DNA of 64,000 nt. Origin: Nemertoderma westbladi. Taxonomy: Eukaryota > Animalia > Xenacoelomorpha. Location: the NCBI GenBank assembly GCA_032718475.1, contig JAUCBJ010004906.1:1-64000 (forward strand), given 5' to 3'. The notes beneath the pieces were generated by a model. The model worked only from the letters and a program-made list of their open reading frames with translations. It did not search any database and was not told where the DNA came from. A program made the position numbers and the translations under genes. Positions 1-64,000 of the stretch are shown here, piece by piece. Within the stretch, counting starts at the first letter, position 1. Each line of letters opens with the position of its first letter.

Positions 1-167
1 CATTAGCATGTCAAGATCGTAACGAGACATCGAAAAAAATTTGCAAAAATTACCCCCCTAACAGTGTCAGTTCGCAAAGGCTCCGATAACGTCGTGGCTC
101 GCCCCACATAACAATTTGTAAAGCATGGAAGGTATATCAAAAACGGACACTACTGTATTATACTGTA

Positions 168-400
168 TCTTGGCGTACGTAAGCTCGTTGCATTCACAAC
201 ACTCGGGAAGGTCGTGGGTTCGCGAACTTATCATGGGCTGATGGGGGCCCGGGGGTTTTCGTTTTTTGCACGAATAGGCCTAATGCTGTAAAGGGATTAG
301 CCCGGGCGCATTTCTTCCGGGCATTCTTAAATGGTCTCTGATTGAGTAGCAGTTTCTTCTGGGGAGTATAGTTCTGGGGGGACCGCACTGGAAATAAGTC
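168..400 (+). mobile_element. Degenerate tRNA-derived SINE
   Basis: B-box-like GTGGGTTCG near 225; 3' segment TCTGGGGAGTATAGTTCTGGGGGGACCGCACTGGAAATAAG shared with 54618-54658. Confidence 0.5.
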
Positions 401-451
401 GTGAGACCCAATCTCCATTCCGATCCACTACAAAAATAAGTGAGAATAAAG

Positions 452-658
452 GGGTGTAAACGCTACGCCGACAACCGACAGCCGACAACAGCAAATATGA
501 AAATGTAACCTGAGTTCGTGACTAACGTTTTTATTGTTTTGGTTAGAATAACCTTCCACTGTAACCTGTTCCTTTCCCTCAATTAATAAATAACATTAAT
601 TAGCTTTAATAATGGTTGTTGGCGTTTGTTGTCGGTTGTCGGCGTAGCGTTTACACCC
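452..658. mobile_element. Mutator(MULE)-type MITE
   Basis: TIR GGGTGTAAACGCTACGCCGACAACCGACA at both ends; perfect 9-bp TSD AGAATAAAG (443-451, 659-667). Confidence 0.88.
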
Positions 659-1451
659 AGAATAAAGATAATCCTAAAAGTCTATGGTTTAGACTGAAAT
701 CTTTAGGTTAGAAAACTTTAAATCTAAATCAACCTAACGGCCGAAGAAAACTTTACTTTACATTCCCGTCACCTGAAGAAGATCAAGTTCTTTCGAGCCA
801 CAATGAAAAGTGTAATTATATAAAGTACAAGGGTGAGACCTGACGAAATCACTATAAGGACTACGGCAACACACTCAAACATCAACTGGAGATAACATGC
901 CGAAAGATGACAAACCCTAGCTTTATGGTACAATATGCCACAACTATCAGCAACTGTAGGCCTACTCTAAGTGAACACACACTACCATTCAGTGGGCACT
1001 GATAGATAAGTGCAGTAAAGATGATACCAGATCTACATACTTCTCTGGCAACCAGTACAAGGAACTTGACTTGAAAAGGATACTGGACTTTAGAGAATCA
1101 AAATACAACAACCATGGAGAATCGGGGAGGATTCCAATGTTCGAGAGATAGAAGTGGTATAGTGCTAAGACTATCTGTTAGCGCTTTTAGTAAAATATGT
1201 TCTTTTAATCTCAATTTCACATATTTTGACACAATTTGTAACAATGGAAAAAATCAGACGTTTTCGTAAAAATTTGTAGATTTTAGAGGGGGGGTCAATA
1301 TGACCCCCCCCCCCCCCCCTCCCGGTATTTGTACAACATTTTATAGCCCGGTACTAATAGGGTTAAATAACTATTTAAGCGGTGGCAAAAAATGTTGGCC
1401 GTATTGTTCGAGGATTATTGGAAACTCGGGACAGAGCGGAGTAAGTAGACC

Positions 1452-4400
1452 AAACCTAATTTTGGTGGGGCAAAAGGGCTGCCCAACCTAATTTGGGTGG
1501 GGCAAAAGGGCTGCCCAACCTAATTTAGGTGGGGCAAAAGGGCTGCCCTTCCTAATTTGGGAGGGGCAAAATGGCTGCCCAACCTAATTTGGGTGGGGCA
1601 AAAGGGCTGCCCAACCTAATTTGGGTGGGGCAAAAGGGCTGCCCAACCTAATTTAGGTGGGGCAAAAGGGCTGCCCAACCTAATTTAGGTGGGGCAAAAG
1701 GGCTGCCCTTCCTAATTTGGGAGGGGCAAAAGGGCTGCCCAACCTAATTTGGGTGGGGCAAAAGGGCTGCCCAACCTAATTTGGGTGGGGCAAAAGGGCT
1801 GCCCAACCTAATTTGGGTGGGGCAAAAGGGCTGCCCAACCTAATTTGGGGGGGGCAAAAGGGCTGTCCAACCTAATTTAGGTGGGGCAAAAGGGCTGCCC
1901 AACCTAATTTAGGTGGGGCAAAAGGGCTGCCCTTCCTAATTTGGGTGGGGCAAAAGGGCTGCCCAACCTAATTTGGGTGGGGCAAAAGGGCTGCCCAACC
2001 TAATTTAGGTGGGGCAAAAGGGCTGCCCAACCTAATTTAGGTGGGGCAAAAGGGCTGCCCTTCCTAATTTGGGAGGGGCAAAAGGGCTGCCCAACCTAAT
2101 TTGGGTGGGGAAAAAGGGCTTCCAAACCTAATTTGGGTGGGACAAAAGGGCTGCCCAACCTAATTTGGGTGGGGCAAAAGGGCTGCCCAACCTAATTTAG
2201 GTGGGGCAAAAGGGCTGCCCAACCTAATTTAGGTGGGGCAAAAGGGCTGCCCTTCCTAATTTGGGCGGGGCAAAAGGGCTGCCCAACCTAATTTGGGTGG
2301 GGCAAAAGGGCTGCCCATCCTAATTTGGGTGGGACAAAAGGGCTGCCCAACCTAATTTGGGTGGGGCAAAAGGGCTGCCCAACCTAATTTGGGTGGGGCA
2401 AAAGGGCTGCCCAACCTAATTTGGGTGGGACAAAAGGGCTGCCCAACCTAATTTGGGTGGGGCAAAAGGGCTGCCCAACCTAATTTAGGTGGGGCAAAAG
2501 GGCTGCCCAACCTAATTTAGGTGGGGCAAAAGGGCTGCCCTTCCTAATTTGGGAGGGGCAAAAGGGCTGCCCAACCTAATTTGGGTGGGGCAAAAGGGCT
2601 GCCCAACCTAATTTGGGAGGGGCAAAAGGGCTGCCCAACCTAATTTGGGTGGGGCAAAAGGGCTGCCCAACCTAATTTAGATGGGGCAAAAGGGCTGCCC
2701 AACCTAATTTAGGTGGGGCAAAAGGGCTGCCCTTCCTAATTTGGGAGGGGCAAAAGGGCTGCCCAACCTAATTTGGGTGGGGCAAAAGGGCTGCCCAACC
2801 TAATTTAGGTGGGGCAAAAGGGCTGCCCTTCCTAATTTGGGTGGGGCAAAAGGGCTGCCCAACCTAATTTGGGTGGGGCAAAAGGGCTGCCCAACCTAAT
2901 TTGGGTGGGGCAAAAGGGCTTCCCAACCTAATTTGGGTGGGACAAAAGGGCTGCCCAACCTAATTTGGGTGGGGCAAAAGGGCTGCCCAACCTAATTTAG
3001 GTGGGGCAAAAGGGCTGCCCAACCTAATTTAGGTGGGGCAAAAGGGCTGCCCAACCTAATTTAGGTGGGGCAAAAGGGCTGCCCTTCCTAATTTGGGAGG
3101 GGCAAAAGGGCTGCCCAACCTAATTTGGGTGGGGCAAAAGGGCTGCCCAACCTAATTTAGGTGGGGCAAAAGGGCTGCCCAACCTAATTTAGGTGGGGCA
3201 AAAGGGCTGCCCAACCTAATTTGGGAGGGGCAAAAGGGCTGCCCATCCTAATTTGGGTGGGACAAAAGGGCTGCCCAACCTAATTTGGGTGGGGCAAAAG
3301 GGCTTCCCAACCTAATTTGGGTGGGACAAAAGGGCTGCCCAACCTAATTTGGGTGGGGCAAAAGGGCTGCCCAACCTAATTTAGGTGGGGCAAAAGGGCT
3401 GCCCAACCTAATTTAGGTGGGGCAAAAGGGCTGCCCTTCCTAATTTGGGAGGGGCAAAAGGGCTGCCCTTCCTAATTTGGGAGGGGCAAAAGGGCTGCCC
3501 AACCTAATTTGGGTGGGGCAAAAGGGCTGCCCAACCTAATTTGGGTGGGGCAAAAGGGCTGCCCAACCTAATTTGGGTGTGGCAAAAGGGCTTCCCAACC
3601 TAATTTGGGTGGGACAAAAGGGCTGCCCAACCTAATTTGGGTGGGGCAAAAGGGCTGCCCAACCTAATTTAGGTGGGGCAAAAGGGCTGCCCAACCTAAT
3701 TTAGGTGGGGCAAAAGGGCTGCCCTTCCTAATTTGGGAGGGGCAAAAGGGCTGCCCAACCTAATTTGGGTGGGGCAAAAGGGCTGCCCAACCTAATTTAG
3801 GTGGGGCAAAAGGGCTGCCCTTCCTAATTTGGGAGGGGCAAAAGGGTTGCCCAACCTAATTTGGGTGGGGCAAAAGGGCTGCCCTTCCTAATTTGGGAGG
3901 GGCAAAAGGGCTGCCCAACCTAATTTGGGTGGGGCAAAAGGGCTGCCCTTCCGAATTTGGGAGGGGCAAAAGGGCTGCCCAACCTAATTTGGGTGGGGCA
4001 AAAGGGCTTCCCAACCTAATTTGGGTGGGACAAAAGGGCTGCCCAACCTAATTTGGGTGGGGCAAAAGGGCTGCCCAACCTAATTTAGGTGGGGCAAAAG
4101 GGCTGCCCAACCTAATTTAGGTGGGGCAAAAGGGCTGCCCTTCCTAATTTGGGAGGGGCAAAAGGGCTGCCCAACCTAATTTGGGTGGGGCAAAAGGGCT
4201 TCCCAACCTAATTTGGGTGGGACAAAAGGGCTGCCCAACCTAATTTGGGTGGGGCAAAAGGGCTGCCCAACCTAATTTAGGTGGGGCAAAAGGGCTGCCC
4301 AACCTAATTTGGGTGGGGCAAAAGGGCTGCCCAACCTAATTTGGGTGGGGCAAAAGGGCTGCCCAACCTAATTTGGGTGGGGCAAAAGGGCTGCCCAACC

Positions 4401-6658
4401 TAATTTAGGTGGGGCAAAAGGGCTGCCCAACCTAATTTGGGTGGGGCAAAAGGGCTTCCCAACCTAATTTGGGTGGGACAAAAGGGCTGCCCAACCTAAT
4501 TTGGGTGGGGCAAAAGGGCTGCCCATCCTAATTTGGGTGGGACAAAAGGGCTGCCCAACCTAATTTGGGTGGGGCAAAAGGGCTTCCCAACCTAATTTGG
4601 GTGGGACAAAAGGGCTTCCCAACCTAATTTGGGTGGGGCAAAAGGGCTGCCCAACCTAATTTGGGAGGGGCAAAAGGGCTGCCCATCCTAATTTGGGTGG
4701 GACAAAAGGGCTGCCCAACCTAATTTGGGTGGGGCAAAAGGGCTTCCCAACCTAATTTGGGTGGGACAAAAGGGCTGCCCAACCTAATTTGGGTGGGGCA
4801 AAAGGGCTGCCCAACCTAATTTTGGTGGGGCAAAAGGGCTGCCCAACCTAATTTAGGTGGGGCAAAAGGGCTGCCCAACCTAATTTGGGTGGGGCAAAAG
4901 GGCTTCCCAACCTAATTTGGGTGGGGCAAAAGGGCTTCCCAACCTAATTTGGGTGGGACAAAAGGGCTGCCCAACCTAATTTGGGTGGGGCAAAAGGGCT
5001 GCCCAACCTAATTTAGGTGGGGCAAAAGGGCTGCCCTTCCTAATTTGGGAGGGGCAAAAGGGCTGCCCAACCTAATTTGGGTGGGGCAAAAGGGCTGCCC
5101 AACCTAATTTAGGTGGGGCAAAAGGGCTGCCCTTCCTAATTTGGGAGGGGCAAAAGGGTTGCCCAACCTAATTTGGGTGGGGCAAAAGGGCTGCCCTTCC
5201 TAATTTGGGAGGGGCAAAAGGGCTGCCCAACCTAATTTGGGTGGGGCAAAAGGGCTGCCCTTCCGAATTTGGGAGGGGCAAAAGGGCTGCCCAACCTAAT
5301 TTGGGTGGGGCAAAAGGGCTTCCCAACCTAATTTGGGTGGGACAAAAGGGCTGCCCAACCTAATTTGGGTGGGGCAAAAGGGCTGCCCAACCTAATTTAG
5401 GTGGGGCAAAAGGGCTGCCCAACCTAATTTAGGTGGGGCAAAAGGGCTGCCCTTCCTAATTTGGGAGGGGCAAAAGGGCTGCCCAACCTAATTTGGGTGG
5501 GGCAAAAGGGCTTCCCAACCTAATTTGGGTGGGACAAAAGGGCTGCCCAACCTAATTTGGGTGGGGCAAAAGGGCTGCCCAACCTAATTTAGGTGGGGCA
5601 AAAGGGCTGCCCAACCTAATTTAGGTGGGGCAAAAGGGCTGCCCTTCCTAATTTGGGAGGGGCAAAAGGGCTGCCCAACCTAATTTGGGTGGGGCAAAAG
5701 GGCTGCCCAACCTAATTTGGGTGGGGCAAAAGGGCTGCCCAACCTAATTTGGGTGGGGCAAAAGGGCTGCCCAACCTAATTTAGGTGGGGCAAAAGGGCT
5801 GCCCAACCTAATTTGGGTGGGGCAAAAGGGCTTCCCAACCTAATTTGGGTGGGACAAAAGGGCTGCCCAACCTAATTTGGGTGGGGCAAAAGGGCTGCCC
5901 ATCCTAATTTGGGTGGGACAAAAGGGCTGCCCAACCTAATTTGGGTGGGGCAAAAGGGCTTCCCAACCTAATTTGGGTGGGACAAAAGGGCTTCCCAACC
6001 TAATTTGGGTGGGGCAAAAGGGCTGCCCAACCTAATTTGGGAGGGGCAAAAGGGCTGCCCATCCTAATTTGGGTGGGACAAAAGGGCTGCCCAACCTAAT
6101 TTGGGTGGGGCAAAAGGGCTTCCCAACCTAATTTGGGTGGGACAAAAGGGCTGCCCAACCTAATTTGGGTGGGGCAAAAGGGCTGCCCAACCTAATTTGG
6201 GTGGGGCAAAAGGGCTGCCCAACCTAATTTAGGTGGGGCAAAAGGGCTGCCCAACCTAATTTGGGTGGGGCAAAAGGGCTTCCCAACCTAATTTGGGTGG
6301 GACAAAAGGGCTGCCCAACCTAATTTGGGTGGGGCAAAAGGGCTGCCCATCCTAATTTGGGTGGGACAAAAGGGCTGCCCAACCTAATTTGGGTGGGGCA
6401 AAAGGGCTTCCCAACCTAATTTGGGTGGGACAAAAGGGCTGCCCAACCTAATTTGGGTGGGGCAAAAGGGCTGCCCAACCTAATTTAGGTGGGGCAAAAG
6501 GGCTGCCCAACCTAATTTAGGTGGGGCAAAAGGGCTGCCCTTCCTAATTTGGGAGGGGCAAAAGGGCTGCCCAACCTAATTTGGGTGGGGCAAAAGGGCT
6601 GCCCAACCTAATTTGGGTGGGGCAAAAGGGCTGCCCAACCCAATTTTGGTGGGGCAAA
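1452..6658. repeat. 32-bp G-rich satellite, ~160 copies
   Basis: Unit AACCTAATTTGGGTGGGGCAAAAGGGCTGCCC with a few recurrent variants. Confidence 0.98.
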
Positions 6659-7622
6659 ATAAAATATAAATTATTTTAAATACCTGATATCAATATTTAA
6701 AATTTACTTATTTTATTCAAAAAATTATGTAACATTTATCAAATGTTCTAGAACATTTTTTTAGTTAGAAAAAAAGGAAATGATGTTCTAGAACATTTAT
6801 ATGATATGATAAAATCTTTAAAAATAAATGTTTTAATTTTTTGTAAAATGTTCTAGAACATTTAATTATTAATCTAGAACATTTTTTATTTGTATAATAA
6901 TGCAAATGGTGCTCCAGAACATTAATCTGTGTCAAAAACATGCAAATAATAGTAAATAAAAAAATAGCAGGGGGTATGTACATGTACAAGGCATAGTTAG
7001 TGCCTCTATAATGTTCCATTAAGGTGGTTCTTAAATTCAATGCGCCGCAAATTTCTTTATTATGAATAGAAATTGATAATTCAACAACCGGATTCGTGTA
7101 CAACCTCCCCTGGGGATCCTTAGCACTTTTAGTGCTAAAAAAATGAATATGAGATAAATCGATCCAAAGTTTTCAAGAAAAATTTACTTGATAAGTTTGT
7201 CATAACTTTTCAAATTTTATTGACGATATCAAAATTGAAAACAATATCGCGGTTTCCTGGTCTATGATTCCATTTATGATGTCTGTTTTAACAGTGTTCA
7301 CGAATTCTAGATATTCTGTTATAGAAACATATATAGTCTGTCTGATATATTTTAACACAGACCGACAGGTATACAGTCCAACATAAAGCCATTATATTTG
7401 GATACTGACATCACAAATGGAATGGGAATCACCGACCAGGAAAACCCCACACTAAAATGTTAGCGAGGTCGTGTGCTTCATAAATTTTGACAGACTGATT
7501 GTCTGGAATCCTTCAAACGTTAAAACTATCATCGTGATATGGTAATGTAATCCACGACCACGAAAACCTCCATAGCGTAAAAATTTCACTTCGGCAGTGT
7601 GTCTCAACAGTGTATTTCGGCA

Positions 7623-7995
7623 GGGTGTAAACGATAAGCCGACAACCACTGCCAGGACCCCCATAAAAACTATAGACACCGACTTCATGATCATGCTCGT
7701 ACTTCACTACTAAATTTATTATGTTAATGTAACACCGGTCAGGTGTTACTCTATATATACAATTTATATATTTAAATGGTGCTCAGTTCAGTATTTTATT
7801 CCCCTTTACTAATTCGGCAAATAAATAATTCCAATTCCAACGACAAATATAAATCTGTAAATTATTCTCATGACTATCTTTTATTGTTTTGGTTGGAGTA
7901 ACATTCACTGTAAACCTGTTCCTTTCCCTCAATTGATAATTAACATTAATTAACGTCAATAATGGTTATCGGTTGTCAGTGTAGCGTTTACACCC
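7623..7995. mobile_element. Older copy of the 452-658 MITE family with an internal insertion
   Basis: GGGTGTAAACG...CGTTTACACCC termini; 7860-7995 aligns by eye with 500-658; TSD not preserved. Confidence 0.7.
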
Positions 7996-8635
7996 TTTCC
8001 TTAATTATTGACTGACAGACAGTTTGAAATTCATCAAACGTTAAAACTGACATCGGAAATGCAATAACCGACCCGGGAAACGAAACCCCCATATCAAAAA
8101 TTTTAGTTTTAGTTAATAAGTATTCGTCCTTACTTTTTGAATATGTTATCCTTCCACATAGATATAACACGAGTGGGGCCAAGGCGACCTAAATATAGGT
8201 CGCATAAATAGAGGCGACATAAATAGAGGTCGCCTTGAGTGCCTCCGTGCAGCAAAAGATGCAAACCATCTTAGCGAGCAATTATAATTATACTATGGCT
8301 AATTGGCTTCCGACACACACACAGACTTTTAGAAAACGGCCATAGTATAATTATAACAGTTCGGCGATGGCTCGCAGTTTGACTCGCCCCACAAAAAATT
8401 GCGGGAATGTTTGAAAACATTAAATTCCATTGATTATCTCAGAAAATGTATTGATAAACACGTGCCCTTAGCTTAATAGGATTGTCAGTTTGACTGGCCA
8501 ATTCTTTCGTTCCAGTCTCATTTTCGATAACAACAGCTACACCTTCAGACGGTACCGTACCGTAGGCATAATCACAGGATTTCTTGCATCAGTTTCTATC
8601 CGATAATACTTAACAATGTTTTATTTAACAATGTT

Positions 8636-10030
8636 ATGATCTGCTCGCGATCTTTCATACAAGTCCGGCACCGAACTATTAGAGGACGCAACTGGGTCCA
8701 CCCTTCGGGATACAAGGAAAAACTAGACGGCCGGAAATGGGGTGACGTCACTGACACAGTGAACCACCCAATCCAGACGGTTCTCTCACCGACGCCTCCG
8801 TTGAACACAGACGCGACTGGGCGTCCTATAGACATAGGACGGGTCCCGGTGCGTATAGCTAGCTCGCATCGCGCTCTGCGCAACGAGCGACTCAAGGTTC
8901 GCATGCGGAACAGACGGAACCCGCAAATGGAAGCGGCTTCCAGGGAGAACCGACTGGTAGTCTCTCTAGACGAGGTAGAGAGTGAGTGGGCCTGGGAGAG
9001 CAGAGTTAACCACGTAGTAGAAGTAGCTAAACATTACGATATATTCAAAGATTTATTCCACGGGGCCTTTTTCTACCCCGTTTTACCTATGAACATTAAT
9101 TACCCTGTAGATAGTAAGGATGCTGAAATTTCCGAAAGTTATTTCCAGAAACCGTCTGTTTGCGACGCAGAAGTCGTTGATAGACCTTCTGAGCGTCCAA
9201 ATTCAGACGATCGTAATACCGACCCGTATGCGTCTCTAACTCAGGCTGATCTGGAGCGGGTTATGGAGTTTAAAGAGATTTTCCGGGTGCCACAGTCCCA
9301 GGGGGTATTCGCAGTTCCGAAACCGAGACAGACGGATAAATATAGGAGTTTAGTGGGAGTCGGTAACTGTATAAGTAGTAGTGTAGCGTCGGTACAACCG
9401 ACGGTGGAGTTTGTAGGAGAGAGAGACAGACTCTACACCTTGTTACTTACAGCCCCGGACAGCCACCTAACAGATAATAATAAGGAGTTACTCCATTGGT
9501 TAGTCGGTAACATACCGGGGAACAATGTAGTCAATGGGGATGTATTGTTTAGTTACTTTCCGGTTATTCCGGTGGCCGGAACCGGATTACATAGATTCGT
9601 TTTCTTGTTGTTCGAGCAGTCTGAGCGCGTTGAGTACCCGAGCGTTGATTCCAACTCGTTGGAGGGCCGCAGCTTCGAGACCGCTTCGTTCTACAAGACC
9701 CACGAGGAAGTCCTCACTCCGGTCGGGTTGAACTTCTTCCAGTCGCAGTGGGACGTCTCGGTCTCCCGGGTCTTCCGCGAGGTTCTGGGCGTTCACGAAC
9801 CCATCTACGACTTTGACGCCCCCGACCGTTACGTGAAGGGGCCCCCCTTGACGTACCCCGGGCCACGGAAACCCGTGCGCTACTTCGATCTGCACAAAAA
9901 CCGATGGCCCAAAGATTTCTATTACAACCCGAAGTTCGATAAAGTTCGCCGCGAACTGAAACGGGTTCAAGGGACTCGACTTCTGCCGAGGTTCATTCCC
10001 GATTTCGATAGAACTAAATGGAATTCCTAA
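8636..10030 (+). CDS. MRPL38: Mitochondrial ribosomal protein mL38 (PEBP domain), single exon
   Basis: 464-aa ORF; VAKHYDIFKDLF, YTLLLTAPDSHL..ELLHWLVGNIPG, GTGLHRFVFLLFEQ, LTPVGLNFFQSQWD..V..VFREVL motifs; Arg-rich N-terminal presequence. Confidence 0.93.
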   Translation: MICSRSFIQVRHRTIRGRNWVHPSGYKEKLDGRKWGDVTDTVNHPIQTVLSPTPPLNTDATGRPIDIGRVPVRIASSHRALRNERLKVRMRNRRNPQMEAASRENRLVVSLDEVESEWAWESRVNHVVEVAKHYDIFKDLFHGAFFYPVLPMNINYPVDSKDAEISESYFQKPSVCDAEVVDRPSERPNSDDRNTDPYASLTQADLERVMEFKEIFRVPQSQGVFAVPKPRQTDKYRSLVGVGNCISSSVASVQPTVEFVGERDRLYTLLLTAPDSHLTDNNKELLHWLVGNIPGNNVVNGDVLFSYFPVIPVAGTGLHRFVFLLFEQSERVEYPSVDSNSLEGRSFETASFYKTHEEVLTPVGLNFFQSQWDVSVSRVFREVLGVHEPIYDFDAPDRYVKGPPLTYPGPRKPVRYFDLHKNRWPKDFYYNPKFDKVRRELKRVQGTRLLPRFIPDFDRTKWNS

Positions 10031-11068
10031 TCGACTAAACTCGAACTCTAGAATACGAACAGTTAGTAAACATAATCACTAATGATTTATACTTCATATT
10101 ATTTTAAGGTGCTTCTGAGTTAAACAATAATTTGAATATGGGAAAATGTTCGCAATTTAAAACTAAATGATAATATTAACAACCTCTTTCTGTTTTCAAT
10201 CCTTGTTTCATAATTATCTTCCTATACTACTTCAATGTATTGGGGTTGAACGCGGTTGAGTATTGGCTGAACTGCACTAGCTGTGCTATTATTATAAAAT
10301 AAAACATTAATTATGAGAAAACAATTTCAATTAATTGTTTTAATTTAATAATTTAATTTAAATGTAAATTTTGATTTAATTTTCCAATTTGAACTCTACA
10401 TATCTTTATGTCTTAACAGCCGTTTTTCATTATTTTAACCAAAAAGATTTAACTCAACTTTAAATAATTATTATTATTAGTACAATTAATATATAAATAA
10501 ATCAACAATATCAAAACTCGTGGGCAGAAAATTGTGATTAAATGTCTTCCATTATATTTTAATCTTAAATTTAATTGATAATAATTTAACACTACCATTT
10601 TTTATAAGCTCCTAAATATCATTTTGTTTGTGTTAAACTATAAATGGTAGGCTATTTAATTTGTATTAGTATATGCAGCTGGCCGATATATTTTCTTTTC
10701 GAAGAAGATGAGATTACTGCTATTTTAGTAATAAATATTTTTTAATAATTGTTTAAATAATATTGAACTGTTTAAAATTGATCCATCAGCTAACTGTACA
10801 TTTCTATTTTATATTTTAATTAAATTCCCTAAACTTTTGATAATTAACATACAAACATACTTGCCGCAGCATTCCGATGTTATTTGCGTCGATGTTCCCC
10901 AAGAAAGCCCCCCCCCCCCCCCCCCGATTCCGAGTGATATGTTACACAAACGAACGTAGCGAGTGAAAATAAAGCCACGTGCATTAGAACACTCTAAAGT
11001 ACTTTCCAACAAACATGTTCGGTATTTAGTTTTATCCCAAAATTGTAACATTACGAGTACGAAATTGA

Positions 11069-11333
11069 GATAGGGGGGAAACTGGACGCAAATCCCATCT
11101 TGTCGAATTCATATCCCGCCTCAATGTTAAATTTTCAATTTAGTGAAATAAGAGCAGGTTAGAGTGACACGTTATTTTAACCAAAACAATAAACTAAACA
11201 CAATAGAACAGGTTACAGTTTTATTTTTTAGAGTAATCAGCTGTTATTTGCGTCGAATTAATTTCCCCTGGAGAGGGAAGAATTTTTATTGCGTCCAGTT
11301 TACCCCCCCCCCCCCCCCCCCCCCCCCCCATCT
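11069..11333. mobile_element. MITE family with poly-G/poly-C containing TIRs (copy 1)
   Basis: AGATAGGGGGG..ACTGGACGCAA / TTGCGTCCAGT..(C)n ATCT termini; body shared with 17572-17819 and 40791-41059. Confidence 0.75.
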
Positions 11334-11526
11334 GCAGATTCGATACAGTAAAACAACGTATTAATGTTAACCATTTTGACATAATATTTCTTTCATTCAG
11401 TCAGACGTTATCGCAAATTGTAGCGTTTACTTTTGTCAATACTGTACAATCTGCTATTTGGTGTTGGTTAATACTTTAATTTATTAGTAATAAATAACAG
11501 GGTTTGTTTGTGAGATTCTACTCTGT

Positions 11527-11998
11527 CTGATTGTGGCCACTTAATATAAAAAAATTGTGTCACTTTAAAAGGTACAAGCTCACCCGAGCTGAGCCAAGGT
11601 GATTCAATCACACCCGCGGTGAGCCAGGCTCACCGCTCACCGAACTATATGTCGAGATCAAAATGAGCAATTTCGAACCCTCACTGGAGGGAAATTCAAG
11701 TACATCAAGTAACAGTCTGATAGTACTTTCAATATGTACAGTAGGCCCTATGTTTAACAAGCCTAGGCCTATATATTTTTAGCCTTCCATAATAGTCTTT
11801 AAATTTTGATATTGGTACATGCAGACATGGACTCTAGCAGCCCGCCTACACCTACCACGCTACCAGTCTCCCTTTGACAGACCACAGACATAATCCCTTG
11901 ACATCTAGCTCACCGGCGGTGAGCCAGGCTTACCCGTCCACGGTGAGCTTGGAGCTTTAAAGTGAAACGATTTTTTATATTAAAGTGGCCACATTCAG
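11527..11998. mobile_element. MITE with long imperfect TIRs upstream of TELO2
   Basis: CTGATTGTGGCCACTTAATATAAAAAA..TCACTTTAAA..AAGCTCACC mirrored at 11942-11998; internal GGTGAGCCAGGCT repeats. Confidence 0.75.
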
Positions 11999-12333
11999 CC
12001 ACCATACAATTCCATTATTCAAATTCAGTTTTATTGTAAAGTTACAGTTAAGAGCTGTAAAGTATATTTTACTTCGCTACTTAATGTAAAACTGTGGTGT
12101 GTGTTGTCCTCTAGAGTTATACTTGTTATACTGAGTTATTATTGGTTATTTAGTGACATAAAAATCGCTTTTAATACTTGCGGCTTTAAATAAAGTTACT
12201 ATTTTGGAATAAATAACTGCATTTTAATAACTGCAACCAAAATAGTAATTAGTTGTCTCTAAGTTGTCAGGCTGTCAGGCGGTCAGGTTGTTGTAATTGT
12301 TATATTTCCATCGAATAGATATTCTCTCGTACA

Positions 12334-14772
12334 ATGTCTGTCGGAAGAGCTGAAGCTCTGTTATTGTTCAAAGAAATTGTAAAGGACATTGAAGAATCAT
12401 CTGGTAATATAAATCGTATGAAAAACACGATAGAAAGACTAACTCAAATAATTATCGATTCTACAAGTAAGAACAAACTTCTACTGGATTATGTAGGGGA
12501 GATGTTAGCTAAACTCATTCTTTGTCTCAATGTCGAAACGGCTAATTGTTACAGTCGGGAGTTGAATAAACTCCTCACTACTCCACATCCCATCGTGTTT
12601 ACCGCTCTGTGTCAGATTATATCGACGTCGGATAAATTATACCGACAAACTGTCTGTCTGAACGCTCTAGAGCTATTCATAACGGGTCCGTCTATAGTGA
12701 ACCTTTTTATTGATCAGTGCGGAAAGACTACAGATTTACGAAGTGAACCGGAGATGAATCTCTTAGTTCGAAGTTTAGTTAAACTTCCGGATAAATTGTC
12801 GACTATTCGATGTAAACAACTATCTTCAGCTCTACTCCATAAGAACTACTTTAAACATGTCGGTAAGGCCATCCTACACTGTTTAGGGAGAAAGGTCCAC
12901 TATAACTCGGTGTTTCTATCTGCGGTTGTTGGTCATTGCTTCTCGGCTGGGAACGGCCTCCATCTCGGTTCCGTTATATTTCCCTCCATCGTCCGACGGG
13001 CCGGGCTACCGGACAACTCTTATAAATACTGCCAACTGTTACGTAACATCGAGGACAGCCATAAGGAGTCCGTGTTTACTTACCTGGTTAATATGGCCCC
13101 TTCCTCTCACTGCTTGGAGATTTTACTTGGAGATTCTGTTGCTGAAAACTCAAAAACTAAATTTCTATTTTGCAATAAGTTTTTGTTTGTTAAAGTTTTA
13201 CCGAAGGACTGTTCGATCAGATGTATCATTGGTTATCTAAGTTCTACTTGTTACGAATTATTTTGGCGAGTTTTTGTCGACCTTTTGTCGACTTGGATGA
13301 GTCCAACCGCGATCACCCACACGGACTACAAACAACAACTCTACGTCGCTAAATGCATCTTGTGTTGTCTGACATCGGTCTCAACCGTCGACCGGGACTC
13401 TAAAGCTCCCGCCGTTATGGATATGCTACTCACCGGAGTCGGCAATCACCTCAGCAACCCGGATCACAACATCGCGAAACTCGGTATGCTGGTTGCCGAG
13501 TCTGTCTGCGCGGTGTTTAACATCGGCGATACGGAACCGCTGAAGTTTCAATATGATGAAGACGTCAATACTGTTGCTTTGAAGGCGATGTTGGAAACTG
13601 AAAGCGTTGATGTGAATGGTTTATCAGAGACTTGCGAAGATCTTGATACCGAACAGCTTTGGAATAAGAATGAAGTTACAAACGAAAATCCATCAGTTTG
13701 TCAAACATCAGGAATGCCGTCTGTAGGTGATGATGAGTTAGATTCTGACGATGATCTAGTGCCTTACGATTTAAGCAACGACACTCCAACCACTAAAACT
13801 AAACGACCTTTCTACCTTAGAGATTGCGTTGAATATTTAGTTAACCACGAAAAAATAGAGCGAGTGGAATTGGCGCTGATCCACACAGAGGATGTTATTA
13901 GGGCCGCCGAGGTAGATCAGGTTGAGGAAGTGATAGAGGACCTGCTGAGGACGTTACTGCATCTGGATTACGCGTTCGCTAGCGACCACGACCTGTCCCG
14001 GTGCCGGTTCCAGGCGATGCTAGCCGCCTCCACCGCCTGTCCAATCAGCGCCGCCCAGTACCTGACCACGGAGTTCTACTCCCCCAATATGACGATCCAA
14101 CTGCGACTCGATATTCTCGAGGTCTTCACCGCCACCGCTCAGACTCTGTCCGCGGTCCAACTACCAGACGAAGTTGTCGCGGTTAAGGACCACATCAAGC
14201 CGCTAGTCGGCGTGGACAGACCCGTCTGGAAGGAGCTGGTGGATCTTCGGATCGAACAGAAAACCAAGCGATATAATTCGCGATTATTCGGCGCGCACAA
14301 ACCCAAATACATCTCGAATAGGTTCGCCCAGGTTGTTGGCTATTTCTTCTACCCGTTGCTGCGCTGTTTCGATGAGTCGATCCCCACGCTGGATCTATTA
14401 GACCGGGACTCCCTCGTTCTCGGCCGTCTGCTCTACACGCTGGGCGTCATGGTCTACTCCGCGAGTAGTGCGCCATCTACCGGGGCCATCACTAAGTCTA
14501 TGTTGCAATTCGTGTTGGCGCTGCGCGGCCACAAGGTTGCGTACGTTCAGCAGGCCTTGCTGTTCGCCGTCTGCGCTACATTGTATTGCGTGAAGGAGAG
14601 CAGCTCTTGCGTCGACCAATTAGACGCCGAGTTAATGGATGTTAATAGTTGGTTGGCTCAAGTGGCTGCCAACGCATCCAATACTCAATCCCGTAGGGTT
14701 TCTATTGAGTGCCACAAACTATTAACTAATATATTAATTAATGAAATGACCCCCGCTGTTACAGGAAGCTAA
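12334..14772 (+). CDS. TELO2: Telomere length regulation protein TEL2 homolog (TTT complex), single exon
   Basis: 812-aa ORF; LGMLVAE, ELDSDDDLVPYDLSND (CK2/PIH1D1-binding motif), PFYLRDC, YLTTEFYSPNMTIQLRLDIL, NRFAQVVGYFFYPLL. Confidence 0.95.
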   Translation: MSVGRAEALLLFKEIVKDIEESSGNINRMKNTIERLTQIIIDSTSKNKLLLDYVGEMLAKLILCLNVETANCYSRELNKLLTTPHPIVFTALCQIISTSDKLYRQTVCLNALELFITGPSIVNLFIDQCGKTTDLRSEPEMNLLVRSLVKLPDKLSTIRCKQLSSALLHKNYFKHVGKAILHCLGRKVHYNSVFLSAVVGHCFSAGNGLHLGSVIFPSIVRRAGLPDNSYKYCQLLRNIEDSHKESVFTYLVNMAPSSHCLEILLGDSVAENSKTKFLFCNKFLFVKVLPKDCSIRCIIGYLSSTCYELFWRVFVDLLSTWMSPTAITHTDYKQQLYVAKCILCCLTSVSTVDRDSKAPAVMDMLLTGVGNHLSNPDHNIAKLGMLVAESVCAVFNIGDTEPLKFQYDEDVNTVALKAMLETESVDVNGLSETCEDLDTEQLWNKNEVTNENPSVCQTSGMPSVGDDELDSDDDLVPYDLSNDTPTTKTKRPFYLRDCVEYLVNHEKIERVELALIHTEDVIRAAEVDQVEEVIEDLLRTLLHLDYAFASDHDLSRCRFQAMLAASTACPISAAQYLTTEFYSPNMTIQLRLDILEVFTATAQTLSAVQLPDEVVAVKDHIKPLVGVDRPVWKELVDLRIEQKTKRYNSRLFGAHKPKYISNRFAQVVGYFFYPLLRCFDESIPTLDLLDRDSLVLGRLLYTLGVMVYSASSAPSTGAITKSMLQFVLALRGHKVAYVQQALLFAVCATLYCVKESSSCVDQLDAELMDVNSWLAQVAANASNTQSRRVSIECHKLLTNILINEMTPAVTGS

Positions 14773-16123
14773 TCTGTACAATTAGAAATCAGGATATTTC
14801 ACCCTAAAGATAAAAACCCAGATCCCAATAATTGGTCTTACTAATTATTTATAATATTATGCAACAGATATTCCCGGGCCGCTTCTCCTGTATGATAAAT
14901 GTTCTTAACAGCTATAATATATTCTAGGTGCTCTTTGATTGGGCAGATAATTGTCATTATAATCGTCACCATGGCAATATGATTGTAAACAAATTCAAAA
15001 GTCACTTATTTTGATAGACTTCGTCGTCTTGAAGCGTAACGTTCGCATAAAGAATAAACGTTCTGAGTAGTAAGATCACATTTATTTCCACATAAAGCTA
15101 AACGAAATATTTTTAGCATCAGTTAACATATAAATATAACAACTATATTTGTAATAATAACACTAACGTAACCATTAATGACTAGGTAAGTAAATAGCTC
15201 CATACAGTAGCTGTACATACATAAGTAATACTGCTAGGCCTATATCGCACCAAATTGCACTAGATCTACATTATTTAACACTTTGGCCCGGGCCGGGGGG
15301 TCAATTTATAAACTTTTTGTAATTTTCCTGTATCTTGGATACAGATTCGATGTAAAAACTGATAACTGAGGGCACCATCACCAAGATTATAGTTTTTTTG
15401 GCCAGCTAAAATAAACTAATTGGGGGTAATTATAGGTTTTTTGGATGCTGATCACGATTACGAAACTCAAATATAATATACGAATACGAGACCATTTCTC
15501 GTAATTTGCTATGTGGGTGCACCAATGTGCACGAAAAAACAAGAAGGGCAAATTTGAAATAAAAAATCATCACAAAATCAACCTGAATTTATGACCTTAT
15601 GGATTTTCTGGGATGCTGAACACGAATATGACACTCAAACAATCTCATCTGTTCTGGTATTTTTGCCCACGTGGGACGAAAAATCAGAATTATCTAACCA
15701 TATTCAAATTTTAGCAGTTTTACATTTTATGCTACTTGTATTTTTCGTCCCTCCAGAAATTTTGTAATGATCAGCGACCTCGGAAACCCTTATACCTTCA
15801 GAATTATAATTTTTCAGCCAAAATATGAGAAAAACAAAAAATTTATAAAATTATACGGCCAATTACGTTAAAAAATTAACCCGGGCCAAATAAGAAGCAA
15901 AACAATCAATTGCACATAAAATATATGAATATAATTGGCACATTATAAAACTATTGAAACAAATAATCGTGATAATAATTATTATAGGTACAGACAGCAC
16001 TGCCCGCGTAATGTATTTATTATAAGAACTATTATAATAATACGAATTGTCTATAGTAATAATATATTCCATGTATTACTCCTGTCAAGGAGTTGACCTT
16101 TTCTTACATTTAATACAATAAAG

Positions 16124-16247
16124 TGGTACCGGTGTACCGGTACCGGTGTTCCGGTACCGGTGTACAGTAGGTGCCGGTATCTGTTCCGGTACCGGTGTTC
16201 CGGTACCGGTGTTCCGGTACCGGTGTTCCGGTACCGGTGTTCCGGTA
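16124..16247. repeat. 14-bp palindromic minisatellite (CCGGTACCGGTGTT)n
   Basis: Directly visible. Confidence 0.85.
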
Positions 16248-17571
16248 CAGAAATGCAAAGGAAATCATTTTTTGAGCTAATCCTTTGCAATGGAATAAAA
16301 CGTTGGTTCTTCAATGAAATCGTATATCGATACAAATAATAAATAACAGTTTTAGCAATAAACAAAAATGTAAATAAACATAGATGTCATGGTGACACAT
16401 TACCAAACTAGACAATAACAACAACAACTGCTTTAAATCAACTACACAATGCAATAATACGCAATACCGTGTGTTTCCTTTGGTACATCGGTTTCTTAAC
16501 TGAACTGATTTAATGACTCTTTGGACGATCAATATATGTGATTAATAAATTGGTATTCCGAAGTGTACCGAAAATGCGTACTAATTAATACGTGGCAATG
16601 CGGGCACTGTAAATAGAACAACAATAATCCCTGTACCACAATATTATACAGATAAGGTTACAAACTCAGTGGTACCTTGGTCCGGGGTTACTTGGTACCT
16701 GATATGATATTGGTATGGATGGATAATCACAAATTAATTTTGTTACATTATGTCAACTTAACTGCGTTCTGGTGAATTACTCTTAACGCTGCAAAGTAAT
16801 CAATGACATGGAAACAACTTAAATTACCGTATTCCAGAATGTATTATTTCCACTTATGTTAATGAGTGCTGCTTTATTATCCAGTTTGCAGTGACGGGAC
16901 TAGCTACTGAATGTAAATAATTGTTTAACGTGTAATTGACTGTATTCTATACGTCCTATAGAAGACATTTTAGAGAAAATGACGAAAGAAAACTATAGGC
17001 AAGATGGATTAATGATTTATCACATCCATGCAGGAGATAACTTCCAATAAACTTTAATTAGATTTAAATTTATAATTTATACTTTGTACATGTTAATTAA
17101 TTTCACTTATATTCGATATAGTACATGATTAAACTGTTTAAATGAACATCCATAAAATCCTTTCTTCACTTACCGAACGCTGATAAGTTGACATAATGTA
17201 ACAAAATTACATACATCATTGCTGGCAAAGGTCACTCTTCAGGATTAAAGACACTTGTTTATTGATGTAAACCTCCCTCGCTGCGCTCGCTCGGTACGTA
17301 AATAAACTCGGGTCATAACGCTTCAAAGTGCTACTTTACACAGAATGATATATATTGTTATATAAAACAAGAACTTATCATTATCACCCCGACATAACTT
17401 ACATAAGATATAACTTGATATAAAAACTAAAACCGCAAATTATAAATTATTACGTGGTACTCACCTCACATTCATATGTAAATAATAGGTACATCAATGT
17501 ACGTGTGTAGAATATACCGGTACCCTACAAGGTGTATAATATTTACTAACTGTATTAAGTACAAGAATTAG

Positions 17572-17819
17572 AGATAACAGAGAGAGGGGGAGGGAGGGGG
17601 GATTGGACGCAAATTAATCTCGGCGAATTAATAATATCTCGTGTCCAATGAAAAATAATCAATTATGTAGGTGAGCAGGTTAGAGTGGCATGTTATTCCA
17701 ACTAAAACAATAAACTAAAGTCAATGAAACAGGTTTACAGTTTCATTTTTGAGAGTAATCAGCTGTTATTTGCGTTGATTTTTATTGCGTCGAAAGCCAC
17801 CCCCCCCCCCACCCTATCT
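17572..17819. mobile_element. Poly-G/poly-C TIR MITE (copy 2), just downstream of the unc-79 stop
   Basis: Shares AAACAATAAACTAAA..GAGTAATCAGCTGTTATTTGCGT body and CCCTATCT end with copies 1 and 3. Confidence 0.7.
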
Positions 17820-17851
17820 ACTAATGAATTAATTAATTTAATTAATTAATT

Positions 17852-17970
17852 AGCGGAACTCTGTAGTTCCAACACATTCACAGTGTGTAGAACTGGGTAG
17901 CAGCGGAACTCTGTAGTTCCAACACATTCACAGTGTGTAGAACTGGGTAGCAGCGGAACTCTGTAGTTCC
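17852..17970 (-). repeat. 50-bp tandem repeat (2.4 copies) spanning the unc-79 stop codon
   Basis: AGCGGAACTCTGTAGTTCCAACACATTCACAGTGTGTAGAACTGGGTAGC repeated exactly. Confidence 0.9.
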
Positions 17971-18184
17971 ACCGTACCAATACGGAACTGAATCCGTTTC
18001 AGACAGGTTAGCAGCACCTGTTTGGGGTCGGAGTCCACCTTATTGATTCGAGGGGGAGATGAGTTGAGAAGGGATTGTAGTCTCAGTTGGAGACCTCCAG
18101 CGAGCTTGGATTGGTTGCTATAGAGAATCGGTTGCCATAGCGGCAATAGGAGGGTGAGAGCGGACGAGCTGCATTCATGTAATC
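17928..18184 (-). CDS. unc-79: UNC-79 last exon ([19 protein letters not shown]...[10 protein letters not shown])
   Basis: TTGTAG|GA acceptor; UNC79-like C-terminus and stop. Confidence 0.88.
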
Positions 18185-21100
18185 CTACAAAATAGTAAAA
18201 TTTAATTGAATTTATAATAATATTTATTTTCCATTACACTTAGCAAATGTAACTTACATTCTATTACACTTAGTAAATGTAACTTACCTTCCATTACACT
18301 TAGTAAATGTAACTTACCTTCCATTACACTTAGTAAATGTAACTTACCTTCCATTACACTTAGTAAATGTAACTTACCTTCCATTACACTTAGTAAATGT
18401 AACTTACCTTCCATTACACTTAGTAAATGTAACTTACCTTCCATTACACTTAGTAAATGTAACTTACCTTCCATTACACTTAGTAAATGTAACTTACCTT
18501 CCATTACACTTAGTAAATGTAACTTACCTTCCATTACACTTAGTAAATGTAACTTACCTTCCATTACACTTAGTAAATGTAACTTACCTTCCATTACACT
18601 TAGTAAATGTAACTTACCTTCCATTACACTTAGTAAATGTAACTTACCTTCCATTACACTTAGTAAATGTAACTTACCTTCCATTACACTTAGTAAATGT
18701 AACTTACCTTCCATTACACTTAGTAAATGTAACTTACCTTCCATTACACTTAGTAAATGTAACTTACCTTCCATTACACTTAGTAAATGTAACTTACCTT
18801 CCATTACACTTAGTAAATGTAACTTACCTTCCATTACACTTAGTAAATGTAACTTACCTTCCATTACACTTAGTAAATGTAACTTACCTTCCATTACACT
18901 TAGTAAATGTAACTTACCTTCCATTACACTTAGTAAATGTAACTTACCTTCCATTACACTTAGTAAATGTAACTTACCTTCCATTACACTTAGTAAATGT
19001 AACTTACCTTCCATTACACTTAGTAAATGTAACTTACCTTCCATTACACTTAGTAAATGTAACTTACCTTCCATTACACTTAGTAAATGTAACTTACCTT
19101 CCATTACACTTAGTAAATGTAACTTACCTTCCATTACACTTAGTAAATGTAACTTACCTTCCATTACACTTAGTAAATGTAACTTACCTTCCATTACACT
19201 TAGTAAATGTAACTTACCTTCCATTACACTTAGTAAATGTAACTTACCTTCCATTACACTTAGTAAATGTAACTTACCTTCCATTACACTTAGTAAATGT
19301 AACTTACCTTCCATTACACTTAGTAAATGTAACTTACCTTCCATTACACTTAGTAAATGTAACTTACCTTCCATTACACTTAGTAAATGTAACTTACCTT
19401 CCATTACACTTAGTAAATGTAACTTACCTTCCATTACACTTAGTAAATGTAACTTACCTTCCATTACACTTAGTAAATGTAACTTACCTTCCATTACACT
19501 TAGTAAATGTAACTTCGCTTCCTTTGTCGCAGACCCATCTTTATTGAAGGACAGTAGATGAAGGATATTGGGTATGATCCGTCCCCAGAATTCCAACATA
19601 GCAACGTTGCCATGGTAACATTCGTCCACGTTGGAACTAGATGAAGCTGATTGCATTGCCATGCCAACACGCTCGCAATAAATGGTCCAAAGTTGGCAGG
19701 CCATGAAGGCCTGGTAGAGACTAGACATGTGTATCACGGTGAACTTGGATTGGTCTGCAGTTCCAGCCAGAATAACCTAAAGTTCAAACATAAATATTGG
19801 GAGTCAATCTTAGTGACAACGACATCAACAGTTGTTACTGAATTAAACATATAGTTTTATTTCTTTCTCTTTCTTTTTTATCTCTTCAATGTATAAAAAG
19901 TGAGTGATAATTATTGTATGATCAATAAGATTAACCACTAACCTGTACATATTCAGCGATATTGGAGCCCATATCCAGGGGGATGGGCTGACATAGCATA
20001 TCGTTATCCGTCGACATGGCGTAATGGAACAGACTCCCCATAAGCAACCACACGAGGACGCGGATGTGGCTGATACAGTCGAGGAGCTCCCGAGGGCTCT
20101 GCTGGATGGCTGGGGTAGAGCTGATCCAGGGTAGATAGCGGGTTAGGGTGCGACTACCCATACGGGTCAGCTCTAGGGACACGATCTGGGCGATTCCAGA
20201 CTTCAGTTGGCCACCCAGAGTATCTTCGTTTAAATTGTAACCAGTTTGACTCTTTATATTCGCTTTGACCTGGAATATAACAAGAAAATGGAATGAATGA
20301 TTGAGCAAGTTGTTTGTTTATCTCAAATATTATCAAATTTTACTAAATGTACGCACGAGAGGGGGGGGGGGGTCTATTATCTTGTGGTACTGCATATTGT
20401 GTTGGGTTCAGCCAACGTTGGGGACGCTAAAGAGCAACAAAAATGTACATTTTGAAATTTTTTTTGTCTCCCTCTACCGAGCGGAGGAATTAAATATTTC
20501 ACTAAAAACGTGTGTTCGGTGTTAATCGGTTAGCAATGCTTGGCACTATGGATTCATAACCACTCACTAAAATTATCAATATGGGGGTTTTCGGTGTCGG
20601 TGAATTTAATTCCTGGTCAGTTTTAATATTTGGTGGTAACTAATATGTCTGTTTGACGGTTTGTCTGTCTGACTGTCTTCTAAATTATGGCGGACAAACT
20701 GGTAGACAGATAGACAGCGATAACTCGAGAACTAAAAAAATATATCGCTTAGCCGTTTTAAGATTTGTTTAAGTTTCTAAATTCTGCATCAGATGAAATA
20801 AACAACAAAACATGTAAAAATGTGAAAATTTAACCCCCAGGATGTGATAATCTCCCCCCCCCCCCCCCCCCTAAACAAATACACTCTCTTAATTAACTCC
20901 ACGCTTGTTTGTATTGTCACATTTTATCATCCTCGTGGCTTTATTATCTCTCACTTTCTAACTTTGTTTCAGTTTAACCCCTACTAGTTGGAAAGAATTT
21001 AGTTTCAATTTAAAACAATCTACTATAATTGTTCTAAATAATTTAGTTTCAGTTTAACACAATCTAATATGTAGTTGGAAGAACTTAGTATCTGTTAGGA

Positions 21101-24100
21101 ACCATCTATTATGCCATTAAAATAATAACTCACCTTGGTAGCGGCGTGGGGATCGGTAATAAAGTCGATGAGTTCACTGAGGAAGCTCTGTATGCAATCG
21201 GAAGCGTTGGTCTGACTTCCGTACTGACTCGATACATTAAACGATTCGTCCACGATCTCGGACAACGGAAGTCGCCCGCCGCTGTCGAGACAAACGAACT
21301 GAACCATCGCCATTAAGTTTACGTCCGACGGTGTCGTTTTAAATCGCAACGCGTTCACCAGTTCGAGTACGACGCAGCGAGCGAGATGACTCTTCTCGCG
21401 ATCGCGAGGGAACCCGTGGAAGGAGAGGATGCAGACATCGACGAGGGATTGGAGGGAGAATCGGGACCGCTGGATGAACCCGGCGAGGAGTTTCCCGCAA
21501 GGTTCGAGTAGACAACGGAGGCTGGAGGAGGAGGAAGGAACCCGGAAGAGAACGATTAGGATACGCATGACGTTGGTAGTCGAGAGAACATAGTCGAGAG
21601 CCGTGAGGAGCTTCCGGAAGAACGTGTCGAAGTGGCTGACAAGACCACTGAAAGGAGTTCCGCACTCGATGTGGATGGCCTCCATATAATCCGCAGTGTT
21701 CGACAATATTAGGGAAAGTTCGTAGGAAGGTAGGGATTTCTTGTCGTTTAAATCTTCAAGTAAAATATATAGGGGATCAAGGGTAGAGAGTTCTGGGAAG
21801 TCCAGGAGACATTGGGCCAACGTGGACCAGAAATCCGGCTCGTCTAGGCGACTCTGGAAGAGCAACGGAACGATTCCGTACGGGACGAGGCGATGTATCG
21901 CGCAGCGGACGAACTGCCGCGCGACATTCTGCGCGGTCGCCGGGGTGTGACTGCGACTCTCGTGCTGGAAGTTGTAGGTGGGATGTGCGGCGACCCTCGC
22001 AACGGCCTGGAGGGCGTCAAGCATGTAGGGAGCGGCGAGTCCGGGATCCCGATGGACGAACATCCCGAGAACCACGATGGTGAGTCCCACCGTCTCGTCG
22101 TCGTACTGCTCGATGAGTCCGCGGCACTCGGGACAACGCTCGCCTAGCAACGACACGTCGTCTGTAGCCAACTCCTCCTCCTGGAACCGCGCCGACATGC
22201 TGTACACGCTGCTGTGCCGACTCGAGGACTGACTGCTCTTCCTACTGGACGGGACCGACAGCAGTGTCCCTACGGACCCCGCGGCTGAACCGCGTTCGTA
22301 GGAGCGCGCCGCGTTGCTCACCCCCTGTCGACGCTGTCGGTACCGCTGTCGGAATTTGTGGGCGGCGCCCTCCTGTCCGACGCCGATCTTGCCGACCCCC
22401 GGATCCCCGTCCTCCCCTCCCGACTCCATATCGTCGCTACTCCGACTCGCGGACATCCCGATCGGCCGGCGTTCCCGGTCGCTTGTCGCCCCGGAATCTT
22501 CTGTCGACGTCGACTTCTGGGCGCGACTTAGAGTCGGCGAGGAGCTCCGTTTAATCGGCGAAGGCTCCGCAGTTTCGAAATCATCCAGACTCAACAACGG
22601 CGTCGGTTCTAACGGCCTCACTTCCAACGAGTTCTTTGGAAACCGCTCGCTTCGCTCCTTGTCAGTCTCCTCGCTACACCCCGCATCTCCGGTGAGCGGA
22701 CGACCAACCTTATCGGATCGAGAATCGACTCGCTGAATGAAACTCGATGAGGCGTACCACGGTGTCTCGCTAGCGACGGCGAACGGCGTCGCCTTGCCAA
22801 CCGTCGGTTCGCTAACCGCCTTCACGCAGCCCACCGACAACGGGACAAGCGTCTCCTCGGTAAGACATCCCGCTTCTTCCGAGAGACCTCGAGAATCCTT
22901 CAAAAGGCGACGGGACTCATCAGAAACGCTGGACTCCTCTGGGAGACTACGAGACTTCTCGGGGAAGTGCTCCGAACGACGAGAGAGGCGACGGGATTCC
23001 TCCGGGAAGCGTTTCGGATCTTCCGGGAAGCGAACCCTCGGCAACTCTTTGACGGGGACGAGACACACGGTATCCTCATCCTCGTCCCACTCGACGCAGC
23101 TGTCCCGATCCGTCGTGGAATCCAACCCGCGGTACGAGTAGGACGGCGACGAGTTACTCGAGTCCTCCTCCACGGAAAACGGGAGCACCGTCTCGGTAAC
23201 AGTGGCAACCTCGTAGCGCACCGAGTCCGCGAACAGCGGTTCCAACATCTCGACGCGTTCGTTCGCCGGCATATCGTCCGCCCCGGCGATCGTGCACTGC
23301 GCCACGTGGCACACAGACTGGTCCAGGATGGAACGCGACGGTGTCGACACTCCGATGTGTCCGGATATCGCGCCTGTACGTCCGGATATCGGGCCCGGGT
23401 GTCCGGACACCACGCACGAGGTGACGCCGAACACGGGCTGCACGGATGCGACCTCGTCAACCAATGACTGGGTCCCGCGTACATCCCGGGTGGTTACGAT
23501 GCTGGACCGAGCGGCTACGGCGGTCCCCTGGACGGCCACCGCTCGGTACAGATCGTCCGTCGATCGCTCCGTCCTAATCGACACGGGTTTCTTACGTTTG
23601 TGGACCCCAACTTGTACACGGCCGCTCCCCGCCATGCTGACCACGGTGGACTGCTGGTCTCGCGATCCCGCAGTCGACGCCGGCGGCAGTGCTGCTCTCC
23701 TATTGGTTACTTCGGATTGGGTCTCAACGCTTCCTGATTTTATATCGCCGGCTGAAACTGAAGACTTGATATCATCTCTCTTCCCATCCAATGGGTTATC
23801 TAAATAACAATTAATTAATTAATATATTCACATTAATTGAATATCCCAATAATGCAGCATACATTTTGGTCAAAGCAAACTAAGATGCCATTAAATCCAG
23901 TAAAATATAAACAGCCATTTAAAATAGTAATTAATACAACAAAATTAATTTAACATAAAACAACAAATAAAATAATTAATTAATGAAACAATCACTAATT
24001 AACCAAACAATCACATTTACCTGGTTCACTTTCCGCCCCTCTATAATCGGTTCGGGAATGAATTCGCTTCGACGAAGCTCCAACATGTCGAAACATTTTC

Positions 24101-27100
24101 TTTGATGAAATCTGTGCAAAATAAATTCATAATATCAAAAATATCTCACCCAGTTGGCCTCACAACACGGTTATATTTAAATGCATTAGTAACCCAGGGT
24201 TTAGTTAAAGTCATTAGTAACCCGGCGCCAGGGACAGACATTATTAACCTCGCAGGTCTAACATAGACTATAAACTCTACTTTACTATAATTTTTTACTT
24301 TTATCAAGTATTCCGCTTTCATACATACATGGGATTTCATTTTCCTACCATCTTCCACGTCAAGAACATCATCATCTGTTGTTATTCCCTCACCACCTGT
24401 GGCCTCTGCCACGCTCTCAAAGTCCTCCTCCTCAATGGGTACTGCTCCGAAGTCTTTAGATATAGTTCTGTAATAATAATCACGGTTTTAAATGATAGCA
24501 CACGTCACAGCATTGATACACTATTAGTACTATTATTAGTATATTATTATATTATTAGTACTATTAGCACTATTAGTACTACAAACAAACTGTAGAGATG
24601 ATCACTTAGTACAAACATGGACATGGATGGGCTGGTGGGGAGAATTGGACTCACAGGTCTGTAGAGATGATCACTAAGTACCAACCTGGACATGGATGGG
24701 CTGGTGGGGAGAATTGGACTCACTGGTCTGTAGAGATGATCACTAAGTACCAACCTGGACATGGATGGGCTGGTGGGGAGAATTGGACTCAGTGGTCTGT
24801 AGAGATGATCACTAAGTACCAACCTGGACATGGATGGGCTGGTAGGGAGAATTGGACTCGCTGGCATGTAGAGATGATCACTTTACACAAACCTGACATG
24901 GACGGGCTGGTAGGGAGAATTGGACTCGCTGGTCTGTAGAGATGATCACTAAGTACCAACCTGGACATGGATGGGCTGGTAGGGAGAATTTGACTCGCTG
25001 GCATGTAGAGATGATCACTTTACACAAACCTGACATGGACGGGCTGGTAGGGAGAATTGGACTCGCTGGTCTGTAGAGATGATCACTAAGTACCAACCTG
25101 GACATGGACGGGATGGTAGGGAGAATTGGACTCGCTGGTCTGTAGAGATGATCACTAAGTACCAACCTGGACATGGATGGGCTGGTAGGGAGAATTGGAC
25201 TCACTGGTCTGTAGAGATGATCACTAAGTACCAACATGGACATGGACGGGATGGTAGGGAGAATTGGACTCGCTGGTCTGTAGAGATGATCACTAAGTAC
25301 CAACCTGGACATGGATGGGCTGGTAGGGAGAATTGGACTCACTGGTCTGTAGAGATGATCACTAAGTACCAACCTGGACATGGATGGGCTGGTAGGGAGA
25401 ATTGGACTCACTGGTCTGTAGAGATGATCACTAAGTACCAACCTGGACATGGATGGGCTGGTAGGGAGAATTTGACTCGCTGGCATGTAGAGATGATCAC
25501 TTTACACAAACCTGACATGGACGGGCTGGTAGGGAGAATTGGACTCGCTGGTCTGTAGAGATGATAACTTTACACAAACCTGACATGGACGGGCTGGTAG
25601 GGAGAATTGGACTCGCTGGTCTGTAGAGATGATCACTAAGTACCAACCTGGACATGGATGGGCTGGTAGGGAGAATTGGACTCGCTGGTCTGTAGAGATG
25701 ATCACTAAGTACCAACCTGGGCATGGATGGGCTGGTAGGGAGAATTGGACTCGCTGGTCTGTAGAGATGATCACTAAGTACCAACCTGGACGTGGACATG
25801 GATGGGCTGGTAGGGAGAATTGGACTCGCTGGTCTGTAGAGATGATCACTTAGTACAAACCTGGACATGGATGGGCTGGTGGGGAGAATTGGACTTGCTG
25901 GTCTGTAGAGATGATCACTAAGTACCAACCTGGACATTGATGGGCTGGTAGGGAGAATTGGACTCGCTGGTCAGTAGAGATGATCACTAAGTACCAACCT
26001 GGACATGGATGGGCTGGTAGGGAGAATTGGACTCGCTTGTCTGTAGAGATGATCACTAAGTACCAACCTGGACATGGATGGGCTGGTAGGGAGAATTGGA
26101 CTCGCTGGTCAGTAGAGATGATCACTAAGTACCAACCTGGACATGGACGGACTGGTAGGGAGAATTGGACTCGCTGGTCTGTAGAGATGATCACTTAGTA
26201 CAAACCTGGACATGGATGGGCTGGTGGGGAGAATTGGACTCGCTGGTCTGTAAAGATGATCACTTAGACGACATCGGTGGTTTTGAGCTTCAACAGTGTT
26301 CAACACTATTTGTATTAAGGATTCAACTGTTTTAGAAGTCGTTACAACGTCCAGTCTGTATTTGTACAATATCACCAGAAGACTTAGCAGCCATTGAGTT
26401 CTAAACGTGAGAAATTCATAGTATAAAAGCTGTCCAAAACCAACGGCCATGGCATCGCGCTATCTATATATAATCGGCATGGCGATTGGCAGCTGTTTTA
26501 AGAAATGCTAGAGGGCGGTCTATCTATAAAATTGTAGCTTTCGCAAAGGTTATCAGCATATTCAACGGTAGTTTTAATACTAGGCGCCTTGAGAATGTTT
26601 ATTGGGTTGTCCACCATGCTGATTCACTCCATGAGAAGTGAATAAGCACGAGATGAGCAAAGGGTGGTCGTCATAGCAAGACATGCTCTTTACATATTCA
26701 CATGCCCAAAATGGAGTGGGGCGACATTCACACATAAAATATGGCATTGTGACACTCCCAAATACAATGCAGTGACGAGTAACTGTTCAGGTACAACCTC
26801 TAAGGAAACCCTATGGATGGCTGCTTACCTCATGTACGTAGGTAGAAGACGCAATGTGTAATCGGGTTTCCGACACTCTCCCATAAGCGGTTGGGGAGAG
26901 GGTGAATATTGTAAGACCTCGAGTGTAATGTGCATCAGTTGGGTTCCCATACGGACATTGTGGTCGAAGACGCGGGGCAGACCGGCGATGAATGCGTTGA
27001 ATATGGTGTTAGTTCGGAGGTTCGCTGGGGTAATATGGAAACATTTGTCGTACTGTTGGTAACCTGTGAGATAAAGTAGACGTGGAAACATTTGTCGTAC

Positions 27101-30100
27101 TGTTGGTAAGCTGTGAGATAAAGTAGATGTGTAAACATTTGTCGTACTGTTGGTAACCTGTGAGATAAATGAGACGTGGAAACATTTGTCGTACTGTTGG
27201 TAACCTGTGAGATAAAGTAGATGTGTAAACATTTGTCGTACTGTTGGTAACCTGTGAGATAAAGTAGACGTGGAAACATTTGTCGTACTGTTGGTAACCT
27301 GTGAGATAAATGAGACGTGGAAACATTTGTCGTACTGTTGGTAATCTGCGAGATAAATGAGACGTGGAAACATTTGTCGTACTGTTGGTAATCTGCGAGA
27401 TAAAGTAGATGTGTAAACATTTGTCGTATTGTTGGTAACCTGTGAGATAAAGTAGATGTGTAAACATTTGTCGTATTGTTGGTAACCTATGAGATAAATG
27501 AGACGTGGAAACATTTGTCGTACTGTTGGTAACCTGTGAGATAAAGTAGATGTGTAAACATTTGTCGTACTGTTGGTAACCTGTGAGATAAATGAGACGT
27601 GGAAACATTTGTCGTACTGTTGGTAACCTGTGAGATAAAGTAGATGTGTAAACATTTGTCGTATTGTTGGTAACCTGTGAGATAAATGAGACGTGGAAAC
27701 ATTTGTCGTACTGTTGGTAATCTGCGAGATAAAGTAGATGTGTAAACATTTGTCGTATTGTTGGTAACCTGTGAGATAAAGTAGATGTGTAAACATTTGT
27801 CGTACTGTTGGTAACCTGTGAGATAAATGAGACGTGGAAACATTTGTCGTACTGTTGGTAATCTGCGAGATAAAGTAGATGTGTAAACATTTGTCGTATT
27901 GTTGGTAACCTGTGAGATAAAGTAGATGTGTAAACATTTGTCGTATTGTTGGTAACCTGTGAGATAAAGTAGATGTGTAAACATTTGTCGTACTGTTGGT
28001 AACCTGTGAGATAAAGTAGATGTGTAAACATTTGTCGTATTGTTGGTAACCTGTGAGATAAAGTAGATGTGTAAACATTTGTCGTACTGTTGGTAACCTG
28101 TGAGATAAATGAGACGTGGAAACATTTGTCGTACTGTTGGTAATCTGCGAGATAAAGTAGATGTGTAAACATTTGTCGTGATGTTGGTAATCTGTGAGAT
28201 AAATGAGACGTGGAAACATTTGTCGTACTGTTGGTAATCTGCGAGATAAAGTAGATGTGTAAACATTTGTCGTGATGTTGGTAATCTGCGAGATAAAGTA
28301 GATGTGTAAACATTTGTCGTACTGTTGGTAACCTGTGAGATAAATGAGACGTGGAAACATTTGTCGTACTGTTGGTAATCTGCGAGATAAAGTAGATGTG
28401 TAAACATTTGTCGTATTGTTGGTAACCTGTGAGATAAATGAGACGTGGAAACATTTGTCGTACTGTTGGTAATCTGCGAGATAAAGTAGATGTGTAAACA
28501 TTTGTCGTATTGTTGGTAACCTGTGAGATAAAGTAGATATGGAAACATTTGTCGTACTGTTGGTAACCTGTGAGATAAAGTAGATGTGTAAACATTTGTC
28601 GTATTGTTGGTAACCTGTGAGATAAAGTAGATGTGTAAACATTTGTCGTACTGTTGGTAACCTGTGAGATAAATGAGACGTGGAAACATTTGTCGTACTG
28701 TTGGTAATCTGCGAGATAAAGTAGATGTGTAAACATTTGTCGTATTGTTGGTAACCTGTGAGATAAAGTAGATGTGGAAACATTTGTCGTACTGTTGGTA
28801 ACCTGTGAGATAAATGAGACGTGGAAACATTTGTCGTACTGTTGGTAATCTGCGAGATAAAGTAGATGTGTAAACATTTGTCGTATTGTTGGTAACCTGT
28901 GAGATAAAGTAGATATGGAAACATTTGTCGTACTGTTGGTAACCTGTGAGATAAAGTAGATGTGTAAACATTTGTCGTATTGTTGGTAACCTGTGAGATA
29001 AAGTAGATGTGTAAACATTTGTCGTATTGTTGGTAACCTGTGAGATAAAGTAGATGTGTAAACATTTGTCGTACTGTTGGTAACCTGTGAGATAAATGAG
29101 ACGTGGAAACATTTGTCGTACTGTTGGTAATCTGCGAGATAAAGTAGATGTGTAAACATTTGTCGTATTGTTGGTAACCTGTGAGATAAAGTAGATGTGT
29201 AAACATTTGTCGTATTGTTGGTAACCTGTGAGATAAAGTAGATGTGTAAACATTTGTCGTATTGTTGGTAACCTGTGAGATAAAGTAGATGTGTAAACAT
29301 TTGTCGTATTGTTGGTAACCTGTGAGATAAAGTAGATGTGTAAACATTTGTCGTATTGTTGGTAACCTGTGAGATAAAGTAGATGTGTAAACATTTGTCG
29401 TATTGTTGGTAACCTGTGAGATAAAGTAGATGTGTAAACATTTGTCGTACTGTTGGTAACCTGTGAGATAAATGAGACGTGGAAACATTTGTCGTACTGT
29501 TGGTAATCTGCGAGATAAAGTAGATGTGTAAACATTTGTCGTATTGTTGGTAACCTGTGAGATAAAGTAGATGTGTAAACATTTGTCGTATTGTTGGTAA
29601 CCTGTGAGATAAAGTAGATGTGTAAACATTTGTCGTACTGTTGGTAACCTGTGAGATAAATGAGACGTGGAAACATTTGTCGTACTGTTGGTAATCTGCG
29701 AGATAAAGTAGATGTGTAAACATTTGTCGTATTGTTGGTAACCTGTGAGATAAAGTATATGTGTAAACATTTGTCGTATTGTTGGTAACCTGTGAGATAA
29801 AGTAGATGTGTAAACATTTGTCGTACTGTTGGTAACCTGTGAGATAAATGAGACGTGGAAACATTTGTCGTACTGTTGGTAATCTGCGAGATAAAGTAGA
29901 TGTGTAAACATTTGTCGTATTGTTGGTAACCTGTGAGATAAAGTAGATGTGTAAACATTTGTCGTACTGTTGGTAATCTGCGAGATAAAGTAGATGTGTA
30001 AACATTTGTCGTACTGTTGGTAATCTGCGAGATAAAGTAGATGTGTAAACATTTGTCGTACTGTAACCTGTGAGATAAATGAGACGTGGAAACATTTGTC

Positions 30101-33100
30101 GTACTGTTGGTAATCTGCGAGATAAAGTAGATGTGTAAACATTTGTCGTGATGTTGGTAATCTGCGAGATAAAGTAGATGTGTAAACATTTGTCGTACTG
30201 TTGGTAACCTGTGAGATAAATGAGACGTGGAAACATTTGTCGTACTGTTGGTAATCTGCGAGATAAAGTAGATGTGTAAACATTTGTCGTACTGTTGGTA
30301 ATCTGCGAGATAAAGTAGATGTGTAAACATTTGTCGTGATGTTGGTAATCTGTGAGATAAATGAGACGTGGAAACATTTGTCGTACTGTTGGTAACCTGT
30401 GAGATAAATGAGACGTGGAAACATTTGTCGTACTGTTGGTAACCTGCGAGATAAAGTAGATGTGTAAACATTTGTCGTATTGTTGGTAACCTGTGAGATA
30501 AAGTAGATGTGGAAACATTTGTCGTACTGTTGGTAATCTGCGAGATAAAGTAGATGTGTAAACATTTGTCGTGATGTTGGTAATCTGTGAGATAAAGTAG
30601 ATGTGGAAACATTTGTCGTACTGTTGGTAATCTGCGAGATAAAGTAGATGTGTAAACATTTGTCGTGATGTTGGTAATCTGTGAGATAAATGAGACGTGG
30701 AAACATTTGTCGTACTGTTGGTAACCTGTGAGATAAAGTAGATGTGGAAACATTTGTCGTATTGTTGGTAACCTGTGAGATAAATGAGACGTGGAAACAT
30801 TTGTCGTACTGTTGGTAATCTGCGAGATAAAGTAGATGTGTAAATATTTGTCGTGATGTTGGTAATCTGCGAGATAAAGTAGATGTGTAAACATTTGTCG
30901 TACTGTTGGTAACCTGTGATAAAGATGGTCAGTAAAATAGAGATAAAGATCGCGAGATGCAAGGTCCTTCCTTTAATAATTCAATGTTTTGTAAATAAAC
31001 TGCCTAAATAAATACCTGCGACTTTTAAGCGCAAATATCTAAGCAATTTAACGACGATCTTTCACATAGTTTTACATTTAAAAGGGACGTACGTCAAATA
31101 ATAATATATATGTTATTAATAACTATTTATTGTACGGTAAATAAAATATGCTTTATTTACCGTTTTAGGGTTTTAGGGAGGTACATAAGTCTGATCGATG
31201 GGCGAAAAGGTAAATAACATGTTTTATTTATCGTACAATATGTAATTTTATTGTTAAAATCATCCTAATTACTGGATTATAATATTAAAAGATATTATTG
31301 TTTAATAAGTAATTAAACATTGCACCAGTCGCACGGAGTTATTCTTAGCTTCGTCCTTATTGTGATGTGTTGATACAAATAAATGGAAAGGTCGTTAATG
31401 TCGTTGAGAAATAGACTTCATAGAGTGCAGGTATTTGCATCCGTTACAGCATGCAGGGTAGGCCATTTATTATATTTAACAAAATACACAATATTCTGGA
31501 ACATATTATTTATTTGAAGATTATTAATTACTTGATGTCATTAAATAAATAAAATGCCCAGGAATAGTATTTATTACAGTACAAAGTTGGTTGATTCAAG
31601 AGCAATAATCTCCATTTACCAAGGTAAATAATGTAATTATTTACCGCTAGCCCATTGACTGAGCGGAAAATAATGTAAATTTTAACAATAAAGTTTATTA
31701 AATTCAATAACAGTCAGCCGAAGACGGAGACGACCCGAAGGCTCCTCTTTCGATAGCTGCTACCCGAAGGCAGGGGTGGGCGCTACTCCTATCTGCTACC
31801 CAAAGGTTAGGGGTGGGCGCTACTCCTACCTGCTACCCGAAGGTAGGGGTGGGCGCTACTCCTATCTGCTACCCGAAGGTAGGGGTGGGCGCTACTCCTA
31901 TCTGCTATCCGAAGGTAGGGGTGGGCGCTTCTCCTATCTGCTACCCGAAGGTAGGGGTGGGCGCTACTCCTATCTGCTACCCAAAGGTTAGGGGTGGGCG
32001 CTACTCCTATCTGCTACCCGAAGGTAGGGGTGGGCGCTACTCCTATCTGCTATTCGAAGGTAGGGGTGGGCGCTTCTCCTATCTGCTACCCGAAGGTAGG
32101 GGTGGGCGCTTCTCCTATCTGCTACCCGAAGGTAGGGGTGGGCGCTACTCCTATCTGCTACCCGAAGGTAGGGGTGGGCGCTACTCCTATCTGCTATCCG
32201 AAGGTAGGGGTGGGCGCTTCTCCTATCTGCTACCCGAAGGTAGGGGTGGGCGCTACTCCTATCTGCTACCCGAAGGTAGGGGTGAGCGCTACTCCTATCT
32301 GCTACCCAAAGGTTAGGGTTGGGCGCTACTCCTACCTGGTACCCAAAGGTTAGGGGTGGGCGCTACTCCTACCTGGTACCCGAAGGTAGGGGTGGGCGCT
32401 ACTCCTATCTGCTACCCGAAGGTAGGGGGTGGGCGCTACGCCTATCTGCTACCCAAGGGTAGGGGTGGGCGCTACTCCTATCTGCTACCCGAGGGTAGGG
32501 GTGGTCGCTACTCCTAATCTGCTACCCGAAGGTAGGGGTGGGCGCTACTCCTATCTGCTACCCGAAGGCAAGGGGGTGGCCGTTACTCCTATCTGCTACC
32601 CGAAGGTAGGGAGTGGGCGCTACGCCTATCTGCTACCCGAAGGTAGGGGTGGGCGCTACTCCTATCTGTTACCCGAAGGTAGGGGTGGGCGCTACTCCTA
32701 CCTGGTACGCGAAGGTAGGGGTGGGCGCTACTCCTATCTGCTACCCGAAGGTAGGGGTGGGCGCTACTCCTATCTGCTACCCGAAGGTAGGGGTGGGTGC
32801 TACTCCTACCTGGTACCCGAAGGTAGGGGTGGGCGCTACTCCTATCTGCTACCCGAAGGCAAGGGGGTGGCCGTTACTCCTATCTGCTACCCGAAGGTAG
32901 GGGTGGGCGCTACTCCTATCTGCTACCCGAAGGTAGGGGTGGGCGCTACTCCTACCTGGTACCCGAAGGTAGGGGTGGGCGCTACTCCTATCTGCTACCC
33001 GAAGGTAGGGGTGGGCGCTACTCCTACCTGGTACCCGAAGGTAGGGGTGGGCGCTACTCCTATCTGCTACCCGAAGGTAGGGGTGGGCGCTACTCCTATC

Positions 33101-36100
33101 TGTTACCCGAAGGTAGGGGTGGGCGCTACTCCTACCTGGTACCCGAAGGTAGGGGTGGGCGCTACTCCTATCTGCTACCCGAAGGTAGGGGTGGGCGCTA
33201 CTCCTATCTGCTACCCGAAGGTAGGGGTGGGCGCTACTCCTATCTGCTACCCGAAGGTAGGGGTGGGCGCTACTCCTATCTGTTACCCGAAGTTAGAGGT
33301 GGGCGCTACCCCTATCGGCTACCCGAAGGTAGGGGTGGGCGCTACTCCTATCTGCAACCCGAGGGTAGGGGTGGACGCTACTCCTATCTGCTACCCGAAG
33401 GTAGGGGTGGGCGCTACTCCTATCTGTTACCCGAAGGTAGGGGTGGGCGCTACTCCTATCTGCTACCCGAGGGTAGGGGTGGTCGCTACTCCTATCTGCT
33501 ACCCGAGGGTAGGGGTGGACGCTACTCCTATCTGCTACCCGAAGGTAGGGGTGGGCGCTACTCCTATCTGCTACCCGAGGGTAGGGGTGGTCGCTACTCC
33601 TATCTGCTACCCGAGGGTAGGGGTGGACGCTACTCCTATCTGCTACCCGAAGGTAGGGGTGGGCGCTACTCCTATCTGTTACCCGAAGGTAGGGGTGGGC
33701 GCTACTCCTACCTGGTACCCGAAGGTAGGGGTGGGCGCTACTCCTATCTGCTACCCGAAGGTAGGGGTGGGCGCTACGCCAATCTGCTACCCAAAGGTAG
33801 GGGTGGGCGCTACTCCTATCTGCTACCCGAGGGTAGGGGTGGTCGCTACTCCTAATCTGCTACGCGAAGGTAGGGGTGGGCGCTACTCCTATCCCAAGAT
33901 TTGCACCCAGTAATTCAATTGGTCTTCATAGTGTATAATAAATTGTAGAGTAAAAAAACTAAAGGCCATAGGAGCTGACAATAAGGGAGGTACTAGGGTA
34001 TAATCATATCACCACGATTCAATAACTCGTCACTTTTACTAGCCTCGCTTCGATCGGCCAATGCGGACTGACTCACATTGTAAGAATAATAATGGTAAAA
34101 AGCAAAAGAGTTACCAATGAATAAATAGTTAGTATCAAATTTATACAATATATTTATTATTATTATTGAGAAACCAACTAAATAATTTTAAATATTTATT
34201 ATAAACTAATATTTACTCAATACATAAGTTGTGGTTGAGTTATAAACATTAAATTAACAATACTTCATAAATAAGAAATAATTAGGATTTAAGGCAACTG
34301 ATAATTATTACTGGCAATTAAATAGCCTCAATTACTTTGGGCGAAGGACCCTCTTTACTGAGATAGGGGGCGGGGTGGGGTGTTGAATAACAGACTGACA
34401 TTAACCCCGCTAAAACAATGGCACAACAAGCACTGAATGCGTAGTTATTAAACTGACCTTTATTCAAAGCAGCTAAAGCATATCAATATTAAAATAATAT
34501 TATAGACAAAAAATGTATTTAAATAACAATAATACAGCGATACAAACTAAGCAATAACACTGTCTATACAAGTCTATAATGATGACGTCATAGTAACACA
34601 ATAGTAGTAGGAATGTTTGGCCTTGAGGTAGAAATAAAAGTTATAATGAAAACAAATATTCATTTACTAAGATATATTTCGTTTCTTACATTATGAGTGA
34701 TAGATAGAAAAACACTGGAGGCCAGGCCACGTTGGATGCAAGAAGGGAAGTGAAACTGAAACATAATACTACAATACAATACAATCAATATCCAGTCCGA
34801 TCATGGGTAGACTGGTAGAATAATTTTTGAAATAAGAATTACCGTATCTTATTTACGACAAAATTACCGGGCGAAGGAAGACATACAATACAGAGAAATA
34901 CAGATGGTATACAAACTGGTGACTGTATATAAACCAACAATCAATAGGCGACAGTCTGCTGGTCGGTAGGTTTCGTTTCAGACGGAACGCATTAGGAAGA
35001 GCCCAAACCAGGGAGTGAACTTATGGGTGGGGCGCCCAAAGGGAGAACCAACAAAAATGTAAGTATCGTATATGCGCAGTAATAGACTGCCCCTTTTTTT
35101 TACTTTATATAGCTGCGTGTGTGTACCAGTAAAACTTGGGGTATTTCGTCGAGAAAAAATATGAGAAGAGAAGAAAACAAATGTAGAGTTGATGGCTGGC
35201 GAACTATCTCATAAGAAAAAAAGTGCAGCGATTAGGTGTATGCTTAGTATATGCTTATGCTTATTGCTTAGGTGTTATTTTCCGTAGCACAAAGCTGGGA
35301 AAATCATAAAAAATAATGACCACAGGAATAACACAACAACACACATTATGTTACATATAAAACAATTGAATTGAATCATATTACCGGCTCATTAGATACG
35401 GACGGAGCAACAAATAATATCAACAGAGACTAAACGATTAATTAGCTCATTGTAAGAGAGTCTGTTTCCCTATAATAAAAGGACGCATTATTCAACCCCC
35501 ATGGTCTAATATAAAGACGCCCACAGTAACAGATGTCATAATAGCGTAGGATAGAGATAATGGTAACTGATGATAGTGAATGTTGTATTACGGTGGATAT
35601 TGGTGAATCTAGAATGGCACCGTTGGCGATTAGTTATTAGTTTATCTTAAAGATACCGAATGAATATAGATATTAGTTTAAGTATTGGTTTCACTTTCAC
35701 TCCACTTGTGAACACTTTGCGCCCAATAAATAAATCCGATTCCTATAATATCGACCCCTATACAGCCATGTCCACATTTTGTCATTCCGAGAAAAACGCT
35801 TTTTTAAGTTTTTGAATCGCGATGAATCGAAACATCATTATAATTGATAATGTTATATTTCAATGGAAATAAACGGCGTGATATCAACAAGTTTGGAATG
35901 TATTGCAAATGTTGACAACCAACACATGGCCCATTCTTACATAATTGAAACCCCCCCCCAAACATCACCGCATTTATTGTTATTATTAGGTAAATATAGT
36001 AAGTGTAGTAAAATAGACCTCCCCTATCTTTGTTAGGGTTATGCAGCTGTTACGTTACCTACCTATTAAACTCCCAATAAATTACAATTAAAATGGACCA

Positions 36101-39100
36101 TATCCCTGATGTCCTCAAAATAATGTGATAAAGAGCCACGTCGATGGACATGGATCATTATTGTAAAACCCAACCTCCTTATTGGACACGGCTGATATCT
36201 CCGAAATACGTGCTTAGGACATGGGTGCTATGCTATATCAGATATGCTAGGTTGAATGCAGGCAGATTTATGGACTTGGGCCTCTTATTATGGAAACTAC
36301 ATATGGTCAGCATTCCCGCAGCACCAATTAACCCAATGAGACAAAATGTGGACATGGCTGGTTATGGTTCTAAGGAGTCGGTCGAATGGCACCTAATCTG
36401 TGTATTTATGTAACAACCCATATAAAGGGCTATGGTATGCATATCCTTTGTTTAGTTAAGTAAAATAAATGCACGCGTGAATTATTTTAAAAATAATTGC
36501 ACTGAGGGAGGCTGGGCTAGGGTATTGGGCACCCAGTGCCCGGGCAACCAACCCCGCCGCTAGACCTCGTCAAATCGAGTTCTCGTCAGCAACTCTTCCT
36601 CGCTCTCCGTGTACTCGTCATCGTCGGCCGTCCGGTACAACAACGTCCCGTTGCCATGGTCCCCGGTAGAATGCACGACATCCAACGGGAGTTTATCCTG
36701 CCGCCCCAGCTGGGTGTACCCCCCCAGCCGCCACCCGCCGCCACACTCGCCGCTCCGCCACTCCAACACCCCGAACACCGTCGCGAAGGTGAGCAGCGAG
36801 CCGAGCAGGAGCAGACCGGCCCAGAGGTAGACCCACCCGGGGCCGAGCACCTTCACCCCGGCGGAGGTGAGCGGGGTGGGGGGCGCGGAGGCTCGGCAGG
36901 GGGTCCGGGAGCCCGGGTCGTAGAGCACCGCGGGGGGACACGAGAGGCACTCGGCCGCCGTCCCACCGGTGCAGTTGGCGCACGAACGGTGGCAGCGGCG
37001 GCACACCGGCGCGGACGCGACCACACTGGACGAACTAGTGAGGTAGTAGTAGCCCGGACACTCGGACAGACAGGCGCCGTCCAGTCGGACCGTCCCGTTC
37101 GGACAGCCGACACAGAGTCCCGTCGTCTCGTCCAACTTCGCGCACTCCGACCGGATATCCGCGGCCCGTTTCGCCATCTCGGTCGCGTTCCCCGGCAACG
37201 TCCCGGTGCCCCTGAGGATCAACCGGAAGCGAACCAACCTCGCGGATTTGCCGTCTCCGTTGGTTACGGTGAGGGACCAACGACCGCGGGGGTCCTCCCC
37301 CCAGTAATGCGTCGACATGAAGGGCCAGGCTCGGAACCCCCGGGTCGACCGATCGTGGCTCCGTCGGTGCAGCAGACGGGACCGGGTCCCCGACGGCGAC
37401 ACCAACTCGATCTCCAGAGTCCCTCGCGAGTGCGACGTCAACGTGAGTTCCGCCTGAACGTGTTCGAGGTACCGAACATAGTCCCCGGTCTCGCTGCACC
37501 CGTCGGTATCCAGGACGACGGTGACCGACCCTTGCGACCTTATCTCTATGTCGTCGCCACTCGTGGCGTTACAGACCCGCTGGGGCGCCACAGTGCGCCA
37601 CACGCGCGCCAACCTCACGGCCGCGCCGGCGTCCATCAACCCGAACCCGTACCAATGACTCGCCCACAGTCCCACCCCATTCCGCAGCCAACCCTCGTCC
37701 ACCAGTCCGCTCCGTCGACTGGTACGCACCACAATGTGCTGGAGGTCCCTCCAGGTGAGCGAGGGGTTGGCCTCCAGCACCAAGGCGAGGATACCAGCCG
37801 CTAGAGGCGCTGACGCAGAGGTCCCGGTGTGGGACATGGTGCAGACACCGTGGAGGTCGGTGGTCACTACCTGAAACGGAAACGGATAGGATAGAGAGAG
37901 AGCGAGATCTAGATAGGCCGATACTTTAGGTGGAACACTTACCTTCCGTTCTGTAGCGTTCCCGCTACTGTATGTGGAACACTTACCTTCCGTTCTGTAG
38001 CGTTCCCGCTACTGTAGGTGGAACACTTACCTTCCGTTCTGTAGCGTTCCCGCTACTGTAGGTGGAACACTTACCTTCCGTTCTGTAGCGTTCCCGCTAC
38101 TGTAGGTGGAACACTTACCTTCCGTTCTGTAGCGTTCCCGCTACTGTAGGTGGAACACTTACCTTCCGTTCTGTAGCGTTCCCGCTACTGTAGGTGGAAC
38201 ACTTACCTTCCGTTCTGTAGCGTTCCCGCTACTGTAGGTGGAACACTTACCTTCCGTTCTGTAGCGTTCCCGCTACTGTAGGTGGAACACTTACCTTCCG
38301 TTCTGTAGCGTTCCCGCTACTGTAGGTGGAACACTTACCTTCCGTTCTGTAGCGTTCCCGCTACTGTAGGTGGAACACTTACCTTCCGTTCTGTAGCGTT
38401 CCCGCTACTGTAGGTGGAACACTTACCTTCCGTTCTGTAGCGTTCCCGCTACTGTAGGTGGAACACTTACCTTCCGTTCTGTAGCGTTCCCGCTACTGTA
38501 GGTGGAACACTGACCTTCCGTTCTGTAGCGTTCCCGCTACTGTAGGTAGTAGCAAGGGTAGAAGAACAGCTCTCGGCGTACCAAGGAACACTTCCGTACT
38601 CCGATGTGGAACTTATACTCAATGTGTATATAGAGTTTGTGTACCCATCGCAGTTACAGGAATCCTTCTTCTTGCCCCCGTTCCCTGAGGCCCAGACGAA
38701 CACGGAACCCAGCCCCCCTCGTCCGGTCTCCACGCCCGTAACGAAGGCGAGCTTGGCGAACCGAGCCGGTCCGTCAACCTCGGCACCGTTGTCGTCCGGA
38801 CCCCAACTAGCCGAGTAAATGTCGATATTCTCGGAATATTTGGATAAAGAAGTCGCTTCTACTGCGTCAGTTACCTGTAAAGGGGGGGGGGGGGGGGGGG
38901 GGGGTGTTATTGAAAAGAGAAATGGAGGCTTAATGTATAGCTGGAATAGTTGGTAATGTTTACGTTACCGGTACTTTTAATATTAATCACATTGAAGAAT
39001 ATAAAGATACAATATAACTTATATCTATTATTATTGTATACCGGTACTTACACTGAAAAAACGTACTGTTGATTTTTAAAAAACAAATAGTTTTAGGAAA

Positions 39101-42100
39101 GAACTATTAATTTATTTGGTGCATTTTTAACTCTTGCTCTTGGTTATTTTCGAACACCAATAGTTTTTTTTAATTATTGGTTTCTAAAACAACCTACCGG
39201 TAGAGTTTGGCTTAATTAAAAAACCATCATATCGTTTTTTCAGTGTAGTGATTGTTTATGTAGGTAGACCTGGTCTACCGTACTCACTCACATCTCCATC
39301 CAACATCCTCATCCCACCGACCCTCGCGTTGTACGCCACCCCGACGGCGCACTCTTTATTGTTAGCCAGCGCGGCCACCTCCCCAGCGCACCTGGTCCCG
39401 TGTCGGTTCTCGTTACTCGCTGTCTTCCTCGGGTAAGGATCATCGTCTGCGTCGTTGACGTCGTACGAGGCTTCCTTCGCGTAGTTCTTCGCGAGATCCG
39501 GATGGTCCCACTGTAACCCGTCGTCTAGGATACTGACAACGATACCCAGCCCCGAGTAACCCAACTCCCAAGCATCTTCTACATTCATATTACCTAGACT
39601 ATCCTCCCGAGTTACGTACCATTCGTCGTGGTAGTGCTGATCGTTGAACGTAACCTCACGTTTAACACGACGTTTAGAACGCTGTTGTTGTACCCACCCG
39701 ACAACGGCGTCACGTTTCAGTCTATGGTGCAGCAGTCTGTCTTGGTAGCGTGTATCACGCCTCTTCCTGTGAGAAACCTCCTTGGAATGCAGCAGATATA
39801 GGTCTGTTCCTGGAATGATTTCGTGCAGGTAGACTAGGTTGTGTCGAGCTGCTAACAAACGAGTTTGTTCTTCTCCGCCCGGTACATGAACCGCCCATTG
39901 ATAAGAGTAGAGATGACACGAGCCCAGTTGGTTACACAAGCACATGTAGTACAGCACTATTGGTACGGTAAAACCAACCAAATTAGTAGACATTTTTTCT
40001 ACTGCAGTAGGCCTACTGCAGTACTGCTGTACCGGTAGTGTTCTACAGTACGCTGGTACGGGTACCAGTAAAAGCAGAATATACAGTAGGCCTAATACCT
40101 ACGTCCTGTGCAACAATAGACCTATTTCAGTATCGGTTCCACAGCTTAGAATCTTAGATCCCACAGCACCTAAGACCCCCGAGCAAACTTACAGTAAATC
40201 TTGACTGAACTTATATCCAAACCAGACAAATTTAGATTCCACTCCCACACTATTCCAAAAGACATTGACTAGAGAATGAACATTAACTTCTTATGCTAGG
40301 GTGGTGGTGGTCCAAACAATTAGAATATTAACTTATTGCATGATCAGAGTGTTGTCAACTGGGTCCAAAGTTTGGTACTGCAGAAACCAAAATTTTGATT
40401 TGACATACACACGGCCAGACCAGAATATGCCTTTGTCTGTCTCCAATTTTGTGATAATTAACTTCTAGCTGTCTTACTGTAGTACTCTATTGCATTGATA
40501 TTTTATGTTTAGCTTATTCCCCATTAGAACCGCAATGATGATCCATTTAGTGGGTAAACAATAAGTATGTAAACAAATACTGTAGTTCTTGAGATATTGA
40601 ATATAAAAGGTGAGACCAGCACGACACAACCAACCATTATTTGCCTTGATGCATTATATACAAATACACTAAATACATATCATTATCATAGGATCAGGAA
40701 TAGACTCTTAACCACAATGTTCGAATTACTGGGTGTAGATACTTTCAAAATAATTGTAGGCCTAGAGTGCTTAATCAGGCTACTGAAAAAGAGACAGGGG
40801 GGGGGGGGGGGGTGTGGGAACTCGTCGCAAAACCCGCCTTGGCGAATTAATATCCCGCCTCAATGTTAAATTCCCAATTAAGGGAAAGGAGCGTTACAGT
40901 GGCACGCTATTTTAACCAAAGCAATAAACTAAACACAATAGAACAGGCTACAGTTTTATTTTTGACAGTAATCAGTTGTTATTTGCGTCGAATTTCCCCT
41001 GGAGAGGGATTAATTTTTATTGCGTCCAGTTCCCCCCCCCCCCCCCCCCCACCCCTATCTGCTGAAAAAAGTCATCAAAAGACAAGGTCAACCAATACTG
41101 TATACCCATATTTAGAGTTGACCCAGTCCCAGTCCAAACATTTTATGCAATAACACGAGAACTAATCACTCTACTCTATCTCTTCTGTTGAAGGGAGACA
41201 CCCACTAAATGGAGCATTGCGGTCCACCATGCTTATTCAATGGGGTCGCCAAATCACAAGAGAGTGCACTGGTTGGTCCGCAAGGCATTGAGGACAATAG
41301 CATGTACTGTAAGGGCGGAGGCGGCTCTGTTCAAGTATCTGAGGGACTGATGAGATACTTACAATGTTGTATAGAATCTGATTGTAGGTGTGTTGATTAT
41401 TGTTGTACTTAATTGTCATCGTACATTGTTCATGAACCCGCGGTAGCATCCTTGTATAAGCTTTTACTGTATTTTATTAAAAAATATTAATTTTTTTTTA
41501 ACTCTATTTGCTAATATTCGTTAAATATCTATTCCGAATATTATATTAAAATTAACACTAAATATGTATAACTATCAACACACTTTTGTAAAAAGTTGCC
41601 CTTTTAACCCAAGAGGACATAAATGCCACAAAATAACACACAATCGTGGTGAGAAAAGGGAACCATTCAGCGTTAAAGCCCTCGTTTATTTACGTGAACC
41701 ACCTACACTGCACTCGCTCGGTAATAAATACGCGCGGGTCATAAAATACGATACGATACGAAAAAATACGAAACGTTTTTCGTATCGTATCTAGGATTGT
41801 ATTTTCTCAAAATCACATTCGTATTGTAGCGTATCATGAAAAATTGGTTATTATCGTACCATGTCCAGCATCTTTCCATGCCAACCATGGTTATAAGTTA
41901 GTTCGCTGTTACTAACTTGTACCTCTTTATACCCTAATGAACAGACTCAATCAGGTTTCGACTCATTTCATAAAGTTAAAATAATAAATTTAAATTCCAT
42001 TGTTTAATTGCAGTGGATTGGTGGTCAAGTGGGAGGGTGGCAAAATGATGGTTTGATAATTGAGTTGTGGTAGATAACAATAATATAGCACAATATTGCA

Positions 42101-45100
42101 TAACATTTTCAGCTAATAACTACATATTAACCAATTTGAGATTATAGTTTTTTAGAAGATTTGGCCAACCAGGAGGCCATACAACCAACAGATGCCGGGG
42201 ACACAGGCTGGGCGGAGTGTTTGCGTTTACTTCCCGGTGTCTCTTTAGGATTACCAACCCATTCCACGACGCAATCGGCTGACTGATTCCTAGAGTTATT
42301 CACGAAACTGCTCACGGTATAAAACTCTAAGCTATCAGTTGCTTTAATCACGGTCATTGCTTCATTCAGGTCATCGCTGAATAGCCAACACTTAAGACTT
42401 TCCTCGGAGGTTAGTACTGCTGGCATTCTACAATGTATATCGCTCATTCTACCCTCGGATGCCACTGTGATGGTAGTGAAGGAAACCAACCTTTCGGTAG
42501 AGTTGTTGTTATTTACATCGTATAAACCGGCTAATAACATCGGCGTTATCTTTCGATTAGTCGCGTCTTCAGATTGCAAACTTGCCGCAAACGAATCACA
42601 CTTACTCTCGTGTGGATTATGTATCAGATAGGCCTGTTTCTTGGATTTATCCAAGACTTTCCATTCGTAATAACCGTCGATAACAAACGCGCAACGTTTC
42701 TTCTGGGAGAACGGATTGCGGAATAAAGGTTTATCGAGAAGCGATTCGGAGCGACAGTTGGTTGTGTTGAGTTTAAACTCAGCGGGTGGTCCTCGATGCC
42801 ACGCGGGGATGAGTCCCCATCGCATCGGGACCAGACAACGGGAGTACGTTCCGGTACCGGTACCGTCCTCCCCCGACAGATGAGAGTACACCCGTTCGGC
42901 AACCAGGACAGCACCGGTGGTGGTCGGGGCCATGTTGTAGGACGGTTGATAGTCACCCGTCCCATTGTACCATGTCGGTAGGCCGGTGGAGTTGTCTGGG
43001 CATTGGTAGGTGCAGGCCTGTTGGACGCCGCCCTTGGTTAAAGTACAAACTGTTCTGCCACACATACCGGTAGCTGCAATGTTAGTAGTTAGAACTAATT
43101 AACCTTATCAGATGACGATGACCAATGATGTGTCAAATTAAAATAGCCCTATATATTTTCTACACGCGTATGATGTATGAGCAGGTGTCCTGTCTGGTAG
43201 TGCGAGCACATTGTCTGCCGCATTTCTTCACAATAAATTTAAACTTCCCGCCAAGCCAAGACGATCCAGAAGCAGAGGTATTTACATCCAATCACATAAA
43301 ACCTACAAAGGCTGTCGAAATTATCAACATAAAATAAAAAAAAAGTATTGCAAAAAGATTTCGTTATCACTTTAAGGGCGCGGAGATTATTAAAACATAT
43401 TTGTGTTCTTTCGTTAAGGTTTTCAAAAAATTATTTGCAATGTTTATAATTTTAGATAAATAACGCACATTCGTGAGTTCTGCTAACGTGCGTTATAATA
43501 TAGTTCAGGCAAAAATAACCCGAATTTAATATTATACAAAGGTTGGGTAGCTCAGGTGGCTGAGTGCCGGGCCTTCAATCTATTGGTTGTAGGTTCAGCC
43601 CCGCCAGGGTCCACTCAGCCTTTCATCCACTGGGGTCGATAAAATGAGTACCAGTTAAATAACTGGGAGCAAAACTTGGGAAAGGAGTAGCGCCCACCCC
43701 TACCTTCGGTTAGCAGATAGGAGTAGCGCCCACCACTACCTTCGGGTAGCAGATAGGAGTAGCGCCCACCCCTACCTTCGGAGCAGATAGGAGTAGCGCC
43801 CACCCCTACCTTCGGGTAGCAGATAGGAGTAGCGCCCACCCCTACCCTCGGGTAGCAGATAGGAGTAGCGCCCACCCCTACCTTCGGTAGCAGATAGGAG
43901 TAGCGCCCACCCCTATCTTCGGGTAGCAGATAGGAGTAGCGCCCACCCCTACCCTCGGGTAGCAGATAGGAGTAGCGCCCACCCCTACCTTCGGTTAGCA
44001 GATAGGAGTAGCGCCCACCACTACCTTCGGGTAGCAGATAGGAGTAGCGCCCACCCCTACCTTCGGGTAGCAGATAGGAGTAGCGCCCACCCCTATCTTC
44101 GGGTAGCAGATAGGAGTAGCGCCCACCCCTACCCTCGGGTAGCAGATAGGAGTAGCGCCCACCCCTACCTTCGGGTAGCAGAAATGAGTAGCGTCCACCC
44201 CTACCCTCGGGTAGCAGATAGGAGTAGCGCCCACCCCTACCTTCGGTAGCAGATAGGAGTAGCGCCCACCCCTACCCTCGGGTAGAAGATAGGAGTAGCG
44301 CCCACCACTACCTTCGGGTAGCAGATAGGAGTAGCGCCCACCCCTACCTTCGGGTAGCAGATAGGAGTAGCGCCCAGCCCTACCTTCGGGTAGCAGATAG
44401 GTGTAGCCACCCCTACCCTCGGCTACCAGAAAGGAGTAGCGTCCACCCCTACCATCGGGTACCAGATAGGAGTAGCGTCCACCCCTACCCTCGGGTAGCA
44501 GATAGGAGTAGCGTCCGCCCCTACCTTCGGGTAGCAGATAGGAGTAGCGCCCACCCCTACCTTCGGGTAGCAGAAAGGAGTAGCGTCCACCTCTACCCTC
44601 GGGTACCAGAAAGAAGTAGCGTCCACCCCTACCCTCGGGTACCAGAAAGGAGTAGCGTCCACCCCTACCCTCGGGTACCAGAAAGGAGTAGCGTCCACCT
44701 CTACCCTCGGGTACCAGAAAGGAGTAGCGTCCACCCCTACCCTCGGGTACCAGATAGGAGTAGCGTCCACCCCTACCCTCGGGTACCAGATACCGAAAGT
44801 GAAAGAGGAGCCTTCGGGTCGCCTCCGGCCGACTGTTAGCTTGCTGCGTCCTCTGCTTGCACATAAATCAGCGGCACATGAATTCCGAGATTAGCGTAAT
44901 ATTGCGCCGATTTAAAAATTAATGAAATTAGCCACATTCAGCGGTGGTACCGCACCTTTTAATACAAGCAATACGAAAGATTTAGTAATAGTATGGGTGA
45001 AGGGTTTGGCAGTATTTAAGCAGTAGTGTTGAGCAACACGGTGTTGTATTTGTACAAAGTGAACAGCGCAGAGCGTGAAAAATTACCCACTCTGAAAATG

Positions 45101-48100
45101 GAGTCGGTAGAGGACTTATTCATAAATAATAACAATAAGTGGATCAATCTGTGAGATTTTGTGTACTCTGATGACCTACAACTATAATAATTATTATAAT
45201 ACAGTAGATGAAATGATACTTTACGAGTAACGATATCGGTGTCTTACCCATTTATTGCTTCCGGCTGGCTACACAATTATTTATTTTCACATTATTGTAG
45301 GTATTTTCCATGTTGTGTTGGGGCCTATTATAGTATTATTATATTGTGTGTCCATTTTTAATCCGATTATTGAAAATGTTTTAAAATGCTACTTTGGACA
45401 AATTAGGTGTTTCTTTGTTGTGCTTAGTACCGCTTCTATTTTGTGATGATCTCAGTTAATTACGTAGTTCATAAATATAGTATGGTCAGTAATGGTTGAC
45501 CGATGCGCCTGTAAATAGCCTCTCGTCAACAAGTCAACCCCACCGACTAGCGGTACTGGCTGTTTTTGCTGACGGGGCTCTGTCGAACAACGCGTCCCTG
45601 ATAGCAGTAAAGGGGGTCTCTTTATTGAGAGGCAGTATTATTATTGCCGCGGAACTGCCCCAACTCATCACCTCTCCCACTCTCGCTCTCTGACGAAAAT
45701 GAACATAAAATCAACATACACCAACCCGCTACCCTACCCCACACCGCGACACCCACCCACACCTACGATCTGAAAGATTGTACCCAATACAAAAAAACAG
45801 GATAAGTTGAATCATACAACTAAAGCGGTAAGCTTTCAAGATGAATGCATGATTTACTGAGAATATCGGTCATAATCTCACTTCATGGAATACTGTACAT
45901 ATTGTACAAAACTTTTACTAAATTAATTGCAATGCTCACCTATCATTTCGCGAGTGTCAATACATACTCTTACATACTCATGCATGTTAAAAATTAAGGT
46001 ATAATTGGTACTGTACAAATCTGACAAATACTGGGATTGTAAATTCAACTAGCATGATATAAACTAACGAACAAATTGGCAATTAATATGGCTGATATTT
46101 ACTTCTTTTTCATGTATATTTTTCAGAAATATTTCAATTGCATTAATTTACATATTTCCAGGCCCTTTCATCCCATTTTACCAAATTTTTTACTTTCAGG
46201 GATTTTAATTTCCATGCGGTATAGGGTTCCGCAACTTTTAGTGGCAACACTAGAGACATCTAACCCAGGGTAGGGTATTCCTTAAATACCCCCTGTAGGT
46301 GTTGGGCTGGGCACCTATGGGTAAGATACAGCATAGCGCACTACCCAACTAACAAATTTCCAACTAAATCTTCCACTTTTTTTCTCTAAAACGCTCAAAC
46401 TACCGTCCCAACTTCAGAAAAACAGAATAAAATTGGATTAGTTAGTAATAAATACTATTACTATTTAATAAAGGTTCTATACCTATAATGATAACGCACA
46501 ATATCTCTACTAAATACCCAACAAAACAATCCATCTAAACACTATTCACCTACCAATTAACAGATTACCAATACATCTCACTATACCACATCAAAAATCA
46601 ATGTCACACCACCACTGCCTTTTCATTACATTTATAATGATATCAACAACCCAAAGATACCCCATTTGCTATCATCTTATTGATAAAGCGCGATTTTATA
46701 CCTCTGTTATAAGATAGAATTATGGAGTTAAATTTATACCCCTGTTATATTGAATATTCACCAAGAACAAACCAACAACATCTATGGGAAATTTTTTAAA
46801 ACGAATAAACATGTCAACTGTTGATTTATGACTCCAGCCTAATGGACTATAATAAACAAACACCAGTGACTCTCGAATTACAGACCTTCCAACCACCACG
46901 CAATGCTCCCATTCCTACAATATTAATGAAACACTCATAACCGACCTTAGGATTAGCCGGGCAGCATTATTAGTCCTTCAGAATATGAGTCATCAATATC
47001 AAATACTGTCAACCCCTACAGGCAACAGACCATCTATCCCACTAACTTATACAAAATGAAACAATAATGACGAGAGCAATATATGAGATAGAGGTTACAC
47101 ACATTTAACCTGATAACAACCATTACGATCAGAGAAAACATGCCTCATATTAGCAAATATTCCCACTCCCTATCACTATTCTACTACTAACAATTAAACA
47201 CCCCCCCCCCCCCCCCCCTTATACTACTAACTGTTAATAACCCCCACCCCTCACCCTCTATCACTATGTCTACTACTAACCATTTAATACCCCCTCCCCA
47301 TCCTCTATCGCACTACGTCTACTACTACAGTACTAACCGCGTTAAACAACCCCCCCCCCCCCCATCTATCACTACATCTACGTATACTTCTACTACTAAC
47401 CATTAAACACCCCCCCCCCCCCTCACCCCACCACTAGGTCTACTACTAACCACTAACGGGTAGTTGTGCGTGGTAGAACCGCCGTGACTCATCCTCAGAG
47501 GATGTGGTGATTGGCAGGTTGACGCCTGTAGCATTATATATATATATATATAAATATAGTATGTTTAGACATATTTTATGAATAAACAATTACGATGGAC
47601 GATAAAACTAAAAGGACTATAAAAGTTTGTGTTGGCAAACAATAACCCACCCCAGGATGACCCATACATAATCCCAGAAAACAGAAGTGGTACACATGCT
47701 CTGATGCTCAAGCACACTATCTTTTGAGCTTATGCTCAAAGGCTCATACGATCAGACATTTCCTGAGGACTTTCAAAGTTAACTATCAACATTTTGGTCT
47801 TCATGACGTCAACAAAAAGACCAACACTAGAAGCAGCATGTTCTAATGAGCTGAGGAGCCGTTGGGCTCCGTCTAATGATTCTGAGAGTACTCCTAAGTC
47901 AACAGCAAAACTAGAAGCAGCCTGTTCTAATGAGCTGAGGAGCCTTTGGGCTACCTCTAGTGATTCTGAGAGTACTCCTAAGTCATCAGCAAAGTCTAGA
48001 TCAGTTAGGTACTTGGCAGGATTTCCTCGACTTTTGGAGCCAGTAGGTGGAGTTACCACCACCCGTCATCATAATGACTGACACACCAACCTTTTTTAAA

Positions 48101-51100
48101 AAAAACATCATTGTAAATTTGTTTATAATTTATTGATACTCTTTTACTCTGGATGGATAGGCGGTGTGCGGGGGTGGGGGGGGGGGGGGGGGGGGGTGTT
48201 AAAGATGAATTATTATGAAATTCTTGGATATTACTATGAACTTTGCAGCTTAACTAAGGCTTGGAGTGAGTTTATATGTAACACAGTAATTTTCTGTGAG
48301 ACTAAAAGAAACATTTTATTATTAAATCTGCCAAAGCGAAAAATTACTAATAATTAAAGTAGAAAATGTATTAACGACTTTTAAAGGAAACAATAACTAT
48401 ATTTACAACGAACTACAACCATCTGCCGGTTGCGTTGTAAATGAAACTCTGTTTCTCCGGATACTCGGGTCTGTAGGTAGCTGGTCCGGGTTTCTCTGTC
48501 GGGTCCGGAGCTATCCAACGCTCAGTGTTACTAACGAAGTAAGAACCCCTAATGTAGCCGCGTCTGGGACCCCCAATGTCTGTGGCGATATCGTAGGCGC
48601 CTGGTCCGGGGGCGGGGGGCGTGGGGGGCAGAGCCACGGGGGCCGCCGAGATACCCAGGTAGTGTCGACGGGGCAGGACGATGCGTTTAGCCGGCTCGAT
48701 GGGCGCCCCGGGGTTGTACTGGGCGGGACCCGGGCCGGGGGCACCGTCCAACGCCACCTTGCGTTGAGTACGGGAACGGAAGCTGGAGACCACGCTCTTA
48801 GCTGTTGGATGGAGGATGTCGTCTTTAACGTTGTAATGCCCGGGCGCCGGGGCAACGTTAGTGACGTCAGTGAATCCTATTCGCTTACTGGTCGAACGGA
48901 ATGCGGACGCCGCACCTCCTGACTCCGCCAACGGTTTCCCGCCATCCCGACACGTCTGTACGTTATACTGCGGCCCGGGTACGTCAGCGACCTTGTCGTG
49001 CGGCGCCGCGTACGGGAGAACGAATCCGGCGCTGCGTCGCGTCGGGTTGCGAACCGAGAGACCCGCGGTCTCGTAGCAACCGGGTCCCGGGGCGGGGTCC
49101 CGCTGCGCGCGCGGCATGCGCCTCCCGCGGGACGCGAAGGAACCGGTCCCCTTCGTGGAGACGGGCCCCCCCACGGAACCCGGTCGGTAGGCCCCAGGGC
49201 CCGGTACATCCGAGGTCGTCCCGTCCTCGAACCGCCTCGCCGTGGAACCGAACCCACGCGAGTCCGAGTTGTCCGTCACTATGGTACGGTACTTGGAGGG
49301 TATCGAGCAGCGGGCTGTTGGTGTGGGTCGACTCTTGTACAACCTACCGACCGCGCCAGACGGAGCTGTACTCCGTCGGCCCTCCATCGACCCTATTGGT
49401 TTAATACTATCCACCATAAAACTCATAGTTCGTATCGGTGTCGGTGGTAAAATAAATTACCAACTTGGTAATAAACTTTGTGGAATTAAAGTGAAATAAA
49501 TAATCATATAATTGTATTAATTTTATTATATATTTTCAATAATTATCCATAATATTTATTCTTAATCAAAATTATAATTCAATTGCAATAATAGCATTAT
49601 CTTTAAGTTTATATTATAAACGCCACGTCCATCCAAACTAGCAACAATCAGTTTGTTATTAGGCGGGTTGCCCGGCAACCATTATATTTGCTATGAAACT
49701 CCTTAATGATTTACGCGGGTAATTCAAATACTCTGTAATGAATGGGATAATAGTTTAGGCTTGTTAAGCCAAGGAATGCCTGTTCATCACCATGGGTGAT
49801 CTTCCACGGTAATCCCTTCCACTCTGTTTCCTAAAGGAATGCCTGTTCACCACCATGGGTGATCTTCCACAGTAAACCCTTCCACTCTGTTTCCTAAAGG
49901 AATGCCTGTTCACCACCATGGGTGATCTTCCACAGTAAACCCTTCCAATCTGTTTCCTAAAGGAATGCCTGTTCACCACCATGGGTAATCTTCCACAGTA
50001 AACCCTTCCACTCTGTTTCCTAAAGGAATGCCTGTTCACCAACATGGGTGATCTTCCACAGTAAACCCTTCCACTCTGTTTCCTAAAGGAATGCCTGTTC
50101 ACCAACATGGGTGATCTTCCACAGTAAACCCTTCCAATCTGTTTCCTAAAGGAATGCCTGTTCACCACCACGGGTGATCTTCCACAGTAAACCCTTCCAC
50201 TCTGTTTCCTAAAGGAATGCCTGTTCACCAACATGGGTGATCTTCCACAGTAAACCCTTCCACTCTGTTTCCTAAAGGAATGCCTGTTCACCAACATGGG
50301 TGATCTTCCACAGTAAACCCTTCCAATCTGTTTTCTAAAGGAATGCCTGTTCACCACCATGGGTAATCTTCCACAGAAAACCCTTCCAATCTGTTTTCTA
50401 AAGGAATGCCTGTTCACCACCATGGGTGATCTTCCACAGTAAACCCTTCCACTCTGTTTCCTAAAGGAATGTCTGTTCACCACCATGGGTGATCTTCCAC
50501 AGTATACCTTTCCACTCTGTTTCCTAAAGGAATGCCTGTTCACCACCATGGATGATCTTCCACAGTAAACCCTTCCAATATGTTTTCTAAAGGAATGCCT
50601 GTTCACCACCATGGGTAATCTTCCACAGAAAACCCTTCCAATCTGTTTTCTAAAGGAATGCCTGTTCACCACCATGGGTGATCTTCCACAGTAAACCCTT
50701 CCAATCTGTTTTCTAAAGGAATGCCTGTTCACCACCATGGGTGATCTTCCACAGCAAACCCTTCCACTCTGTTTCCTAAAGGAATGTCTGTTCACCACCA
50801 TGGGTGATCTTCCACAGTATACCTTTCCACTCTGTTTCCTAAAGGAACGCCTGTTCACTACCGTGGGTGATCTCCCACAGTAAACCCTTCCACTCTGTTT
50901 CCTAAAGGAATGCCTGTTCACCAACATGGGTGATCTTCCACAGTAAACTCTTCCAATCTGTTTTCTAAAGGAATGCCTGTTCACCACCATGGATGATCTT
51001 CCACAGTAAACCCTTCCACATTGTCTCATAAAGGAATGTTTGTTCACCACCATGGGTGATCTTCCACAGTAAACCCTTCCACTCTGTATCCCAAAGGAAT

Positions 51101-54100
51101 GCCTGTTCACTACCATGGGTGATCTTCCACGGTAATCCCTTCCACTCTGTTTCCCAAAGGAATGCCTGTTCACCAACATGGTTGATCTTCCACAGTAAAC
51201 CCTTCCACCATGTTTCCTAAAGGAATGCATGTTCACCACCATTGGTGATCTTCCATAGTAAACCCTTCCACTCTGTATCCTAAAGGAATGCCTGTTCACC
51301 ACCATGGATGATCTTCCACTGTAAACCCTTCCACATTGTATCATAAAGGAATGCCTGTTCACTACCATGGATGATCTTCCACAGTAAACACTTCCACTCT
51401 GTTTCCCTTAGGAATGCCTGTTCACCACCATGGGTGATCTTCCACAGTAAATCCTTCCACTCTGTTACCTAAAGGAATGCCTGTTCACCACCATGGGTGA
51501 TCTTCCACAGTATACCTTTCCACTCTGTTTCCTAAAGGAATGCCTGTTCACCACCATGGATGATCTTCCACTGTAAACCCTTCCACATTGTATCATAAAG
51601 GAATGCCTGTTCACTACCATGGATGATCTTCCACAGTAAACACTTCCACTCTGTTTCCCTTAGGAATGCCTGTTCACCACCATGGGTGATCTTCCACAGT
51701 AAATCCTTCCACTCTGTTTCCTAAAGGAATGCCTGTTCACCACCATGGGTGATCTTCCACAGTAAATCCTTCCACTCTGTTTCCTAAAGGAATGCCTGTT
51801 CACCACCAGGGGTGATCTTCCACAGTATACCTTTCCACTCTGTTTCCTAAAGGAATGCCTGTTCACCACCATGGATGATCTTCCACTGTAAACCCTTCCA
51901 CATTGTATCATAAAGGAATGCCTGTTCACTACCATGGATGATCTTCCACAGTAAACACTTCCACTCTGTTTCCCTTAGGAATGCCTGTTCACCACCATGG
52001 GTGATCTTCCACAGTAAATCCTTCCACTCTGTTTCCTAAAGGAATGCCTGTTCACCACCATGGGTGATCTTCCACAGAAAACTCTTCCACAGTAAACCCT
52101 TCCACTCTGTTTCCTAAAGGAATACCTTTTCACCACCGGGTGATCTTCCACAGTAAACCTTTCCACTCTGTTTCATAAAGGAATGCCTGTTCACCAACAT
52201 GGGTGATCTTCCACAGTAAACTCTTCCACTCTGTTTCCTAAAGGAATACCTTTTCACCACCGGGTGATCTTCCACAGTAAACCCTTCCACTCTGTTACCT
52301 AAAGGAATGCCTGTTCACCACCATGGGTGATCTCCCACAGTAAACCCTTCCACTCTGTATCCTAAAGGAATGCCTGTTCACCACCATGGATGATCTTCCA
52401 CAGTAAACACTTCCACATTGTCTCATAAAGGAATGTCTGTTCACCACCATGGATGACCTTCCACAGTAAACCCTCCCACTGTTTCCTAAAGGAATGCCTG
52501 TTCACCACCATGGGTGATCTTCCACAGTAAACCCTCCCATTCTGTTTCCTAAAGGAATGCCTGTTCACCACCATGGGTGATCGTCCACAGTAAACCCTTC
52601 CACTCTGTTTCCTAAAGGAATGCCTGTTCACCACCATGTGTTCTTCCACATTAAACCCTTCCACTCTATTTCCTAAAGGAATGCCTGTTCACCACCATGG
52701 GTGATCTTCCACAGTAAACCCTTCCACTCTGCTCCCTAAAGGAATGCCTGTTCACCATCATGGGTGATCTTCCACAGTAAACCCTTCCACTCTGTTTCCC
52801 AAGTTACCTTGGTTCCCATTTATCGACCGTAGGTAAGGGTGAATGCCAGGGTTGGGCTATGCTGCAGCATTTAAAGCACTGCGTCCAAATAGTGCATGCA
52901 TCTAAGGGTCGAACCAGGGCTACATGATTGTCCACCACTAGACCAAGCTGCGCTGCTTGGTCTGTAAATACTCTGTAATACACATTCAATTACAATATAA
53001 CGAACTGGCTGTTTTATATCTGCAGTATTAGCTCATTGTGGCAAATATAACAATACTACATTATTATTGGTTGGTATGGGGTGCGTAAGTACTAATAGTA
53101 TGTAATAAGGTTACCTAGCAACACGTTGAGATGACGTATAACAGTGTTCATGGCCTTGCCACTGGTTCTTTCGTCCTCAGTATAATCATCCTTCAACGGC
53201 GTTCCCATAAACTTCATCAATAAACTTATCGTCTTTTGGACGGTTTCTCTAAAATTAGATAACAAAATATTAATCATATTTGGTATTTTAGTGATGTTTG
53301 TAAACATGTGACGTCATTAGCTAAAGAGGTTAAATAAAAACGAATTCATGTGAATGGCGGTTTTGTATTTCATTTTATTTTTATTTTTCATCGCGAATGC
53401 GCCGCGATTGCTATAATTAAGTAAAATGGTCGGACATAATTTAATATATAAATATAGGACGTTATATGCAAGCAATATAGTAAAATACTCAGGTTTAATT
53501 TATTTTGTAACACTATATCGCTCTATGTTTTATTGAAGAATTGAGCAACAAAAAAAGTACCAATTTAAGAATAAAATTACGTATTAAAAGGGAAAAAAAC
53601 ACAGAAATTAATTTTCAATATTCTCTCTACCCTTTATTAACCTCGTTGGCGCTCGGTAAATAAAATACCTCGAGAATAGTGAAAATAATTCTACTTTTTT
53701 CCCACGTAATAAATAAATAATTACTATTTTTCGATTTTTTATAACTCAGAATCTAATTGAATCACGGCAATCATATCGATTGACTTCTCACTCAATACAA
53801 TAATATATCAAACAAAATTAACAAATTAATAAAGAAAATTAATCAGCAAAACGCCAGCCACCCCCCAGCGGTAGATGGAATAAATAAATATGAAAATGTG
53901 AACTGTATAAATAAAGTAAACCGTATTTCACGCGGTACTCGCGAGCGGTAATATTCAAGCAAACGAGCAACTAGAGTTAGTGGAATATAAAATATAGACC
54001 AAAGTGAAATACGGGTACTTTATTTAATTCGATTGCACCCGGCTAGACGGACACAATATACTGAAATAATATCTTGGTATTATATTTCGCGCTATAAAAT

Positions 54101-56677
54101 AGTACGATCACTATAAATAAACCAGTGAGTTGTTGTCTAATATAATAAATTGGTATATAATATAATTACCCACCTGTCTACATGAGACATATCCAATGAC
54201 TGCGCAGTACCAGAGGCTGTCTGTGGTACCGGTACACCTGTGCCATCAGCTAACGGGTTGTTCACTGTCAGGTGATTCCCAGAGAACATTCGGTTAGTAA
54301 ACTCATCCAACGAATGCGCTTTCTGTTTTTCGTTGCTAAAGAGACTGTAAATAATAAACAGTATTAAATAAAAATATCGAGAGAAGATTTATACCTTTTA
54401 ATGCCACTCACCAAGTCCGTTTGTAATATAAACTGTTAGGTTCAATCTTGGTGTAGTGGTTGCATTGAATTCACATCTCCCGTAGAGATCGTGGGTTCGA
54501 CCCCGGCATGGGGGACGTCAGTTTTCTTTTCAGCACGAATGCTTTGAAAGGACCAGCCAGGGCGCTATGCTCTGCCTTGCATCCGTAAGTGGTAGCTAAC
54601 AGAGTACTGGAGATTCCTCTGGGGAGTATAGTTCTGGAGGGACCGCACTGGAAATAAGTTAGCAGAATTTGTGCGTAATCCCTGATCTTAACAGCACTGA
54701 CTATAATAAAACTATAGTTTCTTACTTTACTTTAAGCTAACAACATACACGATTACTATATATACCGGTGTGTTTCATACTGATGTAGAGGTACGGTGCC
54801 CTAGTGCCGTAGTGTCAGTAACTTACCCTCACACGGCTGTGTCTGTAACTTACCCACACACAGCTGTGTCTGTAACTTACCCACACACAGTAGTGTCAGT
54901 AACTTACCCACACACAGCTGTGTCTGTAACTTACCCGCACACAGCTGTGTCAGTAACTTACCCACACACAACTGTGTCTGTAACTTACCCACACACAGTA
55001 GTGTCAGTAACTTACCCACAAACAGCTGTGTCAGTAACCTACCCACCCACAGTTGTGTCTGTAACTTACCCACACACAGTTGTGTCTGTAACTTACCCAC
55101 ACACAGCTGTGTCTGTAACTTACCCACCCACAGTTGTGTCTGTAACTTACCCACACACAGTTGTGTCTGTAACTTACCCACACACAACTGTGTCTGTAAC
55201 TTACCCGCACACAGCTGTGTCAGTAACTTACCCACACACAACTGTGTCTGTAACTTACCCACCCACAGTTGTGTCTGTAACTTACCCACACACAGTTGTG
55301 TCTGTAACTTACCCACACACAGCTGTGTCTGTAACTTACCCACACACAGCTGTGTCTGTAACTTACCCACACACAGTAGTGTCAGTAACTTACCCACACA
55401 CAACTGTGTCTGTAACTTACCCACACACAGTTGTGTCAGTAACTTACCCACAAACAGCTGTGTCAGTAACCTACCCACCCACAGTTGTGTCTGTAACTTA
55501 CCCACACACAGTTGTGTCTGTAACTTACCCACCCACAGTTGTGTCTGTAACTTACCCACACACAGTTGTGTCTGTAACTTACCCACACACAACTGTGTCT
55601 GTAACTTACCCGCACACAGCTGTGTCAGTAACTTACCCACACACAACTGTGTCTGTAACTTACCCACCCACAGTTGTGTCTGTAACTTACCCACACACAG
55701 TAGTGTCAGTAACTTACCAACACACAGCTTGTGTCAGTAACTTACCCACACACAGCTGTATCTTTAACTTACCCGCACACAGTAGTGTCAGTAACTTACC
55801 CACACACAGCTTGTGTCAGTAACTTACCCACACACAGTTGTGTCTGTAACTTACCCACACACAGCTTGTGTCAGTAACTTACCCACACACAGTTGTGTCT
55901 GTAACTTACCCACACACAGCTGTGTCTGTAACTTACCCACACATGGCTATGTCTGTAACTTACCCACACACAGATGTGTCTGTAACTTACCCACACACAG
56001 CTGTGTCTGTAACTTACCCACACACAGCAGTGTCTGTAACTTACCCACACACAGCTGTGTCCCCAGCCTGTCTCATTAGGTACGGATCAGCAGTAACAGC
56101 GTTCGCTGACGCCGGCGACGATACTCCTCTACGGAACGGAAGTCTTCCAACGAACTCCGCTCTAAGTGACCGGACGCTCTGAGTTCGGGATCTGTGGACG
56201 AGAAGTTAACAAGGATTTATTGTGTTAAAACAATAAACAGAGTTTATCAGATACTAATATTAGCTATAAACAGACACCATGTAACTATAAACACTATACA
56301 AATAATTAATATAGAACGCCAAAAGTAATGACTCTATTAAAAAATTTCGAAAAATCCCAAAGAGTCTGAAAACTTGAGAGAGAAGAATAATAATAGTAAT
56401 TATAGTTCTTGTGATAATTTATAGTTATATATATATATTTTACTAAGTTAGTTTTAAGTATTTTATAGTGTATACCGGTACTTATTTCATTTAATATTCT
56501 ACAATAACACTAGGTCTGTGTCTCACCTGGCGAACTTTGCTCTTCGGAGTTTCTTGGCTAGCACCTCATTCATTCCTAAAACGGCGGCGTTGAAGTTGGA
56601 CGTTGCTGTCGGAAAGAAACAGTCCCGGTTGTTCTCGAAATCCAGATGGGACTCCAAGGAAAGCGTGTCGAAACGAC
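17928..56677 (-). CDS. unc-79: UNC-79 (NALCN channel complex subunit), 3' portion; spliced model of 12 exons: 56677-56527, 56191-56045, 54344-54174, 53248-53115, 27063-26829, 26400-26206, 24467-24329, 24111-24021, 23799-21134, 20269-19943, 19776-19488, 18184-17928; 5' exons lie beyond the window
   Basis: All introns are GT-AG and all exon phases chain without frameshift (4802 nt). Recalled UNC79 motifs appear in order: [98 protein letters not shown]-terminal [10 protein letters not shown]. Confidence 0.9.
18226..19515 (-). repeat. 30-bp splice-donor-spanning tandem array, ~43 copies
   Basis: Unit TACATTTACTAAGTGTAATGGAAG|GTAAGT = end of exon 19488-19776 plus donor; near-perfect homogeneity. 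Confidence 0.97.
19488..19776 (-). CDS. unc-79: UNC-79 penultimate exon ([35 protein letters not shown]...LHLLSVME)
   Basis: TTAG|GTT acceptor; first donor GAAG|GTAAGT; unique part of ORF 18202..19737. Confidence 0.88.
19943..20269 (-). CDS. unc-79: UNC-79 exon ([25 protein letters not shown]...IAEYVQ)
   Basis: ORF 19931..20308; CAG|GTC acceptor, CAG|GTTAGT donor. Confidence 0.88.
21134..23799 (-). CDS. unc-79: UNC-79 large exon (2666 nt; low-complexity linker then conserved C-terminal region)
   Basis: ORF 21095..23791; TTTAG|AT acceptor, AAG|GTGAGT donor; [38 protein letters not shown] motif. Confidence 0.9.
24021..24111 (-). CDS. unc-79: UNC-79 exon ([11 protein letters not shown]...GAESEP)
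   Basis: CACAG|A acceptor, CAG|GTAAAT donor, phase 0-1 bridges neighbours. Confidence 0.7.
24329..24467 (-). CDS. unc-79: UNC-79 exon ([17 protein letters not shown]...KMKSH)
   Basis: TACAG|A acceptor, CAT|GTATGT donor, phase 2-0. Confidence 0.7.
24590..26267 (-). repeat. 69/70-bp splice-donor-spanning tandem array, ~24 copies
   Basis: Unit = last ~60 nt of exon 26206-26400 plus CAG|GTT(T/G)GTAC. Confidence 0.95.
26206..26400 (-). CDS. unc-79: UNC-79 exon ([15 protein letters not shown]...PTSPSMSR)
   Basis: TTTAG|A acceptor; first donor CAG|GTTTGT; within ORF 26109..26450. Confidence 0.8.
26829..27063 (-). CDS. unc-79: UNC-79 exon ([30 protein letters not shown]...[11 protein letters not shown])
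   Basis: Non-repetitive tail of ORF 26825..30706; CACAG|GT acceptor, GAG|GTAAGC donor. Confidence 0.85.
27035..30918 (-). repeat. 47-bp splice-acceptor-spanning tandem array, ~82 copies
   Basis: Unit TCTACTTTATCTCACAG|GTTACCAACAGTACGACAAATGTTT(A/C)CAC = acceptor plus start of exon 26829-27063. Confidence 0.97.
31712..33929 (-). mobile_element. 5'-truncated SINE with internally amplified 36-bp array (~59 copies)
   Basis: Both array flanks match, in reverse orientation, the flanks of 43682-44792 (ACTGGG.GCAAA.CTTGGGA.AGGAGTAGCG and GAAAGAGGAGCCTTCGGGTCG). Confidence 0.85.
35754..36370. mobile_element. Non-autonomous DNA transposon/MITE downstream of furin
   Basis: 21-bp perfect inverted repeat CAGCCATGTCCACATTTTGTC / GACAAAATGTGGACATGGCTG; exact ends uncertain. 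Confidence 0.65.
36560..39993 (-). CDS. FURIN: Furin-type proprotein convertase, 3 coding exons (39993-39292, 38874-38515, 37870-36560; ~790 aa)
   Basis: Signal peptide; RRVKR prodomain site; catalytic D (ILDDG), H (RHGTRCAG), oxyanion N (ASGNGG), S (HTGTSASAP); P domain, Cys-rich region, TM helix, YTQL and acidic cluster tail; both introns phase 0 GT-AG. Confidence 0.93.
37927..38547 (-). repeat. 44-bp splice-donor-spanning tandem array in furin intron 2, 14 copies
   Basis: Unit TACAGTAGCGGGAACGCTACAGAACGGAAG|GT(A/C)AGTGTTCCACC = end of exon 2 plus donor. Confidence 0.97.
39051..39245. mobile_element. CAC-terminated MITE (EnSpm/CACTA-like) in furin intron 1
   Basis: TIR CACTGAAAAAACG / CGTTTTTTCAGTG flanked by TA on both sides. 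Confidence 0.75.
40791..41059. mobile_element. Poly-G/poly-C TIR MITE (copy 3)
   Basis: Body closely similar to 11069-11333. Confidence 0.75.
42142..43065 (-). CDS. HMCES: Abasic-site processing protein HMCES (SRAP domain), single exon
   Basis: MCGR catalytic N-terminus, [40 protein letters not shown]-terminal PIP-like MASWL. Confidence 0.95.
   Translation of the reverse strand: MCGRTVCTLTKGGVQQACTYQCPDNSTGLPTWYNGTGDYQPSYNMAPTTTGAVLVAERVYSHLSGEDGTGTGTYSRCLVPMRWGLIPAWHRGPPAEFKLNTTNCRSESLLDKPLFRNPFSQKKRCAFVIDGYYEWKVLDKSKKQAYLIHNPHESKCDSFAASLQSEDATNRKITPMLLAGLYDVNNNNSTERLVSFTTITVASEGRMSDIHCRMPAVLTSEESLKCWLFSDDLNEAMTVIKATDSLEFYTVSSFVNNSRNQSADCVVEWVGNPKETPGSKRKHSAQPVSPASVGCMASWLAKSSKKL
43541..44840 (+). 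mobile_element. tRNA-headed SINE with Nin/Deu-like core and internal 36-bp array (~31 copies, 43682-44792)
   Basis: A box TAGCTCAGGTGG, B-box-like GGTTCAGCCC, core CTCAGCCTTTCATCC...GGGGTCGATAAAATGAGTACCAG, tail GAAAGAGGAGCCTTCGGGTCGCC. Confidence 0.8.
47160..47460. repeat. Degenerate ~55-65-bp tandem repeat with TCTACTACTAAC and poly-C
   Basis: About 6 recurrences of (T)CTACTACTAAC..TTAA.CCCCC. Confidence 0.6.
47736..48062 (-). mobile_element. Non-LTR retrotransposon (RTE-like) reverse transcriptase fragment with 78-bp internal duplication
   Basis: [16 protein letters not shown]...AQRLL..LEQAASS..VGL....KTKML (FADD catalytic motif); truncated on both sides. Confidence 0.8.
48413..49426 (-). 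CDS. STPG1: Sperm-tail PG-rich repeat (SHIPPO-repeat) protein, STPG1-like, single exon
   Basis: Repeated PGPG-x-Y motifs; [49 protein letters not shown]-terminal [13 protein letters not shown]. Confidence 0.85.
   Translation of the reverse strand: MSFMVDSIKPIGSMEGRRSTAPSGAVGRLYKSRPTPTARCSIPSKYRTIVTDNSDSRGFGSTARRFEDGTTSDVPGPGAYRPGSVGGPVSTKGTGSFASRGRRMPRAQRDPAPGPGCYETAGLSVRNPTRRSAGFVLPYAAPHDKVADVPGPQYNVQTCRDGGKPLAESGGAASAFRSTSKRIGFTDVTNVAPAPGHYNVKDDILHPTAKSVVSSFRSRTQRKVALDGAPGPGPAQYNPGAPIEPAKRIVLPRRHYLGISAAPVALPPTPPAPGPGAYDIATDIGGPRRGYIRGSYFVSNTERWIAPDPTEKPGPATYRPEYPEKQSFIYNATGRWL
49757..52952 (-). mobile_element. tRNA-headed SINE with internally amplified 63-bp array (~48 copies, 49773-52800)
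   Basis: Minus-strand A box TGGTCTAGTGG and B box GGTTCGACCC at 52945-52905, core CATTCACCCTTACCTACGGTCGATAAATG resembling the 43620-43650 core, running directly into the array. The array itself is certain; the SINE call is less so. Confidence 0.7.
53115..53248 (-). CDS. unc-79: UNC-79 exon ([14 protein letters not shown]...IRHLNVLLG)
   Basis: Inside ORF 53092..53307; TTTTAG|A acceptor, CTAG|GTAACC donor. Confidence 0.85.
54174..54344 (-). CDS. unc-79: UNC-79 exon ([15 protein letters not shown]...LDMSHVDR)
   Basis: TTACAG|T acceptor, CAG|GTGGGT donor, 171 nt open, phase-compatible with both neighbours. Confidence 0.75.
54445..54660 (+). mobile_element. tRNA-derived SINE
   Basis: A box TGGTGTAGTGG, B box GGGTTCGACCCC, 3' part shared with 358-398. 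Confidence 0.7.
54823..56060 (-). repeat. 27-bp splice-donor-spanning tandem array, ~46 copies
   Basis: Unit GACACAGCTGTGTGTGG|GTAAGTTACA = end of exon 56045-56191 plus donor. Confidence 0.96.
56045..56191 (-). CDS. unc-79: UNC-79 exon ([14 protein letters not shown]...GDTAVCG)
   Basis: CACAG|A acceptor, GG|GTAAGT donor, phase 2-2. Confidence 0.8.
56527..56677 (-). CDS. unc-79: UNC-79 exon ([14 protein letters not shown]...[10 protein letters not shown])
   Basis: TTCTAG|GTCG acceptor, CAG|GTGAGA donor, open frame, UNC79-like peptide. Confidence 0.85.
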
Positions 56678-56874
56678 CTAGAACAAAAGTATAATAAGCG
56701 TGTCAAAACGACCTACAACAAAAGTAAAAAATAAGCGTGTAAAGACGACCTACAACAAAAGTATAATAAGCGTGTAAAGACGACCTACAACAAAAGTATA
56801 AAATAAGCGTGTAAAGACGACCTACAACAAAAGTATAAAATAAGCGTGTAAAAACGATCACAACAAAAGTATAT
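56661..56874 (-). repeat. ~37-bp splice-acceptor-spanning array, exon-proximal part
   Basis: Unit TATACTTTTGTTGTAG|GTCGT(C/T)TT(T/G)ACACGCTT = acceptor plus start of exon 56527-56677. Confidence 0.92.
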
Positions 56875-57427
56875 GGCTCAAACTCCCAAAAAGTGGCCAA
56901 AAAAATTCATTTTTTTGTAAAAAAAAAAAAGTTTCCCAAAGTATGTAATATTATATCACCAGAAAGCTCTCGATGCGCTGAATTCAATGGTGGTAATTTC
57001 CCAATAGCCCCGACCTCCTTGTAACAAATAATTGAGAAAAACTGATGTCCATTCCTGTAACACTTGTCCCACAATGTAACGCCCGATATCAGCCAATCAG
57101 AGCCCTTGAATGGTGATTTCCAATGCCTGTAACAATTTGTCCCACCATGTAACACCAATTGTAATTACACTGATATGTTAAATTAACCTAGATTTCGTCT
57201 CCGAGTGGGAGCTTTGCAGCCATACCTGATCCCAGTAACACCTCCCAATAATAAAGCTTATTTGAAAATATAATCAATCATAATAAATCTTTATGGTTCA
57301 TATTTCTGTTTATTGCTTATTATTCTATTACTGTTTATTACTATGACTTTCTGTTTACTATTAAATTTATAACTGTTATATATCACTATAGCAGATCAGT
57401 TAGTCAAAACCCGTAAATTATCAGTTC

Positions 57428-59045
57428 ATCTCCACCCTCCACAGATCCTCCTGTACTTCCCACTCCGTCTCCCACACCCTCCACAGATCCTCCTGTACTT
57501 CCCAATCCGTCGTCCACACCCTCCACAGATCCTCCTGTACTTCCCATTCCGTCCCCCACACCCTCCACAGATCCCCCTGCACTTCCCATTCCGTCTCCCA
57601 CACACCTCCACAGATCCTCCTATACTTCCCACTCCGTCACCCACACCTTCCACAGATCCTCCTGTACTTCCCATTCCGTCTCCCACACCCTCCACAGATC
57701 CTCCTGTATATCCCACTCCGTCTCCCACACCTTCCACAGATCCTCCTGTACTTCCCATTCCGTCTCCCACACCCTCCACAGATCCTCCTGTATATCCCAC
57801 TCCGTCATCCACACCCTCCACAGATCCTCCTACACTTCCAATTCCGTCTCCCGCACACCTCCACAGATCCTCCTATACTTCCCACTCCGTCTCCCACACC
57901 CTCAACAGATCCTCCTGTACTTCCCACTCCGTCACCCACACCTTCCACAGATCCTCCTGTACTTCCCATTCCGTCTCCCACACCCTCCACAGATCCTCCT
58001 GTATATCCCACTCCGTCACCCACACCCTCCACAGATCCCCCTATACCTCTCACTCCGTCATCCACACCCTCCACAGATCCTCCTACACTTCCCATTCCGT
58101 CTCCCACACACCTCCACAGATCCTCCTATACTTCCCACTCCGTCTCCCACACCCTCCACAGATCCTCCTGCACTTCCCATTCCGTCTCCCACACCCTCCA
58201 CAGATCCTCCTGTACTTCCCATTCCGTCCCCCACACCCTCCACAGATCCTCCTGCACTTCCCATTCCGTCTCCCACACACCTCCACAGATCCTCCTATAC
58301 TTCCCACTCCGTCACCCACACCTTCCACAGATCCTCCTGTACTTCCCATTCCGTCTCCCACACCCTCCACAGATCCTCCTGTATATCCCACTCCGTCACC
58401 CACACCCTCCACAGATCCCCCTATACCTCTCACTCCGTCATCCACACCCTCCACAGATCCTCCTACACTTCCCATTCCGTCTCCCGCACACCTCCACAGA
58501 TCCTCCTATACTTCCCACTCCGTCTCCCACACCCTCAACAGATCCTACTGTACTTCCCACTCCGTCTCCCACACCCTCCACAGATCCCCCCATACCTCCC
58601 ACTCCGTCACCCACACCCTCCACAGATAATTCTGTACTTCGTATTCAGTCTCCCACACCCTCCACAGATCCTCATGTACTTCCCACTCCGTCTCCAACAC
58701 CCACCACAGACCTTCCTGTACTTCCCACTCCGTCACCCACACCCTCCACAGATCCTCTTGTACTTGCCACTCCGTCTCCCACACCCTCCACAGATCCTCC
58801 TGTATATCCCACTCCGTCACCCAGACCCTCCACAGATCCTCTTGTACTTCCCACTCCGTCTCCCACACCCTCCACAGATCCTCCTGTATATCCCACTCCG
58901 TTTCCCCACACCCTCCACAGATCATCCCATACTTCCCACTCCATCTTTCCCACCCTCCACAGATCCTCCTGAGCTTCCCACTCCGTCTCCCACATCCTCC
59001 ACAGATCCTCCTGAGCTTCCCACTCCGTCTCCCACACTCCTCTCG
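57428..59045. repeat. 42-bp C-rich tandem array inside the transposon, ~38 copies
   Basis: Unit CCTCCACAGATCCTCCTGTACTTCCCACTCCGTCTCCCACAC. Confidence 0.95.
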
Positions 59046-59412
59046 CCCCTCCGACTGCCCCCCCTTGCACCTCTACCTTTTCCCCTCTGACCTCCAACTG
59101 CTCCCCTTGCACCTCTATCTTTTTCCCTCCCACCTCTAACTGCTCCCTTCACAACTCTAACATTCTGCCCGCCCACCTCTAACACCTCTTGCACTTATAC
59201 CGCTATCCCCTGCCTCGCCACCACACCGATATATCTCACTTCTCCCTTCCTTACATCATCGGCATCCAGTATTCCATCTGATTCATCGTCTTCAATAGTT
59301 TCAATGACACCTTCCGCCCGAGACACATGGACTGCCACGCCATGCTCGATGCAGAATAGTGGACTCACTTTCTTACAAGAAATATTTATCATATTAGATA
59401 TCGCCACCCTGG

Positions 59413-59735
59413 TTATATATAATCTCGTGGGCCTTTCCAATTCCCTGGATGGGGCCTAATTATACTTGGTATTGTATCCTTTACCAGTTCCACATCATTA
59501 GCCGAGTATGAAAATATCTTGGTTTTAATTCGAGATTTCAGCATGGCAATTATGTCGTTGAAGCTAAGGGTATCGCCATCAATGTGCATGCCAATAATGT
59601 TTGACAATGTCCTCTTAATCGTTCCACCAACTCCATCCGCTGGGCCCTTCCCGTGACCGGCCTCCAAATATATCCAACGGATTTTCTTATTCGTAGCCTT
59701 AGCAACTTCATTAAATAGAAATACAATTAATAGTC
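59413..59735 (-). pseudogene. DDD/E transposase fragment (HGKGxxDGxGG motif, Sola2-like)
   Basis: KIRWIYLEAGHGKGPADGVGGTIKR in and just upstream of ORF 59413..59667; no long upstream ORF. Confidence 0.7.
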
Positions 59736-60623
59736 CTATTGCGGTTCTACTGAAGTGTTACAGGTGAGACATGTCCTACTCTGTAGCCCAAATTTATTCA
59801 ATTTACATGTTACATGTGGGATTTTTTGTGTTACAGGCTTTTGTTACAGGTGGGACAAAGCTCATGCTGATAAATGTAAAAGCAACTGACGTCTATTCCA
59901 CAGTCAATTGTTGCACAAATGATTACTCACGCAAAAGCCCAATATCTGGGCTATGTGCTGATATTAGAATCTTCATATCACGTTTGTTAGAACTGATTCT
60001 AGAGCATTGTAAAGCAATGATAATGCACTTGGTGTTACACAAGGGACAATCCTAATTGACATAATGGACTCGCACGTATAAAACCAGCCATATCTCTGGT
60101 TGTGTTTTGTATTTTTTCGTAAAATCTGGAACATTCCACTTCCCGAAGATTTTCCTTTCAAATAAGAATTTAGGTTATAGAATCCCAATAAAAACCTTTT
60201 GGTGAATTCAGGTGTTACCGTTTGGGACAAGTAATTGTCAAAAATATGGGTATATTATCTATTGTTTTATTTCAATATGATATCAATAAAACAATTTGGA
60301 AGTTATTCCATTGCATTACTCTATTATTTAGCTTTAAAATGAGCTATAACTTGTTGAAATACACCCAGTAGATGTCAAAATACATCCCCCACAATGCAAT
60401 GAACTTTTTTGGACAATTGGAAAACATGCATTTTTTAGTACTAAAAGGTCTGTAAAATCTTTCAAAGTCGGAGTGGCAGTATGACTTTTTGTGCATCTGT
60501 TGGACCTTAAAATTATCTTCAAAAATATATATAACTTTACCAGGTTCCTAAAAAAAATTTCATTCTAAAATTAAGTCGAATCGTGTGGGAAACGTTTTTG
60601 GCCACTTTTTGTGAGTTTGGGCC

Positions 60624-63600
60624 ATATAAAGCGTAACGATCTACAACAAAAGTATATAAAGCGTGTCAAAACAGCCTACAACAAAAGTATAAAATAAGTG
60701 TGTAAAAACAAACTACAACAAAAGTATAAAATAAGCGTGTAAAAACAACCTACAACAAAAATATAAAATAAGTGTGTCAAAACGATCCACAACAAAAGTA
60801 TATAAAGCGTGTCGAAACAGCCTACAACAAAAGTATAAAATAAGCGTGTAAAAACAAAACTACAACAAAAGTATAAAATAAGCGTGTAAAAACAAAACTA
60901 CAACAAAAGTATAAAATAAGCGTGTAAAAACATAACTACAACAAAAGTATAAAAAAAGCGTGTAAAAACAAAACTACAACAAAAGTATAAAATAAGCGTG
61001 TAAAAACAAAACTAAAACAAAAGTATAAAATAAGCGTGTAAAAACAAAACTACACAAGGGACAATCCTAATTGACATAATGGACTCGCACGTATAAAACC
61101 AGCCATATCTCTGGTTGTGTTTTGTATTTTTTCGTAAAATCTGGAACATTCCACTTCCCGAAGATTTTCCTTTCAAATAAGAATTTAGGTTATAGAATCC
61201 CAATAAAAACCTTTTGGTGAATTCAGGTGTTACCGTTTGGGACAAGTAATTGTCAAAAATATGGGTATATTATCTATTGTTTTATTTCAATATGATATCA
61301 ATAAAACAATTTGGAAGTTATTCCATTGCATTACTCTATTATTTAGCTTTAAAATGAGCTATAACTTGTTGAAATACACCCAGTAGATGTCAAAATACAT
61401 CCCCCACAATGCAATGAACTTTTTTGGACAATTGAAAAACATGCATTTTTTAGTACTAAAAGGTCTGTAAAATCTTTCAAAGTCGGAGTGGCAGTATGAC
61501 TTTTTGTGCATCTGTTGGACCTTAAAATTATCTTCAAAAATATATATAACTTTACCAGGTTCCTAAAAAAAATTTCATTCTAAAATTAAGTCGAATCGTG
61601 TGGGAAACGTTTTTGGCCACTTTTTGTGAGTTTGGGCCATATAAAGCGTAACGATCTACAACAAAAGTATATAAAGCGTGTCAAAACAGCCTACAACAAA
61701 AGTATAAAATAAGTGTGTAAAAACAAACTACAACAAAAGTATAAAATAAGCGTGTAAAAACAACCTACAACAAAAATATAAAATAAGTGTGTCAAAACGA
61801 TCCACAACAAAAGTATATAAAGCGTGTCGAAACAGCCTACAACAAAAGTATAAAATAAGCGTGTAAAAACAAAACTACAACAAAAGTATAAAATAAGCGT
61901 GTAAAAACAAAACTACAACAAAAGTATAAAATAAGCGTGTAAAAACAAAACTACAACAAAAGTATAAAAAAAGCGTGTAAAAACAAAACTACAACAAAAG
62001 TATAAAATAAGCGTGTAAAAACAAAACTAAAACAAAAGTATAAAATAAGCGTGTAAAAACAAAACTACAACAAAAGTATAAAATAAGCGTGTAAAAACAA
62101 AACTACAACAAAAGTATAAAATAAGCGTGTAAAAACAAAACTACAACAAAAGTATAAAATAAGCGTGTAAAAACAAAACTACAACAAAAGTATAAAATAA
62201 GCGTGTAAAAACAAACTACAACAAAAGTATAAAATAAGCGTGTAAAAACAACCTACAAAAAAAATATAAAATAAGCGTGTCAAAACGATCCACAACAAAA
62301 GTATATAAAGCGTGTCGAAACAGCCTACAACAAAAGTATAAAATAAGCGTGTAAAAACAAAACTACAACAAAAGTATAAAATAAGCGTGTAAAAACAAAA
62401 CTACAACAAAAGTATAAAATAAGCGTGTAAAAACAAAACTACAACAAAAGTATAAAAAAAGCGTGTAAAAACAAAACTACAACAAAAGTATAAAATAAGC
62501 GTGTAAAAACAAAACTAAAACAAAAGTATAAAATAAGCGTGTAAAAACAAAACTACAACAAAAGTATAAAATAAGCGTGTAAAAACAAAACTACAACAAA
62601 AGTATAAAATAAGCGTGTAAAAACAAAACTACAACAAAAGTATAAAATAAGCGTGTAAAAACAAAACTACAACAAAAGTATAAAATAAGCGTGTAAAAAC
62701 AAACTACAACAAAAGTATAAAATAAGCGTGTAAAAACAACCTACAAAAAAAATATAAAATAAGCGTGTCAAAACGATCCACAACAAAAGTATATAAAGCG
62801 TGTCGAAACAGCCTACAACAAAAGTATAAAATAAGCGTGTAAAAACAAAACTACAACAAAAGTATAAAATAAGCGTGTAAAAACAAAACTACAACAAAAG
62901 TATAAAATAAGCGTGTAAAAACAAAACTACAACAAAAGTATAAAATAAGCGTGTAAAAACAAAACTACAACAAAAGTATAAAATAAGCGTGTAAAAACAA
63001 AACTACAACAAAAGTATAAAATAAGCGTGTAAAAACAAAACTACAACAAAAGTATAAAATAAGCGTGTAAAAACAAAACAACAACAAAAGTATAAAATAA
63101 GCGTGTAAAAACAAAACTACAACAAAAGTATAAAATAAGCGTGTAAAAACAAAACTACAACAAAAGTATAAAATAAGCGTGTAAAAACAAAACTACAACA
63201 AAAGTATAAAATAAGCGTGTAACAAACAAAACTACAACAAAAGTATAAAATAAGCGTGTAAAAACAAAACTACAACAAAAGTATAAAATAAGCGTGTAAA
63301 AACAAACTACAACAAAAGTATAAAATAAGCGTGTAAAAACAACCTACAAAAAAAATATAAAATAAGCGTGTCAAAACGATCCACAACAAAAGTATATAAA
63401 GCGTGTCGAAACAGCCTACAACAAAAGTATAAAATAAGCGTGTAAAAACAAAACTACAACAAAAGTATAAAATAAGCGTGTAAAAACAAAACTACAACAA
63501 AAGTATAAAATAAGCGTGTAAAAACAAAACTACAACAAAAGTATAAAATAAGCGTGTAAAAACAAAACTACAACAAAAGTATAAAATAAGCGTGTAAAAA

Positions 63601-64000
63601 CAAAACTACAACAAAAGTATAAAATAAGCGTGTAAAAACAAAACTACAACAAAAGTATAAAATAAGCGTGTAAAAACAAAACTACAACAAAAGTATAAAA
63701 TAAGCGTGTAAAAACAAAACTACAACAAAAGTATAAAATAAGCGTGTAAAAACAAAACTACAACAAAAGTATAAAATAAGCGTGTAAAAACAAAACTACA
63801 ACAAAAGTATAAAATAAGCGTGTAAAAACAAAACTACAACAAAAGTATAAAATAAGCGTGTAAAAACAAAACTACAACAAAAGTATAAAATAAGCGTGTA
63901 AAAACAAAACTACAACAAAAGTATAAAATAAGCGTGTAAAAACAAAACTACAACAAAAGTATAAAATAAGCGTGTAAAAACAAAACTACAACAAAAGTAT
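60624..64000 (-). repeat. 38-bp satellite, distal continuation of the acceptor-spanning array, interrupted by a duplicated transposon end (61051-61638); runs off the window
   Basis: Unit AAAACAAAACTACAACAAAAGTATAAAATAAGCGTGTA, homologous to 56661-56874. Confidence 0.95.
61051..61638 (-). mobile_element. Duplicated terminal ~590 bp of the Sola-like element
   Basis: Near-identical to 60036-60623 (offset 1015 bp), including the TIR and ATAT. Confidence 0.92.

Follow-up and report, generated by a model that had tools for sequence, protein, structure and literature searches.

Here, we found six tandem arrays, each lying across an exon-intron junction, within 64,000 nucleotides of Nemertoderma westbladi DNA (contig JAUCBJ010004906.1, positions 1 to 64,000; hereafter the window). 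TRF recovered every one of the arrays that the initial annotation of this DNA had located, with units of 27–69 bp repeated 14–83 times, in two unrelated genes, unc-79 and a furin-like convertase. With high confidence we class them as six independent minisatellites of the type known as 'mirages'; they are a dense case of a known class of repeat, not a new element. As an explanation of the whole we lean towards mirage minisatellites that would turn over by slippage and unequal exchange, would be locked by the splice site between their copies and would be spliced at the exon-proximal site.

The gene models carry this assignment. The twelve unc-79 exons join into a single open frame of 1596 amino acids with one terminal stop, every intron is GT-AG, and the protein can be aligned to P0001, a homolog of full length, across conserved joins, and to human UNC79; exons 2, 3, 7 and 8 of this DNA-based model were placed by frame and splice signals alone. 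The furin was identified by tblastn of furins and by Pfam S8, pro-domain and P-domain matches, and its spliced frame also has one stop. Protein searches turned up no near relative of the animal, the best identities being 56–59% for furin and 36% for HMCES. Together the two models contain 27 junctions (23 in unc-79 and 4, from two introns, in furin), of which six carry arrays, in agreement with the earlier count, and both confirm that the coding sequence stays intact when the exon-proximal sites are used. The coordinates are collected in the table.

Table. Genes, junction arrays and associated repeats in the window.
Feature	Position	Strand	Remarks
50-bp repeat, 2.4 copies	17852–17971	-	Across the unc-79 stop codon (17930–17928); no splice junction
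unc-79, 3' part	17928–56677	-	12 coding exons; upstream exons beyond the window
unc-79 exons 1–6	56677–56527, 56191–56045, 54335–54174, 53248–53115, 27063–26829, 26400–26206	-	
unc-79 exons 7–12	24467–24329, 24111–24021, 23799–21134, 20269–19943, 19776–19488, 18184–17928	-	Exon 12 ends with the stop codon
30-bp donor array, 43 copies	18229–19522	-	unc-79; 99% pure; presumed donor 19487
69-bp donor array, 24 copies	24590–26267	-	unc-79; presumed donor 26205; TRF places its end at 26264
47-bp acceptor array, 83 copies	27039–30919	-	unc-79; presumed acceptor before 27063
Furin-like convertase	36557–39990	-	3 coding exons (~39990–39292, 38874–38515, 37870–36557); start codon approximate
44-bp donor array, 14 copies	37918–38547	-	furin; first donor 38514
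27-bp donor array, 46 copies	54812–56061	-	unc-79; first donor 56044; overhang 5 nt
35–38-bp acceptor array, exon-proximal block, 6 copies	56661–56871	-	unc-79; presumed acceptor before 56677
3.8-kb element	56872–60630		Ends of 32 bp, inverted and 94% similar; insertion point a TA within the acceptor array
38-bp units continuing the acceptor array	60641–61054 and 61656–64000	-	Runs off the end of the window

Donors are spanned by four of the arrays (30, 69, 44 and 27 bp), acceptors by the other two (47 and 37/38 bp), and with lengths of 0.6–3.9 kb they are of minisatellite scale. The unit of each array derives from the adjoining single-copy exon, and, as the initial annotation had stated, exon edge and splice signal are multiplied together. 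Nearly every unit retains its GT (42/43 in the 30-bp, 14/14 in the 44-bp and 46/46 in the 27-bp array; 21/21 of those detected in the 69-bp array, where TRF counts 24 copies and our search pattern missed some) or its AG (83/83 in the 47-bp and 73/78 in the 37/38-bp array). Five of the six array junctions read AG|GT, a reading that is common at array-free junctions too. The longest stretch that the units have in common is 11 nt, i.e. the donor motif, so that the six arrays are of independent origin. The 69-bp unit comprises 62 nt of exon and 7 nt of intron. The join at the 47-bp acceptor agrees with the alignment to human UNC79, and the donors of the 27- and 69-bp arrays, which lie in poorly conserved protein, were placed by frame. 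The array previously given as a 38-bp one is real, but its junction-spanning unit belongs to a 37-bp block of which the 38-bp blocks are the continuation; both are parts of one array, interrupted by the 3.8-kb element.

Tandem arrays fill 39% of the window, and five large ones lie off junctions; a 36-bp array is present twice, with a common flank. The 3.8-kb element, likely a DNA transposon remnant, contains a 42-bp array of its own (57433–59183), and a Pfam search with its ORF fragment returned no match. Further towards the end of the window, a segment of about 1 kb (60040–61054) is repeated near-exactly from 61055. The repeat over the unc-79 stop codon, previously described as a seventh array, is present but has just 2.4 copies, and the long unc-79 exon contains small in-frame duplications (21 bp, 2.4 copies; 15 bp, 2.3 copies). 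A 63-bp array was considered as a seventh donor array and rejected, because the GT preceding it lies within a tRNA-like element, which we take from its motif to be SINE-like, and the putative exon would break the unc-79 frame. ARAGORN detected no tRNA.

Tandem repeats across exon-intron boundaries have been described as mirages in the amphioxus globins BflGb6 and BflGb9 and in Adh3; their units measure 10–160 bp and affect 5' as well as 3' boundaries, splicing is undisturbed, length is unstable and the origin is called unclear (accessible text of PMC3087553). Two more lie in amphioxus PGBD5 alone, and a troponin C case is cited with them (accessible text of PMC3902484). The initial annotation, which knew of no description at such density, was not right in this respect, as mirages had been reported in several genes. 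The N. westbladi arrays resemble them, as far as these accounts go, in their head-to-tail units of minisatellite size, of which one spans the boundary in all six cases, in affecting 5' as well as 3' boundaries, in duplicating the AG or GT in most units, in occurring several times per gene, in overlapping unit sizes (10–72 bp in Adh3) and in edge units that are unlike the inner ones. They differ in copy number, which at 14–83 and more greatly exceeds the 2–7 of the globin and PGBD5 cases. Normal splicing and instability are reported there; for the N. westbladi arrays the comparison covers DNA sequence. A genome-wide count of mirages was not found in the literature searched, which includes few subscription papers. 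What the present locus adds to the papers compared is its copy number, acceptor arrays of large size and an idea on the junction bias that can be tested.

Other ways in which tandem repeats and exons are combined describe the arrays less well. The Rogers model, in which tandemly duplicated AG/GT sites give rise to an intron (cited after the accessible text of PMC3087553), shares with them the AG|GT junctions and the multiplication of splice signals; however, there is no sign of an additional intron or exon, and the arrays lengthen introns that retain non-repeat sequence and their other splice site. A tandem exon duplication or cassette array was rejected since the units carry one junction each and the conserved exon frame runs into unit 1 of the 69-bp array. 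In this 69-bp unit an acceptor-like stretch follows just 27 nt after the donor, and its reading as an acceptor array or a stack of microexons was ruled out on frame. A transposon-borne minisatellite was likewise discarded, because within the window the units come from the adjoining single-copy exon.

Which of the many near-identical sites would be used in splicing? The initial annotation held that the spliceosome must choose among tens of them, and for half of the arrays the frame forces a choice of the proximal one: in the 27-, 44- and 37/38-bp arrays the frame is kept solely by the exon-proximal site. The remaining three are not forced in this way. The frame is kept by the first 2 of 21 detected sites in the 69-bp array, by 28 of 83 sites in the 47-bp array, whose commonest unit has no stop triplet, and by 41 of 42 GT sites in the 30-bp array, each unit adding 10 residues. 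With so many frame-keeping decoys in the 30- and 47-bp arrays, selection against decoy use may be weak. Alignments with the homologs (P0001, human UNC79 and furins) run through the 30-, 44- and 47-bp joins free of extra repeat units. In furin, the proximal donor at 38514 reads GTCAGT and its 13 decoys read GTAAGT, a motif match of 8 versus 9 of 11. In the 47-bp array, a branch-point-like motif accompanies the distal-most copy (30913) and is absent at the proximal site, as it is at 5 of 11 array-free acceptors scanned. Predicted RNA structure gave similar accessibility at authentic and decoy sites, i.e. the decoys are not hidden, and no weakened decoys were seen. As neither strength nor predicted structure favours the proximal site, position would have to decide, and we predict that splicing uses the site nearest the exon by position rather than by strength.

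A close precedent is the 37-bp VNTR in intron 7 of human F7, whose first unit lies over the donor and is followed by identical pseudo-donors; there, the most upstream donor alone was shown by experiment to be used, even against stronger pseudo-sites, as the furin array would require (accessible text of PMC1557585). Unlike the present case, F7 is, in that text, a single locus with 5–9 copies, affects only a donor and has its site choice established experimentally. Human CBS has two junction repeats, the 31-bp VNTR c.1444_1467+7(16_21) and 844ins68, and in the latter the later of two duplicated intron/exon junctions is used; in this acceptor case the copies number two, whereas the acceptor arrays of the window reach 83 and more than 73 (accessible text of PMC2630376).

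The locus was found in three DNA sequencing runs (X1, X2 and X3) from two samples and two studies. X1 and X2 derive from one sample, which may be the source sample. X3 comes from another individual, as 32 letter differences and 5 gaps in 3779 separate it from the window. Unique contigs end where the 30-bp repeat starts (19486; X1, X2 and X3) and where the 47-bp repeat starts (27062; X1 and X3), and the repeat contigs at these array edges have depths tens of times that of single-copy sequence. At the 69-bp array, the contigs of X1 and X2 turn back on themselves by one unit, and X3 shows increased depth. The 30-, 69- and 47-bp arrays, the three of six covered by this check, are supported by short-read contigs in two samples. 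Contig depth is unusable as copy number, since in one bin at the 30-bp edge X1 (2344) and X2 (420), which share one sample, are 5.6-fold apart. At the 69-bp locus, a 1974-nt X1 contig covers 23058–24640 and 26195–26620 with an offset of 1589, the distance from first donor to last donor, and contains one donor and a 20-nt overhang. It may represent a one-donor allele or an assembly-graph shortcut through the similar first and last units. Of two further contig sets, X5 gave only fragments on exons and X6 no match.

Are the arrays at junctions more often than expected? We collapsed the arrays and placed their founder units at random, barring placements wholly within coding sequence, and counted as large those arrays with units of at least 27 bp and at least 5 copies (the 37/38-bp blocks taken as one array; a 14-bp array at 16125 excluded). 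Junction-spanning arrays make up 6 of 11 against 0.39 expected (P = 7e-7), in a window that was chosen for this pattern; the earlier statement that their density exceeds uniform placement in the window is borne out. Treating the two 36-bp arrays as one gives 6 of 10 and a P of 4e-7, and limiting placement to 200, 500 or 1000 nt from coding sequence gives ~1e-5. Relative to other non-coding DNA of the window, the rate of arrays at junctions is raised about 31-fold. The proposal that selection tolerates exon-initiated repeats only when they are spliced out holds in so far as such a filter removes exonic arrays; however, it cannot alone raise junctions above deep introns, and it leaves the roughly 30-fold excess over other non-coding DNA unexplained. 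Among the 15 low-copy duplications that TRF detected in the window, many of them short and degenerate, not one crosses a splice junction (expectation 0.26; P = 0.02 under a 15-fold enrichment), and seed repeats are not in excess at array-free junctions (mean 5.8 nt versus 6.7 nt at 150 control places). The bias thus looks like one of persistence or expansion, not of seeding.

Based on these observations, we propose that a 27–69-bp piece over a junction would have been duplicated at a short direct repeat, and that unequal exchange and slippage would then make its copy number drift. A neutral array may contract below one unit and vanish; in the smallest viable allele of a junction array, the splice site or stop codon would still be flanked on either side by the direct repeat, and such a seed could only stay or re-expand. 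An undeletable splice site between the copies would hence enrich arrays at coding edges in the absence of splicing-linked mutagenesis. The extra copies would leave with the intron, the exon-proximal site winning through exon definition or 5'-to-3' scanning.

We give the locking mechanism itself even chances. In each of the five arrays visible from end to end, the splice site is flanked by a direct-repeat overhang, namely 27 nt in the 30-bp array (one mismatch; distal end in exon-derived sequence), 20 nt in the 69-bp array (one mismatch), 14 nt in the 44-bp furin array (two mismatches), 5 nt and 4 nt, although any array that does not hold a whole number of copies would show overhangs and two are only 4–5 nt long. 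Repeated blocks of variant units, seen in maps of the 27-, 47- and 38-bp arrays, fit unequal exchange; the units of the 69-bp array are mostly unique in sequence. Overhangs and repeated variant blocks are in keeping with ordinary minisatellite turnover. The lack of low-copy duplications at junctions, the seed lengths, the stop-codon repeat and the one-donor contig are individually weak supports for locking. A repeat is present at 1 of 5 stop codons versus 6 of 27 junctions, as expected for any coding edge, the stop-codon case being one event. The one-donor X1 contig matches the predicted minimal allele, with the reservation of a graph shortcut given above. In a toy random walk the excess is one more than the count of re-duplications that a seed undergoes in its lifetime; a 15–30-fold excess would need 15–30 of them, a requirement that the simulation restates.

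Alternatively, duplications could start far more often in or at exons, selection keeping those with extra copies outside coding sequence; for example, recombination or repair begun in conserved exons might slip where alleles diverge. The in-frame duplications within the long unc-79 exon, the repeat over the stop codon and base composition (exons 56% GC versus 36% in non-coding DNA; non-junction arrays 46–61%) would all agree with such an exonic start, but three of the six junction arrays are AT-rich (30–37% GC), none of the 15 low-copy duplications crosses a junction, and the differences of X3 from the window suggest modest allelic divergence. We therefore consider it unlikely. A process coupled to splicing or transcription, with pausing, R-loops, breaks at splice sites or rolling-circle copying creating or expanding repeats at splice sites, had been put forward in the initial annotation and found no support. 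The 31-fold rate ratio would be accommodated by it, as would the fact that all six arrays that are neither tied to a dispersed repeat nor far from genes sit at junctions, and the near purity of the 30- and 44-bp arrays (40/42 and 11/13 identical units); the generating mechanism of mirages is also called unclear in the accessible text of PMC3087553. However, R-loop and rolling-circle ideas predict a common strand skew or pure arrays, and the coding-strand GC skews of the six units range from -0.44 to +0.56, three arrays have block-wise variant patterns, seeds are not in excess at junctions, and the stop-codon repeat can do without a splice site. Such a coupling appears improbable to us.

The cluster might also be a chance product of a repeat-rich genome, picked from very many scanned windows. 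Indeed, tandem arrays take up over a third of this window, three of the junction arrays lie in introns that collapse to 72–149 nt, where any duplication would likely touch a junction, and multiplying P by 250,000 scanned windows yields 0.18. This correction is in our judgement harsh, as many windows are unable to show the pattern, P remains at ~1e-5 near coding sequence, and two unrelated genes are affected; we thus regard chance as quite improbable. That the arrays are artefacts of assembly is in our view hardly credible, even though a 601-bp flank is duplicated at 99.7–100% identity near 60040–61655 and the short-read check extended to half of the arrays. Unique contigs that stop at array edges, repeat contigs of greatly raised depth, contigs looping by one 69-bp unit and structured variant maps unlike collapse errors all argue against it.

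In our preferred reading, in which a splice site between the copies would lock mirage minisatellites in place, the locus offers a simple and testable idea for the build-up of arrays at coding edges. It also offers clean tests of splice-site choice: the furin donor must beat 13 better-matching decoys, and the acceptor of the 47-bp array must beat 82 upstream copies, one of them with a better branch-point motif. For annotation the arrays are a warning, since long but spurious open frames arise from them and short-read assemblies are interrupted where exons end. A bolder reading, that in this lineage about one fifth of junctions genome-wide carry a mirage, that splice sites generate or lock satellites, that the spliceosome sorts out up to 80 identical acceptors from the exon side and that UNC-79 acquires inserts scaled to repeat length from the stop-free 30- and 47-bp arrays, seems to us rather unlikely; if it were true, the N. 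westbladi genome would lend itself naturally to testing how mirages originate and how the 3' splice site is chosen.

With their arrays reduced to a single splice site, three of the array-bearing introns would be short: the unc-79 introns 18185-19487 and 24468-26205 collapse to 73 and 149 nt and the furin intron 37871-38514 to 72 nt, in each case less than every array-free intron (n = 8, 166-925 nt). Short introns may be favoured by the arrays, or the arrays may have replaced deleted intron sequence.

Three genes lie, on the strand of unc-79 itself, within its 26-kb intron 27064-53114. Such nesting on the host gene's own strand is unusual, and a misjoin may be an alternative to true nesting; in an alignment with human UNC79, the sequence is contiguous over the join that spans this intron.

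Features of the window outside the junction arrays
Feature	Position	Unit and copies	GC	Strand	Context
Largest array of the window	1453-6659	32 bp x163	54%
PEBP-family gene, TELO2	8531-14772
36-bp array (at two places) and 63-bp array	31710-33950, 43540-44840, 49771-52965	36 bp; 63 bp			tRNA-like head before array
Furin				as unc-79	inside 26-kb intron
HMCES	about 42145-43070 (open frame 42142-43098)			as unc-79	inside 26-kb intron
Sperm-tail PG-rich repeat protein gene	about 48420-49390 (open frame 48416-49456)			as unc-79	inside 26-kb intron

Standing behind tRNA-like heads, the 36-bp and 63-bp arrays therefore have the appearance of what we take to be SINE tails, and the two 36-bp arrays, which lie in opposite orientations, share a common flank. 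The 32-bp array is 5.7 kb, with arrays collapsed, from the nearest mapped coding sequence; GTAAGT occurs on the plus strand about 10 nt ahead of it, so that an unmapped exon beside it is possible. At 60040-61655, a near-exact duplication of ~1 kb, either a recent event or an assembly error, takes in one end of the 3.8-kb inserted element and 11 array units.

Contig depth in the DNA sequencing runs X1, X3 and X5 is very high over a 33-bp stretch of an unc-79 intron (26603-26635), which is the terminus of a very abundant dispersed repeat. X5 carries the same species label. Its matches to the unc-79 exons (window 22448-24367) are confined to short stretches within a single 2152-nt contig, and the run may derive from a diverged relative.

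Four genes, those for the PEBP-family protein, TELO2, HMCES and the PG-rich repeat protein, are each contained in a single long open frame; furin is interrupted by no more than two introns. Judged on these genes, the genome is intron-poor, its introns being large and filled with repeats.
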